A stretch of DNA of 64,000 bases from an uncultured Actinomycetota bacterium (GCA_963787805.1 CAWBEJ010000025.1:30475-94474), one strand, 5' to 3'. Numbered from the stretch's first letter, positions 1 to 64,000 are shown. Numbers and translations: made by a program. Notes: generated from the letters alone by a model not told the origin.

Positions 1-2
1 CT

Positions 3-293
3 GTGCTGCTGCATCCGGTGGCCTTCGAGGAACCGTTCGGGCTGTCGGTGGTGGAGTCGATGGTGTGCGGCACCCCGGTCGTGGCCTACCGCCGGGGGTC
101 GATGCCCGAGGTCGTCGACGAGGGAGTCACCGGCTACCTCGTGTCGGATGCCGATGCGGCCGTCACCGCCGTGGATGCCGCCGCCGCCCTCGACCGGTCA
201 CGGTGTCGCGAGCGCGCGGTGAGCCGCTACAGTGCGGCCCGGATGGTCAGCGACTACCTTGACGTCTATGCCGGAGTCGTGGCGACCGGGTGA
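3..293 (+). CDS. Glycosyltransferase family 4 (GT-B), C-terminal part, truncated by window edge
   Basis: EEPFGLSVVESMVCGTPVVAYRRGSMPEVV matches the GT4 E-x7-E motif. Confidence 0.9.
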   Translation: MLLHPVAFEEPFGLSVVESMVCGTPVVAYRRGSMPEVVDEGVTGYLVSDADAAVTAVDAAAALDRSRCRERAVSRYSAARMVSDYLDVYAGVVATG

Positions 294-1218
294 GCAGAGG
301 GTCTTCCGCAGGGCGGTCGCGAACCCGTTGCTCACCGCGGACGACTGGCCGTACCCGGTGAATGCGGTGTTCAACCCCGCCGTCGCGCACGACGGCGAGC
401 AGACCGTCCTCGTGTGCCGGGTGGAGGACTTCCAGGGGCGCAGCCACCTGAGCGTCGCCCGGTCGTCGGACGGACTCAACGGCTGGTCCATCGATCCGGA
501 GCCGCTGATCTACCCGTCCGGCGACCACCAGGCGGAGATGTGGGGAGCGGAGGACCCCCGGGTCACCCGCGTGGAGGAGCTCGGCGTGTGGGTCATCGCC
601 TACACCGCCTATGGACCGACCGGGCCGGCGGTCTCACTGGCGACCACCGCCGACTTCCGCACCGTGGAGCGCATCGGCGTCGTCTGCCCCCCGGACGACA
701 AGAACGCCGCGCTGCTGCCCCGCAGGATCGGCGAGCACTTCGTGCTGTTCCACCGGCCCCGCACGGTCGTCGGGGGGCACGCCGACGTGTGGATGTCCCG
801 CTCGCTCGACCTGCGCAGCTGGCTGGCACCCGAGCCGGTGTTCCGGGCTCGGGCCGGCCAGTGGGACAGCGCCCGCATCGGCATGGGCCCACCACCTCTC
901 GAGACGTCCGACGGCTGGCTCGTCGCCTATCACGGGGTGCGCGACACCGTGGCGGGAGAGCTCTACCGCGTCGGCATCGCGCTCCTCGACCTCGAGAACC
1001 CGCTCGAGGTGGTGCGGCGGTCCCCGGAGTGGTTCCTCGGCCCCACCACGTCGTACGAGCTGCAGGGGGACGTTCCGGGTGTGGTCTTCCCCTGTGGCTG
1101 GCTGCACGACCCCTACACCGACTCGCTGCGGCTCTACTACGGCGCAGCCGACTCGGTGGTCGCGATGGCGGAGTCGTCGCTGAGCGAGGTGCTGGACCTG
1201 CTGTCGCGGTGCTCGTAG
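268..1218 (+). CDS. GH130-family glycosidase / mannoside phosphorylase (beta-propeller)
   Basis: NAVFNPAV, GAEDPRV, DDKNAAL, LFHRP, WLVAYHGV, VVFPCG, YYGAAD motifs; start codon uncertain (ATG 268). Confidence 0.85.
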   Translation: MPESWRPGEQRVFRRAVANPLLTADDWPYPVNAVFNPAVAHDGEQTVLVCRVEDFQGRSHLSVARSSDGLNGWSIDPEPLIYPSGDHQAEMWGAEDPRVTRVEELGVWVIAYTAYGPTGPAVSLATTADFRTVERIGVVCPPDDKNAALLPRRIGEHFVLFHRPRTVVGGHADVWMSRSLDLRSWLAPEPVFRARAGQWDSARIGMGPPPLETSDGWLVAYHGVRDTVAGELYRVGIALLDLENPLEVVRRSPEWFLGPTTSYELQGDVPGVVFPCGWLHDPYTDSLRLYYGAADSVVAMAESSLSEVLDLLSRCS

Positions 1219-1284
1219 CCGACGCCCGGGCCCGCGACGCCTGCACGCCCGGGCGGCGCCGCGAGGCCGAACTACGGTTGACCC

Positions 1285-2211
1285 ATGCCGCTACCGCTCA
1301 CGGTGATCCCCATCCCCGGCCCGGGTGCCGAGGACGTCCTCGTCGCTGCTGACGGTCGCGTCTGGACCGGCACGGAGGACGGCGGCATCCACGTCCACGA
1401 CCCGGTTGCCGCGACGACCCGGACGGTCACGGCGACCGGCGGCCGCCCGCTGGGGCTGGAGCTTCTCCCCGACGGCCGCATCCTCGTCTGTGACGCCCAC
1501 CGGGGCCTCCTGGCCCTCGATCCGGCGACCGGGGACCTCGAGACGCTGCTCACCGAGGTGGACGGCCGTCGGCTTCTCTTCCCCAACAACGCCGCGGTGA
1601 CCGAGGACGGCACCATCTGGTTCTCGGACAGCAGCCGCGTCTGGACGGTCGAGGAGTGGAGGAGCGACCTCATCGAGCACACCTGCACCGGCCGACTCTT
1701 CCGGCGCACACCCGAGGGCCGCGTCGACACCGTGCTCGACGGCCTTGCCTTCGCCAACGGCGTTGCGCTCACGGCGGATGCCGGCGCGGTGCTCGTGGCC
1801 GAGACGGGAACGTGTGCGATCCGCCGCGTCTCACTCGTCGACGGTGAGCCGGGGGAGTCCTCGCTCTTCGTCGAGCACCTGCCCGGCCACCCCGACAACA
1901 TCGCGCTCGGCAGTGACGGACTGATCTGGGTGACGATCGCGTCACCGACCAACAGCGCCCTGCGCCTGCTCCAGCGGAGCCCCCGAGCCGTCCGGGGCCT
2001 GGTCCGCCGGGCGCCGGAGCGGCTCAAGCCCGAGCCGAGGCACACCGCCCGCGTGCTGGCCCTCGATGGAACCGGCGCGACCGTCCACGACCTCGACTTC
2101 GACGCCACCCACTGGCACCTCCCCACCGGGGTTCGGGAGCACCAGGGCAGGGTGTGGCTCGGGAGCCTGGTCCAGCCGGCCATCGCGGTCGGGAACGTGC
2201 CGACGGGCTGA
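1285..2211 (+). CDS. SMP-30/gluconolactonase/strictosidine-synthase-like protein
   Basis: GRPLGL, FPNN, LAFANGVAL, LPGHPDNI motifs; -10 TACGGT 6 nt before ATG. Confidence 0.85.
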   Translation: MPLPLTVIPIPGPGAEDVLVAADGRVWTGTEDGGIHVHDPVAATTRTVTATGGRPLGLELLPDGRILVCDAHRGLLALDPATGDLETLLTEVDGRRLLFPNNAAVTEDGTIWFSDSSRVWTVEEWRSDLIEHTCTGRLFRRTPEGRVDTVLDGLAFANGVALTADAGAVLVAETGTCAIRRVSLVDGEPGESSLFVEHLPGHPDNIALGSDGLIWVTIASPTNSALRLLQRSPRAVRGLVRRAPERLKPEPRHTARVLALDGTGATVHDLDFDATHWHLPTGVREHQGRVWLGSLVQPAIAVGNVPTG

Positions 2212-2235
2212 CTGCCCACGGCTCGAGCGAAGGGT

Positions 2236-2703
2236 TCAGACCCGTTCGTAGACGACCCGCGACCAGCCCTCGTGGTCCTCGCGGGACTCCTCGGCCCACG
2301 AGGCCCGGGGCCACGCGGGGAAGTAGGTGTCGCCCTCAGGCTCGGCGTCCACCTCGGTGATGACCATGCGATGGGCGAACGGCAGGGCCTCGGCGTAGAT
2401 CTGGGCACCACCGGCGACGAACACCTCGTCGGCCGGACCGGCGAGGGAGACCGCCTCGGCGAACGAGTGGGCCGTCTCGACCCCCGGGTGGTGCCACTGC
2501 GGGTCGCGGGTCACGACGATGGTGCGGCGTCCGGGCAGCACCCGTCCGATGGACTCGAACGTCCGCCGGCCCATGACGAGGGGATGTCCCAGCGTCGTCG
2601 CCTTGAAGTGGGCCAGCTCCTCCGGTAGGTGCCACGGCACCTCACCGTCCCTGCCGATGACGCCGTTGCGCGCCACGGCCGCGATGAGCGAGATCCGGGT
2701 CAT
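2236..2703 (-). CDS. folA: Dihydrofolate reductase
   Basis: IAAVARNGVIG, PWHLPEE, MGRRTFESIG, GGAQIY, GDTYFP. Confidence 0.97.
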   Translation of the reverse strand: MTRISLIAAVARNGVIGRDGEVPWHLPEELAHFKATTLGHPLVMGRRTFESIGRVLPGRRTIVVTRDPQWHHPGVETAHSFAEAVSLAGPADEVFVAGGAQIYAEALPFAHRMVITEVDAEPEGDTYFPAWPRASWAEESREDHEGWSRVVYERV

Positions 2704-2778
2704 CGCGCCCTCTCCTGACGTCGGTGGTCGTGCGGTGGTGCGGTGCCCGGGATGCCGCCAGCGGCGGCCGTGGCACCG

Positions 2779-3588
2779 TCAGACGGCGATCGGGGCCTTG
2801 ATGGACGGGTGCGCCTCGTACCCCACGAGCTCGAAGTCGTCGAGGTCGTAGTCGTCGATGCCCTCCTTGGGGGCCACCAGCATCCGAGGCAGCGGCAACG
2901 GGTCTCGTGTCAGCTGGAGCCGGGCCTGCTCGACGTGGGTGGAGTAGAGGTGCGCGTCCCCGAGGGTGTGGACGAAGTGTCCGGGCCGCAGGCCGGTGAG
3001 CTGAGCGACCATGGTCGTCAGGAGGGCGTAGGACGCGATGTTGAACGGCACCCCGAGGAAGATGTCGGCCGACCGTTGGTAGAGCTGGCAGTCGAGGAAG
3101 GCCGGACCGTCCTCAGCCGCGGGCCTCACGTAGAACTGGAACATCGCGTGGCACGGGGGCAGGGCCATGTCGTCGACGTCGGCGACGTTCCAGGCCGAGA
3201 CGATGTGCCGGCGGGAGTCGGGGTCGGTGCGGATGGCGTCGACGACCTTCGACATCTGGTCGACACGGCGGCCGTCCGGAGTCGGCCAGGAGCGCCACTG
3301 GTGGCCGTACACGGGTCCGAGGTCGCCCTGCGCGTCGGCCCAGTCGTCCCAGATGGTGATGCCGCGCTCCTGCAGCCACCGCACGTTGGTGTCCCCGCGC
3401 AGGAACCAGAGCAGCTCACCGATGATGGAGCGCAGGTGCAGCCGCTTCGTCGTGACGACCGGGAACCCGTCGGTGAGGTCGAATCGCATCTGGTAGCCGA
3501 ACACGCTCCGGGTCCCCGTACCGGTGCGGTCGGCCTTGTCGACGCCGTGGGTCATCACGTGGTCGAGCAGGTCGAGGTACTGGCGCAC
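2779..3588 (-). CDS. thyA: Thymidylate synthase
   Basis: [37 protein letters not shown]. Confidence 0.98.
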
Positions 3589-3627
3589 GCCGGGAGCCTA
3601 CCGTCGTGACGCACTACCCTTGGGCGC

Positions 3628-4515
3628 ATGACGAGCTCCCCCTTCGGTCGTGTCCTCACCGCGATGGTGACCCCGATGTCACCGGACGGCGAGCTCGACG
3701 ACAAGGGCACCGACTCGCTCGTGGACCACCTGCTCGGAACGGGTCACGACGGCATCGTCGTCAACGGCACGACCGGGGAGTCGTCGACCCTCACCGACGA
3801 CGAGAGCATCGCGCTCGTGCGCCGCGTCAAGGACCGTGCGGGCGACCGCGCGGCGGTCGTCGCCGGCGTCGGGTCGAACGACACCCGCCACGCCGTGGAC
3901 ATGGCCCGGCGCGCGGCGCAGGCAGGAGCCGACGCCCTCCTCCTCGTCACGCCGTACTACAACAAGCCCACCCAGGCCGGCGTCGTCGCGCACTGCCGCG
4001 CCGTCGCCGACACGACCGACCTGCCGGTCATGCTCTACGACATTCCGACCCGCACCGGCATCCCCTTCACGACGGAGACGCTCATCACCCTCGCCGAACA
4101 CCCGCGCATCGCCGCCGTCAAGGACGCGAAGGGCGACCTGTGGGCGTCCACCAAGGTCATGGCCGGGACCGACCTGCTGTGGTTCAGCGGCGCCGACGAG
4201 CTCAACCTCCCGCTCCTGGCCCAGGGGGCGGTCGGCGTCGTGTCGGTGGTCGGTCACGTGGCCGGTGAGCAGTATGCCGCCATGGTCACCGCCGTCGACC
4301 GCGGCGACCTCCGCGAGGCCCGCCGCCTGCACACCTCCCTCATCCGCGTCGTCGAGGCGATCATGACGACCTCCCAGGGGGCGATCATGGCCAAGGCGGC
4401 TCTGGTCGAGCTCGGTGTCCTGGAGTCGGCGACCGTCCGCCTGCCGCTCGTCGAGTCGCCACCGGAGCACCTCGAGCTGCTCCGGTCCGCCCTCGCGACG
4501 CTGCCGACCCGATGA
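3628..4515 (+). CDS. dapA: 4-hydroxy-tetrahydrodipicolinate synthase
   Basis: GTTGES, TPYYNKP, LYDIP, AVKDA; adjacent to rnj. Confidence 0.96.
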   Translation: MTSSPFGRVLTAMVTPMSPDGELDDKGTDSLVDHLLGTGHDGIVVNGTTGESSTLTDDESIALVRRVKDRAGDRAAVVAGVGSNDTRHAVDMARRAAQAGADALLLVTPYYNKPTQAGVVAHCRAVADTTDLPVMLYDIPTRTGIPFTTETLITLAEHPRIAAVKDAKGDLWASTKVMAGTDLLWFSGADELNLPLLAQGAVGVVSVVGHVAGEQYAAMVTAVDRGDLREARRLHTSLIRVVEAIMTTSQGAIMAKAALVELGVLESATVRLPLVESPPEHLELLRSALATLPTR

Positions 4516-6197
4516 GCCACCCCCACCCCGAGCTCGACCTTCCCGGTCCGCTCGTGGACGGCGGGGTTCGCGTCGTCCCTCTCGGCGGTCTCGGCGAGAT
4601 CGGCCGCAACATGACCGTCATCGAGCACCGGGGGCAGCTCCTCATCATCGACTGCGGGGTGCTGTTCCCCGATGACCACCACCCGGGGATCGACCTCATC
4701 CTCCCGGACTTCGAGTACATCAAGGATCGCCTCGACGCCGTCCAGGCCGTCGTCCTCACCCACGGACACGAGGACCACATCGGGGCGGTGCCCTATCTCC
4801 TGCGCCTCAAGCCCGACCTGCCGCTCGTGGGCTCGCAGCTCACGCTGGCCCTCGTCGAGGCGAAGCTCAAGGAGCACCGCATCCGGCCCTACACGCTCGG
4901 CGTGCGTGAGGGCGACCGCGAGCGGCTCGGCCACTTCGACTGCGAGTTCGTCGCGGTGAACCACTCCATCCCCGATGCGCTCGCCGTGGCGGTGCGCACC
5001 TCGGGAGGGACGCTGCTGCACACCGGCGACTTCAAGATGGACCAGCTTCCCCTCGACGGCCGGCTCACGGACCTGCGGGCCTTCGCACGCCTGGGAGAGG
5101 AGGGCGTCGACCTCTTCCTCACCGACTCGACCAACGCCGAGGTCCCCGGCTTCACGACGCCCGAGCGCGACATCTCCTCCGCCATCGACAAGGTCTTCCG
5201 CCACGCCGAGCGGCGGGTCATCGTCGCCTGCTTCTCCTCCCACGTGCACCGCGTGCAGCAGGTCCTCGACGCGGCCCAGAAGGCGGGCCGCAAGGTGGCC
5301 ATGGTGGGCCGGTCGATGGTCCGGAACATGGGCATCGCCGCCGAGCTCGGCTACCTGCACGTGCCCGCCGGCGTCCTCGTCGACGTCAAGCAGCTCGACG
5401 ACCTGCGCGACGACCAGATCGTGCTCATCTGCACCGGCAGCCAGGGTGAGCCGATGGCGGCACTGTCCCGCATGGCCAACCGGGACCACCGGATCGACGT
5501 GGGCCGCGGCGACACCGTGCTTCTCGCGTCCTCGCTCATCCCCGGCAACGAGAACGCCGTGTACCGCGTCATCAACGGCCTCATGCGGCTCGGGGCGGCG
5601 GTGGTCCACAGGGGGAACGCGAGGGTGCACGTGTCGGGGCATGCCAGCGCCGGGGAGCTCCTCTACTGCTACAACATCGTCCGGCCACGCAACGTCATGC
5701 CGGTGCACGGGGAGTGGCGCCACCTCGTCGCCAACGCGGAGCTCGCCGTGGCCACGGGCGTCCCGCGTGACCGCGTCGTCGTCGTCGAGGACGGCGTGGC
5801 CGTCGACCTCGTCGACGGGGAGGCAGCGGTCTCGGGCGCGGTCCCCTCGGGATACGTCTATGTGGACGGCGCCTCGGTGGGCGGGGCGGACGAGGGCCTG
5901 CTCAAGGACCGTCGCATCCTGCGCGACGAGGGCTTCATCTCCGTCACCGTCGTCGTCGACTCGATGACCGGGAAGATCATCGCCGGTCCTGAGATCACGG
6001 CGAGAGGTTTCGTCGAGGACGAGGTCGTGTTCGACGACGTCATGCCCTCGCTCGTTCGGGCCCTCGACGAGGCCACGGCGAACGGTGTCGCGGACACCTA
6101 CCAGCTGCAGCAGGTCATCCGTCGGTCGGTCGGTGGCTGGGTGGGGCGGAAGATCCGCCGTCGGCCGATGATCATCCCCACGGTCATCGAGGCCTGA
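4512..6197 (+). CDS. rnj: Ribonuclease J
   Basis: PLGGLGEIGRNM, THGHEDHIG, HVSGHA, MPVHGE. Confidence 0.97.
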   Translation: MSHPHPELDLPGPLVDGGVRVVPLGGLGEIGRNMTVIEHRGQLLIIDCGVLFPDDHHPGIDLILPDFEYIKDRLDAVQAVVLTHGHEDHIGAVPYLLRLKPDLPLVGSQLTLALVEAKLKEHRIRPYTLGVREGDRERLGHFDCEFVAVNHSIPDALAVAVRTSGGTLLHTGDFKMDQLPLDGRLTDLRAFARLGEEGVDLFLTDSTNAEVPGFTTPERDISSAIDKVFRHAERRVIVACFSSHVHRVQQVLDAAQKAGRKVAMVGRSMVRNMGIAAELGYLHVPAGVLVDVKQLDDLRDDQIVLICTGSQGEPMAALSRMANRDHRIDVGRGDTVLLASSLIPGNENAVYRVINGLMRLGAAVVHRGNARVHVSGHASAGELLYCYNIVRPRNVMPVHGEWRHLVANAELAVATGVPRDRVVVVEDGVAVDLVDGEAAVSGAVPSGYVYVDGASVGGADEGLLKDRRILRDEGFISVTVVVDSMTGKIIAGPEITARGFVEDEVVFDDVMPSLVRALDEATANGVADTYQLQQVIRRSVGGWVGRKIRRRPMIIPTVIEA

Positions 6198-6290
6198 CAC
6201 AGGCGCTCAGGTCCTCATCGCGCTCATCTTGGCCTCAGTGTTCCGCGTGTGACGCATGTGTCCGGTGTGACTGTCGCGTAGCCTGCGCCC

Positions 6291-9032
6291 ATGGCGACTC
6301 GTACGTCTTCCTCGCCGCGCGGCCGCACGACGTCCACGCGTCCACGGGGGCAGCGCCCCACTGCTCGTTCGAGCGGACGCTCCCGCAAGGCCCGGTCCGG
6401 GCGTCTTCCGCTGCCCGTGCGCGCCGTGCAGAACACGTGGATGGGTCTTGCGCACGCGACCGGCGCGGTGGCGCGCAAGGTGGGCGACACCGGCCGCGAC
6501 CTCGAGCCGGAGCACCGCCGTGACGGCGTCGGTCTGCTCCTTCTGGCCCTTGCCGTCGTCGTCGCCGCTCGCGAGTGGTGGGGCATGCCGGGTGATGTGG
6601 GCACGATCGTCCACGCCGTCATCGCAGGAACCTTCGGCAAGGTCGGCTACGTCGTCCCCCTCGTGCTGCTCGCGTTCGGCATCCGCATGCTGCGCGCGCC
6701 GCAGGACGAGGCGGCGACCTCGCGTGCGGCCGTCGGGACGACCGCTCTGGCCTTCGCCGCGTGCGGTCTGACCCACGTCGCCGCCGGCATCCCCACACCA
6801 CCCGAGGGCGCCGACGGGATGCGGGCGGCGGGCGGCATCCTGGGTTTCCTCTCCTCCAGCCCGCTGGAGGCCGCCGTCTCCGTCTACGGAGCCGTGCCGC
6901 TGCTGCTCCTCCTCGGGCTCTTCGGTGTCCTCGTCATCACGGCGACGCCCCTGCACCAGGTGCCCACCCGACTTCGGGCCGTCACGGACCGGCTCACCGG
7001 CCACCCTCCCGTCGCGCCGAACGACACGGCCACGACCGCTCCGGTGAACGACCGGCGTCGGGCGGGCCGGGGCGCCGCGCTCGACGGCGATGGCCCGCGG
7101 GTCGGCGACGAGGCGTTCGAGCAGGCCGCCCTCGTCGACCCCGTCACCGGCAAGCGTCTCCGCCCGGGGCAGAAGCGGTCCACGGCGCCCCTTGCCGTCC
7201 CGGACGGAGGAGGCGAGGCCACCGCGATGGGCGGACCGGCAGCGCGAGGCCCCGTCCCGGAGCGAGTGCCGCTGGAGGCGCCTCCCACGACCCCGCTGCC
7301 GCAGCGGGTCGAACAGCTGTCGCTGGCCGGTGACGTGACCTACACCCTCCCCGACGCCGCACTCCTCGAGCCCGGCAGCCCGCACAGGGCTCGCAGCGCC
7401 GCGAACGACCGCATCGTGGAGTCGCTGACGACGGTGCTCGACCAGTTCGAGATCGACGCCCAGGTCACCGGCTTCAGCCGGGGTCCGACCGTGACGCGGT
7501 ACGAGGTGGAGCTCGGCCCGGGGATCAAGGTCGAGCGCGTCACCGCGCTCTCCAAGAACATCGCGTATGCCGTGGCCTCCGCCGACGTGCGGATCCTCAG
7601 TCCCATCCCCGGGAAGTCGGCGATCGGCATCGAGATCCCGAACCTCGACCGCGAGAAGGTCAGCCTCGGCGACGTCCTGCGCAGCCAGGTGGCCCGCGGC
7701 ACCGACCACCCGATGGTCATGGGCGTGGGCAAGGACGTCGAGGGCGGCTACGTCGTCGCCAACCTCGCGAAGATGCCGCACCTCCTCGTCGCAGGTGCCA
7801 CGGGCGCCGGGAAGTCGAGCTTCGTCAACTCGATGATCACCTCGATCCTCATGCGCGCGACGCCCGAAGAGGTGCGCCTCGTGCTCGTCGACCCGAAACG
7901 GGTCGAGCTCACCGCGTACGAGGGCATCCCGCACCTCATCACCCCGATCATCACCAACCCCAAGAAGGCCGCCGAGGCCCTGCAGTGGGTGGTGCGTGAG
8001 ATGGACACCCGCTACGACGACCTCGCCGCCTTCGGCTTCAAGCACGTCGACGAGTTCAACAAGGCGGTCAAGGGCGCGAAGGTGACCCCGCTGCCCGGTT
8101 CCGAGCGCGTGCTCACCCCCTACCCCTACCTCCTCGTCGTCGTCGACGAGCTCGCGGACCTCATGATGGTCGCCCCGCGCGACGTCGAGGAGTCGATCGT
8201 CCGGATCACCCAGCTCGCGCGCGCGGCCGGCATCCATCTCGTGCTGGCCACCCAGCGGCCGAGCGTCGACGTCGTGACCGGGCTCATCAAGGCCAACGTG
8301 CCGTCACGGATGGCCTTCGCGACCTCGAGCGTCACGGACTCGCGGGTGGTCCTCGACCAGCCCGGCGCCGAGAAGCTCATCGGGCAGGGTGACGCCCTCT
8401 TCCTGCCGATGGGCGCCAGCAAGCCGATGCGCGTGCAGGGCGCCTGGGTCACCGAGTCCGAGATCCACGCCGTCGTCAAGCACGTCACCGGGCAGCTGCG
8501 ACCCACCTACCGCGACGACGTCACGGTGAGCGCACCCAGGAAGCAGGTCGAGGACGACATCGGCGACGACCTCGACCTGCTGCTGCAGGCCACCGAGCTC
8601 GTCGTCACGACGCAGTTCGGCTCCACGTCGATGCTGCAGCGCAAGCTGCGCGTCGGCTTCGCCAAGGCCGGCCGGCTCATGGACCTGCTGGAGTCCCGTG
8701 GTGTCGTCGGCCCGTCCGAGGGGTCCAAGGCGCGCGACGTCCTCGTCAAGCCCGACGACCTCGCCACGACCCTCGCGCTGCTGCGCGGCGAGGACGTGCC
8801 GGACGTCGCGATCGAGCCGTATGCCGTGCCGGTGGACGGTGTCGCCGGGACCGGGGGTCGCCGGTCACCGACGACTCCACGGACGACACCTCGGAGGTGC
8901 CGGTCATCGCCTACCAGCGCGACGCCGTCGCCGACGACCTCGACCGGTACCCCGTCGCGAGGGACTGGGCCGACGGGGACTCCGGGAGACGACGGCAGCG
9001 ACGACGCGTGGGAGCTCACCGGCCGCCGGTGA
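6291..9032 (+). CDS. ftsK: DNA translocase FtsK; acidic C-terminal tail probably carries two compensating indels (~8855, ~8985)
   Basis: N-terminal TM region, GATGAGKS Walker [22 protein letters not shown], gamma domain [21 protein letters not shown]. Confidence 0.96.
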
Positions 9033-9048
9033 CTTCTACAGTGGTGCC

Positions 9049-9750
9049 ATGACCATGTTGTGGGAGGACCTCAAGGAGCCTCCGTCCCGATCGGCCCGAT
9101 GGAAGGCCACGCTGCGCAAGCAGCCGTCGGCGTTCCTGCTGACCGTGCAGATCCTCGTCATCCTGCTGCTGCCGTTCCTCGAGTCCTCGGAGTACGGTCG
9201 CGCCGTCATCTCGCTGCTGAGCCTCTCGGCGCTCATCACGGCCGTCTTCACCGTCCGGAGCACGCCCGCCCTCACGTGGCTGTCGGTGACCCTCGCCCTG
9301 CCGGCCGCGGTCTTCGAGATCTGGAGCCTCGTCGACGACCGCTCGGCCATCCTGGCCCTCGCCCACTCGTTCCTCGCCCTCTTCTACTTCTACACGGCCT
9401 ACGCCCTCATCTCGTACATGTTCGAGGACGCCTGGGTGACCAAGGACGAGCTCTTCGCCGTGGGCGCCTGCTTCACCGTGCTCGTCTTCGCGTTCGCCTA
9501 CGTCTTCCTCGCGATCCAGGAGGTGTACCCGAACTCGTTCACCTCCTTCGACGGTCCGGGGCAACGGACCTTCCTCGAGCTCCTCTACCTCTCGGGTGCC
9601 AACCTCACGAGCGTGGGGCTCTCCGACGTCGGCCCGATCCGCCCCGAGGCGCGGGCCATGGGCACGGTGGAGCAGCTGGCCGGCGTCATGTACGTCGCGA
9701 TGGTCATCTCGCGCCTCGTGGCGCTCACCGTCATGCGTGCCCGCCAGTGA
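9049..9750 (+). CDS. Potassium/ion channel family membrane protein
   Basis: Several TM helices, pore-like [16 protein letters not shown]; -10 TACAGT 6 nt before ATG. Confidence 0.75.
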
Positions 9751-9781
9751 CGTCGAGACGTCGACCGGGGCGAACGAGCGT

Positions 9782-10974
9782 TCAGGTCGGGCTGACCGTC
9801 GAGGTCCTCGATGCGGGCCAGGCTCGGCCCGCGCCGTGCCCTGGATCTCACGCGCACACGCCTCGGCGGCACCCAGGACCCGAAGGGCGTTGCCCCCGGC
9901 CATCGCCGCCAGGTCCGCGTCGCTCCAGCCGCGGTCTGCCAGCGCGGCCAGCAGGCGCGGGTAGCCGGTGACGTCCTCGAGGCCCTGGGGCAGCACGTCG
10001 ACCCCGTCGTAGTCGCCGCCGAGCCCGATGTGCTCGACCCCGGCCACCTCACGGGCGTGCTCGCAGTGTGCGACGACGTCGTCAATGGTGGCCACCGGCC
10101 CGCCCATCCTGCGGCGCCGCGCCTCGAGGAAGGGGGCGTATGCCGTGGAGTCGTCCGCGTCGATGCCCTCGGCCGCTGCGGCTTCGCTCGCCTCCAGGTC
10201 CCAGTCACGGACGCTCTGGGAGACGAAGCGCGGGACGAACGTCACCATGCACAGGCCGCCGTTGTGCCGCAGGCGCTCGAGCACGTCGTCGGGCACGTTG
10301 CGGGGGTGGTCGCACAAGGCGCGGGCCGAGGAGTGGGAGAACATCGCCGGCGCCTGCGTGACGTCGAGGGCGTCGCGCATCGTGTCTGCCGAGACGTGCG
10401 AGAGGTCGACGAGCATGCCCAACCGGTTCATCTCCCGGACCACCTCGTGCCCGAACGGGGACAAGCCGCCGAGCTCGGGCTCGTCGGTGGCAGAGTCCGC
10501 CCACGGCACGTTGTCGTTGTGGGTCAGCGTGAGGTAGCGGACGCCGAGGGCGTAGAGCATCCGCAGCGCCCCGAGCGAGGAGTCGATGCTGTGCCCGCCC
10601 TCGGCGCCCAGCAACGAGGCGATCCGGCCCTCGGCCCGGGCACGGTGGACGCCGGCGACCGAGGTCGCGAGAGCGAGGTCACCGGCATACCTCGCGGTCA
10701 TGCAGTGCACGGCATCCACCTGCTCCAGCGTGGCCGTGACGGCCGCGAGCCCCTGCAGATGGGACGGCACGAAGACCGACCAGAACTGGGCGCCCACGCC
10801 GCCCTCGCGCAGTCGAGGAAGGTCGGTGTGGGTCGCCTGGCGACTCGAGATGTCGAGCTGGTCCCAGTCGTAGCCGGCCCGTTCCCGCGCCTCCCACGGG
10901 AGGTCGTTGTGTCCGTCGACGACAGGGTGCTCGGCGAGAAGCGCGCGGATCCGGCCGAGGCTGTCCGAAGGCAT
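9782..10974 (-). CDS. Membrane dipeptidase (peptidase M19); 3' end frameshifted at ~9840, stop position approximate
   Basis: [41 protein letters not shown]; the likely terminus [13 protein letters not shown] lies in another frame. Confidence 0.9.
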
Positions 10975-11031
10975 GCGCAGACCCTACTCGCGGGGTCAGG
11001 GCCGGCCGGCGTGCCCAACTAGAGTGACGGC

Positions 11032-12456
11032 ATGTCCCCCTCCCGCGGCAGCGTCGCCCTGGTCACGCTGGGCTGCACGCGCAACGAGGTGGACTCCGAG
11101 GAGCTCGCCGGCCGCCTCGCCGCGGAGGGCTGGACGCTCGTCGAGGACGCCGCTGATGCGGACGTCGCGGTCGTCAACACCTGTGGGTTCGTCGAGCAGG
11201 CGAAGAAGGACTCGATCGACACCCTCCTCGAGGCCGCCGACCTCAAGCGGACCGGTCGCACCCGCGCCGTCGTCGCGGTCGGCTGCCTCGCCGAGCGCTA
11301 CGGTCAGACGCTGGCCGACGAGCTGCCGGATGCCGACGCCGTGCTCGGATTCGACTCCTACCGGGCGATGTCCAGCCACCTCACGGCTGTGCTGGACGGG
11401 CAGCGACCCGCATCCCACCTGCCGTCGGACCGGCGCCGGCTGCTTCCGCTGGCGCCCGCCGACCGCTCCGGGGGCGGGGCAGCCGTGTCGGCGCCGGGTC
11501 ATGGAGACGGCGGGGACGCGGGGTTCGTGCGCGCGAGGCTCGACGCCCGCCCGTGGGCGCCGCTGAAGATCGCCAGCGGGTGCGACCGACGCTGTTCGTT
11601 CTGCGCCATCCCGATGTTCCGAGGCTCGTTCGTCTCCCGGCGTCCGACCGACGTGGTTGCCGAGGCCCGGTGGCTCGCTTCACAGGGCGTGCAGGAGCTC
11701 TTCCTCGTGAGCGAGAACTCGACGTCGTACGGCAAGGACCTCGGTGACCTGGCGCTCCTGGAGAAGCTCCTGCCCGAGCTCAGCGAGGTGGACGGGGTCG
11801 AGCGGGTCCGGGTGTCCTACCTCCAGCCCGCCGAGGTGCGACCGGGTCTGCTCGCGGCGATGGCGACCACGCCCGGCGTCATGCCCTGGTACGACCTCTC
11901 CTTCCAGCACGCGTCCACCCCGGTGCTGCGCCGGATGCGGCGCTTCGGGGGCACCGAGGCGTTCCTCGACCTCATCGGTCGTGTCCGGACGCGGCAGCCC
12001 CTCGCGGGCGTGCGCAGCAATGTCATCGTGGGCTTCCCGGGCGAGACCGAGTCTGACGTCGAGGAGCTCGAGCGCTTCCTCGGCGAGGCGCGTCTCGACG
12101 TCGTCGGTGTCTTCGGCTACTCCGACGAGGACGGCACCGAGGCGGAGGCACTCGAGGACAAGCTGCCCGATGCGGTCGTCGCGGAGCGGGTGGAGCGGTT
12201 GACCGCCCTCGTGGAGGAGCTCACCGCCCAACGAGCCGGCGAGCGGGTCGGTGAGAACGTCGTCGTGCTCGTGGAGGACCACGACGAGGACGACCCGACG
12301 GTCGCGGTCGGCCGCGCTGAGCACCAGGGTCCCGACGTCGACGGGGTGTGCCTCGTGCACGGGTCGCCCGGGACGGCCCCGGTCACGGTCGGGTCGTTCG
12401 TCCACGCCGTCGTCGTCGACGCGGTGGGGGTCGACCTCGTCGTGGAGGCGCGATGA
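11032..12456 (+). CDS. rimO: Ribosomal protein S12 methylthiotransferase
   Basis: [25 protein letters not shown] radical-SAM motif, TRAM domain; precedes pgsA. Confidence 0.96.
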
Positions 12457-13187
12457 CCGAGAAGCCGGTCCGCCCCGTCCGACCAGGACCACTCGCGGAG
12501 GGGCGCGCCACCGACCCCTACCGCGCCGGCATCGACCCTGCCAGCGATGTCGTCCCGACGACCGGGCCGAGCGCATGGAACATCGCGAACTACCTCACCG
12601 TCTTCCGGCTGCTGCTCGTCCCGGTCTTCGGGTGGCTGCTCCTCGTCGACGCGGGCCGCAGCCCCGGGTACCGGTGGGCTGCCTTCGGCGTCTTCGCGGT
12701 CGCCATGCTCACCGACCGGATCGACGGCGACCTGGCACGGAGCCGGGGGCTCGTCACGAACTTCGGCAAGGTCGTCGACCCGATCGCCGACAAGGCCCTC
12801 GTCACGATGGCCCTCGTGGGCCTCTCCGCCATCGGGGAGGTGTGGTGGTGGGTCACCGTGGTCGTGCTCGTGCGCGAGTGGGGCATCACCGCGGTCCGCT
12901 TCTGGGTGATCCGGCACGGGGTCATGGCGGCCGGGCGGGGCGGCAAGCTCAAGACCCTGCTGCAGACCTTCGGCATCGGGTTCTACCTGCTGCCGCGCTG
13001 GACCCTACCGCTGCCGGCGTTCTGGGACTGGGTGGCGGCGATCTCGCTGGGCGCCGCCGTGGTCGTCACCGTGGTGACCGGCGTGGACTACCTCATCCAG
13101 GCGCTCCGACTGCGTCGGACCAGCGAGCGGGCGACACGCAAGCGCGCTGCGCGGGCGGCCGCCCGGCAGCGGCGCACGGGCGCGTGA
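12453..13187 (+). CDS. pgsA: CDP-diacylglycerol--glycerol-3-phosphate 3-phosphatidyltransferase
   Basis: [34 protein letters not shown]. Confidence 0.95.
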
Positions 13188-13747
13188 CGGCCGCCGCGCA
13201 GCGGGCGACGGGGGTCGTGCGCGGGCTCAAGGAGGCCGGGCTCACCGTCGGGACGGCCGAGTCACTCACCGGCGGCCTCGTGTGCGCCGCGCTGACCAGC
13301 GTGCCGGGGGCATCCGCGGTGGTGCGTGGTGGGGTCGTCGCCTACGCGAGCGACGTGAAGGCCGACGTCCTCGGCGTGGACCGGGCACTTCTCGACCGGG
13401 AGGGTGCCGTCAACGCCGCGGTGGCTCGTGACCTGGCGGACGGGGCGCGACGGGTTCTGCGGTGCGACGTGGGTGTCGCGACGACGGGTGTCGCCGGACC
13501 CGACCCGGCGGACGGCGCCGCCGTGGGCACGGTCTACGTCGCCGCCAGCGGGCCGTGGGGAATCCTCGTCGAACGGCACGCGTTGACCGGCGATCGGGCT
13601 GATATCCGCTCAGCCAGTGTCCGTGCCGCCCTCCAGCTCCTTGAGGAGGGTCTGCAGAACCTCCGCGACCAGGTCGGCAGCGGGGGGTACGGTGGACGGC
13701 ACGAGGGACGATCCGCCCAGCACGACCATCGAGAGGAGGCGCCATGA
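13184..13747 (+). CDS. cinA: CinA C-terminal domain / nicotinamide-nucleotide amidohydrolase
   Basis: AESLTGG, PGASAV, TTGVAGP, VGTVY; GTG overlaps pgsA stop. Confidence 0.9.
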
Positions 13748-14052
13748 TCCTGCTTCGGCACGAGCTCGGCGAGGTCCTGCGGGAGATCCGTCAGGACCAG
13801 GGCCGCACGCTTCGTGACGTCGCCGCATCGGCCGCCGTCTCCTTGGGCTATCTCAGCGAGCTCGAGAGGGGCACGAAGGAGGCCTCCTCCGAGCTCCTGG
13901 CCGCCGTGTGCGCGGGACTCGGGCTCAGCCTCTCGGATGTCCTGGCGCTCGTCAGCGAGCGGGTCGAGCGGGTCGAGACCCTGACGGAGCCCGTGACGCT
14001 CCCCGTCGGTGCGGCTCGCTCGGGTGCTCGCGTCTCCGCCTCCGCTGCCTGA
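13744..14052 (+). CDS. clgR: XRE-family HTH regulator (ClgR-like)
   Basis: [31 protein letters not shown]; conserved position after pgsA-cinA. Confidence 0.85.
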
Positions 14053-14084
14053 CGCCGTGTCGCGGTGAGCACGCCCCGCGGCGG

Positions 14085-14951
14085 TCACCGTGAGGCCCGG
14101 TACGCTCCGCGTCCCCCCGCTCCGAGCGGTCGTTGTGGTCGGCCGTCGTCGGTCGGCGCCAGGCCCTTCTGACAGGTCGGGCACGAGAAGAGCGTCCGCT
14201 CCCGGGGGGCCGCACCCGTCGTCGCCACCCGCACCGTGTCACCGCAGCGCCGGCATGGACGGCCCGAGCGCGCGTGCACATAGGCCTCCTCACCGGAGCG
14301 CCGCACGCCGGTGCTCGCCTGCCGGCCGGTGCGTCGTGCGGCATCCATGAGCCGGTGCGCTCGGTGCAGGAGCCGAAGCACTCTCTCGGGTTCGACCTGA
14401 GCGACCGGTGTCCAGGGCAGGATCCCCTCGAGGAACAGGGTCTCGCTCGCCCAGAACGTGCCGACCCCGGCGAGGACCCGTTGGTCGAGCAGCGCGTCGC
14501 CGACGAACCCCGGGTATGCCGTGACGCGTGCGGCGGCGCGGTCGGCGTCCCAGTCTGGGCCGAGCACGTCGGGTCCCAGGTGGCCGACGAGGTCGTCCTC
14601 CCGGCTCGTGGGGACGAGGTCCAGCATGCCGAGGCGAAGACCCACGGCGGACCACCGCGCCGTGAGGACTGCCGCACGCAGGTCTGCCCGGCGCAACGCC
14701 CGCTCGGTGTCGTGCCCCGGGTGCTCGACCCGCCACTGGCCCTCCATCCGCAGATGGGTGTGGAGGGTGGCGCCGGTGTCGAAGCGATGGAGGATGTGCT
14801 TGCCACGCGCCACGACCTCCACGGTGCGCGATCCGCGAAGGTCGACGTCCGGGACCGTCGGCCAGCGCAGCTCGCAGCGATCGACGATCTCGCCGCGTAG
14901 GGCGGCATCCAGGCGGTCGGCCGTCCGCCACACGGTGTCACCCTCGGGCAC
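14085..14951 (-). CDS. nei: Fpg/Nei-family DNA glycosylase
   Basis: N-terminal PEGD, RGKH, THLRMEG, LLDQRVLAGVG, C-terminal Zn finger CRRC/CPTC. Confidence 0.93.
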   Translation of the reverse strand: MPEGDTVWRTADRLDAALRGEIVDRCELRWPTVPDVDLRGSRTVEVVARGKHILHRFDTGATLHTHLRMEGQWRVEHPGHDTERALRRADLRAAVLTARWSAVGLRLGMLDLVPTSREDDLVGHLGPDVLGPDWDADRAAARVTAYPGFVGDALLDQRVLAGVGTFWASETLFLEGILPWTPVAQVEPERVLRLLHRAHRLMDAARRTGRQASTGVRRSGEEAYVHARSGRPCRRCGDTVRVATTGAAPRERTLFSCPTCQKGLAPTDDGRPQRPLGAGGRGAYRASR

Positions 14952-14957
14952 CGCGCG

Positions 14958-17900
14958 TCACCGCCGCATCCGGAGCCCGCGGGGGGTCAGGTGGAACCCC
15001 GCCACCTCGAGCGCGGCCACCACCGGGTGACCCGAGCCGAGCAGCTGCCCGCCGTCGGCTTTCTCGACGGTGATCCGGCCGAGACTCCCCCGTCGCACCG
15101 CGTCGGCGAGCGCGGTCGCCGCGGCGGCCAGGAGGCGGGGATCCTCGCTGTACGTCAGCAGGGTCTTCCCGCCGCGCTCGACGTAGAGAAGGAGCTCGCC
15201 GTCGACGAGCACGACGACCGCCCCGGCCTTGCGGCCGGGCTGGTGGTGTCGGCGTCGGTCCGGAGCGGTCGACGCAGCTTCCCCCTGCCCGTCGGCCGCG
15301 GGGTCGACCGCGCGGTCCGGCCAGGACAGGGCGGCACCGAAGGGGTTCGCCGGGTCGCTGGCCGCCAGCACCACCGCGGTCGGGCTGTCCCGGGTCCCGT
15401 TGTGCGCCGATCCGCTGCGGAGCCGGTCGACGGCCCCGGTGGTGCCGAACTGGGACGCCCCGAGGCCCTCGACGAAGTACCCGCGACGGACCCGGCCCGC
15501 CTCCTCTGCCCGACCGAGCACCCGGTAGATCGCCGCGAACCCGCCCGGGACGTCCTCCGCGGCCGTGGCGCCGCGGGTGAGGATGCCGTGTCGGTCGAGG
15601 AGGAGCTCTGCCGTGGCGTAGGTGCGCAGCGTCGGGTCGAGCTCCACCGGGGGGAGCAGAGACCACCGACCCGTGACCCGTGCCGGGCCCGACCGGGTGG
15701 GGAGCACCGGTCGTGGCGGTGCCGCACCGAGCCCGCCGAGGGGGCCCCGCCGACCGGCATACCTGGTGCGGCGGGGTCCCGTCGCCGTCCTCCGGTGGGC
15801 CGTGCGCCCGCCGCCGAGGAGGGCCCGGACCGGAGCGAAGGTGTCACCGGTGACCCGGCCGGCCCACACGAGCTCCCACAGGGTCGTCGCGAGGGCGTCG
15901 TCGTCGGTGGCGCCGACCTGGTCGGAGAGGGCGCGGAAGAAGTGCGCTCCACCTCCGCCGAGAGCATCGAGCACGGCGATGCCCTGCTCGGAGGGGGGAC
16001 GCTCCGGGTCGGGACCGGGCAGGGTGAGGTGAGCGGAGTCGGCGAGGTGCAGTGAGACCCACCCGTCGTCGCCGGGGAGCGACCCGTGACCGCACCACAG
16101 CACCTCACCGGTCGACATCAGCTCGTCGAGGAGCGCTGGGGAGTAGTCGCGAACGCGGGAGGGGAGGACGAGGGACTCCACCGCACTGGCGGGCACCACC
16201 GCTCCGCTCAGCTGCTCGACGGCGCGCAGCAGCCCGTCGCGACCCCGCAACGACCCGCCGACGCCCTGCCAACCCAGGAGGAAGCGAGAGAGCTCGACCG
16301 GCGTGACCGGCTCGACCTCGGCACGCAGCGCGGCGAGCGAGCGTCGACGGAGCATGCGCAGCACCTCGGCGTCGCAGTACTCGGTGCCACCCCCGCCGGT
16401 CGGAAGCAGCTCGCCCTCGACGACGCGTCCCGTGGAGACCAGCCGGGCGAGGGCGGCCGTGGCGACGGCGGGGCCGAGACCATGGGCGCGGGCCACCTCG
16501 CCGGCATGGAAGGGTGCGTGCGTGCGGGCATAGCGGGCGACGAGGTCACCCAGGGGGTCTGCGACCGGCTCGAGGAACGCCTGCGGCACACCCGGTGGCA
16601 GAGAGACGCCGAGCGCGTCCCGGAGCCGTGCGGCGTCCTCGATCGCTGCCCAACGGTCCTCGCCCGCGACCCGGACGGGGATCACCTGACGGAGGCCCGC
16701 GAGACCCTCGAGCCAGGCCTCCACGTCGGCTCCCGTGGTGCCTTCGCGGCACCGGACGAGGACGGCCTCGGTCGACAGCGGTCCGAGGCTGCGCAGGAGG
16801 TCGAGGGTGTCGTCGGCGTCGCGAGCCGCACGTTCGGGTGTGAGCCGTTGCAGCTCGGCCTCCGTGCGAGCGATCTGCTCGGCGTCGAGGAGGTCGCGCA
16901 GGGCCAGGCCCTCGCCGGTGCCGAGGAGCTCCGCCAGCAGGGACGGGTCGAGGGCCAGCGCGGCGGCCCGGCGCTCCGCGAGCGGGGAGTCCCCCTCGTA
17001 GAGGAACTGCGCCACGTAGCCGAAGAGGAGCGACTTGGCGAAGGGGGACGGGGTGGCGCTCTCGACGTCGACGACGGTGACCCGGCGGGACGCGATGTCG
17101 CGCATGAGGTCGACGAGACCGGGAACGTCGAAGACGTCCTGGACGCACTCCCGAACGGCCTCGAGGACGATGGGGAACGACGGGTACTGGCTCGCCACCT
17201 CGAGCAGCTGGGAGGCCCGTTGGCGTTGCTGCCAGAGCGGCTGCCGGCGGTCCGGGCGCCGACGAGGGAGGAGCAGCGCTCGGGCCGCGCACTCGCGGAA
17301 GCGGGCTGCGAAGAGCGCCGAGCCGCCGATCTCGTCGGTGACGAGGCCTCGGACGTCGTCGGGCTCGAGGATGACGATGTCGAGCAGCTCGTGGCCCACC
17401 CCTCGGCCACCCACGCCGGTCACGTCGTCGAGCTCCAGGTCCGGCAGGCGCAGCACGATGCCGTCGTCGCCGTGCATCGCCTGGACGTCCACGCCGAACC
17501 GGTCGCGCATCCGTGCGCCGACCGCCAGCGCCCAGGGAGCGTGCACCTGCGCCCCGAAGGGCGAGTGGACGGCGACCCGCCAGTCGCCGAGCTCGTCCCG
17601 GAACCTCTCGACGACGATCGTCCGGTCGTCGGGGACGTGGCCGGTGGCCTCCCGCTGCTCCCGCAGGTACCCGAGGAGGTTGTCGGCGGCCCACTCGTCG
17701 AGCCCGGCCGCCATCACGCGCTCCCGGGCGGCCGGGGGCGCGAGCCCGACCACCTCACGGACGAAGGCCCCGACCGCGCGGCCGAGCTCCGCGGGCCGTC
17801 CCAGGGAGTCGCCCTTCCAGAAGGGGAGCCGGCCCGGCAGGCCCGGCGCCGGAGTCACGAGGACCCGGTCGTGGGTGATGTCCTCGATCCGCCACGTGCT

Positions 17901-19646
17901 CGTCCCGAGGGTGAACAAGTCACCGACCCGTGACTCGTACACCATCTCCTCGTCGAGCTCGCCCACGCGGCGGCCGGGCCCGTCGCCGGTCGCGAGGAAG
18001 ACGGCATACAGGCCCCGGTCGGGGATGGTGCCGCCGGAGGTGACGGCGAGGCGCTGGGCGCCGCGACGGCCGGTGAGGGTGTCCGAGAGGCGGTCCCAGG
18101 TGACTCGGGCACGCAGCTCGGCGAACTCCTCGCTCGGGTAGCGGCCCGCGAGCATGTCGAGCACGGACTCCAGCACCGGGCGAGTGAGCGTCGCGTAGGG
18201 GGCGGCGCGCCGGGCGAGGGTGAGCACGTCGTCGACGCTCCACTCGTCGAGCGCACACATGGCGACGACGTGCTGGGCGAGGACGTCGAGGGGGTTGGCG
18301 GGCACGCGGAGCGCCTCGATCTGGCCGGCGAGCATGCGCTCGACGACGACAGCGGTCTGGACGAGGTCGCCACGGAACTTGGGGAACAGCACCCCCCTGC
18401 TGACCGCCCCCACCTGGTGGCCGGCACGGCCCACACGCTGGAGGCCCGAGGCCACCGACGGCGGTGACTCGACCTGCACGACGAGGTCGACCGCGCCCAT
18501 GTCGATGCCGAGCTCGAGGCTGCTCGTGGCCACCACGGCGGGGAGGCGCCCCGACTTCAGCTCCTCCTCGATGGTGGCGCGCTGCTCCTTGCTGACCGAC
18601 CCGTGGTGGGCCCGCGCCAGCACGGCGGGGGCGCCGCGCGCTGCACCCGACTGGGCCATGATCTGCGCGGGACTGTGGCTGAGCACAGCGGGCTGCGACA
18701 CGGCGTCCGCGTCGGTGCGCTCCTCCCAGATCTCGTTGAGCCGGGTGGTGAGGCGCTCGGCGAGACGGCGGCTGTTGGAGAAGACGAGGGTCGAGGTGTG
18801 CTCCGCGACGAGGTCGACGATGCGCTCCTCCACGTGCGGCCAGATCGAGGCGCGCTGCTCCGGTCCCGACGCCGCCCCGGACAGGTCGCCGGTGGGCTGG
18901 CCCAGCTCGGCCATGTCGGGCACGGGGACGACGACCTTGAGGTCCCACGCCTTGGTCGACGGCGGGTGCACGACGTCGACGGGCTGACCCCCGGTGAGGT
19001 AGCGGGCGACCTCCTCCACCGGGCGGACGGTGGCGGACAGCCCGATCCGCTGTGCTGGTCGCGGGAGGAGGGCGTCGAGCCGCTCCAGGGAGAGCGCCAG
19101 GTGGGCGCCGCGCTTGGTGCCGGCGACGGCGTGCACCTCGTCGAGGATCACCGTCTCGACGCCCGCGAGGGCCTCGCGTGCGGCCGAGGTGAGGAGGAGG
19201 AAGAGCGACTCCGGGGTCGTGATGAGGATGTCCGAGGGAGCGCGGGCGAAGGCGCGGCGCTCGTCGGCGGGTGTGTCACCGGAACGCACCGCAACGGTGA
19301 TGTCCGGCTCGAGCAGTCCCAGGCGGGTGGCCGCGTGCCGGATGCCGACGAGTGGGCTGCGCAGGTTGCGCTCGACGTCGACGGCCAGCGCCTTCATCGG
19401 CGACACGTAGAGGACCCGGCAGCGTTGCCGGCGCTCTGCGGGCAGGGGTTGCGACGCAAGACGGTCGAGGGCCCACAGGAATGCCGACAGCGTCTTGCCC
19501 GACCCCGTGGGGGCGACGACGAGGGTGTGGTGGCCGCTGCTGATCGCCTCCCACGCGCCCTCCTGGGCGGTCGTGGGCGCACTGAAGCTGCCCCGGAACC
19601 AGGCCGCCGTGGCCGGGGAGAAGCGGTCGAGGACGTCACCGGTCAT
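14958..19646 (-). CDS. lhr: Lhr ATP-dependent helicase
   Basis: APTGSGKT, DEVH, SAT, TSSLELGIDMG, QRVGRAGH, GGTIPDRG; 1562 aa, paired with nei. Confidence 0.96.
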   Translation of the reverse strand: MTGDVLDRFSPATAAWFRGSFSAPTTAQEGAWEAISSGHHTLVVAPTGSGKTLSAFLWALDRLASQPLPAERRQRCRVLYVSPMKALAVDVERNLRSPLVGIRHAATRLGLLEPDITVAVRSGDTPADERRAFARAPSDILITTPESLFLLLTSAAREALAGVETVILDEVHAVAGTKRGAHLALSLERLDALLPRPAQRIGLSATVRPVEEVARYLTGGQPVDVVHPPSTKAWDLKVVVPVPDMAELGQPTGDLSGAASGPEQRASIWPHVEERIVDLVAEHTSTLVFSNSRRLAERLTTRLNEIWEERTDADAVSQPAVLSHSPAQIMAQSGAARGAPAVLARAHHGSVSKEQRATIEEELKSGRLPAVVATSSLELGIDMGAVDLVVQVESPPSVASGLQRVGRAGHQVGAVSRGVLFPKFRGDLVQTAVVVERMLAGQIEALRVPANPLDVLAQHVVAMCALDEWSVDDVLTLARRAAPYATLTRPVLESVLDMLAGRYPSEEFAELRARVTWDRLSDTLTGRRGAQRLAVTSGGTIPDRGLYAVFLATGDGPGRRVGELDEEMVYESRVGDLFTLGTSTWRIEDITHDRVLVTPAPGLPGRLPFWKGDSLGRPAELGRAVGAFVREVVGLAPPAARERVMAAGLDEWAADNLLGYLREQREATGHVPDDRTIVVERFRDELGDWRVAVHSPFGAQVHAPWALAVGARMRDRFGVDVQAMHGDDGIVLRLPDLELDDVTGVGGRGVGHELLDIVILEPDDVRGLVTDEIGGSALFAARFRECAARALLLPRRRPDRRQPLWQQRQRASQLLEVASQYPSFPIVLEAVRECVQDVFDVPGLVDLMRDIASRRVTVVDVESATPSPFAKSLLFGYVAQFLYEGDSPLAERRAAALALDPSLLAELLGTGEGLALRDLLDAEQIARTEAELQRLTPERAARDADDTLDLLRSLGPLSTEAVLVRCREGTTGADVEAWLEGLAGLRQVIPVRVAGEDRWAAIEDAARLRDALGVSLPPGVPQAFLEPVADPLGDLVARYARTHAPFHAGEVARAHGLGPAVATAALARLVSTGRVVEGELLPTGGGGTEYCDAEVLRMLRRRSLAALRAEVEPVTPVELSRFLLGWQGVGGSLRGRDGLLRAVEQLSGAVVPASAVESLVLPSRVRDYSPALLDELMSTGEVLWCGHGSLPGDDGWVSLHLADSAHLTLPGPDPERPPSEQGIAVLDALGGGGAHFFRALSDQVGATDDDALATTLWELVWAGRVTGDTFAPVRALLGGGRTAHRRTATGPRRTRYAGRRGPLGGLGAAPPRPVLPTRSGPARVTGRWSLLPPVELDPTLRTYATAELLLDRHGILTRGATAAEDVPGGFAAIYRVLGRAEEAGRVRRGYFVEGLGASQFGTTGAVDRLRSGSAHNGTRDSPTAVVLAASDPANPFGAALSWPDRAVDPAADGQGEAASTAPDRRRHHQPGRKAGAVVVLVDGELLLYVERGGKTLLTYSEDPRLLAAAATALADAVRRGSLGRITVEKADGGQLLGSGHPVVAALEVAGFHLTPRGLRMRR

Positions 19647-19655
19647 GTGGGGACC

Positions 19656-19677
19656 AGCGTCTCACCCGCGACCGACA
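19656..19677 (-). promoter_or_regulatory. PafBC/RecA-NDp-type promoter of lhr-nei
   Basis: Minus strand TGTCGG-N10-GACGCT, one mismatch to TGTCGG-N10-TAnnnT, 9 nt before the lhr ATG. Confidence 0.6.
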
Positions 19678-19710
19678 CCCGGCGCAGGGAGTCGACCTGG
19701 TGCTCGGGGG

Positions 19711-19727
19711 TCATCCCCCGGGGGTGA
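19711..19727. promoter_or_regulatory. Imperfect palindrome upstream of MFS gene (candidate activator site)
   Basis: TCATCCCC-C-GGGGGTGA, upstream of a candidate -10 TACGGT at 19751-19756. Confidence 0.4.
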
Positions 19728-19809
19728 TGTTGCGCTCCCGAGGGTGCTTGTACGGTCGCCGTGGTGGCGGATGCCGGCCCCTGCCCCGAGGCACGTCGGA
19801 GGAGAGCAG

Positions 19810-21411
19810 ATGAGCGACACGGCACCGCGTGACGTCGACGAGCCCGTCGAGCAGGGCAGCCGTCGGCTGATGGTGCTGCTCGCGATGGCGATGTTCGTGC
19901 TCGTGGTCGACACCTCGCTGATGAACGTCTCGATCTCGGCGGTCGTCGAGGACCTCGACACCACAGCCAGCGGCGTGCAGTCCGCCATCGCCCTCGAGGC
20001 CCTCGTCTCGGCGGCATTCATCCTCATCAACAGCAAGGTCGGTGACCTCATCGGTCGCCGACGCGCTTACGTCCTGGGTCTCCTGGCCTACGCGGTCGGA
20101 GCGCTCGCCATGACGCTGACCCAGAGCCTGACCGCCATCATCGTCTTCTGGGCCATCATCGGGGGCCTCGGCGCCTCCCTGCTGCTCCCGGCGATGCAGT
20201 CCCTGATCCACGGCAACTTCACCGGCGCCGCGCAGAAGCAGGCCTACGCGATGATCGGTGCAGCAGCCGCCATCGCCGCCGCGGTCGGTCCGCTGCTCGG
20301 CGGCTTCGTCACGACCTTCCTGTCGTGGCGCGTCGGGTTCGCGCTCGAGGTCGTCATCATCGCCGTCATCCTGAGCCAGATCCGCCTGGTCAAGGACGTG
20401 GCGTACACCGGGTCACGCGAGATCGACAGGGTCGGTGCCGGGCTCTCCGTCGTGGGGATGGGAGGCGTGGTCCTCGGCATCCTCGTCTGGCAGGAGGGCG
20501 GTGAGTTCGTCCTCCTCATCATGGCCGTGGGCGCCGTGGCACTGTTCTCCCTCGCTCGGTGGCTCGTCCGACGCAAGCGCCTCCAGCGGGTCACCCTCCT
20601 CGACCCCGACCTGTTCACCAAGCCGAACTTCACGGCGGGCATCTCGGGCCAGATGCTCCAGCAGGTGTCCCTCGGCGGAGCGATGATCGCCCTCCCGCTC
20701 TTCCTCCAGATGACCCTCGAGTACAACGCGATGGAGGCCGGGCTGTCGTTGGCGCCGCTGTCCCTGACGATGTTCGCCGCCGCTCTCGTCGCAGGCCGGC
20801 GGACCGGCGACCGACGACCCGCGTCGGTCATCCGGGCCGGCTTCCTGCTGACGGCCGTCGGCATGGCGATGATCATCCCGCTCGTCCCACGGGTGGACAG
20901 CGGGTGGTACCTCGTGGTCCCCCTCGTCGTCGCCGGCTGTGGCCTGGGCCTGCTCGTCTCCCAGCTCAACAACTACACCTTGGCGCCGATCGAGGAGGAG
21001 CGGGTCAGTGAGGCTGCGGGCGTCAACTCCGCCGCCGGCTCGTTCGGCCTGTCCTTCGGGCTGGCGGTGGCCGGTGGCCTGCTGCTGGCCGCGCTGTCCT
21101 TCGGCTTCACGCAGCTCACCGAGGACAGCACGGTCATCCCCCCGGCGCAGCAGCAGCAGATCGCCGCAACCCTCGAGGAGGACGCCGAGGTCATGAGCAA
21201 CACGGCGCTGGCGCGGCAGATCAGCGGCGAACCGCCCGAGGTGGAGGCCGAGGTGCTGGCCATCAACACCCAGGCCCGCAACCGGTCGCTGCAGGTCGCC
21301 CTGCTCGTCCCCCTCGTGGCGGCGCTGCTCGGGCTCCTCAACTCGTTCCGGATGCTGCGGCTGCCCGACGTGCGGCCGTCCGGTCGTCTCGAGGGGACGG
21401 ACCTCGGCTGA
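19810..21411 (+). CDS. MFS transporter (DHA2-like, 14 TM)
   Basis: VDTSLMNVSI, KVGDLIGRRR, AVGPLLGG; RBS GGAGGAG. Confidence 0.9.
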   Translation: MSDTAPRDVDEPVEQGSRRLMVLLAMAMFVLVVDTSLMNVSISAVVEDLDTTASGVQSAIALEALVSAAFILINSKVGDLIGRRRAYVLGLLAYAVGALAMTLTQSLTAIIVFWAIIGGLGASLLLPAMQSLIHGNFTGAAQKQAYAMIGAAAAIAAAVGPLLGGFVTTFLSWRVGFALEVVIIAVILSQIRLVKDVAYTGSREIDRVGAGLSVVGMGGVVLGILVWQEGGEFVLLIMAVGAVALFSLARWLVRRKRLQRVTLLDPDLFTKPNFTAGISGQMLQQVSLGGAMIALPLFLQMTLEYNAMEAGLSLAPLSLTMFAAALVAGRRTGDRRPASVIRAGFLLTAVGMAMIIPLVPRVDSGWYLVVPLVVAGCGLGLLVSQLNNYTLAPIEEERVSEAAGVNSAAGSFGLSFGLAVAGGLLLAALSFGFTQLTEDSTVIPPAQQQQIAATLEEDAEVMSNTALARQISGEPPEVEAEVLAINTQARNRSLQVALLVPLVAALLGLLNSFRMLRLPDVRPSGRLEGTDLG

Positions 21412-21437
21412 CGGGTCGGTACCGGGACAGCCCCGAC

Positions 21438-22499
21438 TCAGGTGCGGGGCTGCTGCTGGGTGATGCAGTGGATGCCGCCGCCCCGGGCGAAGAGGGGGCG
21501 CGCGTCGACACCGACGACCTGCCGGCCGGCATACGCCCGTTCGAGCACGGCGAGGGAGTCGGCGTCCTGCGGGTCGTCGTAGGTGCAGGCGACGACCCCG
21601 TCGTTGACGACGAGGTGGTTGATGTATGACCAGTCGACCAGGCCCTCGTCGTCCTCGAGGGTCCTCGGCGCCGGGACGCGCACCACCTCCAGCGGCTCAC
21701 CGCGGGCGTCGCGCGCTGCGGACAGGAGGCCCTCCAGCTCGACGGACACCTCGTGGTCGGGGTGTGCGGTGTCGCCCTGCCAGTGCAGGAGCACGACCCC
21801 CGGGGAGGCGAAGGTCGCGACGATGTCGACGTGTCCGCGCGTGCCGAACTCGTCGTAGTCGCGGGTCAGCCCGCGCGGAAGCCAGATGCAGGTCGTCGCG
21901 CCGATGGTGCGCGCCATCTCCGCCTCGACGTCGGCGCGGGTGAGTCCGGGGTTGCGGCCCGGGTCGAGCTGCACCGTCTCGGTGAGCAGCACGGTGCCGA
22001 GGCCGTCGACGTGGATGCCGCCGCCCTCGTTGACGAGCTGGCTCGGGACCCGCGTCGCCCCAGCCCGGCCGGCGACGAACGTCCCGATCAGCTCGTCCCG
22101 CTCCCACGTCGCCCACGCCTGCGCGCCCCAGCCGTTGAACACCCAGTCGACGGCCCCGAGCTCGCCCGAGCGGGACACGACGAACGTCGGCCCGATGTCA
22201 CGCATCCACGCGTCGTCGAGCGGTGCCTCGAGCACGTCGACCCGATGCCTGCCGTGCCGACCCTCACCGACCCAGCGCCGTGCGACGCGGACATCGGAGG
22301 GGTCGACGACGAGCGTGACGGGTTCGAAGCGTGAGACGGCGAGCGCCACCTCCGACCACGTGGCACGGGCCTCGTCGGCATCCGCCTCGGTGTCGCCGAG
22401 GGTGTAGCCCGAGCTGGGCCACGCCATCCAGGTCCGCTCGTGCGACGCCCACTCGGCGGGCATCCGCCACGGCTCCGGAGATCCGGCAGACTGCGCCAC
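21438..22499 (-). CDS. aguA: Agmatine deiminase
   Basis: RMPAEW, DAWMRDIGP, FNGWG, EGGGIHVDG, GHVD, SYIN, GGGIHCITQQQP. Confidence 0.93.
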   Translation of the reverse strand: MAQSAGSPEPWRMPAEWASHERTWMAWPSSGYTLGDTEADADEARATWSEVALAVSRFEPVTLVVDPSDVRVARRWVGEGRHGRHRVDVLEAPLDDAWMRDIGPTFVVSRSGELGAVDWVFNGWGAQAWATWERDELIGTFVAGRAGATRVPSQLVNEGGGIHVDGLGTVLLTETVQLDPGRNPGLTRADVEAEMARTIGATTCIWLPRGLTRDYDEFGTRGHVDIVATFASPGVVLLHWQGDTAHPDHEVSVELEGLLSAARDARGEPLEVVRVPAPRTLEDDEGLVDWSYINHLVVNDGVVACTYDDPQDADSLAVLERAYAGRQVVGVDARPLFARGGGIHCITQQQPRT

Positions 22500-22501
22500 G
22501 G

Positions 22502-23482
22502 TCAGCCCTCCCGCCGGTGCTCGTCGCGGACCGGTTCGGTGAGCGCGGCGTAGGAGTCCGGGCGGCGGGTCGAGAGGAACGGGAAGAGGTCGAGCCAGTC
22601 CTGGCGCTGGGCGAGGTCGAGGTCGGCCACGAGCACGGCCGCCTCGTCGCGGGGCGCCTGCACGAGCACCCGCCCGTAGGGGTCGGCGACGAAGGACGAG
22701 CCGTAGAAGGTGATGAGCCCCTCGGTGCCGTAGCGGTTGGGCACGACGACGAAGAGGCCGTTGGCGATCGCGTGGCCCACGATGGTGTGCTGCCACAGCG
22801 GCTGGGTGTCGAAGTCGGGGTGGTCCGGCTCGGACCCGATCGCGGTCGGGTAGACGAGCACCTGGGCACCGGCCAGGCTGTACGCCCGCGCGACCTCCGG
22901 GAACCACTCGTCCCAGCAGGTCGGCATCCCGAGCCGCATCCTGGCGGAGGGGCCCGCGAGGTGGGCGAGGTCGTAGACGGGGTAGGCGTCCTCCGGCGGA
23001 CCCTGCCGGAAGTACTTGTCCTCGTGGTAGCCCGCCGTGACGGGGATGTGCGTCTTGCGGGTGCGCGCCACGACCTGACCGTCCGGCGCCACGAGCACCG
23101 CGGTGTTGAAGCCGAGGCCGTCGTCCGTTCCGTCGAGGGCGGGGGCCTTCTCGTAGAGAGAGGCGTGGACCAGCGCGCCCGACGTGGCCGCCGCCTCGCG
23201 CGCGAAGGTCACGGTCGGGCCGTTCTCCAGCGACTCGGCGGTCGCGTCGGGACGCCCGGACGGCAGTGCGTCGGCGGGGTAGCGCGACAGGGTGAGCTCC
23301 GGGAGGAACACGATGCGGGCGCCGGCATCAGCAGCGGTGCGGATGCCGTCGAGGAGGGTCGCCCGAAGGCGCTCGGCGTCCGCGTCCCAGGCGTGCTGGA
23401 CCAGACCCACCCGGACGGGGGGCTCGGCCGGCTCGTGCACCCGGGCGAGCGAGGCCGGCACCTCGGCGGTGATGAGACGCAT
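22502..23482 (-). CDS. Carbon-nitrogen hydrolase, probable N-carbamoylputrescine amidase
   Basis: FLPEL, RKTHIP, TCWDEWFPE (E-K-C triad), YPTAIGSEP; co-transcribed with agmatine deiminase. Confidence 0.85.
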   Translation of the reverse strand: MRLITAEVPASLARVHEPAEPPVRVGLVQHAWDADAERLRATLLDGIRTAADAGARIVFLPELTLSRYPADALPSGRPDATAESLENGPTVTFAREAAATSGALVHASLYEKAPALDGTDDGLGFNTAVLVAPDGQVVARTRKTHIPVTAGYHEDKYFRQGPPEDAYPVYDLAHLAGPSARMRLGMPTCWDEWFPEVARAYSLAGAQVLVYPTAIGSEPDHPDFDTQPLWQHTIVGHAIANGLFVVVPNRYGTEGLITFYGSSFVADPYGRVLVQAPRDEAAVLVADLDLAQRQDWLDLFPFLSTRRPDSYAALTEPVRDEHRREG

Positions 23483-23568
23483 GGCGGCCAGTATGCCGTC
23501 CGCCCGGCACCGCTCGAGGACGCGGAAACGGTGACCGGAGAAGGGGACGCCCGGCATACGATCTGCCG

Positions 23569-23790
23569 GTGCGTGTCTCCCGCTTCTGGACCCTCGTCGA
23601 GGACGAGTTCGGTGCCGCGTACGCCCACTCGTTGGCGCGCAGCCACGTCATGTCGTCGCTCGGCGGCCGAACGGCGGTCGAGGCGCTCGAGGCCGGCATC
23701 CCGCCCCGGGAGGTGTGGCTCGCGCTGTGCGCCGACATGGACGTGCCCGCGGACCGGCGCCTCGGACGTGATGTCCCCAGGAGCCGCTGA
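23569..23790 (+). CDS. DUF3046-family small protein
   Basis: MRVSRFW..EFG..Y....HV...LGGRT..EALEAG..PREVW.ALC; usual neighbour of recA. Confidence 0.85.
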   Translation: MRVSRFWTLVEDEFGAAYAHSLARSHVMSSLGGRTAVEALEAGIPPREVWLALCADMDVPADRRLGRDVPRSR

Positions 23791-23827
23791 GGCGGCGTGC
23801 CCGCAGGGCGGGGAATGCGGTGGAGGG

Positions 23828-23849
23828 TGTCGGGGTCGTCGTCTAGCGT
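23828..23849 (+). promoter_or_regulatory. PafBC/RecA-NDp-type promoter of ABC exporter operon
   Basis: TGTCGG-GGTCGTCGTC-TAGCGT, exact match to TGTCGG-N10-TAnnnT, 7 nt before GTG 23857. Confidence 0.7.
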
Positions 23850-23856
23850 CGTGCCG

Positions 23857-24786
23857 GTGACCGACGACGTCCTGCTGCGTGCACGGGGGTTGACCAAGCG
23901 CTTCGGCACCTTCACCGCGGTCGACGGCATCGACGTCGAGGTCCGCAGAGGTGAGGCATTCGGCTTCCTCGGACCCAACGGAGCAGGCAAGTCCTCGACG
24001 ATGCGGATGATCGGCTGCGTCTCCCCGGTGACCGAGGGCGAGCTGCGCATCCTCGACATGGACCCGGCCACCGACGGGGCCGCGATCCGCGCGCGGCTCG
24101 GGGTCTGCCCGCAGAGGGACATCCTCGACGAGGACCTCTCGGTCGAGGAGAACCTGTGGGTCTACGGGCGGTTCTTCGGTCTCAGCCGGACCGAGGTGCA
24201 CCGACGCGCCGACGAGCTGCTCCAGTTCGCCCAGCTGAGCGAGCGCCGCCGCGACAGGGTCGAGCCGCTCTCGGGCGGCATGAAGCGCCGCCTCACCATC
24301 GCCCGGAGCCTCATGAACAACCCCGAGGTGCTGCTCCTCGACGAGCCGACCACCGGCCTCGACCCGCAGGCGCGCCATGTTCTGTGGGACCGGCTGTTCC
24401 GGCTCAAGCGCGAGGGGGTCACCCTCATCATCACGACCCACTACATGGACGAGGCGGAGCAGCTGTGTGACCGGCTCGTCGTTCTGGACCACGGCCGGAT
24501 CGTCGCCGAGGGCAGCCCTCGCGCACTCATCGCCGAGCACTCGACCCGTGAGGTCGTGGAGCTCCGGTTCGACCCCGACGACCAGGAACGACACGTCGAT
24601 GGCGTGTCCGGGGTGGGGGAGCGCCTCGAGGTCCTGCCCGACCGCCTCCTCGTCTACGTCGACGACGGTGACGCGGCCCTGACGAGCCTGCACGCCCGCG
24701 GCGTGGAGCCCCTCTCCTCCCTCGTGCGGCGCTCCACGCTCGAGGACGTCTTCCTGCACCTCACCGGACGGACGCTGGTGGACTGA
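23857..24786 (+). CDS. ABC exporter ATP-binding protein (NodI/DrrA-like)
   Basis: GPNGAGKS, LSGGMKRRL, LLLDEPTTGLDPQAR, TTHYMDEAE. Confidence 0.93.
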   Translation: MTDDVLLRARGLTKRFGTFTAVDGIDVEVRRGEAFGFLGPNGAGKSSTMRMIGCVSPVTEGELRILDMDPATDGAAIRARLGVCPQRDILDEDLSVEENLWVYGRFFGLSRTEVHRRADELLQFAQLSERRRDRVEPLSGGMKRRLTIARSLMNNPEVLLLDEPTTGLDPQARHVLWDRLFRLKREGVTLIITTHYMDEAEQLCDRLVVLDHGRIVAEGSPRALIAEHSTREVVELRFDPDDQERHVDGVSGVGERLEVLPDRLLVYVDDGDAALTSLHARGVEPLSSLVRRSTLEDVFLHLTGRTLVD

Positions 24787-25640
24787 TGTCCGCGCCCGCC
24801 ACAGACCGCCTCACGGCGACCGCCTCGGCCAGCGGCCGCCTGGACACCGGGCCCCGTCCGGCCCTCTCGCAGGCCGAGCGCCTGGGCGCCGTCATGGGCC
24901 ACCACCTGCTCGTCTACCGGCGCACCTGGAAGGGATCGATCATCAATCGCTTCCTGTCGCCGTTGTTCTTCCTGCTCTCCATGGGCCTGGGCCTCGGCAC
25001 CCTGGTCGACGACGGCGCCGGCGGCGTCGACGGCGTCCCCTACCTCCAGTTCGTCGTGCCGGGCATCATCGCCGTCCAGGCCATGTGGCTGTCCTTCGGC
25101 GAGTCGACCTACGCCGTCTTCGGCTACATCCGGTGGAACCAGATGTACGCCGCCATGCTCGCGACGCCGCTGCGCGTCACCGAGGTCCTCGGCGGTCACC
25201 TCGCGGTGGTCGGGGTGCACCTCGTCGTCGCCACCACGATCTTCGTCGGCGTCGCCGCGCTGTTCGGGGCGTTCGCGTCCTGGTGGGTCCTCCTCACCAT
25301 CCCGGTCGGACTCCTGACGGGGCTCGCCTTCGCCGTCCCCACGTTCGCCCTCTCCGCGACGCTCGACAACGACAACGGGTTCAGCCTCCTCTACCGGTTC
25401 GTCGTCACCCCGCTCATGCTGTTCTCGGGCACCTTCTTCCCCATCGAGCAGCTGCCGGCGGTGCTCCGGCCGATCGCCTGGGGGACACCGCTGTGGCACG
25501 GGGTCGAGCTGAGCCGCGACGCCGCGACCGGCACGCCGCCGGGATGGCTGGGGGTGGGGCACCTCGGGATGCTGCTGCTCTACATCGGAGTCGGCTGGGT
25601 GCTGGCCCGCCGGCAGTTCTCGAGGAGGTTGGTCTCGTGA
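24786..25640 (+). CDS. ABC-2 type permease (NodJ/DrrB-like)
   Basis: YLQFVVPG, YAAMLATPL, LFSGTFFPI; 6 TM. Confidence 0.9.
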   Translation: MSAPATDRLTATASASGRLDTGPRPALSQAERLGAVMGHHLLVYRRTWKGSIINRFLSPLFFLLSMGLGLGTLVDDGAGGVDGVPYLQFVVPGIIAVQAMWLSFGESTYAVFGYIRWNQMYAAMLATPLRVTEVLGGHLAVVGVHLVVATTIFVGVAALFGAFASWWVLLTIPVGLLTGLAFAVPTFALSATLDNDNGFSLLYRFVVTPLMLFSGTFFPIEQLPAVLRPIAWGTPLWHGVELSRDAATGTPPGWLGVGHLGMLLLYIGVGWVLARRQFSRRLVS

Positions 25641-26455
25641 GCGTCGCGTCGGTGGCGACGCGCGCCTCCCGCGCGCTGCCCTTCCCCGCCGGCGTGGGAC
25701 TGGCCCGCCACGTGGTCGGACGCAACGTCGTCGCGTTCCGGCGGGCCTGGCTCCTCCTCATCAGCGGGTTCGCCGAGCCGGTCCTCTATCTCTTCTCGCT
25801 CGGCGTCGGCATCGGCGCCCTCGTCGGCGGCGTGACGACAGACGGCGGCACGACGGTGTCCTACGCGACGTTCGTCGCACCTGCGCTGCTGGCCGCGTCG
25901 GCGATGAACGGCGCCGTGTTCGACAGCACCTACAACGTGTTCTTCAAGCTGCGCTACCAGCGGCTCTACGACGCGATGCTGGCGACCCCGCTGGGTCCGC
26001 GGGACGTCGCGGTGGGTGAGATCACCTGGTCGTTGATGCGCGGGGCGCTCTACTCCTCGATGTTCCTCGTCGTGGCACTCGTGGCCGGGATGGTGCACTC
26101 GTGGTGGGCCCTGCTCGCACTTCCTGCGGCGGTCCTCATCGGCCTCGCGTTCGGCGCCGTGGGCATGTTCGCCACGACGTACATGAGCAGCTGGCAGCAC
26201 TTCGACTACGTCACGCTCGCCATCCAGCCGATGTTCCTCTTCTCGGCGACGTTCTTCCCGCTCTCCACCTACCCGGAGGCGCTCCAGTGGGTCGTGCGGG
26301 TGACGCCGCTCTACCACGGGGTCGCGCTCGAGCGCGGCCTCATGCTCGGTGAGGTCGGCTGGTCCCTCCTCGGCAACGCTGCCTACCTCGCGGTGCTCGG
26401 TGCCGTGGGCATCGTCGGGGCCTCGCGCCGGATCGGGCAGCTCCTGCTCACGTGA
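25637..26455 (+). CDS. ABC-2 type permease (second)
   Basis: EPVLYL, FVAPALLA, YDAMLATPL, FSATFFPL; GTG overlaps previous stop. Confidence 0.9.
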   Translation: MSVASVATRASRALPFPAGVGLARHVVGRNVVAFRRAWLLLISGFAEPVLYLFSLGVGIGALVGGVTTDGGTTVSYATFVAPALLAASAMNGAVFDSTYNVFFKLRYQRLYDAMLATPLGPRDVAVGEITWSLMRGALYSSMFLVVALVAGMVHSWWALLALPAAVLIGLAFGAVGMFATTYMSSWQHFDYVTLAIQPMFLFSATFFPLSTYPEALQWVVRVTPLYHGVALERGLMLGEVGWSLLGNAAYLAVLGAVGIVGASRRIGQLLLT

Positions 26456-26508
26456 GGAAGGGTGCGGATTCGCGAACGCCACGGCGTGTCGTCCGTGATC
26501 GCCGCACA

Positions 26509-26524
26509 TCGAACAGGTGTTCGG
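26509..26524. promoter_or_regulatory. LexA (SOS) box upstream of recA
   Basis: TCGAAC-AGGT-GTTCGG versus actinobacterial consensus TCGAAC-N4-GTTCGA; -10 TAGGGT at 26526-26531. Confidence 0.9.
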
Positions 26525-26591
26525 CTAGGGTCGTCCACAGGTGACGACCCCGACGGCCAACGTCCACAGGCCCACGGCAGCCGAGGACCAC

Positions 26592-26613
26592 TGTCAGTGC
26601 CGCCACCTAGCGT
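26592..26613 (+). promoter_or_regulatory. PafBC/RecA-NDp promoter of recA
   Basis: TGTCAG-TGCCGCCACC-TAGCGT. Confidence 0.85.
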
Positions 26614-26697
26614 CTGACCAGACCTCGCGACGAGACCGACGGCGAGAGACGGTCGCCGGTGGGCGCGTTCGCGTACGAGTGGAAGACAAGGTGTGAC

Positions 26698-27792
26698 ATG
26701 GCTGGTCCCAACGGCTCCCGCGGGAGCGTCCTCGCCCCCAACCCTCCGGCCGCTGCCCCTGGCGGTGAGCGGGACAAGGCCCTGAGCTCGGTCATGGCCC
26801 AGATCGAGAAGCAGCACGGCAAGGGCGCGGTCATGCGCCTCGGTGACGACGTCCGGCCCCCGATCGAGGTCATCCCCACCGGCTCGATCGCGCTCGACGT
26901 CGCGCTCGGCATCGGCGGTCTGCCCCGCGGCCGGGTGGTCGAGATCTACGGCCCGGAGAGCTCGGGCAAGACGACCGTGGCCCTGCACGCCGTCGCGAAC
27001 GCCCAGAAGGCCGGCGGCATCGCCGCCTTCATCGACGCCGAGCACGCGCTCGATCCCGAGTACGCGAAGAAGCTCGGCGTCGACACCGATGCCCTCCTCG
27101 TCTCCCAGCCCGACACCGGTGAGCAGGCACTCGAGATCGCGGACATGCTCATCCGCTCCGGCGCGCTCGACATCATCGTCATCGACTCGGTCGCGGCCCT
27201 CGTGCCGCGGGCGGAGATCGAGGGCGAGATGGGTGACAGCCACGTCGGGCTCCAGGCGCGCCTGATGTCCCAGGCCCTGCGCAAGATCACCGGTGCCCTC
27301 AACACGACGGGGACCACTGCGATCTTCATCAACCAGCTCCGCGAGAAGATCGGGGTGATGTTCGGCTCGCCCGAGACCACGACCGGTGGCAAGGCGCTGA
27401 AGTTCTACGCCTCGGTCCGCCTCGACGTGCGGCGCATCGAGACCCTCAAGGACGGCACCGACCCGGTCGGCAACCGCACGCGCTGCAAGGTCGTCAAGAA
27501 CAAGGTGTCCCCGCCGTTCAAGCAGGCGGAGTTCGACATCCTCTACGGCCAGGGCATCTCCCGCGAGGGTGGCCTCATCGACATGGGCGTCGACCACGGC
27601 TTCGTCCGCAAGGCCGGTGCCTGGTACACCTACGACGGCGACCAGCTGGGGCAGGGCAAGGAGAACGCCCGAGCGTTCCTCAAGGACAACCCCGACCTCG
27701 CCGACGAGATCGAGAAGAAGATCAAGGAGAAGCTCGGGGTGGGGCCGCGCGTCGACGCGCCGGCCGTTCCCGAGGTTCCGGTGGACTTCTGA
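26698..27792 (+). CDS. recA: Recombinase A (no intein)
   Basis: [35 protein letters not shown]. Confidence 0.99.
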
Positions 27793-27810
27793 CCACGAGG
27801 ACCGATCCGG

Positions 27811-28347
27811 ATGCTGTTCACCCCGGAGGATCCGGAGGCCGACCCGCGCACCCGCGGCAAGGGGGCCGACCCGTACGACTGGGCCCGCCAGATCGTGCTG
27901 CGTCAGCTCACCGCCGCACCTCGCAGCCGCGCCCAGCTCGAACAGGCGCTGCGCAGGAGGAGCTGCCCCGACGACATCGCCGCTGCGGTGCTCGACCGGA
28001 TGGAGGAGGTCGGGCTCGTCGACGACACGGCCTACGCCGGCATGCTCGTCCGCTCGCAACAGGCCAGTCGTGGGCTGGGGCGTCGCGCCCTCGTGCAGGA
28101 GCTGCACCGCAGGGGCGTTGACGAGCAGACCGCGAAGGCCGCGCTCGACGAGGTCGACCCGATCGACGAGGAGGACCGGGCTCGGGCGCTCGTGGCGAAG
28201 AGGATGCGCTCGATGTCGGGCCTGGACCCGGTGGTGCAGACCCGCCGGCTCGCCGGCATGCTTGCCCGTAAGGGCTACCCCGCCGCGCTGTCGATGCGCA
28301 TCGTGCGCGAGGCGGTCCGCGAGGCGCCCGAGCACCAACGCGACTGA
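27811..28347 (+). CDS. recX: Regulatory protein RecX
   Basis: LRQLT..PRSRAQL, GLVDD..YA, LARKGY; follows recA. Confidence 0.93.
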   Translation: MLFTPEDPEADPRTRGKGADPYDWARQIVLRQLTAAPRSRAQLEQALRRRSCPDDIAAAVLDRMEEVGLVDDTAYAGMLVRSQQASRGLGRRALVQELHRRGVDEQTAKAALDEVDPIDEEDRARALVAKRMRSMSGLDPVVQTRRLAGMLARKGYPAALSMRIVREAVREAPEHQRD

Positions 28348-28474
28348 GGATGATGGCTGACGGGCGACGAGGCCCGTCGAGCTCGAACGGGTGCCAGTCG
28401 CGCATCTGGGCGCGCGCTCGGCACCGCGCCAGACCGCGCGCAGTTGCCAACGGGTCCGAGACGGTGACGGTGCC

Positions 28475-28885
28475 TCAGATTGAGTGCAGCGGGCGGTCCT
28501 CCGCCGGGAGTGTGTCGGCGGGGACGATCTGCTTGCCGTAGGGCACGAGCGAGATGGGGATCATCTTGAGGTTGGCGATCGCGAGTGGGATTCCGATGAT
28601 CGTGATGGCCTGCACGACCGCCGTCACCACGTGCCCGAGGGCCAGCCACCAGCCGGCCAGCACGATCCACACGACGTTGAGCACGACGGCCCCGGCGCCG
28701 GCATCCGGCTTGCGCACCACGGCGCGACCGAACGGCCACAGGGCGTAGCTCGCCATCCGGAACGAGGCCACACCCAAGGGAATCGTCACGATGAGGACGC
28801 AGAACAGCACTCCGGCCACGGCGTAGCCGATCGCGAGCCAGATGCCGCCGAAGACGAGCCAGATGATGTTGAGCAGGGTGCGCAC
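28475..28885 (-). CDS. YccF-domain inner membrane protein
   Basis: LLNIIWLVFGG..ALWPFG repeated twice; IIGIPLA. Confidence 0.9.
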   Translation of the reverse strand: MRTLLNIIWLVFGGIWLAIGYAVAGVLFCVLIVTIPLGVASFRMASYALWPFGRAVVRKPDAGAGAVVLNVVWIVLAGWWLALGHVVTAVVQAITIIGIPLAIANLKMIPISLVPYGKQIVPADTLPAEDRPLHSI

Positions 28886-28949
28886 GAACGGTCCTCTCAC
28901 GAATGCCGATGCCGTGTCCAGCCTGTCATGCGGCCCCTGCTGACATGAC

Positions 28950-29408
28950 TCAGGCCAGCGAGAGCCGGGCGACGACCTCGCCGTCCTGCTCCTCGCCGGT
29001 CTCGACGAAACCGAGGCTGGCATACAGCTGCCTCGCGACCACGTTCTCGGGCTGGTACGACAGGGCGAACTCGGTCCGGCCGGTCTCGGTCCGGAGCAGG
29101 CTCAGCGCATGAACGACGGCGGCGCGGCCCAGCCCGCGGCCCTGGTGGGTCGCGTCGACGAGGATGCCGCCGAGCCAGCAGCTTCCGTCGGCGTCGTCGA
29201 CACCCCACATGAGGAACCCGACGACCGAACCGGACGCGTCGTGCACCGACATCGGGTGCCACACGTCCCCGTATGCGCACATCGCGAGGTAGTACGTCGG
29301 CGCCGCAACGAAGCGCTGCTGTTCGGGGGTGACGGTGAGGCGCGCCACGTCGCGCCAGGTCTCGCGGTCCACCGGATGAAGGGTCACCGCGTCCGTGGTG
29401 TCGCGCAC
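28950..29408 (-). CDS. GNAT acetyltransferase (spermidine/spermine N-acetyltransferase-like)
   Basis: PEQQRFVA, HQGRGLG, SYQPEN..A..LYASLGF. Confidence 0.85.
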   Translation of the reverse strand: MRDTTDAVTLHPVDRETWRDVARLTVTPEQQRFVAAPTYYLAMCAYGDVWHPMSVHDASGSVVGFLMWGVDDADGSCWLGGILVDATHQGRGLGRAAVVHALSLLRTETGRTEFALSYQPENVVARQLYASLGFVETGEEQDGEVVARLSLA

Positions 29409-29504
29409 CCCGGCAGCCTAGGCGTCCCGGCGACCGACGAGCCAGTACCGCAAGCGGCGCCTCCCTCACTACGGTGGGCAGGACCCAACGAGAGGAGAGC
29501 AGTG

Positions 29505-29780
29505 ATGAACACCATCACGCGGGACGGTGCGACATGGGAACTCAGAGCACCCCGGGAGGTCCACTACTCGACGCGCAGGGAGGACGGGCACGTGTTCCTT
29601 CACGCCAACCCCAAGTGCACTCACCTCGCCACGGCCGACGCGGTGGTCCTGTCCCCCAAGATCGTGAAGACCCTCTGGGAGAAGGACGTCGAGGCCGGCA
29701 GCAGCGCCGACGACAACGACGTGCAGTGGTGCGAGAGCTGCGCGACGCGGAGGGTGGACACTGGGGACGAGCCGCGCTAG
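29505..29780 (+). CDS. Small hypothetical protein (91 aa) with H-x4-C ... CxxC putative Zn site
   Basis: RBS GAGGAG, GC3-rich codons, HANPKC and WCESC. Confidence 0.7.
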   Translation: MNTITRDGATWELRAPREVHYSTRREDGHVFLHANPKCTHLATADAVVLSPKIVKTLWEKDVEAGSSADDNDVQWCESCATRRVDTGDEPR

Positions 29781-29828
29781 CGCACGGCGCGCGCCTGTGA
29801 TGGCCACGCGGCATACCCTTGACCCGCC

Positions 29829-31346
29829 ATGACCGCAGCGAAGACCTACGACGTGCGCACCCACGGGTGCCAGATGAACGTCCACGACTCCGAGCGACTC
29901 GCCGGCCTGCTCGAGACCGCCGGTTACGTCGACGTCGCGAGCGTGCCCGCGGACCGCCGGCCAGACGTCGCGGACGTCGTCGTCTTCAACACGTGCGCCG
30001 TGCGGGAGAACGCCGACAACAAGCTGTACGGCAACCTGGGCCAGCTGCGCCCCGCCAAGACCGCCAACCCCGACCTCCAGATCGCCGTGGGCGGCTGCAT
30101 GGCCCAGAAGGACCGCGCGACGATCGTGGAGCGTGCCCCGTGGGTCGATGTCGTCTTCGGCACCAACAACATCGCCAGCCTGCCGGCGCTGCTCGACCGG
30201 GCCCGCCACAACAAGCGCGCTGAGGTCGAGATCCTCGAGTCGCTCGAGCGGTTCCCGTCCACGCTGCCCACCCGAAGGGACTCGGCCTTCGCCGGGTGGG
30301 TGTCGATCTCCGTGGGGTGCAACAACACGTGCACGTTCTGCATCGTGCCCAGCCTGCGCGGCAAGGAGCAGGACCGACGCCCCGGCGACGTCCTGGCGGA
30401 GGTCGAGGCTCTCGTCGCCCAAGGCGTCGTCGAGGTGACGCTGTTGGGCCAGAACGTCAACACCTACGGTGTCGAGTTCGGCGACCGACTGGCCTTCGGC
30501 AAGCTCCTGCGTGCGTGTGGTGAGATCGAGGGGCTCGAACGCGTTCGGTTCACGAGCCCGCACCCGGCAGCGTTCACCGACGACGTCATCGCCGCGATGG
30601 CCGAGACGCCCAACGTCATGCCGAGCCTCCACATGCCTCTGCAGTCCGGGTCCGACCGGGTCCTCAAGGCGATGCGGCGCAGCTACCGGAGCGAGAGGTA
30701 CCTCCGGATCATCGACGCAGTGCGTTCCGCGATGCCTGACGCCGCCATCACGACCGACATCATCGTCGGGTTCCCCGGCGAGACCGAGGAGGACTTCGCG
30801 GACACCCTTCGGGTCGTCGAGGCGTCGCGCTTCTCCAGCGCCTTCACCTTCCAGTACTCGATCCGGGCCGGCACTCCCGCGGCCACGATGCCCGACCAGC
30901 TGCCGAAGCACGTCGTGCAGGAGCGCTTCGACCGTCTCATCGCCGTCCAGGAGCGGGTGTCGTGGGCGGAGAACCGGGCCGTGGAGGGCCGGGACGTCGA
31001 GGTGCTCGTGGCGCCCGGCGAGGGACGCAAGGACGGCGCGACCTCGCGCATGAGCGGTCGCGCCCGCGACAACCGGCTCGTCCACTTCGCCGTGCCGGAG
31101 GGCGCCGGGCGCCCGAGGCCAGGAGACCTGGTGACCGTCGGCGTCACGTACGGCGCCCCGCACCACCTCGTGGCCGACTCCGCACTGGTGGGTGGTCCGT
31201 ATGCCGTGCGTCGCACCGCAGGTGGCGACGCCTGGGCCGCCTTGCAGGACTCCCCCGTGCCCGGCAAGCCTGCGGTGTCACTCGGGATGCCGTCGGTCGG
31301 TCAGCCCAGACCGGCAGCGGTACCCGTGTCGGTGTGCTCGGCCTGA
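29829..31346 (+). CDS. miaB: tRNA-2-methylthio-N6-dimethylallyladenosine synthase
   Basis: [37 protein letters not shown]. Confidence 0.98.
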
Positions 31347-31348
31347 GG

Positions 31349-31546
31349 TCAGCGCACCAGGAGTGCCGCCCCCGCGATGAGCGCGGTGACGAACGGGATC
31401 CCGAGGACGACGAGGCGCTGCGTGAAGCGCGCTCGGGACCCAGCGCGGCTGGCGTCCGGTCGTGGTGAGCTCGCGGCGGCATACAGCGTCGTGGGGTCGA
31501 ACGGCTCCAAGTTGAGCGGTGGTAACCCTGAGGTGTTGTGTGGCAA
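31349..31546 (-). CDS. Small membrane protein (65 aa, C-terminal TM helix)
   Basis: GAAGGG RBS then TTG; MPHNTSGLPPLNLEPFDP...RLVVLGIPFVTALIAGAALLVR; own -10 TACGCT. Confidence 0.5.
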   Translation of the reverse strand: MPHNTSGLPPLNLEPFDPTTLYAAASSPRPDASRAGSRARFTQRLVVLGIPFVTALIAGAALLVR

Positions 31547-31664
31547 CTGATGACCCTTCGAGGGGGCGGTGGGAAGTGCCCCAAGCGTAGGTATCGGCCA
31601 CCGATGTCCGCGGGAGAACCGGCTCATCAGCGTGAACAGTGGCCGAACGGCTGAGTTTCGCCGG

Positions 31665-33332
31665 TCATCCGGCGGCCCGAACCGCCGGGTCGAGCCAGGC
31701 ATGGACGAGCGGCACCACGGACGCGCCCTCGCCACTTGCCGCGGCGACCCGCTTCATCGACCCGGCCCTGATGTCCCCCGCCGCGAAGACGCCTGGCACG
31801 GTGCTCTCCAGGCTCGCGGGAGGGAGATCGCCAGACCACCGCTCAGGCGGCACGTCGCGGCCGGTCAGGACGAAGCCGCGGCCATCTCGCGCGACGGCCG
31901 GTGGCAGCCAGTCACAGTGCGGCTCGGCGCCCAGGAGCAGGAAGAGTCCGCGGCACTCCCGCTCGTCCGTGCCTCCGGATGTCGTGTCTCGCACACGAAT
32001 CCACTCGAGGCGACCGTCACCGCCGGCATCGACCACCTCCGCGCACGGCAGCACCGTGATCCGAGGGTTGTAGGCGATCTCCTCCACGAGGTACGACGAC
32101 ATGGTGGACTCGAGCCCGTCGCGGCGGACGAGGATCGTCACGGACCGGGCGAAGCGGGCCAGGTGGATGGCGGACTGTCCGGCGGAGTTGCCGCCGCCGA
32201 CGACGACGACATCGGCGTCCTCCAGCTCCCGGGCGGCGGTCATCGCGCTGCCGTAGAAGACGCCCAGTCCCACCAGCGCCTCGACCCCGGGCACCCGGAG
32301 GCGGCGGTAGGTGACGCCCGTCGCGATGACCACGGCACGGGCGCGGATGTCGCCGCCGTCGGTGCGCAAGAGGTGCGGCTCGCCGGCGACGCCCGGCTCC
32401 AGGCCGGTCACGGACCAGCCCGTGAAGAAGCGGGTCCCGAAGCGGATCGCCTGGTTCCGCGCCCGCTGGGCCAGCCGCATCCCGGACACTCCACGGGGAA
32501 AGCCGAGGTAGTTGCGAATCATCGACGAGGTGCCCGCCTGACCGCCGACGGCCTCGGCCTCGAGGACGACGGCCGAGAGACCTTCCGAGGAGGCGTACAC
32601 CGCCGCGGCCAGCCCGGCGGGCCCCGCACCGACGACGGCGACGTCGACGACCGTGTCGACGTCGATGTCGGTCGGGCTCCCGTAGACCCGCACAGCGACG
32701 TCTCGGACGGACCGCGGTGAGAAGACCACGGAGTCCATCGCGCGGACGAGGGGGTATGCCGGGTCGTCACCGGCCGCCGCCAGCACCTCCTGGCCCTCCT
32801 CGGTCTCCGGGGTGTAGGTCCGGTTCGGCAGGCCCATCCGGTCGAGAAAGTCCCGGATCGCGAGCGTGATCGCGTCCGGCGCGGGCGTGACGATGCGCAC
32901 CGACTCCACCTCCGGGGCAGCGACCGTCGAGCCCCAGTCGGAGAGCAGCTCGCAGATCGCCGTGTGGAACTCCTCGTCGCGCACGCCGCGCGGCATGAGC
33001 AGGTAGGCGTCGTACTTGCCCTTCGCCAGTCCGGCGCGCAGCTCGGGGGCGTCGGTGAGGAACCGCGAGTAGTGGGCGGCGACGAGCCGCCGGGCCGTCG
33101 GCACGACCGCACGCCAGCGGGCGAAGGCCTCGAGCACGTGTCCGTCGGGAAGCTGTGACTCGGCGACGAAGAGGGCCACCTGCCGACCTTCGGCGACGAC
33201 CTGCCGGGCAGCAGCCTCCCCCTCGGCCACCGAGGAGGTCCGGAGCACGTCGTAGTCGCGGACGTAGCGGCCGAACTCGTCGGCGAGCACCGCACCGTGG
33301 TCGGGGGCGACGAGGACGATCGCAGGGTTCAC
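31665..33332 (-). CDS. Thioredoxin-reductase-like FAD oxidoreductase with N-terminal degenerate receiver-like domain
   Basis: GAGPAGL, GGQAGTSS.IRNYLGFP, GGGNSAGQ, GVFAAGD; -10 TAGGAT 7 nt before GTG. Confidence 0.85.
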   Translation of the reverse strand: MNPAIVLVAPDHGAVLADEFGRYVRDYDVLRTSSVAEGEAAARQVVAEGRQVALFVAESQLPDGHVLEAFARWRAVVPTARRLVAAHYSRFLTDAPELRAGLAKGKYDAYLLMPRGVRDEEFHTAICELLSDWGSTVAAPEVESVRIVTPAPDAITLAIRDFLDRMGLPNRTYTPETEEGQEVLAAAGDDPAYPLVRAMDSVVFSPRSVRDVAVRVYGSPTDIDVDTVVDVAVVGAGPAGLAAAVYASSEGLSAVVLEAEAVGGQAGTSSMIRNYLGFPRGVSGMRLAQRARNQAIRFGTRFFTGWSVTGLEPGVAGEPHLLRTDGGDIRARAVVIATGVTYRRLRVPGVEALVGLGVFYGSAMTAARELEDADVVVVGGGNSAGQSAIHLARFARSVTILVRRDGLESTMSSYLVEEIAYNPRITVLPCAEVVDAGGDGRLEWIRVRDTTSGGTDERECRGLFLLLGAEPHCDWLPPAVARDGRGFVLTGRDVPPERWSGDLPPASLESTVPGVFAAGDIRAGSMKRVAAASGEGASVVPLVHAWLDPAVRAAG

Positions 33333-33407
33333 GAGCACGATCCTAGGAGCCGGCGCAACCGCCAGCCGGCGACGAGGCGGCCCCGCGGCTCTGGAAGAAT
33401 CCGCGAC

Positions 33408-34013
33408 ATGGCCATCCGCCCCGTCGTCATCACCGGCGAACCCGTCCTCCACGAGCGGGCCCGGGCCGTCGAGGTCATCGACGACGAGGTCCGGGCGCTC
33501 GTCGGGGACATGTTCGAGACGATGGACGCAGCACGGGGGGTGGGCCTGGCCGCGCCCCAGGTCGGTGTGGGCCTGCGGATCTTCACCTGGCAGCTCGCGA
33601 ACGAGAACGGCATCCCCCCGCGCGGAGTCGTCCTCAACCCGTACGTCACCTCCTCCAAGCCCGTCGTGGGCGACCCCGATCCGCACGACGAGGTCGAGGG
33701 CTGCCTCTCGGTGCCCGGCGAGTCCTTTCCGCTCCGTCGGGGTGAACGCTCGACCCTCACCGGGGTCGACCTCGAGGGCACGGACGTCCGGTACGAGGCG
33801 ACCGGGTGGTTCGCGCGGATGCTCCAGCACGAGTACGACCACCTCAACGGGTTCCTCTACGTCGACCGGCTCACCGGCAAGTGGGCGCGCAGGGCACGGA
33901 AGACGGTCAAGGCCAACGGGTGGGGCGTTCCGGGTCAGAGCTGGATGCCGGGCGTCGACCGAGATCCCTTCGGGAGCGACGACGACACGCCCGAGGAGGA
34001 GCGTGCCGACTGA
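33408..34013 (+). CDS. def: Peptide deformylase
   Basis: GVGLAAPQVG, EGCLSVP, QHEYDHL. Confidence 0.96.
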   Translation: MAIRPVVITGEPVLHERARAVEVIDDEVRALVGDMFETMDAARGVGLAAPQVGVGLRIFTWQLANENGIPPRGVVLNPYVTSSKPVVGDPDPHDEVEGCLSVPGESFPLRRGERSTLTGVDLEGTDVRYEATGWFARMLQHEYDHLNGFLYVDRLTGKWARRARKTVKANGWGVPGQSWMPGVDRDPFGSDDDTPEEERAD

Positions 34014-34944
34014 CGACGGCCCGCTCGTCGTCGCCGTCGTCGGACCGACCGCCACCGGGAAGTCGGACCTCGGTCTCCGCCTCGCGGAAGAGCTCGGCGG
34101 GGAGATCGTGGGGGCGGACGCCAGCCAGCTCTACAGGGGCATGGACATCGGCACCGCCAAGCTCGCCGTTCCCGATCGGCGGGGCATCCCGCACCACCAG
34201 GTCGACGTCCTGGAGGTGACCGAGGAGGCGAGCGTCGGCGGCGTACCAGCGACACGCCCGCGCGGATCTCGAGGCTGTGCGGGCGCGGGGGAGGACACCC
34301 GTCGTGGTCGGCGGGTCCGGGCTCTACGTCCGGGCGCTGCTCGACCACCTCGACATCCCCCCACGGACGCCCAGGTCCGGCGCCGTCTCGAGGACCGAGC
34401 AGCCGACGTGGGAACCGCTGCCATGCACGCCGCCCTCTCCCGGGCCGACCCCACCGCCGCCGCGGCCATCGGAGCGACGAACCGACGCCGCATCGTCCGC
34501 GCGCTCGAGGTCATCGAGCTGACCGGGCGACCCTTCTCGGCAACCATGCCCCGCCGGGAGTTCGCGCGCCCGACCGTCGTCCTCGGCCTCCTGACGTCAC
34601 GCGACGTGCTGGACCGGCGCGTCGAGGACCGGGTGCGGAGGATGTGGGCCGAGGGGCTGCTCGACGAGGTCCGGGGCCTGGAGGCACGCGGCATCCGGCG
34701 AGGACGCACGGCGAGCACGGCCATCGGCTACGCGCAGGCGCTCGCCCGGCTCGACGGTCTCCTCGACGACGACGAGGCGCAGGAGCAGACCATCGTCGCG
34801 ACCCGCCGCCTTGCCCGCCGCCAGGTGTCCTGGTTCCGGCCGGACCGACGCATCCGGTGGGTCGACCCCACCGACCCCGGCGCCCTGGCGGCCGCCGTGG
34901 CAGAGGTGCGTGCCGCGGTGCGGGAGAATGGCGCGCATGGCTGA
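34003..34944 (+). CDS. miaA: tRNA dimethylallyltransferase, with two compensating indels (~34238, ~34360)
   Basis: [23 protein letters not shown]; [14 protein letters not shown] lies in another frame; [17 protein letters not shown]. Confidence 0.93.
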
Positions 34945-35827
34945 GCGGCTCTCCTTCACCAAGGGGCACGGCACCGAGAACGACTTCGTGCTCGTGCCGG
35001 ACCTCGACGGCACGCTCGGCCTGTCCGCCGCGCGCGCCGTGGCGCTCGCCGACCGCCGGACGGGCGTCGGTGGTGACGGCGTGATCCGGGTGGTCCCGAC
35101 CGGGCTGGCGGAGGACGACGAGGTCCGCGCCCAGGCGGGCGGGGCGAGCTGGTTCATGGACTACCGGAACGCCGACGGCAGCGTCTCGGAGATGTGTGGC
35201 AACGGCACCCGGGTCGTCGCTGCCTTCCTCCGGCGCGAGGGCCTCGAGACGGCGGACGAGTTCGCCATCGCCACGCGTGCCGGCGTCAAGCGCGTTCGGC
35301 GCGACGGCGAAGGCTTCGCCGTCGACCTGGGCCCGTGGCGCCTGGGCGACCCGGAGAGCGCCGAGCGGGACGGCTTCGACGCGCTGGTCCATCTCGACGG
35401 TGGTGACCCCTACTCAGCGCTCACCGTGGACCTCGGCAACCCGCACACCGTCGTGGCCCTGCCCGAGCAGGTCGAGCTCGACGCGATCGACCTCAGTGCC
35501 GCACCGGCCGTGCGGCCGGACCCCCCGCACGGCACGAACGTGGAGCTCGTGCGGCCGATGGGCCCAGGTCACGTCGCCCTGCGGGTGCACGAGCGCGGCG
35601 TGGGGGAGACCCGCTCATGCGGCTCGGGCGCGTGCGCCGCAGCCATCGCGACGAGCTTCTGGGCAGGATCTCTCGACACGGGGGCGACCTGGCTCGTCGA
35701 CGTGCCGGGCGGTCGGCTCACCGTCCGGCTCCTGCCGGAGCACGGTGTCGAGCTGGCCGGCCCCGCGGTGCTCGTCGCCGACGGCGTCCTCGACCTCGCG
35801 GCACTTCGGGAGCCGGCGCGGACCTGA
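34937..35827 (+). CDS. dapF: Diaminopimelate epimerase
   Basis: KGHGTENDF, EMCGNG, GNPH, ERGVGETRSCGSG. Confidence 0.96.
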   Translation: MAERLSFTKGHGTENDFVLVPDLDGTLGLSAARAVALADRRTGVGGDGVIRVVPTGLAEDDEVRAQAGGASWFMDYRNADGSVSEMCGNGTRVVAAFLRREGLETADEFAIATRAGVKRVRRDGEGFAVDLGPWRLGDPESAERDGFDALVHLDGGDPYSALTVDLGNPHTVVALPEQVELDAIDLSAAPAVRPDPPHGTNVELVRPMGPGHVALRVHERGVGETRSCGSGACAAAIATSFWAGSLDTGATWLVDVPGGRLTVRLLPEHGVELAGPAVLVADGVLDLAALREPART

Positions 35828-35840
35828 TGTCCCGAGCGGG

Positions 35841-36446
35841 TCAGGCCGCTCTCACCTCGAGGACGCGGAAGCCCTTGCTCGACGCGAGGCGGGTGCACGG
35901 CATGCCGAGGTCCCCGGCGATCCAGCCCTGGAGGCTGTCCGAGCCGAGGTTGCGCTGGACGACGAGGTGGGCCGCGCCACCCGGCGCCAGGCGAGGCAGC
36001 CAGGTACGCAGCAGGTCGTGGAGGGCGGCCTTGCCGACCCTGATCGGCGGGTTGGACCAGATGAGGTCGAAACGCACCGCGACCGGGATGCCGTCCGGCG
36101 GACTCGCACGGACTCCGTTCAGCCCCAGCGTGGCGGCGTTGCGGCGGACGAGGTCGAGGGCGCGCTCGTTGACGTCGATCGCGTGCACCGTGGCGCGCGG
36201 TGAGAGCAGGGCGAGGCTGATCGCCACGGGACCCCACCCGCACCCGAGGTCGAGAAAGGTGCCCTCGGAGGGGGGAGCGGGCGCCTCGGCGAGCAGGACG
36301 GCGGTGCCCTTGTCGAGGCCACCGGGCGAGAAGACCCCCGGTGCCACCTCGACCTCGACATCCCGTCCGACGAGGCGGACCTGCAGCCGTCTGCGCTCGT
36401 CGGCGCTGACCGGTGCGGCGCTGAAGTAGTGGTCGTGCTCGCCCAT
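35841..36446 (-). CDS. Class I SAM methyltransferase (RsmC/MTS family)
   Basis: HYFS, GVFSP..LDKGT, LDLGCGWG, SNPPIRVGK. Confidence 0.9.
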   Translation of the reverse strand: MGEHDHYFSAAPVSADERRRLQVRLVGRDVEVEVAPGVFSPGGLDKGTAVLLAEAPAPPSEGTFLDLGCGWGPVAISLALLSPRATVHAIDVNERALDLVRRNAATLGLNGVRASPPDGIPVAVRFDLIWSNPPIRVGKAALHDLLRTWLPRLAPGGAAHLVVQRNLGSDSLQGWIAGDLGMPCTRLASSKGFRVLEVRAA

Positions 36447-36521
36447 CGAGACCCACGCTAGCGCCGAGCCGGAAGAAACGGCTGGCCCGCCAGCGTTGGC
36501 CGGTGAGAACCTAGGGGGACC

Positions 36522-38000
36522 ATGACTGCACGAGATTTCCTGTCCGGGCGGGCCGAGGCGCTCGCCGAAGAGGCCTTCGACGACTCCGGCTTCGTCGTCC
36601 CGCCCGCAGAGGCGGATCCTGATGCCGAGCCGACCTTCGACGGTGAGCAGCTCGACCGGGAGGAACGAGCGGCGCTCCGTCGCGTCTCGGGGCTCTCCAC
36701 CGAGCTCCAGGACGTCACCGAGGTCGAGTACCGCCAGCTGCGCCTGGAGCGCGTCGTCCTGGCGGCTGTCTGGTCCGAGGGCACGGCCCGGGACGCCGAG
36801 AACTCGCTGCGCGAGCTCGCCGCCCTCGCCGAGACCGCGGGCTCGGAGGTGCTCGCCGGCGTCGTCCAGCGGCGGGCCAACCCCGACCCGGCGACCTACC
36901 TCGGGAAGGGCAAGGCGGTCGAGCTGCGCGACATCGTCATCGCCGAGGGGGCCGACACCGTCGTCTGCGACACCGAGCTGGCGCCCAGCCAGCGACGGGC
37001 GCTCGAGGACGTCGTCCAGGTCAAGGTCATCGACCGCACCGCCCTCATCCTCGACATCTTCGCCCAGCACGCGAAGTCCCGGGAGGGCAAGGCCCAGGTG
37101 GAGCTGGCCCAGCTCCAGTACCTCCTCCCGCGCCTGCGTGGTTGGGGGGAGTCGATGTCCCGCCAGGCCGGTGGTCAGGCCGCCGGCGGGCAGGGCATGG
37201 GGTCGCGCGGACCTGGTGAGACCAAGATCGAGCTGGACCGCCGCCGCATCAACAGCCGCATCGCCAAGCTGCGTGCCCTCATCAAGGAGATGAAGACGGT
37301 TCGCGACACCAAGCGGGGCAGCCGCCGTGCCAACGCGGTGCCGAGCGTCGCGATCGCCGGCTACACCAACGCGGGCAAGTCCTCCATCCTCAACCGGCTC
37401 ACGGGTGCCGGGGTGCTCGTCGAGAACCAGCTCTTCGCCACCCTGGACCCCACGGTCCGACGTGCCGAGACCGCTGACGGGCGGATGTACACGCTGACCG
37501 ACACCGTCGGGTTCGTTCGTTCGCTGCCGCACCAGCTCGTGGAGGCCTTCCGCTCGACGCTCGAGGAGGTGGCCGGAGCCGACCTGCTCCTGCACGTCGT
37601 CGACGGCTCGCACCCTGATCCGGAGGGCCAGATCTCCGCGGTTCGCGCCGTCCTGTCCGATGTGGGCGCCACCGACGTCAGGGAGGTCATCGTCATCAAC
37701 AAGGCGGACCTCGCCGATCCCGAGGTCGTCGACCGGCTGCGCCGCCACGAGAGGCACTCGGTCGTCGTCTCCGCGCGCACGGGCGCAGGGCTGGACGAGC
37801 TCGAGGCCCTCATCGCCGACGAGCTGCCCCAGCCGGACGTCGACGTCGAGGTGCTCCTCCCCTACGACCGGGGGGACCTCGTGAGCCGCATCCACGAGGG
37901 CGGAGAGGTCCTCGCGAGCGAGCACCGGGCCGACGGGACGCGGCTCACGGCCAGGGTGCGCGCGGACCTCGCCGGTGACCTCACGGCATACGCCGTCTGA
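36522..38000 (+). CDS. hflX: GTPase HflX
   Basis: DRTALILDIFA, GPGETKIE, GYTNAGKS, DTVGF, NKAD. Confidence 0.97.
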   Translation: MTARDFLSGRAEALAEEAFDDSGFVVPPAEADPDAEPTFDGEQLDREERAALRRVSGLSTELQDVTEVEYRQLRLERVVLAAVWSEGTARDAENSLRELAALAETAGSEVLAGVVQRRANPDPATYLGKGKAVELRDIVIAEGADTVVCDTELAPSQRRALEDVVQVKVIDRTALILDIFAQHAKSREGKAQVELAQLQYLLPRLRGWGESMSRQAGGQAAGGQGMGSRGPGETKIELDRRRINSRIAKLRALIKEMKTVRDTKRGSRRANAVPSVAIAGYTNAGKSSILNRLTGAGVLVENQLFATLDPTVRRAETADGRMYTLTDTVGFVRSLPHQLVEAFRSTLEEVAGADLLLHVVDGSHPDPEGQISAVRAVLSDVGATDVREVIVINKADLADPEVVDRLRRHERHSVVVSARTGAGLDELEALIADELPQPDVDVEVLLPYDRGDLVSRIHEGGEVLASEHRADGTRLTARVRADLAGDLTAYAV

Positions 38001-38058
38001 CCCTTTCGGCTGCACGGCAAGCCCTGTCGAGGCCCCGCCGCCCGGTACGGTCACGGTC

Positions 38059-39120
38059 GTGCCGGCGCCGCGAGAGATCACGACGAACCGCCTCACCCTC
38101 CGGCCTCCGACCGAGGGCGACAGGTCGCTGTGGCTGCGCCTGCACCGGGACCCGACCCTCTACGAACACGCGCCGTGGGCGATGCCGACGACCGATGCCG
38201 ATGCGACCAGGCTGTTCGAGGAGGCGCGGTCGCGCTGGAGCAGTGTCGGCTTCGACTACGGCGTCGTCGAGGAGACCGGCACCCGCAGCGGGATCGGGGT
38301 CGGAGGGCTGAGCCGCCGGGAGCTCGACGACGCCGCCGAGGAGCTCACGCTCTCCTACCGGCTGGCACCGAGGGTCCAGGGTCGCGGTCTCGCGACCGAG
38401 GCGGCGAGGGCCTGGACCGCGAACGCCATCGAATGGCTGCCGGCGTTGCCCCTCGTCCTGCGGTCTCGACCGGCCAACGAGCCGTCGGTGCGGGTGGCCC
38501 TTCGGGCCGGTCTCGAGCCTGTCGGCACCGTCTCGGAAGGTCCGGACGGAGGGCTCTCCACCGTGCTGCAGGCCCCGCGGGTGGAGTCGCCGGACGCGCT
38601 CGACGAGGCGACCCGCGAGTCGTTGCTCGACCTCTGGTGCGCGGTCAACGATGCCGGTGGCGCCGTCGGCTTCCTCCCCCGCACGCCGCGCCACGAGGTC
38701 GCCGGCGCGCTCGCGACGCATGAGGAGGAGATGGAGGACGGCTTGACGACGCCCGTCCTGCTGCGGGGTGCGCGGGAGCGCGTGGTGGCGGCCGGGTTCT
38801 GGGTCGCGGACCGCAACCCGCTGCTGGGTCACTCTCGAACTGCCTTCCGGATCATGACCGACCCTCGGATGCGGGGCCGCAACCTGGGCCGTCTGCTCCT
38901 CGCGGCGATGCACCGGGTCGCGCGGGAGCGGCACGTCGAGGTCAGCCTGGTCGACGTGCGCAGCGGGCTCGGCACAACCCGGTTCTACGAGCGCTGTGGC
39001 TACGTCGAGGTCGGCCGGCTGCCGGGCGTGATCCGGGTGGCACCCGGCGACGACCGGGACTGCGTCGTCATGGCCCGACGCCTCGACGACCGTCCCTTGG
39101 TCGCCGACGGTCGGGCCTGA
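38059..39120 (+). CDS. Tandem (two-domain) GNAT acetyltransferase
   Basis: RimL-like domain (QGRGLATEA, N.PS.RV) plus second GNAT (VNDAGGAVGF, RGRNLG, FYERCGY). Confidence 0.8.
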   Translation: MPAPREITTNRLTLRPPTEGDRSLWLRLHRDPTLYEHAPWAMPTTDADATRLFEEARSRWSSVGFDYGVVEETGTRSGIGVGGLSRRELDDAAEELTLSYRLAPRVQGRGLATEAARAWTANAIEWLPALPLVLRSRPANEPSVRVALRAGLEPVGTVSEGPDGGLSTVLQAPRVESPDALDEATRESLLDLWCAVNDAGGAVGFLPRTPRHEVAGALATHEEEMEDGLTTPVLLRGARERVVAAGFWVADRNPLLGHSRTAFRIMTDPRMRGRNLGRLLLAAMHRVARERHVEVSLVDVRSGLGTTRFYERCGYVEVGRLPGVIRVAPGDDRDCVVMARRLDDRPLVADGRA

Positions 39121-39131
39121 CCGCCCGACCC

Positions 39132-40838
39132 TCAGCTGAGTCCGGTGACCCTGCCGTCATCGTCGATGTCCATGAGGTGGGCGGCCGGTTCCCGGGGAAG
39201 GCCGGGCATCGTCATGACGTCGTCGGTGAGGAGCACGACGAACCCGGCGCCCGCGGCGAGCCGCACGTCGCGGACGGTGAGCGTGTGCCCCGAGGGAGCC
39301 CCGCGCTGCGACGGGTCGGTCGAGAAGGACGACTGGGTCTTCGCGACGCAGACGGGAAGGTGCCCGAACCCTTCCGACTCGACCTGCTCCAGCAGGCGTC
39401 GGGCCCGCGGCTCGAAGGCGACGCCGGCCGCCCCGTAGACCCGCGTCGCGAGCGCCTCGGCCTTCTTCTCGAGGGAGAGGTGGTCGTCGTAGACGAACCG
39501 GACGTCGCTGCGGCCCTCGCGCACGGCATGGACGACGCCACGGGCGAGGGCCTCGGCGCCCGCGCTGCCGTCTCGCACGTGGGTCGCCGGGAAGGCACGC
39601 ACGCCCGCCTCGTCGCACATCCGGACGACGAGATCGACCTCGCGGTCGGTGTCGCTCGGGAAGCGGTTGACGGCGACGACGGCGGTCAGTCCGTACACGT
39701 CCCGCACGATCGTGAGGTGACGACGCAGGTTGGCCATCCCCGCCTCCATGGCCGGCAGGTCCTCGCGGTGGGCGTCGGCGACCGCCACGCCGCCGTGGTA
39801 CTTCAAGGCCCGCACGGTGACGACGACGACGGCGACCGCGGGGCGCAGCCCGGTGGCGCGGCACTTGATGTCGATGAACTTCTCGGCACCGAGGTCCGCG
39901 CCGAACCCGGCCTCCGTCACCACCCATCCGCCGAGCTTGAGGGCCGCCCGTGTCGCGACCACCGAGTTGCAGCCGTGGGCGATGTTGGCGAACGGCCCGC
40001 CGTGGATGAACGCGGGGGTGTGCTCCAGGGTCTGCACGAGGTTGGGGGCGAGGGCGTCACGCAGCAGCACCGCCAGCGCTCCCTGCGCGTGCAGGTCCCG
40101 CGCCGTGACCGGGCGCTTGTCGCGGGTGTGCGCGACGACGATGTCACCCAGCCGGCGGCGGAGGTCCGCCAGCGAGGTGGCGAGGCACAGGACAGCCATG
40201 ACCTCGGAGGCGACGACGATGTCGAACCCGTCCTCGCGTGGGACGCCGTTCGCCACACCACCGAGGCCGACGACGATGTCGCGCAGGGCTCGGTCGTTGA
40301 GGTCCACGACTCGCTTCCAGGTCACCGTGCGAGGCTCGATGTCGAGTGCGTTGCCATGGTGGAGGTGGTTGTCGAGCAGGGCGGCGAGCAGGTTGTTGGC
40401 GGCGGCGACGGCGGCGAAGTCCCCCGTGAAGGCGAGGTTGATGTCGACCATCGGCACGACCTGGGAGAAGCCGCCGCCCGCAGCTCCGCCCTTCGTGCCG
40501 AAGACCGGCCCCATGGACGGCTCGCGCAGGGCGACGATGCTCTCCTCGCCGATCCGGCGCAGGGCGTCGGCCAGGCCGACCGACGTCGTCGTCTTCCCCT
40601 CACCCGCCGGGGTGGGTGACATGCCCGTGACGAGGACGAGGTGCCCGTCCGGCCGGTCCTCGAGCCCCGCGAGCCAGCGGAGCGACACCTTCGCCTTGGT
40701 GTGGCCGTAGGGGACGAGCGCCTCGGCCGGGATGCCGAGGGACTCTCGCGCGAGGTCGACGACGGGGGTGATGTCGGCGCTCTCGGCGATCTCGATGTCG
40801 GACGGGAAGGGGGTGGGTGCCTCGACGTCGATGCTCAC
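39132..40838 (-). CDS. fhs: Formate--tetrahydrofolate ligase
   Basis: [47 protein letters not shown]. Confidence 0.97.
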
Positions 40839-40947
40839 CAGGCCATCGTGGCACTGGGAGACCGGGTCGCGCTGGGAACCGGCGGACGTGGGGCGGGGTG
40901 TGGACGGGCCCGCGAGCAGTGACGCCGGCACGGCATACCCTGCTCTG

Positions 40948-43165
40948 GTGCCCTCCCTCGACGACCTCCTGCGCGCCGCCGTGGGCTGGATCGGCGGCAC
41001 CGAGCGGCCCGGTCAGGTCCTCATGGCGCACGCCGTCGCCGAGGCGATCGAGGGGGAGCGCCATCTCCTCGTGCAGGCCGGTACGGGCACGGGGAAGTCC
41101 CTGGCGTACCTCGTCCCCGCGGTGCAGCACGCGTTCGACACGGGGAGGCCGGCCGTCGTCGCGACGGCGACGCTCGCGCTCCAGGCCCAGATCGTCGACC
41201 GAGACATGCCACGGCTCGCGGATGCGGTCACGCCACTGCTCGGCCGTCGTCCCACCTACGGGCTCGTCAAGGGCCGGCGCAACTACCTGTGCGCGCACAA
41301 GCTCGAGGGCGGCTTTCCCGACGACGACGCGGACTCGCTCATGTCCGTGGGTGCTGTCGACGTCCAGGCCTCCCGGCTCGGGCGGGAGGTCGTGCGGCTG
41401 CGAGAGTGGGCGGCGACGACGGAGTCGGGTGACCGCGACGAGCTCGTCCCGGGCGTGTCGGAGCGGGCCTGGCGACAGGTCTCGGTGAGTGCGCACGAGT
41501 GCCTCGGCAGCCGCTGCCCGATGGTGGCGGAGTGCTTCGTCGAGCGGTCCCGGGAGGCGGCCCGCGACGTCGACGTCGTCGTCACGAACCACTCGTTCAT
41601 GGCCATCGACGCGTTCGAGGGACGGCAGATGCTGCCCGAGCACGACGTGCTCGTCATCGACGAGGGGCACGAGCTCGTCGACCGGGTCACCTCGACGATC
41701 ACCGACGAGGTGACGGCCGGCATGGTGCGCGCCGCCGCCAAGCGGGCCGGGCGCCAGGCCGACTCGGCGCAGGCTTTGGACGACGCGGCCGACCTCCTCG
41801 AGTCGGTCCTCGAGCCTGCGCCCGAGGGGCGGCTGACGGGCATCCCGGACGCGCTGGGGATGGCGCTCGGCCGCGTCCGCGACACGGCCCGCACCGTGCA
41901 GAGCGAGCTGAAGCCGCAGCAAGGGGAGGAGCCGGACGGGGCCCGGCAGGTCGCCCGGGCGGCCGTCGACGAGGTGTTCGAGAACGCCTCACGGATCCTC
42001 GAGGAGCGGGACCTCGACGTCGTGTGGCTCGCCCGGGACTCGCGTCGGGGGGCCGTCCTGCGGGTGGCGCCGATGAGCGTCGCGGACATGGTGCGCGACC
42101 GTGTCTTCTCGGAGCGGACCGTCGTGCTCACCTCGGCCACCCTCGAGCTGGGCGGCACCTTCGACGCGGTGGCGGGCACCATCGGCCTGCGTGGCGAGGG
42201 CGCCCCCGAGTGGCGCGGGCTCGACGTCGGGAGCCCGTTCGCCTACCCCCAGCAGGGCATCGCCTACGTGGCGCGCCACCTTCCGCCGCCGGGACGCGAC
42301 GGGCTCGCCGGCGAGACACTCGACGAGATCGAGGCGCTCGTCCGAGCCGCGGGTGGCCGGACCCTCGGGTTGTTCTCCTCGATGCGTGCCGCGAAGGAGG
42401 CGGCGGAGGCGATGCGCGAGCGGTTCGATGCAGGAAGCCGTCGTGTTCCTCTGCCAGGGTGAGGACCAGATCAGCACCCTCGTGCGGCAGTTCGCGCGCG
42501 AGGCGCGCACCTGTCTCTTCGGCACCCTCTCGCTGTGGCAGGGGGTCGACGTTCCGGGGTCCTCGTGCCAGCTCGTGCTCATCGACCGCATCCCGTTCCC
42601 GCGGCCGGACGACCCGCTGGCCTCGGCGCGTTCCCAGGCCATCGCCCGGATGGGGGGCAACGGGTTCATGGCGGTCTCCGCCACCCACGCGGCGCTCCGG
42701 CTCGCGCAGGGCGCCGGTCGGCTGATCCGCCGTGGCGATGACCGCGGAGTCGTCGCCTTCCTCGACTCGCGGATGATGACCGCCAGGTATGCCGGGTTCC
42801 TCCAGCGGTCGCTGCCCCCGTTCTGGCCGACCGCGGACCGCGAGATGGTCCTGCGCGCACTGCGCCGGCTCGACGAGACGGCCCCGCCCCCCGTGGCCGT
42901 GACCGAGCCGGCCCTGCGCGGCCTCAGCGGAGGCGTCGCTGCCGCTGTCGACGACGGGGAGCGCCGACCCGTGGCAGAGGCGCCTCCGCCACCGGAGTCG
43001 TCGCGGACCGCGGTGACCCACGGCCATGCGTGGACCGAGCAGGAGGACGAGGAGCTGCGCGACGGGGCCGAGCTGGGACTCACCCTCGACGAGCTCGCCG
43101 AGTCGATGGAGCTGCCGGTGGACACCGTCGCGGCCCGGCTGTCGGGTCTTGGTCTGCACGCATGA
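40948..43165 (+). CDS. dinG: DinG-family ATP-dependent helicase, frameshift at ~42435, with C-terminal Myb/HTH-like extension
   Basis: QAGTGTGKS, Fe-S cysteines, DEGH, TSATL in the first frame; [16 protein letters not shown] in the second frame. Confidence 0.92.
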
Positions 43166-43192
43166 TCGTCCTCGGCTGGCAGAGTGACCGCC

Positions 43193-44182
43193 ATGGGTGA
43201 CGAGGTCGTGGTCCAGCACCGGGTGCCGCCCTACGTGCTCGTGGCCGGGCCCGAGCAGCTCCTCGCCGAGCGCGCTGTCGCCCAGACCGTCGACGAGCTC
43301 AGGGTGACCTAGCCCGACCTCGAGGTCATCCGGCTGTATGCCGCGGCCTACGAGGCGGGAGAGCTGACCCTCCACGCGAGCCCGTCGCTGTTCGGCGGGG
43401 CCAAGTGCATCGTCGTACACGATCTGGACGAGGCCTCGGACGACCTGCAGGCCGACCTGCTCGCGACGCTGGCCGCGGAACCGGAACCCGACCTCACCCT
43501 CGTGGTCGTGCACAAGGGCGGTGTGCGCGGCAAGAAGGTGCTCGACGGCCTCCGGGGCGCCGGCGCCCGGGTGCTCGACGCCCCCGCGATCAAGACGGAC
43601 CGGGACAAGTCCGACTTCGCCGCCCACGAGTTCCGCCGGGCCCGCCGCAAGGCGACGGGCGAGGCGGTCCACGCGCTCGTCGAGGCCGTCGGCAAGGACG
43701 TCCGCGAGCTCGCCGCGGCCTGCCAGCAGCTCATCGACGACACCACCGGCGTCATCGACGAGCAGGTCGTGCTCACGTACCACGGGGGGAAGGTCGAGGC
43801 GACGGGCTTCCGGGTCGCCGACGCCGCCATGGCCGGGGACACGGGGGAGGCGCTCCGCCTGCTTCGGCACGCCATCGCCGTCGGTGTCGACCCTGTCCCC
43901 ATCGTCGCCGTCCTGGCCCAGCAGGCCCGGCAGCTCATCGCGGTCGGATCCGCCGGCCGGGGCCGCTCGGTCGACGTCGCCCGCGACCTGGGCCTGGCCC
44001 CGTGGCAGGTGGACAGGGCGCGCCGCGCGCTCGGCGGGTGGACCGCCGAAGCGCTCGCGACCTGCGTGCACGCCGTCGCGGCAGCGGACTTCGAGGTCAA
44101 GGGTGGCGGCCGGGACCCGGTCTACGCCGTGGAGCGATGCGTCCTCACCATCACCGGACAGCACGCCCGTCACCGCACCTGA
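43193..44182 (+). CDS. holA: DNA polymerase III delta subunit, with in-frame TAG at 43310-43312
   Basis: LVAGPEQLLAERAV, SPSLFG, VHKGGVRGK, VGKDVRELA, PWQVDRAR, VKGG..DP.YA.E; precedes rpsT. Confidence 0.92.
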
Positions 44183-44359
44183 GCGTTTTGGCCGCCAGCG
44201 GTCACCACTGGTAAGTTTGTTCCTTGCGTGCGCGCTTGAGGTCGTGCGCGCACGAAGCACCATCCAGCGCGTGTCCTCCATGGGTGTCCCCACGCCCGGT
44301 CCCGGCTCGCGACTGCCGCCCTCTACGGCATACCGACCCCACAGAAAGCACACGAACCA

Positions 44360-44620
44360 GTGGCGAACATCAAGTCCCAGCTCAAGCGGATCAAGACGAA
44401 CCGCCTCGCGACCGAGCGCAACAAGGCGATCAAGTCCGAGTTCAAGACGGCGATCCGCAAGTTCCGCGAGGCCGCCGACTCCGGCAACGCCGACGAGGCC
44501 AAGCAGGCCCTGGCGGTCGCGTCGACCAAGCTCGACAAGGCCGTGAGCAAGGGCGTCATCCACAAGAACCAGGCGGCGAACAAGAAGTCCTCGATGGCCC
44601 GCAAGGCCACCGGTCTCTGA
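44360..44620 (+). CDS. rpsT: 30S ribosomal protein S20
   Basis: [30 protein letters not shown]. Confidence 0.99.
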
Positions 44621-44648
44621 CCCGGGCCGAGCGGCGCGACTGGGGTCG

Positions 44649-45134
44649 TCAGGCCCCGCGCCGTGCCAGGACCGAGGCGACCGCGGCGAAGCGGTCCGGC
44701 GACAGGACGGCACCCTCACGGCGGACGGCCCGTGGGTCGACACGCACCACCCGGTCGACGCGCACCTCGCTCGGGCGCCGCTGGCGGTCCCACGCCCCCG
44801 TGCCGACATCGACCCAGCGCGGTCCTCGTCGGCGGTCGTTGGCGGGATGGCCGTCGTGATCCTTGCTCGTCAGCTGAAGGGCCAGCAGCCAGGGACCGTC
44901 ACGACCGACGATGAGGACCGGGCGGTCCTTCCCGCGGGAGTGGTCCTCCTCGAACGGCACCCACGTCCAGACCACCTCGCCGGGGTCCGGTCGGCCGTCG
45001 GGCCGGGGGGAGTACGCGGGGGTGAGCCGGCCGGTGAAGTCTCCCGGGTACACGGGCTCGGCACCTCGACGCCGCACGAGCCAGGCGCGGAGCCGGGTGA
45101 GCAGGGAGGGGCTGGTACCCGAGGCGGACGGCAT
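44649..45134 (-). CDS. PemK/MazF-like protein (no adjacent antitoxin)
   Basis: YSPRPDGRPDPGEVVWTWVPFEED..GKDRPVL, LTSKDH, W.DVGTGAWD. Confidence 0.85.
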   Translation of the reverse strand: MPSASGTSPSLLTRLRAWLVRRRGAEPVYPGDFTGRLTPAYSPRPDGRPDPGEVVWTWVPFEEDHSRGKDRPVLIVGRDGPWLLALQLTSKDHDGHPANDRRRGPRWVDVGTGAWDRQRRPSEVRVDRVVRVDPRAVRREGAVLSPDRFAAVASVLARRGA

Positions 45135-45185
45135 GGCCGGGAGCCTAGTGGTGGGGGACGACGGCTGTGGGAAGCCCGGTGTGTC

Positions 45186-45204
45186 GCAGGTTAGGCTTAC
45201 CTAA
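45186..45204. promoter_or_regulatory. IdeR/DtxR iron box
   Basis: GCAGGTTAGGCTTACCTAA, 16/19 to TTAGGTTAGGCTAACCTAA, abutting -10 TACGCT of the iron ABC operon. Confidence 0.9.
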
Positions 45205-45242
45205 TACGCTGACGGTGTCGACCCCTGCCCGAGGAGCCCCAC

Positions 45243-46277
45243 GTGAAGTCCGTCCGACGAGTGCTCGCCGCGAGCGCCGCCGCCCTGATCGCCCTCACCA
45301 TGACCGCCTGTGGCGAGGACGGCGGGGAGGAGCCGCTGTCCGACGACGCGCTCGTCATCTACTCGGGCCGCAACGAGAACCTCGTCGGCCCGCTGCTCGA
45401 GAAGCTCGAGGACGAGACGGGCATCGACGTGCAGGTCCGCTACGCCGGGTCCAGCGAGCTCGCCGCCCAGCTGCTCGAGGAGGGTGAGGGCACCAAGGCC
45501 GACCTCTTCTTCTCCCAGGACGCCGGCGCCCTGGGCGCTCTCGCCAAGGCGGACCGCCTCGAGACGCTCCCCGACGCCACGCTCGCGAAGGTCCAGGAGG
45601 GCTTCGCCGACCCCAAGGGCCACTGGGTCGCCACCTCCGCCCGGGCTCGCGTCATCGCCTACGACCCTGCCCAGGCGCCGGAGGTCACCGACATGACGAC
45701 CGTCGACGCCGTCCTCGACCCGAAGTACAAGGGCAGGATCGGCTTCGCGCCGACGAACGCGTCCTTCCAGTCCTTCGTGACCGCCCTGCGGGTGACCAAG
45801 GGTGAGGACGGTGCCAAGGAGTGGCTGGAGGCGTTCAAGGCCAACGAGCCCAAGGCGTACGACAACAACATCCTCGTCCTCGACGCGGTCGACTCCGGCC
45901 AGGTCGCCCTGGGGCTGATCAACCACTACTACTGGTACGAGCGGGTCGCGGAGAAGGGAGCGGACGCCGTCAACGCGAAGATCCACTTCCTGAACTCCGA
46001 CGACCCGGGCGCCCTCGTCAACGTCGCCGGCGCCGGCATCCTCGCCGGCAGCCCGCAGAAGGACGCGGCGGTGAAGGCGGTCGACTTCCTCCTCTCGGAG
46101 GAGGGCCAGCGCTACTTCGCCGACGAGACCGCCGAGTACCCGGTGGTCGACGGCATCACGTCGACGACGCACGACCTCGTGCCGCTCTCCGAGCTCGAGC
46201 GCTCCAGCGTCGACCTCAACTCCCTCGACTCCCTCGAGCAGACCCTGGCGCTCCTGGACGAGGTGGGACTCACCTGA
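45243..46277 (+). CDS. Fe(III) ABC transporter substrate-binding lipoprotein (FbpA/FutA-like)
   Basis: Lipobox MTAC, YSGR, APTNASFQ, INHYY. Confidence 0.92.
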   Translation: MKSVRRVLAASAAALIALTMTACGEDGGEEPLSDDALVIYSGRNENLVGPLLEKLEDETGIDVQVRYAGSSELAAQLLEEGEGTKADLFFSQDAGALGALAKADRLETLPDATLAKVQEGFADPKGHWVATSARARVIAYDPAQAPEVTDMTTVDAVLDPKYKGRIGFAPTNASFQSFVTALRVTKGEDGAKEWLEAFKANEPKAYDNNILVLDAVDSGQVALGLINHYYWYERVAEKGADAVNAKIHFLNSDDPGALVNVAGAGILAGSPQKDAAVKAVDFLLSEEGQRYFADETAEYPVVDGITSTTHDLVPLSELERSSVDLNSLDSLEQTLALLDEVGLT

Positions 46278-46282
46278 GCACG

Positions 46283-47866
46283 ATGACGACGCCGGAGGTG
46301 CGGGCCGCGGACGACGCGGCCCGCGTGCCGACGCACCGAGGCCACTCCAGGGTGCCGCTCTTCCTCAGCGCGCCGTCGGTCGTCGTCGCCGTTCTCGCGC
46401 TCCTGCCGATCGCCTACCTCCTGGTCCGGACGGCAGAGGCCGGTGCGTCGCGCGTGGCGGAGATCCTCCTGCGCGAGCGCACCCTCCTGCTCATCGGCCG
46501 CAGCGTCCTCCTCGCCACCCTGGTGACCTCCCTGAGCATCGCCATCGGCGTGGGCCTCGCCTTCCTGGCCACCCGCACCGACCTGCCCGGCCGGCGCCTC
46601 GTGGCCGCTGTCGCGCCGCTTCCGCTCGCGATCCCGAGCTATGTCGCGGCCTTCGCGTGGATCTCGGCGGTGCCCGAGGTCGCCGGGCTGGCCGGCTCGG
46701 TCCTCGTGCTCACCCTCTGCTGCTACCCCTACGTCTACCTTCCCGTGCTCGCGGCGCTGCGGCGCGCCGACCCCGGGGTCGGGGAGGTCGCCCGGAGCCT
46801 GGGACGCACCCCTTCCCAGGTGTTTCGTGAGGTGACGCTGCGTCAGGTGCGGCCGGCCGCCGCCGCGGGTGGCCTGCTCGTCGCGCTCTACACGCTGAGC
46901 GACTTCGGAGCCGTCTCGATCCTGCGCTACGACGTGTTCACCCGGGTGATCTACACGGCCTACCGGTCGAGCTTCGACCGCTCCACGGCGGCCGTGCTGT
47001 CACTGATCCTCGTCCTCCTCACGGTGGCGATCAGCGTGGGCGAGTCCAGGGTGCGGCGTCGCGACATCGCTCGGGTGGGCGGTGGTGTCTCCCGGGCGGC
47101 CGAGCCGGTGCGGCTGGGTGGGCTCCGGTTCCCGCTCATCGGCGCGACAGCGGTCATCCTGGCCCTGGCCCTGGCGTTCCCCATCGGCTCGTTGCTCTGG
47201 TGGTTCGCGAACGGCCTGTCGGCCGGCATCGACGGTGTCCACCTCGCCCAGAGCATCGTCGCGACCGCCTGGCTCGCGCTCCTCGGGGCCGTCGCCTGCA
47301 CGCTGGGCGCCGTGCCGGTCGGCATCCTCGCCGCGCGTCACCGCGGCAGGTTCACGACCGTTCTCGAGCAGGTGACGTATGCCGGTCACGCCCTGCCGGG
47401 GATCGTCGTCGCCCTCGCCCTCGTCTTCCTCGGCGTGCGAGTGGTTCCGTGGATGTACCAGGAGGCGCCGCTCCTCGTGCTCGCCTACGTGGTGCTCTTC
47501 CTTCCGACCGCGGTCGGGGCGGTCCGCAGCTCGGTGGCCCAGAGCTCCGTCCGCGGCGAGGAGGTCGCCCGGTCCCTCGGCGCCACACCGAGCGACGTCC
47601 TGCGCCGCGTGACCCTGCCGCTGGCGGCCCCGGGCATCGGTGCCGGGGCGGCCCTCGTGCTGCTCACGTGCATGAAGGAGCTTCCGGCGACCCTGTTGCT
47701 CCGTCCCACGGGAACCGACACCCTGGCCACCAGCCTGTGGACCGAGACCGGTGTGGGAGCCTACGGAGCAGCGGCTCCCTACGGCCTTGCCCTCGTGGTG
47801 CTCGCCGTCCTGCCGACGATCTGGCTCATGAGACTCACCGACCGGGAGCGAGGAACACCGCGATGA
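46283..47866 (+). CDS. Fe(III) ABC transporter permease
   Basis: PLAIPSYV, two EAA-like loops, SDFG, MKELPATLLL. Confidence 0.92.
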   Translation: MTTPEVRAADDAARVPTHRGHSRVPLFLSAPSVVVAVLALLPIAYLLVRTAEAGASRVAEILLRERTLLLIGRSVLLATLVTSLSIAIGVGLAFLATRTDLPGRRLVAAVAPLPLAIPSYVAAFAWISAVPEVAGLAGSVLVLTLCCYPYVYLPVLAALRRADPGVGEVARSLGRTPSQVFREVTLRQVRPAAAAGGLLVALYTLSDFGAVSILRYDVFTRVIYTAYRSSFDRSTAAVLSLILVLLTVAISVGESRVRRRDIARVGGGVSRAAEPVRLGGLRFPLIGATAVILALALAFPIGSLLWWFANGLSAGIDGVHLAQSIVATAWLALLGAVACTLGAVPVGILAARHRGRFTTVLEQVTYAGHALPGIVVALALVFLGVRVVPWMYQEAPLLVLAYVVLFLPTAVGAVRSSVAQSSVRGEEVARSLGATPSDVLRRVTLPLAAPGIGAGAALVLLTCMKELPATLLLRPTGTDTLATSLWTETGVGAYGAAAPYGLALVVLAVLPTIWLMRLTDRERGTPR

Positions 47867-48906
47867 GCACGCTGTCGATCCGCGACCTCGACGTCACGCT
47901 CGGGGACCACGCCGTCCTGCGTGGGGTCGACCTCGAGGTGCCGAGCGGCTCCATCACGGCGGTGCTCGGTCCCTCCGGGTGCGGCAAGACGACGCTCCTG
48001 CGGGCGGTCGCCGGCTTCGTCAGGCCCGACCGTGGGGAGGTCCGGATCGGGGACGTCCTCGTCTCCGGCGCCGGCCGTCACCTCGCGCCGGAGCGGCGAG
48101 GCATCGCGCTCGTGCCTCAGGAGGGGGCGCTCTTCCCCCACCTCACCGTTGGCGAGAACGTCGCCTTCGGGCTGCCTCGCGCCGAGCGCCGCCGCTCCCC
48201 GAGGGTGGGCCAGGTGCTCGACCTCGTCGGCCTGGCAGGTTTCGCCGACCGTCGGCCCGCAGAGCTCTCCGGCGGCCAGCAGCAGCGCGTGGCGCTGGCT
48301 CGGGCCCTGGCGCCGGATCCCTCGCTCGTCCTGCTCGACGAGCCCTTCTCCGCCCTCGACGCGGCGCTGCGTGAGTCGGTGCGCACCCAGGTCCGCGAGG
48401 CCCTCGAGCGCTCCCGCGCGACGGCCCTCGTCGTCACGCACGACCAGGACGAGGCGCTGTCGGTGGCCGACTCGGTCGCGGTCCTCGACGAGGGCCGCAT
48501 CCAGATGCACGACTCACCCCAGGCCGTCTACCGGTCTCCCTCGGGCCTCGGTGTCGCGCGCTTCGTGGGTCAGTGCGTGGAGCTGCCCGCCACGGTCTCC
48601 GGTGGGGTGGCGGTGACGGCACTCGGGCCGATGCCGGTGGAGGTCGTGCCCGCCGGCTCCGCCGTGGCGTCCGGCGTCGTGGTCCTTCGGCCGGAGCAGC
48701 TCCGCCTGCTCCCGCTGACGACGGGCGACGGGACCCCCGGCGAGGTCATGGGTGGCGAGTACTTCGGCCACGACGCCCTCGTGAGGGTGCGCATCACCGG
48801 TGCCGACCGCCCCCTGGAGGTCCAGGTCCGCACCCTCGGCGAGATCCCGGAGCGTGGAGAGGTCCGCGTGGGCGTCAGTGGGCCGGCGCGCTTCTACCCC
48901 GCCTGA
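47863..48906 (+). CDS. Fe(III) ABC transporter ATP-binding protein
   Basis: GPSGCGKT, LSGGQQQR, LLDEPFSALD, TOBE-like tail. Confidence 0.92.
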   Translation: MSTLSIRDLDVTLGDHAVLRGVDLEVPSGSITAVLGPSGCGKTTLLRAVAGFVRPDRGEVRIGDVLVSGAGRHLAPERRGIALVPQEGALFPHLTVGENVAFGLPRAERRRSPRVGQVLDLVGLAGFADRRPAELSGGQQQRVALARALAPDPSLVLLDEPFSALDAALRESVRTQVREALERSRATALVVTHDQDEALSVADSVAVLDEGRIQMHDSPQAVYRSPSGLGVARFVGQCVELPATVSGGVAVTALGPMPVEVVPAGSAVASGVVVLRPEQLRLLPLTTGDGTPGEVMGGEYFGHDALVRVRITGADRPLEVQVRTLGEIPERGEVRVGVSGPARFYPA

Positions 48907-50222
48907 GCATCGTCGAGGGGGTGCGCCAGCTCGTCCTGGGGGAGGCGCGCCCACAGGATGGCGACGACGGCGAAGAGGAGCGGTGCGACGCCGGCGACGG
49001 CGAAGGTGGTCGTGAGGCCGAGGGCCTCCGAGACCGGACCGGCGAGCGCCATCGACACGGGCATGAGCGACACGGACACGAAGAAGTCCAACGACGCGAC
49101 CCGGCCGAGCAACGCCGGCGGGACCCGTCGTTGGAGCAAGGTGCCCCAGATGACCATGGGCGCGGAGAACAGGGCACCCATGACGAAGGCGCACGTGACG
49201 ACGACCCAGACCTGGGTCGTCACCCCGATGAGGACGAACGGAACGCACGCGAGACCCCACCCGAGGTTCATCAGGGTGAGATAACGGCGCGGCATCCGCA
49301 CGGAGGCCATGGCGAGCGACCCCACGGCGCCGCCGAGGCCGAACCCCGCGAGCACGTACGAGTGGTCGCTCGGCCCGCCGCCGAGCTCGTCCTTGACGAG
49401 GAAGGGAATGAGCACCTCGAGGGGCCCCATCATGACGAGGATCATCAGCGAGGCGAAGAGCAGCGTGGCCAGCAGCCACGGCGTGCGGACCATGTAGACG
49501 AAGCCCTCGCGCATGTCGTGCATCGCCGAGCGGACCGGGTGTGACGCGTGCTCGGGGTCGAGCGTGCGCCGGACCGGCGTCTGAGGAACCTTGAGCAGGG
49601 CGAGCACGGTGACCACCGAGCTCGCCGCGGCGATCGCGAAGGCGGGCCCTGGGCTGGAGGCGGCGACGGCCGCTCCGGCCACGGCCGGGCCGATCGCCTG
49701 GCCGATCGTGGGCCGCACCATGCCCTCGAAACCGTTGACGGCCTGGAGGTCGGACTCCGGCACGAGGGCGGGCAACCAGGCGGAGTACGCCGGGTAGTAG
49801 AAGGCCATCGCCATGCCGGTCGTGAACGCGACGCCGGCGAGGACCCACAGGCTGTCGAGGTCGGCCGCGGACAGCAGCGCGACGAGTGACATGCCGGCCA
49901 GCTCGACGAGACCGACACCGAGGAGGATCACTCGCTGAGGCACCCTGTCGGCCACCACGCCGGCGACGAGTGCCGGCAGGAGGACCCCGACGGCGCCGGC
50001 CGTCGTCACGAAGGACAGGTCAGCGGGGCCGCCGCCCAGGCGGATGACCTCCCAGACGAGGGCGACCACCCACACCCCGCCCGCGAAGGAGCTGGCTGTC
50101 AGGGACAGCGCGAGCCACCGGTACGAAGGGGTGCGGAACGGCGTGAGGGCCCGCGGGAGCCGCCGGCCGACCTCCTGGTCGCCGACCGTGTCGCGCAGCG
50201 CATCGGAGAGCGGGTCGGTCAT
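48894..50222 (-). CDS. MFS transporter (DHA3/Tet(V)-like)
   Basis: GVVADRVPQR, FYYPAYSA, GRVASLDFFVS; 12 TM. Confidence 0.88.
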   Translation of the reverse strand: MTDPLSDALRDTVGDQEVGRRLPRALTPFRTPSYRWLALSLTASSFAGGVWVVALVWEVIRLGGGPADLSFVTTAGAVGVLLPALVAGVVADRVPQRVILLGVGLVELAGMSLVALLSAADLDSLWVLAGVAFTTGMAMAFYYPAYSAWLPALVPESDLQAVNGFEGMVRPTIGQAIGPAVAGAAVAASSPGPAFAIAAASSVVTVLALLKVPQTPVRRTLDPEHASHPVRSAMHDMREGFVYMVRTPWLLATLLFASLMILVMMGPLEVLIPFLVKDELGGGPSDHSYVLAGFGLGGAVGSLAMASVRMPRRYLTLMNLGWGLACVPFVLIGVTTQVWVVVTCAFVMGALFSAPMVIWGTLLQRRVPPALLGRVASLDFFVSVSLMPVSMALAGPVSEALGLTTTFAVAGVAPLLFAVVAILWARLPQDELAHPLDDAQAG

Positions 50223-51239
50223 CCCCTCAGCATGCTCCATCCACGTCGCTCGGCGATGAGGCGGATGGTCGCGTCCGCGAGGAGGAGCTGGTGCTTCCGC
50301 AGGGACGCGGTGCAGCCCGGCGGAGGAGGCTCGTCGACGTCCTCGAGGACGAACCCGGCGAGGGCAGCGAGGAACGCGTCGATGTCGTCGTCCCGCGCGC
50401 CAACGGAGGACCGGGGCGCTGCGGTGGGCGCGCACGTCGATGCCCTGTCGGGACATGCGCGGCCAGAGGCTGACGAGGTCGGCCCACGGTGGCCCGACGC
50501 GGACCCAGTTCCAGTCACACACCCGTACCGTGCCGTCGTCCTCGACGAGGAGGTTGTCCGGACGGATGTCCCAGTGCACGAGCGCCTCGCCCTGGCAGGC
50601 GCGCTCGGCTCGAGCGGCCAGCGCGACGAGCTCCGCGGTGCCGTGGCCGGTGGGTCGCGTGAGCCCGGACGGCCACGCGCGGCCACCGACCGCGAGGGCC
50701 TCCAGCGTGGTGTGCGCGCCGCCGTCGGGGCCGAGCTCCTGCGCCAGGGGCGTGGAGGTGACTCGCGCCACCACCTCCGACGGCGTGCTGGCGATCTCCA
50801 CGCACGCGCGCACGGTCGCGTCGGCATCCGTCTCCGTCCAGGGCCCTCCCGGCTGGCGGCCGTTCACGACGTCGAGGACGAGCAGGCGCCACGGCACGGC
50901 GTCGACGAGCACCTCGGCCGCCCCCATCAGCCGGGTCGGACACCGCAGTCCCGCGAGCTGGGGCAGAATGACCGCTTCCTGCGCGAGGGCCTCGAGGACG
51001 TGCGGCAGGCCGGCCCCGCCGGCCTTCGCGAAGACCTCCCGGCCGTCCTCGAGAAGCAGGCGCCCGGCATACGCCCCACTGAAGCCCGACGTGACCGGCG
51101 CACGAGCTCGGGCGACTGCGGACCCCGCGACGGCGCCGAGCCCGGCGCGGACGGCATCCGGCAGGGCGGCGAAGGTCGGTCGGGCCGACGTCCTCAGGTA
51201 GTCGAGCTCGGGCAGCCGACTCGGCGGCAGTGATGGCAC
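50219..51239 (-). CDS. Aminoglycoside-phosphotransferase-like kinase, frameshift at ~50405
   Basis: [26 protein letters not shown]; C-terminus continues in another frame. Confidence 0.8.
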
Positions 51240-51317
51240 CGGTCCAGACTCCCACCGCGGCCGTGGGAGACTGGGGGACAGTCCCTGACCGTCGCCACGC
51301 AAGGAACGCCACCACTC

Positions 51318-53174
<1,857 letters not shown>

Positions 53175-53200
53175 CACCCGGCCGGGGATAGCCTGCTGGG

Positions 53201-53584
53201 ATGGCGACGCACTGGACGTTGGGCTGTGACGCGAGCGACCCGGATCTCCTCGCGCGCTTCTGGTCCCTGGCGCTGGGCTACGTCGCGGAGCCGGGCTACG
53301 ACGACCCGGAGGGCGCGTCGATCGTCGACCCCGACGGGCGTGGCCCCGCGATCGGCTTCCTCCGCGTGCCGGAGGGCAAGACGGCCAAGAACCGGGTGCA
53401 CATCGACGTGCGGGTGGCCGGGGAGCCGCCCTGGGACATGGCCGACCGCGAGCGGCTGATCCGCACGAAGGTCGCCCAGCTCGTCGGCGGCGGCGCCACG
53501 GTCGTGCGCGAGGAGTCGCACGGGCCGCACCTCGGCCACGTCGTCATGCTGGATCCCGAGGGCAACGAGTTCTGCGTGGCGTGA
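53201..53584 (+). CDS. VOC/glyoxalase family protein
   Basis: LARFW..ALG, KTAKNRVHIDV, DPEGNEFC. Confidence 0.9.
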   Translation: MATHWTLGCDASDPDLLARFWSLALGYVAEPGYDDPEGASIVDPDGRGPAIGFLRVPEGKTAKNRVHIDVRVAGEPPWDMADRERLIRTKVAQLVGGGATVVREESHGPHLGHVVMLDPEGNEFCVA

Positions 53585-53609
53585 GGGCCCCCGGCCCGTG
53601 CGCGCCGCG

Positions 53610-54176
53610 CTACGCGCGCTCCGCCACGGCGCGCAGCCGCGCGACGTAGGACGCCCACCAGGCCTCGTCGGTCTCGGGCAGGTTGGGGTTGGCCGGCAGC
53701 AGGCCGCGGCGTCCGTCCAGCTGCTCCCGCAGGATGTCGAGGTGGCCGGCGTGCCGCCCGGTCTCGACGGCCATGTGCACGAGGAGGTGGTGCAGGTCGG
53801 TGTCCTGGCGGGTCCACCAGGGAACGTGGGCCGGCGCGTCGGCCGGGAGCGGCTCGATCCGCTCGTCGGCCCAGCCGGTGACCCGACGGTAGAGCCCGAG
53901 GATCGCCTCGGGGGACTCCTCCTCGGTCGCCCACATGTCGGCGTTGGGCTCGGCGTCGTCCGCCCAGAAGGCCATCGGCTCCGGCCACGTCTCACCGAGG
54001 CACATCCCGAAGTACTCCGCCTCGACACCGGCGAGGTGCTTGACGACGCCGAGCAGGTTCGTCCCGGTCGGCGTGAGCGGCATCCGTTGGTCCCGTTCCG
54101 GCAGCCCCTCCACCTTCCACAGCACCGCCTCACGCTGCGCCCGGAGGTAGCCCCATGCCATGGCCTTCGCATCCAT
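53610..54176 (-). CDS. DinB/DUF664 family protein
   Basis: TNLLGVVKHLAGVE, HMAVETGRHAGHLDILRE. Confidence 0.9.
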   Translation of the reverse strand: MDAKAMAWGYLRAQREAVLWKVEGLPERDQRMPLTPTGTNLLGVVKHLAGVEAEYFGMCLGETWPEPMAFWADDAEPNADMWATEEESPEAILGLYRRVTGWADERIEPLPADAPAHVPWWTRQDTDLHHLLVHMAVETGRHAGHLDILREQLDGRRGLLPANPNLPETDEAWWASYVARLRAVAERA

Positions 54177-54300
54177 CCCGGCAGCATGCCAGCCGGGCCG
54201 ACACGGCACGCCGCGGGACCCCGGCGGACTCTGTTCAGTGCGGCGGCCTGCGCGTATCGTGACGAGGTGCGGGGGTCACCCACACCCCAAGGAGTTCCTG

Positions 54301-54750
54301 ATGAACCGACCGGTCCTTGTGTTGGCGTCCGCCGCCGCCCTCGTCTTCCCTGTGCTGACGTTCGCCCCCTCCGCCGCGGCCGACGACGGTGGTCGTCCCT
54401 TCACTGTGGCCTTGACCGGCGCAGCGGAGCGTCCGGGGCCGGGTGATCCGGACGGCAGCGGGACGGCCACGCTCAGCCTCAATCCCGGTCAGGAGGAGGT
54501 GTGCTTCACGCTCACGGTCGAGAACATCGGGCTGCCGGCGACCGGCGCGCACATCCACGTCGGGGACGTCGAGACCTTCGGTCCCGTCGTGGTGGGCCTC
54601 ACCCCACCGGACGCGACCGGAACCTCCTCAGGGTGCGTCACCGCGGACCGCGACCTCCTGCGCTCGATCCTGAGGGACCCGGACGGCTACTACGTCAACG
54701 TGCACACGAGCGCCTTCCTGGCCGGGGCGGTCCGAGGTCAGCTCGGCTGA
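54301..54750 (+). CDS. Secreted CHRD-domain protein
   Basis: Signal peptide, GDPDGSG, GAHIH, YYVNVHT..F.AGAVRGQL. Confidence 0.88.
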   Translation: MNRPVLVLASAAALVFPVLTFAPSAAADDGGRPFTVALTGAAERPGPGDPDGSGTATLSLNPGQEEVCFTLTVENIGLPATGAHIHVGDVETFGPVVVGLTPPDATGTSSGCVTADRDLLRSILRDPDGYYVNVHTSAFLAGAVRGQLG

Positions 54751-55319
54751 GCAGGTACCGACGACTCCTCCGCGGGATCGCCCTGGACCGGCCCTGCAGC
54801 CCAGAGCTCCGGGCGGTGGGCGAGGGCCCAGAGGTCGAGGAGGTCCCGTGGCCACACGTCGTCGTCCGTCGCGGCCAGCTCGTCACGCGTCCACCAGCGG
54901 ATGTCCGCGACGGTGAGCAGCTCCTCCTCGGTGTGGCCGGTGGTGTCCACCTCGAAGGCCGGCACCCGCACGAGGAGGAACACCTCGGTCTGGTCGACCA
55001 CCTTGTCGCTGTAGCCGTGCACCACCGTGCGGGTGAAGAACGGGCCGACGAGCTCGTCCACACCGACGGTGAGCCCGGTCTCCTCCCACAGCTCACGAAC
55101 CGCCGCCTCGTGGTCGCCCTCTCCCGGGTCGACGCCACCCCCGGGGGTGACCCACCAGTGCGCGACGGGCGTGAGGCCGAGGTCCGAGTCGAGGAACAGC
55201 AGCATCCGGTCCGCCTCGTCCACGACGAACACCCGAACCGCCCGCCGGTCGCTGCGCGGCCGGTCCGCCGGGTGGGGAACGACGAACCCCGGCTGCCCGG
55301 GAAGGAGTGGCGACGACAC
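54738..55319 (-). CDS. NUDIX hydrolase
   Basis: Nudix box PGGGVDPGE...AAVRELWEETG. Confidence 0.9.
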   Translation of the reverse strand: MSSPLLPGQPGFVVPHPADRPRSDRRAVRVFVVDEADRMLLFLDSDLGLTPVAHWWVTPGGGVDPGEGDHEAAVRELWEETGLTVGVDELVGPFFTRTVVHGYSDKVVDQTEVFLLVRVPAFEVDTTGHTEEELLTVADIRWWTRDELAATDDDVWPRDLLDLWALAHRPELWAAGPVQGDPAEESSVPAQPS

Positions 55320-55367
55320 ACACGCCACGCTAACGGCGACCGGCATACCCACGGGTAACATCGCCCC

Positions 55368-55838
55368 GTGCCCGACACCTACACGCTCTACCGCCGCATG
55401 GCCGCCCGCCCATGGGGCAGGAGGGCCTTCTCGATCGTCTTCGCGCAGAAGGCCCCCTACTTCCGGACCGTCCGTCCCCAGGTCCGGGAGGTCCGCCCGC
55501 ACCACGCGGAGCTGTCCATCCGCAAGCGCCGAGCCGTCCAGAACCACATCGGCACGGTCCACGCGATCGCGGTGTGCAACGGCCTCGAGGCGGCGATGGG
55601 GCTTCTCGCGGAGGCCACGACACCGCCGGGGCGACGCTGGATCCCTCGGTCCATGCAGGTGTCCTACCTCGCGAAGTCGACGACCGACCTGCTCTGCACG
55701 GCCGCCACGGACCCGGGCGACTGGACCGACGTCGGCGACGTGCCGGTCAGGGTCCGGGCCGTGCGCACGGACGGCACGGTGGTCGTCGAGGGGGTCATCA
55801 CGATCTACGTCAGCGACAGGCCGCGCCTCAGTCGGTGA
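55368..55838 (+). CDS. Hotdog-fold / DUF4442 thioesterase-like protein
   Basis: APYF, VQNHIGTVHAIA.CN, WIPRSM.V.YLAK. Confidence 0.85.
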   Translation: MPDTYTLYRRMAARPWGRRAFSIVFAQKAPYFRTVRPQVREVRPHHAELSIRKRRAVQNHIGTVHAIAVCNGLEAAMGLLAEATTPPGRRWIPRSMQVSYLAKSTTDLLCTAATDPGDWTDVGDVPVRVRAVRTDGTVVVEGVITIYVSDRPRLSR

Positions 55839-56610
55839 GGCGGGCCCTGAGGCGCTCCACCTCGGCCTCCTCCCACCCGTGTGCGAGGAGCCACCCGACA
55901 GCGCCGCCGTATCCCTCCTCGAGCGCACGAAGGATCGTCTCGATCGACTCCGGACGGGGCACCTGCTCGCCGACCTGCTGCTTGGCCAGCGCCTCGCCAT
56001 ATGCGGGCCTCGGCCGGAGCCGGTCGAGGATCGCCTCGATCCGCTCGGCGGTGAGGACGTAGTCCGCGACGATCTCGTCGTGCGGGACGCCGGCCACGTC
56101 CAGTGCCATCGCCACCACCGTCCCCGTGCGGTCCTTTCCCGCGGCGCAGTGGACGACGGCCGCCCCCTCGGCATTCGCGACGACGCGCAGTGCTGCCGAC
56201 ACCGAGTCCGGCCGGGCGGAGAGGTAGCCCAGGTAGTGGTCCGCCCAGAAGCGGGCGTCCCGCTGCTTCTCCTCGTCACGCCACGGCAGGGCCAGAGCCT
56301 TCTCGGCGATGCGCTCGACGTCCTCCTGGCGCTGTTCGGGGATGAGGGAGTGATGGTGATGCGTCAGTGACTCGACCCGGCGAAGCGGGCCCGGCCCTTC
56401 GAGGTGCACCTCGACCTCGGTGCGGAGGTCGACGACGTCCGTGACCCCGAGCTCTTCGACGAGGCGCGTCACGTCGGCATCGGTGAGGTCCTGGAGGTTG
56501 TCCGAGCGGATCAGCCGGCCGGCTGCGATGTGCCCACCCCCGCGGGTGGGCAGCCCGCCGAGGTCGCGCATGTTGACCAGCCCGTCGAGCTCGATCCAGC
56601 GGTCCGTCAC
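55828..56610 (-). CDS. Tyrosine-protein phosphatase (PtpB/IphP-like)
   Basis: NMRDLGG, VDLRT, HCAAGKDRTG, DY..T. Confidence 0.92.
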   Translation of the reverse strand: MTDRWIELDGLVNMRDLGGLPTRGGGHIAAGRLIRSDNLQDLTDADVTRLVEELGVTDVVDLRTEVEVHLEGPGPLRRVESLTHHHHSLIPEQRQEDVERIAEKALALPWRDEEKQRDARFWADHYLGYLSARPDSVSAALRVVANAEGAAVVHCAAGKDRTGTVVAMALDVAGVPHDEIVADYVLTAERIEAILDRLRPRPAYGEALAKQQVGEQVPRPESIETILRALEEGYGGAVGWLLAHGWEEAEVERLRARLTD

Positions 56611-56666
56611 CCGGTCATCCTAGGTCGGCGCACAGGGACGGCCGGTGCCGGTGACAGGATGGCGGG

Positions 56667-57887
56667 GTGCCCCGACTGCCCGACGGCGACCTCGCGCCAG
56701 AGTCCGGCGAGCTGCCGCCGGCGGCCCTCGCGACGCTCCGCAGCAGCCGGCTCGGGATCTACGTCCACGTGCCGTTCTGCGCGGTGCGCTGCGGCTACTG
56801 CGACTTCAACACCTACACGCTGACCGAGCTCGGCCCCGGCGCATCGACGGCGGACTTCGCCGACTCGGCCCTCGCAGAGCTCGACGTCGCCGTGCGTGTC
56901 CTCGGCGAGGACGCCGGTCCGGTCGACACGGTCTTCGTCGGTGGTGGCACGCCGACGCTCCTCCCTCCCCGTGACCTCGTGCGGATCGTCGACGGCATCC
57001 GGGCGAGGTTCGAGCTGGTGGCCGACGCCGAGGTGACGACCGAGGCCAACCCCGACTCGGTCACCCCGGCCGGCCTCGAGGAGCTCTCTGCCGGAGGCTT
57101 CACCCGGGTGTCGATCGGCATGCAGTCGGTCGTGCCCCACGTGCTCGAGACCCTCGACCGCACGCACGACCCCTCCCGTGTCGTCACCGCCGTCGCCGGG
57201 GCACGGGAGGCGGGTCTCGCGACGAGCCTCGACCTCATCTACGGCACCCCGGGGGAGTCGCTCGACGACTGGCGGGCCAGCCTGGAGGCGGCAGTCGCCC
57301 TGGCCCCGGACCACGTGTCGGCCTACGCACTCGTCGTCGAGGAGGGAACCCGGTTGGCCGCCCGAGTGCGTCGCGGCGAGCTGCCGTTGCCCGACGGCGA
57401 CGACGAGGCGGACAAGTACGAGCTGGCCGACGAGCTGCTCGCGTCGGTGGGGTACGACTGGTACGAGGTGAGCAACTGGGCTCGGGACGCTGGCACCCGC
57501 TGCCGCCACAACGAGGGCTACTGGCGCGGCGACACCTGGTGGGGCGTCGGCCCGGGTGCGCACAGCCACGTCGGCGGCGTCCGGTGGTGGAACGTGAAGC
57601 ACCCGAGGTCGTATGCCGGGCGGCTCGCGTCGGGCGCGTCACCGGCGGCCGGTCGGGAGACCCTGACCGAGGCGCAGCGGCACGACGAGGAGGTGCTCCT
57701 CGGGGTGCGGCTGCGAGAGGGTCTTCCCCTCGACCGCCTCGACGACCTCGGCCACGAGGCCGTTGCCGGTCTCGTGGCCGAGGGGCTCGTCGACGGCCCG
57801 GCCGCGGTGCGTGACCGCCGGGTGGTGCTCACGCTGCGCGGGCGGCTCCTCGCGGACGGTGTCGTGCGCCGCCTGGTCGGCGTCTGA
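56667..57887 (+). CDS. hemW: Radical SAM heme chaperone HemW
   Basis: YVHVPFC..RCGYCDFN, GGGTP, YEVSNW, HN..YW. Confidence 0.95.
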   Translation: MPRLPDGDLAPESGELPPAALATLRSSRLGIYVHVPFCAVRCGYCDFNTYTLTELGPGASTADFADSALAELDVAVRVLGEDAGPVDTVFVGGGTPTLLPPRDLVRIVDGIRARFELVADAEVTTEANPDSVTPAGLEELSAGGFTRVSIGMQSVVPHVLETLDRTHDPSRVVTAVAGAREAGLATSLDLIYGTPGESLDDWRASLEAAVALAPDHVSAYALVVEEGTRLAARVRRGELPLPDGDDEADKYELADELLASVGYDWYEVSNWARDAGTRCRHNEGYWRGDTWWGVGPGAHSHVGGVRWWNVKHPRSYAGRLASGASPAAGRETLTEAQRHDEEVLLGVRLREGLPLDRLDDLGHEAVAGLVAEGLVDGPAAVRDRRVVLTLRGRLLADGVVRRLVGV

Positions 57888-57898
57888 CGGCGGGTGCG

Positions 57899-58456
57899 CT
57901 ACTTCACGAAGTTCGGCGTCATCGGCGGGTTCCACCACTCGCCGTTGTTCGCCTTCACCGCGCCGATGATGTGCACGATGACCGCGAACAGCCATGCCGC
58001 AGCGAACGTCACGAACCCGATGAGGACGAACATCAGCGGGATCGAGATGAGCATGACGATGCCGGCGATGATCTGCACGTTGAGCGCGTTCGCCGAGTGG
58101 TGCCGCACGAAGGGCCCACGGTCCCGGAACACGAGGTACATGACGAGGGCGACGACGAAGCCGAGTGCACCACCGGAGAGGACCGTGGCGCCGAGGGCCA
58201 CGCCGTGGGCGGCCATGCCCGTCGTGCGCTCATCCTGAGGCGTCATCGGCTTCGGCCCGCCTGCGTAGGGCAGCGTCTCGGCTCCCGGCTGGGTGGCAGG
58301 CGGGGGGGACGCGGGCGGTGCTGCCGGAGCCGGCGGCGCCGACGGGGACGGCTGCGGGGACGGCTGCGGGGACGGCTGCGGGGGCGGGGGCGGCGGGAGC
58401 GGCTGGGCAGCCGGATCGCTCGACGTCTCGTCGGGGCGGGGGTGGATGTCACTCAT
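57899..58456 (-). CDS. DUF4870 membrane protein with Pro-rich N-terminus
   Basis: DERT..M.AH, FVRHHS..ALN.Q, GAVKANNGE; RBS GGAGGAG. Confidence 0.85.
   Translation of the reverse strand: MSDIHPRPDETSSDPAAQPLPPPPPPQPSPQPSPQPSPSAPPAPAAPPASPPPATQPGAETLPYAGGPKPMTPQDERTTGMAAHGVALGATVLSGGALGFVVALVMYLVFRDRGPFVRHHSANALNVQIIAGIVMLISIPLMFVLIGFVTFAAAWLFAVIVHIIGAVKANNGEWWNPPMTPNFVK
58344..58379. repeat. 12-bp tandem repeat x3 (encodes PQPS repeats)
   Basis: GGGGACGGCTGC at 58344, 58356 and 58368. Confidence 0.9.
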
Positions 58457-58583
58457 CGTTACTCCTCCATGGGGCGGTCTCCCTCCATCAAACACCCGCC
58501 CGGCCCCTGGGCCGAGCCCTTCCAGGGTCAGGCGGGGACACGTCAGGGTCGGCTCAGGGCGGACCCCGACGCACACTGGACCC

Positions 58584-58895
58584 ATGGACCTCGTCGACCG
58601 AGTGCGAGAGGCGCTGCCCCCCGCGCAGGAGAAGCAGATGTTCGGCGGCACCGGTTTCATGGTGGCGGGAGCCCTGGCCTGCACCGTGAGCCGGCGTGGG
58701 CTGCTCGTCAGGGTCGGCACCGCCGACCAGGAGGCGCTCGTCGAGGAGGACGGCGTGGAGCCGATGGTCATGGGCGGCCGAGTGAGCCGTGGCTGGGTGC
58801 ACGTCGACCCACGCCTGCTCGACGACGACGCTGCACTGAACCGGTGGCTGGAGCGTGGTGTGGCCGCCGCCCGGGCGGTCACCCGGGGTCGGTGA
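58584..58895 (+). CDS. TfoX/Sxy N-terminal domain protein
   Basis: EKQMFGG..FMV.G, GLLVRVG, M.MGGR..RGWV.V. Confidence 0.85.
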   Translation: MDLVDRVREALPPAQEKQMFGGTGFMVAGALACTVSRRGLLVRVGTADQEALVEEDGVEPMVMGGRVSRGWVHVDPRLLDDDAALNRWLERGVAAARAVTRGR

Positions 58896-58963
58896 CGAAG
58901 TCGAGCAGCTCCTCCACCGGCGCTCGCGGCCAGCCGAGGTGCGCGGCGACGCCGGCCTTCCAC
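58879..58963 (-). pseudogene. Probable C-terminal remnant of a DUF3097-family gene
   Basis: WKAGVAAHLGWP..VEELLDFVTDPG* with coding-like codon usage, no intact upstream ORF; family assignment from recall. Confidence 0.55.
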
Positions 58964-59147
58964 GAGGATCCACCACGACGGCTCGCCGGCCGTGCACCGC
59001 ACGGGACCCGCTTGCGGTTCGTTCCCCGGCGGCGCGTGCCGCAGACAGCCCGGCGTTCCCAGCGGCACGGGGCGCCGCGACGGTAACGGCCGGCCTCGCC
59101 CGGCTCCGGGTGGCGCGCCGCCGGCATTCGGCGGCATCCCGTAGAAT

Positions 59148-59174
59148 CTGGCACTCACGGCGCGAGAGTGCCAG
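59148..59174. promoter_or_regulatory. CIRCE element (HrcA operator)
   Basis: CTGGCACTC-N9-GAGTGCCAG directly after -10 TAGAAT (59142-59147). Confidence 0.95.
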
Positions 59175-59215
59175 CCCCACCCGCCCGACCCGAGTCCGGA
59201 GGTGAAGAGGACCCG

Positions 59216-60247
59216 ATGAGCGAGGACCGCCGTCTGCGCGTGCTGCGTGCGATCGTCCAGGACTACGTCCACACCTCGGAGCCCGTCGGCTCCAAGGCGC
59301 TGCTCGAGCGCCACCACCTCGGCGTCTCCGCGGCGACCGTGCGCAACGACATGGCGGTGCTCGAGGAGGAGGGACTCATCGCCGCCCCGCACACGAGTGC
59401 CGGGCGAGTGCCGACGGACGCGGGGTACCGCCTCTTCGTCGACCGGCTGTCCGCCATCAAGCCCATGAGCGCCGCCGAACAGCGGGCCATCTCCCAGTTC
59501 CTCGAGGGGGCCGTGGATCTCGACGACGTCGTCGACCGCACCGTGCGACTCCTCGCGTCGCTGACCCGGCAGGTCGCCGTCGTGCAGTACCCGTCACTCT
59601 CGCGGTCGTCCGTTCGGCACGTCGAGCTCGTGCCGATCGGGGGCGAGCGGCTCCTCGTCGTCCTCATCACGACGACGGGCCGGGTGGAGCAGCGGGTCAT
59701 CGACGTCGGCATCGACCTGCTCACCGACGACGGCGAGCAGGCGCTGGCGACGTTGCGAGCCGAGCTCAACCGGGCGACGAGCGGCCGTACCCTGGCCGAG
59801 GCGTCGATTGAGCTCTCGGTGGTTCCCGAGCGGCTCGACCCGGCCCTGCGCGACCTCGTCCGCTCGATCAGCACCGCCCTGCAGGACTCGCTGGTCGAGG
59901 AGCGTGAGGAACGTGTCGTCCTGGCCGGGACCGCCAACCTCGCCCGCGTGGGACCGGACTTCACGACGAGCCTGGGACCGGTGCTCGAGGCGCTCGAGGA
60001 GCACGTCGTCCTCCTCAAGCTGCTCGGCACGGTCGCCGAGGAGGGCGGCAGCGTCGCCGTCCGCATCGGGCACGAGAACCCGTATGCCGGCCTGCACACG
60101 ACCTCGATGGTCACGACCGGCTATGGCGCCGGCACCGACCTCGTCGCGGGGCTCGGCATCGTCGGCCCGACCCGGATGGACTACCCGACGACGATGGCGG
60201 CCGTGCGCGCGGTGGCGACCTACGTCTCGCGGATTCTCGCGCAGTAG
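59216..60247 (+). CDS. hrcA: Heat-inducible transcription repressor
   Basis: [34 protein letters not shown]. Confidence 0.98.
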
Positions 60248-60304
60248 ACCGCCGCTCCACCCCCACCCCGACCGACCACCACCGTCCCGGAGGACCCGCC
60301 AGCC

Positions 60305-61432
60305 GTGAACGACTACTACGCCGACCTCGGGGTCGCCCGCGACGCGGACCCGGAGGAGATCAAGCGCGCCTACCGCAGGGCTGCTCGGCGTCTCCACCCC
60401 GACGTCAACGCCGGCCCCGAGGCCGAGGAGAAGTTCAAGAAGGTGTCCCAGGCCTACGACGTCCTCTCCGACCCCGAGAAGAAGCAGGCGTACGACATGG
60501 GTTCGGACCCCTATGCCGCCGGTGCCGCGGGCTTCGGCCAGGGCTTCTCCTTCAGCGACATCATGGACGCGTTCTTCGGCGGGCAGACGGCCTCTGCGGG
60601 GCGCGGCCCCCGATCGCGCACCACCCGCGGCCAGGACGCCCTGGTCCGCCTTGACATCGACCTCGGGGATGCCGTCTTCGGGGGTCAGAGGGACCTCACG
60701 ATCGACACCGCCGTCACGTGCAGCACATGCCACGGGAACGGCATGCAGCCGGGCACCTCGACCCGCACGTGTGACGTCTGCGCCGGCCGTGGGGAGATCC
60801 AGCAGATCCAGCGCAGCTTCCTCGGGCAGGTCATGACGACCCGGCCCTGTATGACCTGCTCGGGCTTCGGTCAGCTCATCACGGACCCCTGCTACGAGTG
60901 CTCGGGGGACGGCCGGGTCCGGACCCGGCGGACCCTCACGCTCAAGGTGCCGCCGGGGGTCGACACCGGCACGCGGATCCAGCTCACCGGCGAGGGCGAG
61001 GTCGGCCACGGAGCCGGCCCGCGGGGCGACCTCTACGTCGAGGTCGCCGTGAACCGGCATCCGGTCTTCCAGCGGCGTGGCGACGACCTCCACGCGACGA
61101 TCGAGGTGCCCATGACGGCCGCCGCGCTCGGTGCGACGCTCGCGATGGAGACCTTCGACGGCCCGCGCGACCTCGACATCCGGCGTGGCACCCAGTCCGG
61201 CGACACCATCACCCTGCGCGGGCTCGGCGTCACGCACCTGCGAGGCACCGGTCGCGGGGACATCGTGGTGCACACCATGGTCCAGACGCCGAGCCGCCTG
61301 GACGCCGAGCAGGAGGACCTGCTCCGGCGGCTCGCGGTGGCGCGCGGCGAGGAGCGTCCCGAGGCCCGGATCGGAGCGCCGGGGGAGGGCTCCCTGTTCG
61401 GCAAGCTCCGCGACGCGTTCAAGGCCCGCTGA
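60305..61432 (+). CDS. dnaJ: Chaperone DnaJ
   Basis: J-domain HPD, four CxxCxGxG repeats. Confidence 0.98.
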   Translation: MNDYYADLGVARDADPEEIKRAYRRAARRLHPDVNAGPEAEEKFKKVSQAYDVLSDPEKKQAYDMGSDPYAAGAAGFGQGFSFSDIMDAFFGGQTASAGRGPRSRTTRGQDALVRLDIDLGDAVFGGQRDLTIDTAVTCSTCHGNGMQPGTSTRTCDVCAGRGEIQQIQRSFLGQVMTTRPCMTCSGFGQLITDPCYECSGDGRVRTRRTLTLKVPPGVDTGTRIQLTGEGEVGHGAGPRGDLYVEVAVNRHPVFQRRGDDLHATIEVPMTAAALGATLAMETFDGPRDLDIRRGTQSGDTITLRGLGVTHLRGTGRGDIVVHTMVQTPSRLDAEQEDLLRRLAVARGEERPEARIGAPGEGSLFGKLRDAFKAR

Positions 61433-61440
61433 CAACGGCC

Positions 61441-62184
61441 ATGACCCTGCCGCTCCATCTGCTGACGGGTGAGACGCTGACCGGCCGCGGCGTCGGGGAC
61501 GTCGTCGTCCTCGACGGCCCGGAGGGCCGGCACGCCGCCACGGTGCGACGAACCCGGGTGGGGGAGCGACTCCTGCTCACCGACGGCGAGGGGAAGCGGG
61601 TCGAGGCGCGGGTCGTCGCGGTCGGCGCCGGATCGCTGGACCTCGAGGTCGTCTCCGTGACCACCGACCCCCTGCCGAGCCCTCGGTTCGTCCTCGTCCA
61701 GGCTCTGGCCAAGTACGACCGGGACGAGCAGGCGGTCGAGGCGGCCACGGAGTGCGGTGTCGACGAGGTCGTCCCGTGGCAGGCGTCGCGCAGCGTCGTC
61801 CAGTGGCGGGGTGAGCGAGGCGAGAAGGCCCGGCGCAAGTGGGACGCCGTTCTCCTGGCCGCCACGAAGCAGTCACGCCGCACGCGTCGGCCGGTGCTGG
61901 CCGCCACGGCCACGACAGCGGAGCTCGCGGTCCGGGTCCGAGGTGCGGCGGCGGCATACGTGTTGCACGAGGACGCCCGGATGCCCCTGGCGAGCGTCTC
62001 GCTCCCGGCCGCCGGCGACGTCGTGCTCGTCGTGGGGCCGGAGGGCGGGGTGGCACCCGAGGAGCTCGCCGCCCTGGCGTCGGCCGGCGCGTCGGTGGTG
62101 CGCCTCGGCGGGACCGTGCTCCGGTCCTCGACCGCCGGCCCGGCCGCCCTGGCGGTGCTCAGCGCGATGGCGCGCTGGCGCTGA
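61441..62184 (+). CDS. rsmE: 16S rRNA m3U1498 methyltransferase
   Basis: EGRHA..VRR, ATE.GVD, KQSRR, VGPEGG, VLRSSTAG. Confidence 0.95.
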   Translation: MTLPLHLLTGETLTGRGVGDVVVLDGPEGRHAATVRRTRVGERLLLTDGEGKRVEARVVAVGAGSLDLEVVSVTTDPLPSPRFVLVQALAKYDRDEQAVEAATECGVDEVVPWQASRSVVQWRGERGEKARRKWDAVLLAATKQSRRTRRPVLAATATTAELAVRVRGAAAAYVLHEDARMPLASVSLPAAGDVVLVVGPEGGVAPEELAALASAGASVVRLGGTVLRSSTAGPAALAVLSAMARWR

Positions 62185-62193
62185 GTACCCGGC

Positions 62194-63320
62194 TCACCGC
62201 ACCGAGAAGGGCATCGTCGTCTCGGCCGAGACCTCTGCCCGTCCTCGGCGCTCTGCTCGTAGACGCGGATGGCGTAGGCGCCGGGGGAGAGGGTGCCGAG
62301 GTCGATCTCGTAGGTGCCGCGGCCGGGGGCGCCGTCCGACGCGGTGACGAAGCCCTCGTCGAGGACGTCGCCCTCGCGGAGCAGCTGCCAGGACACGGTC
62401 GCCTCGAAGACGGACGCCTCGCCGGTGACCGTCACCGGTCCGGAGCCGAGCTCCTGTCCCCGCGTGGGGGAGTTCACCCAGATCGGGGCGAGGTCCTCGT
62501 GGTAGAGGTCGCGCGAGGCCGGGCGGTTGTACGTGCGGTCGACCGGCTGGGTACCGAAGATCGCCTCGGAGCCGTCGGCGAGCACGAACCGGACGGGGAT
62601 CGTGCCCCGCCCCACCGCCGCCTGTGCGGTCCAGACGAGCTGCTGCACGCTGACGCGCTCGGTGTCCTCGGGGAAGGCCGTCCCGCCGGGGCCGGACAGG
62701 GTGATGGTGATCCGCGCGTCCGTGACGGCGACGTCGACGAGCTCCACCCCGTCCCAGGTGCGCAGGTACCCGTCGGTCCCGGGCGGCTCGGCGGTCATCG
62801 CCAGCTCGACCGCGGTGCGGGCCCGGAGCCGGTCGTCGGCCTGCCGGGTCACGCCCGGGACGGTCAGCCACTCCCGGTACAGCCGGGCCATGCGCGCGTC
62901 GTCGCCGATGGTCGCGACGTAGTAGACCGGAAGGGCGACCGGGGTCCCGGCCGTCAGTCGGCGGCCGGGGTCGAGGCGGTGCTCGTGGGCGACGGTGCGC
63001 CGCTGTCGGTGGGTCCGGCGGACGGGCTCGTCGTGGGGCCTGCGGAGCGGGCTGGTCAGCGGGCTCGACGTGGGGAGGGGGAGGTCGCTACCGGCGGGGA
63101 TGGGCTCCGACCCGTCCGGCAGGCCGAACCAGGCCCCGGCGACCACGGCCAGGACGGCAGCAGCGGCCGCGAGCGGCAGCCACCAGCTGGTCGACCAGGG
63201 CGACCGCGAGGACCGGGCTGTCCGGAGGATCTCGTCCAGCCGGTCGCCCGGCTCGATGAGTGCGGCTCGCTCGTCGAGCGCCACTCGCAGGGCCTCGACC
63301 ATGCGCTCGTCGTCGTTCAT
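62194..63320 (-). CDS. Membrane-anchored GerMN/Gmad2 Ig-like domain protein (probable anti-sigma partner); several apparent indels
   Basis: Short cytoplasmic N-terminus, TM helix, S/T/P linker, PVYYV..LYREW, VQQLVWT, G.ASVFEA.V.W; C-terminus EVSAETTMPFSVR in a shifted frame; ATGA overlap with sigma gene. Confidence 0.75.
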
Positions 63321-63868
63321 GTCCACTCCGTCCCGCTGCGCAGGGCCGCCAGGCCACGGCTCGCGTGGGTCTTGACCGAGCCCGCGGAGATGTCCAGGGC
63401 GTCGGCGATCTGAGCCTCACCGAGGTCGAGGTAGTAGCGCAGGATGAGCACCTCTCGTTGTCGTGTGGGGAGCCGCCCGAGGGCCGCGAGGATCGAGTCG
63501 CGCGAGAGACCGGCGACGGCCGACTCCTCCGCGCTGGGTCCGGTGCGAGCCCCGGGATCGTCGGGACCGCCCCGCACCGAGGCGGCCCACCGCTCCTTGA
63601 CGCCACGGTGGCGGAGCGCGGAGCGCGCCCCGTTGAGCACGGCCCGGCGCAGGTACGCAGCCGCCGCCGCCGTGTCGCGGAGACCGGACCAGTGCGCGTG
63701 CAGCGCCACGAAGGCGTCCTGCACGACCTCCTCGGCCTCCCCCGCGTCGTGGAGGAGCAGCCAGGCGAGCCGGACGAGCGGCTGCCAGTGCGCGGCGTAG
63801 AGCTCCGTCACGGCGTCGTCGACCGAGCGTTGCGCGCTGCCGTGCTCGCCCATGGCGGTCATTGTCAC
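63317..63868 (-). CDS. ECF RNA polymerase sigma factor (SigE family)
   Basis: LVRLAWLL, AEEVVQDAF, RQREVLILRYY.DL.E..IA..L.IS.GSVK; start uncertain (63868/63862/63853). Confidence 0.92.
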   Translation of the reverse strand: MTMTAMGEHGSAQRSVDDAVTELYAAHWQPLVRLAWLLLHDAGEAEEVVQDAFVALHAHWSGLRDTAAAAAYLRRAVLNGARSALRHRGVKERWAASVRGGPDDPGARTGPSAEESAVAGLSRDSILAALGRLPTRQREVLILRYYLDLGEAQIADALDISAGSVKTHASRGLAALRSGTEWT

Positions 63869-63876
63869 GTGTCATT

Positions 63877-63901
63877 GACGCGCGACCCGCCCATCCGGTT
63901 G
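63877..63901 (-). promoter_or_regulatory. ECF-type promoter of the sigma gene
   Basis: Minus strand CAAC-N17-CGTC. Confidence 0.6.
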
Positions 63902-63948
63902 ACCGGGCTTCCGGATTGGTCCACGTCACCCGCGGGTACGGGGCGCTC

Positions 63949-64000
63949 ATGGACGACACCGAGAACACGCCCCGTGAGGCCCCGGACCCCAGCGTCGACG
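63949..64000 (+). CDS. Start of an unidentified ORF (MDDTENTPREAPDPSVD...), truncated by window edge
   Basis: ATG followed by GC3-rich codons, divergent from the sigma gene. Confidence 0.4.
   Translation, partial: MDDTENTPREAPDPSVD

Follow-up and report, generated by a model that had tools for sequence, protein, structure and literature searches.

To our knowledge, the genome-saturating words that have an established reader are the uptake sequences of two proteobacterial families and Chi; HIP1 (GCGATCGC, cyanobacteria) is unexplained. Uptake sequences and their dialects have been described in the Neisseriaceae (DUS; Frye et al. 2013, PMC3630211) and uptake sequences in the Pasteurellaceae (USS; Findlay and Redfield 2009, PMC2817400; Bakkali 2007, PMC1939737), and uptake by H. 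influenzae is independent of the orientation and position of the USS (PMC1939737). Chi has been treated in, for example, "Evolution of Chi motifs in Proteobacteria" (PMC8022716). A topic search found no published description of such a word in Actinomycetota; querying by the word itself was useless because GTATGCCG sits within the Illumina P7 adapter. Here, we describe a word of this kind in the Dermatophilaceae, which include major wastewater phosphorus removers and have soil and skin relatives (literature search). A third such case would suggest an undescribed way of telling own from foreign DNA, in high-GC Gram-positives.

The window, which is the whole 64,000-nt stretch analyzed, belongs to a soil actinobacterium represented by a metagenome-assembled genome (MAG) of 74% completeness. 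A preliminary description, made from the sequence alone, had listed 26 exact copies of GTATGCCG, 13 on each strand, and every coordinate and strand proved correct. The copies, with codons written in the reading frame of the gene, are as follows.

4272..4279, + strand: in a + strand gene, CAG TAT GCC GCC (Q-Y-A-A); the nearest relative (L022) has GTACGCCG at the site
7565..7572, + strand: in ftsK, GCG TAT GCC GTG (A-Y-A-V)
8819..8826, + strand: in the 3′ tail of ftsK, CCG TAT GCC GTG (P-Y-A-V)
10138..10145, + strand: outside the gene calls, judged coding from GC periodicity
10683..10690, - strand: reads CGGCATAC on the + strand
14514..14521, + strand: antisense to a - strand gene, ACG GCA TAC (T-A-Y); kept in L022
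15755..15762, - strand: in a 1,562-aa helicase gene, AGG TAT GCC GGT; GTACGCCG in L022
18002..18009, - strand: in the 1,562-aa helicase gene, CTG TAT GCC GTC; kept in L022 and L014
21527..21534, - strand: exact match
23491..23498, + strand: convergent pair with the copy at 23552, 61 bp apart
23552..23559, - strand: probably noncoding (GC flat by codon phase)
29809..29816, - strand: exact match
31199..31206, + strand: CCG TAT GCC GTG
31477..31484, - strand: probably intergenic
32754..32761, + strand: antisense to a gene, CCG GCA TAC (P-A-Y)
37984..37991, - strand: antisense to a gene, ACG GCA TAC
40931..40938, - strand: GGG TAT GCC GTG
42787..42794, + strand: antisense to a gene, CCG GCA TAC
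43336..43343, + strand: exact match
44326..44333, - strand: probably intergenic
47377..47384, + strand: exact match
51065..51072, - strand: exact match
55341..55348, - strand: exact match
57611..57618, + strand: TCG TAT GCC GGG
60082..60089, + strand: CCG TAT GCC GGC
61952..61959, - strand: ACG TAT GCC GCC
1..64000, no single strand: 43 dispersed copies of GGATGCCG, the main dialect of the genus, enriched and in orientation-dependent interplay with GTATGCCG

One hundred dinucleotide-preserving shuffles of the window gave a mean of 0.61 copies of GTATGCCG and a maximum of 3, bearing out the claimed enrichment of more than 10-fold. The counts of the base that follows the word (G 11, T 10, C 5, A 0) were likewise right, as was the statement that half of the TAT/ATA trinucleotides lie inside it (26/53). 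Three one-mismatch copies had also been reported. Those at 266, 29018, and 60511 exist, but the total does not hold: the window has 74, of which 43 are GGATGCCG. The true motif is wider than GTATGCCG; it is GKATGCCG, with GTATGCCG and GGATGCCG forming one system whose combined density is about one per kilobase on both strands.

Across the whole genome (2.79 Mb), GTATGCCG occurs 1,098 times (575 +, 523 -) against an order-3 Markov expectation of 64, and it is the top-ranked over-represented 8-mer. Within called genes, 815 copies were observed, compared with 82.8 ± 8.4 after synonymous-codon shuffling within genes (9.8-fold); codon-shuffle and Markov nulls, which the preliminary description had proposed as a check, thus fail to explain the counts. 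The twin GGATGCCG has 1,975 copies, fourfold over the synonymous-codon shuffle, while GTACGCCG is slightly depleted (0.75-fold of the codon shuffle). Every position of the asymmetric 8-nt word is sharply specified and its flanks carry almost no information; with about three-quarters of the copies (815/1,098) in called genes, this is not the picture of a REP- or MITE-type dispersed repeat. Density is close to Poisson and uniform at the 10-kb scale.

The word is written into genes at the expense of codon preference. In the G_TAY_GCC_G context, 74.9% of Tyr codons are TAT, compared with 5.4% elsewhere, in keeping with the early remark that Tyr is otherwise nearly always TAC. Both gene orientations are used, as had been noticed: the word is present at 45% of X-Tyr-Ala-[VADEG] sites and at 40% of those reading [SPTA]-Ala-Tyr. 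Codon and dipeptide usage are distorted by it, Tyr-Ala being in excess (1.21-fold) and His-Ala reduced (0.88-fold). Short intergenic gaps hold 35 copies of GTATGCCG, compared with one to five of each one-base variant tested, and some intergenic copies are paired as hairpins; intergenic density equals genic density, with no intergenic enrichment. Because the word is about 10-fold over the codon shuffle, equally dense between genes, and filled in along both gene orientations, its maintenance at the DNA rather than the protein level, as first proposed, is supported. Single sites vary in what relatives retain. At 7565 in ftsK, all relatives keep the AYAV peptide, but Metallococcus and a dolphin-oral MAG are the sole ones to write it with the word; at 8819, the L022 protein differs (P-F-D-A). 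L022 has GTACGCCG at three of five orthologous sites, and close relatives differ most often by T versus C at position 4. Metagenomes of soil and rhizosphere yielded short Logan contigs of 90-99% identity; among the differences listed for these, none falls on the T of the copies at 4272, 7565, or 8819, which is evidence neither way.

Enrichment in relatives, another check suggested at the outset, is extensive. About 36 of 67 sampled genera of the Dermatophilaceae (in the GTDB sense), isolates included, are word-rich, the maxima being 5,422 copies in a genome and a density of one per 0.66 kb, with enrichments of 10- to 30-fold; 12 neighboring families have the word at background. Dialects differ by one base: GGATGCCG is used in genera g1, g27, g31, and g48, and GTACGCCG is the word of g45. 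Within the window's genus, some species are nearly GG-only and others clearly bilingual. Three genera that are without GKATGCCG, g42, g62, and g53, carry instead an unrelated G-rich 8-mer, GAAGGGGG (2,921, 2,007, and 784 copies, respectively). A further candidate, GCTGGTGG in g21, seemed enriched over 20 kb; genome-wide, it reached 1.4- to 1.6-fold against its reversed control, and we do not claim it. Where the motif is missing over the longest distances, the DNA encodes surface-polysaccharide clusters, in agreement with the suggested depletion in islands. Such clusters are typically exchanged loci. The word is a sharp taxonomic marker for binning.

Copies are not mutually independent: those on the same strand avoid one another and those on opposite strands are enriched, at a scale of about 700 bp. 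Adjacent GTATGCCG copies alternate strand in 61.5% of cases (z = 7.7). At distances of up to 700 bp, same-strand pairs number 67 versus 148 expected and opposite-strand pairs 219 versus 150. Possible sites are occupied in 46% of cases, but in 30% when a copy on the same strand is nearby (odds ratio 0.50, p = 1.5e-7). Pairs of GTATGCCG with GGATGCCG behave alike (same-strand 415 versus 530 expected, opposite 638 versus 541); control words have no such orientation-dependent spacing. Strands are used about equally (~50/50) on every contig, and there is thus no replichore polarity. The word is therefore not a classical Chi or KOPS, as the preliminary description had argued from the lack of strand polarity. 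A "+ only" appearance in the match lists of some genomes reflects forward-first listing order, was the same in a control genome, and is not polarity. In the one genome of g42 analyzed for layout (G059, 420 kb), GAAGGGGG alternates in 60.5% of cases, with 123 same-strand pairs within 700 bp versus 183 and strands at 244+/228-. An unrelated word in a sister lineage thus repeats both the alternation and the 700-bp scale, and the system appears not to be bound to one word.

We tentatively favor, at somewhat less than even chances, the explanation that GKATGCCG is a lineage-specific "self-DNA" word, directionally read and established by molecular drive and/or selection coupled to DNA exchange or recombination. 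From the statistics, phylogenetic distribution, orientation grammar, and word replacement described above, we infer a link to uptake or recombination and a single protein as reader. Word-bearing DNA would be preferentially taken in or recombined, so that the word would spread to every site that proteins tolerate, even shifting some amino acids. The putative reader would work along one strand, or in one direction, over about 700 bp; a further copy of like orientation lying within that distance would add nothing and become under-represented, and a copy in the opposite orientation would be independent. Reader specificity may drift, to T or G at position 2 and T or C at position 4, and may be replaced outright, as with GAAGGGGG in the three sister genera. 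The more specific proposal that Dermatophilaceae possess a retunable self-recognition of chromosomal DNA, in which one strand-wise reader of ~700-bp reach drifts (GTATGCCG, GGATGCCG, GTACGCCG) or is swapped (GAAGGGGG) and the genome is then rewritten, is possible but still less assured. The word may decide whether DNA is accepted by these hard-to-engineer bacteria. We know of no natural competence or biased uptake in the Dermatophilaceae.

Reader candidates were assessed by co-occurrence with the word over a single fixed draw of 151 genomes, and none of RecC, PilM, Vsr, FtsK_gamma, ComEC, and T2SSF followed its distribution; the search for an accompanying gene, also proposed initially, was negative for these candidates. 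RecC (PF04257) was found in 0/4 genomes of the window's genus and in 47/151 overall, more often in low-word genera. Vsr (PF03852) was sporadic (51/151), present in high and low genera alike, and not found in the window's genus. PilM (PF11104), representing type IVa pili, had one true match in the 151 genomes and is essentially missing from the family. ComEC is encoded in 151/151 genomes and Tad-type T2SSF in 150/151; being universal, they cannot explain word-free genera. FtsK_gamma occurs once per genome, with a sequence invariant across word classes and outgroups, and an FtsK-motor tree, which is weak and has outgroups nested inside, shows just that word states are interspersed. An involvement of TraB or AICE elements was rejected: PF01580 matches were FtsK, EccC-like proteins, and weak ones only, with no TraB-like translocase in G000 or G010, and two weak matches that we inspected were HerA-like proteins with comparable weak matches in word-free genomes. 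We also scanned viral contigs for inverted word pairs; the matches were mostly mid- or low-GC, and none of the five with GC ≥ 0.66 contained additional copies. They are chance matches or other taxa and say nothing of the phages of these hosts. The natural contrasts among genera (GT, GG, GAAGGGGG, and wordless) and between GG-only and bilingual species should allow the reader to be tracked down through comparative genomics and pull-downs.

The best-surviving alternative, which we hold unlikely but well worth considering, is a Chi-like signal: a single-stranded word read by a resecting helicase-nuclease (AdnAB or another, not RecBCD) that would stop degradation and promote RecA loading. Both orientations at regular density would then reflect a dominance of two-ended breaks (desiccation; NucS cuts at mismatches). 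An asymmetric, sharply specified 8-nt word is consistent with this, and a one-sided reader predicts that same-orientation copies are redundant within ~700 bp and opposite ones independent. The unrelated words of related lineages (GKATGCCG versus the G-rich GAAGGGGG) recall the differences of Chi between taxa, and exchangeable islands are depleted of the word. However, replichore polarity is zero even over the 420 kb of G059, whereas known Chi is co-oriented with replication; the RecC distribution described above also runs counter to a Chi reading. The enrichment is out of line as well, being 10- to 30-fold with as many as one copy every 0.66 kb. Known Chi sites are far more weakly over-represented, and we know of no Chi for AdnAB.

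A site for a one-strand chromosome-organizing enzyme or nucleoid protein (for instance, a site-specific type IA topoisomerase like that of mycobacteria, or a factor that loads SMC), evenly spread by selection, is improbable. It would suit the uniform, near-Poisson density at 10 kb, the equal strands, and the strand-specific spacing. It leaves the depletion in polysaccharide islands without a reason and does not account for the wholesale word swap between sister genera, housekeeping proteins being highly conserved and the FtsK gamma domain invariant. We know of no chromosome-organizing sites that are exact 8-mers at one per kilobase.

Very unlikely, in our judgment, is the HIP1-like origin raised in the preliminary description, in which a related site carries the mark of a methyltransferase and near-matches become the word through deamination or very-short-patch-type repair. 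The T/C difference at position 4 (GTACGCCG at 3/5 sites in L022), the use of GTACGCCG as the word of g45, and its depletion in the window's genome would all fit. A pure C-to-T hotspot at that position is ruled out by the counts for other shifts: G-TAY-GCC-G sums to 560, versus 58 for GCG and 253 after C. Site-by-site mutation moreover predicts independence, but copies interfere by orientation and distance, which argues against such a bias; Vsr does not co-occur with the word, which is itself nonpalindromic. An artefactual or merely compositional origin (contaminating adapter, bases miscalled where the DNA is methylated, or codon-pair usage), to which the adapter match of GTATGCCG and the 74%-complete MAG might point, can be dismissed: flanks of the copies are unlike the adapter, hyperabundance of the word is seen in over 90 independent genomes from the family, closed ones and the isolate Metallococcus carri among them, but not in the 12 neighboring families, and codon and Markov nulls fall short by about 10-fold or more.

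Among known systems, DUS is similar in being short, nonpalindromic, and present at about one per kilobase, equally on both strands and without replichore polarity; in being written into genes against codon preference; and in its one-family range, one-base genus dialects, and occasional hairpin-forming inverted pairs. The general marks of DUS and USS are thus present here: a hyperabundant asymmetric word in genes and spacers, restricted to a lineage, with dialects in related genera. Their type IV pilus, one minor pilin of which binds the word (ComP in Neisseria), has no counterpart in this survey (PilM 1/151), and a ComP-like context is accordingly missing. Dermatophilaceae also belong to another phylum, their word is 8 bp versus 10-12 bp for DUS, and they differ in lacking intergenic enrichment, in same-strand avoidance, and in one sub-clade with an unrelated word. 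The shared ATGCCG is best taken as chance. Equal strands, restriction to one family, dialects, hairpin pairs, word-free polysaccharide clusters, and encoded ComEC/Tad speak for an uptake-like reading; the near absence of PilM, the universality of ComEC/Tad, the orientation grammar, and the lack of a co-occurring gene among the candidates speak against it.

USS resembles the word in being mostly genic, in preferred frames, with an effect on peptides (in the present case, more Tyr-Ala and less His-Ala); USS copies have been reported to be evenly spaced, and a molecular-drive explanation fits. The layout here is orientation-dependent and USS uptake is not (PMC1939737); the orientation grammar is therefore no known property of uptake sequences, and a Chi-like reader fits at least as well. 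Chi (RecBCD/AddAB) is similarly asymmetric (5-8 nt), read one-sidedly, taxon-specific, and enriched in the core genome, and same-orientation redundancy is plausible for it. It differs in its co-orientation with replication (leading-strand skew, with every contig here ~50/50), in its RecBCD reader (RecC in 0/4 genomes of the genus), and in much weaker over-representation. HIP1 is likewise a hyperabundant exact 8-mer found throughout genes, its function unsettled, but it is palindromic and methyltransferase-linked, whereas the word here is asymmetric, interacts by orientation, and is untracked by Vsr. The words of FtsK-family translocases (KOPS, SRS, and those of Streptomyces plasmid TraB) are also exactly 8 bp, asymmetric, and directional, and TraB words differ between elements; neither the polarity toward dif nor the translocase winged-helix domain varying with the word that would mark KOPS, SRS, or TRS was found here, with FtsK gamma single and invariant and TraB-like translocases missing from G000 and G010. 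If the retunable system exists, it would be the first sequence-specific signal for DNA exchange or recombination in Actinobacteria, by a mechanism unlike both the orientation-blind DUS/USS and the replication-polar Chi.

All 26 positions that the preliminary description had listed for the 8-base word GTATGCCG proved exact, with 13 copies on each strand of the window, against a mean of 0.61 and a maximum of 3 in dinucleotide-preserving shuffles. Its tally of the base 3′ of the word (G 11, T 10, C 5, A 0), its three one-mismatch copies (266, 29018, and 60511), and its proportion of TAT/ATA sites lying inside the word (26 of 53) were also borne out. The window corresponds to G000:C25:30475-94474. 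Across the whole assembly of the genome under study, G000 (2.79 Mb, 27 contigs, 71.6% GC, 74% completeness), GTATGCCG is the top over-represented 8-mer, with 1,098 copies (575 on the plus strand and 523 on the minus strand) where an order-1 Markov model expects 34.5. The suggestion that the word is maintained at the level of DNA held against further nulls: 64 copies were expected under an order-3 Markov model, and shuffling synonymous codons within each called gene gave 82.8 ± 8.4 against 815 observed, a conservative comparison because the surplus TAT and GCA codons are retained. In the G_TAY_GCC_G context, 74.9% of Tyr codons were TAT, against 5.4% elsewhere.

The word is sharply specified at all eight positions and its flanks are nearly without information; it is therefore neither a REP or MITE element nor adapter sequence. 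Its single strongly enriched neighbor is the GG twin of this GT word, GGATGCCG (1,975 copies in G000, 43 in the window), which is 4.0-fold over the synonymous-codon shuffle and occurs 108 times in short intergenic gaps versus 28 for GGACGCCG. Because the twin is enriched too, we widened the motif to GKATGCCG, which has ∼3,070 copies in G000 (1.1 per kb).

Within genes, the word is written as xxG-TAT-GCC-G on the coding strand or as xCG-GCA-TAC when it lies on the other strand, and its position-4 T is almost always a wobble base. The exact word fills 420 of 925 protein-permitted sites (45%) in one orientation and 280 of 698 (40%) in the other; orientation relative to transcription matters hardly at all. 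A pure C-to-T hotspot at position 4 is ruled out by the counts of G-TAY-GCC-G (560 in sum), of its GCG version (58), and of the same context after C (253): several positions are drawn toward the word simultaneously, beyond the change at position 4. Protein composition is shifted along with the word, with Tyr-Ala dipeptides at 1.21-fold (an excess of 306), Ala-Tyr at 1.10-fold, and His-Ala at 0.88-fold (a deficit of 256) relative to residue shuffles. The 90.6 kb of short intergenic gaps hold the word 35 times and each tested one-base variant 1–5 times, and the intergenic density (∼0.4–0.5 per kb) equals the genic one. Individual sites included the following.

Window 8748-9029: ftsK frame continuing ∼94 codons past the gamma domain, the usual end of the protein, as a poorly conserved tail
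Window 8819: word copy in this tail, encoding Pro-Tyr-Ala-Val here and Pro-Phe-Asp-Ala in the nearest relative, so that the word stands where the protein differs
G000:C25:142663-142702: intergenic inverted word pair outside the window, complementary beyond the word as a longer terminator-like hairpin
G000:C6:33502-33556: intergenic inverted word pair, likewise extended (these two at least)
G000:C13:173279-173309: intergenic inverted word pair

Relatives carry the word as well. Every one of the 18 species sampled in its genus (g1) is enriched, with 155–1,410 copies versus 15–100 for the reversed word. An FtsK search assigned G000 to Dermatophilaceae (in the GTDB sense). The 22-kb FtsK locus of the isolate Metallococcus carri had 26 copies, that of an Intrasporangium MAG 10, and that of a dolphin-oral MAG 15. 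We surveyed 150 genomes of the family (≥90% complete, 67 genera) and found that word counts were bimodal, with a high mode of ∼36 genera at roughly 900–5,400 copies (maximum 5,422 in 3.6 Mb) and a background mode of ∼27 genera at 7–130 copies. No enrichment was seen in 12 other families of the order. Basecalling error, which the preliminary description had raised, and adapter contamination are both excluded because many word-rich genomes are closed or come from isolates. GTATGCCG occurs within the Illumina P7 adapter sequence (…CGTATGCCGTCTTCTGCTTG), and reads of word-bearing genomes could be clipped or flagged when adapters are trimmed aggressively or contamination is screened for. A literature search by topic found no account of such a word in Actinomycetota, and a search by sequence was swamped by the same adapter.

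The twin words differ in distribution. GGATGCCG is hyperabundant (0.7–1.3 per kb) only in genera g1, g27, g31, and g48, other genera having 0.12–0.25 per kb, and the two words trade off among g1 genomes.

Copies of the two words per Mb in g1 genomes
G003, G005, G008: GTATGCCG 40–70; GGATGCCG about 1,000
G000, G004, G010, G017: GTATGCCG 370–410; GGATGCCG about 700

G000 is “bilingual,” possibly with a dialect shift under way. At three of five orthologous word sites, its nearest relative (locus L022, FtsK 86% identical) has GTACGCCG, the top word in one 20-kb sample of genus g45 (22 copies). A rough, weak, single-gene tree of the FtsK motor, used solely for the interspersion of word states, intermingles GT, GG, and low states (low denoting lineages without enriched GTATGCCG); in it, GG occupies two or more distinct clades, and the well-supported branches require a minimum of four changes for the GT state and likewise for the low state.

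Word density in G000 is close to Poisson at the 10-kb scale (variance/mean 1.09). The two longest stretches free of GTATGCCG are both surface-polysaccharide clusters, with genes for NeuB (sialic-acid-like), a cytidylyltransferase, Polysacc_synt_2, a Wzy-type ligase, glycosyltransferases, and a flippase.

G000:C16:169794-193217: GTATGCCG-free stretch, 23.4 kb
G000:C18:54092-76040: GTATGCCG-free stretch, 21.9 kb

Such loci are typically exchanged horizontally. GGATGCCG persists in both stretches at 0.46–0.73 per kb.

Replichore polarity was not found, every G000 contig being near 50/50. Of neighboring copies in G000, 61.5% alternate strand, where label shuffling gives 50.4% (z = 7.7), and close pairs depend on relative orientation.

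Word pairs within 700 bp, observed/expected
GT with GT: same strand 67/148; opposite strand 219/150
GT with GG: same strand 415/530; opposite strand 638/541
GG with GG: same strand 453/488; opposite strand 532/485

The same-strand deficit and opposite-strand excess are gone beyond ∼0.7–1 kb, and the overall number of pairs equals random expectation. Control words show the reverse trend (1.15- to 1.25-fold for same-strand pairs). To control for protein composition, occupancy was tested only at sites able to carry the word. With another same-strand copy within 700 bp, it fell to 30% (odds ratio 0.50, P = 1.5e-7), and near a copy on the opposite strand it rose to 48% (odds ratio 1.37, P = 0.004); GGATGCCG neighbors produced a like asymmetry and control words none. 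Site-by-site processes (mutation hotspots or very-short-patch repair, for example) do not predict orientation-dependent spacing. A unidirectional or single-strand reader that reaches ∼700 bp does.

The same layout recurs with a different word. Among 20-kb samples of genera low for GTATGCCG, g42 had 28 copies of the unrelated 8-mer GAAGGGGG.

Genome-wide copies of GAAGGGGG
G059 (g42): 2,921
G079 (g62): 2,007
G070 (g53): 784
G094 (g77, sister genus): 69
G049 (g32, a GT genus): 68

Over 420 kb of G059, 472 copies were observed versus 38 expected (244 plus, 228 minus), all positions being sharply specified and the flanks variable. Alternation reached 60.5%, pairs within 700 bp numbered 123 on the same strand (183 expected) and 210 on opposite strands (183 expected), and convergent pairs less than 100 bp apart were 2.5-fold enriched. 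The match in layout and length scale despite the different word, in this one GAAGGGGG genome, suggests a shared machinery with replaceable specificity. No obvious word appeared in 20-kb samples of the low genera g14, g22, g26, g28, g37, g44, g51, and g59, and genuinely word-free genera probably exist as well. Other candidates were noted.

G059:C1:1-420000 (loci L090 and L266-L285; g42): palindrome GCTTAAGC (with TGCTTAAG), 50 copies versus about 1.6 expected; perhaps another HIP-like word, or else a small dispersed element
G069:C1:1-20000 (20-kb sample L097; g52): GACGCGTC, 17 palindromic sites, candidate lineage word
G067 (20-kb sample L095; g50): GTACGGCG, 14 copies, candidate lineage word
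G035 (20-kb sample L083; g18): GACGCGCT, 16 copies, candidate lineage word

Candidates for the reader were profiled over one draw of 151 genomes, with a negative outcome throughout. RecC (47 of 151) was not found in g1 and was if anything commoner in low genera; Vsr (51 of 151) was sporadic within genera and likewise not found in g1; PilM of type IVa pili had one true match in the 151. ComEC and Tad-type T2SSF were universal in the draw and did not track the word. The FtsK gamma domain, one per genome, was invariant in sequence across GT, GG, GAAGGGGG, and low lineages and outgroups. No TraB-like translocase was found in G000 or G010, the extra weak PF01580 (FtsK-domain) matches examined being HerA-like proteins; the HerA-like ATPase was rejected as reader by presence/absence, comparable weak matches occurring in word-free genomes. 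This conserved bacterial protein (590–612 aa; PF05872, E about 1e-184 to 1e-193) is encoded in both G000 and G059.

G000:C11:44965-46803 (L286:4966-6804, minus strand): HerA-like ATPase gene adjoining that of a CHAD-domain protein
L287:6375-8147 (G059): HerA-like ATPase gene

The data show that the word is an actively maintained DNA-level signal, ancient enough to be spread across a family. It is labile in its specificity, missing from exchangeable islands, and directionally read. Our tentative preference is for an uptake-sequence-like tag, spread by molecular drive with directional import or recombination. Such a process would leave a same-strand “shadow,” since a new copy would gain nothing if a same-orientation copy within one tract length already brought it in. 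A Chi-like reader acting on the word would explain both the orientation grammar and the swapping of words just as well; we consider it rather unlikely because replichore polarity is lacking and neither RecBCD nor the strength of enrichment fits. Against the uptake-type tag, we know of no competence in Dermatophilaceae, and the ComP/type IVa context of DUS is missing here. A further objection is that the layout is orientation-dependent, whereas USS uptake is orientation-blind (PMC1939737). The closest known class is that of uptake sequences, which are family-restricted, come in dialects, lack polarity, lie inside genes with effects on peptides, and in some cases form hairpin pairs (PMC3630211, PMC2817400, PMC1939737); the word described here shares with them its family restriction, dialects, lack of polarity, genic sites, peptide effects, and hairpin pairs.
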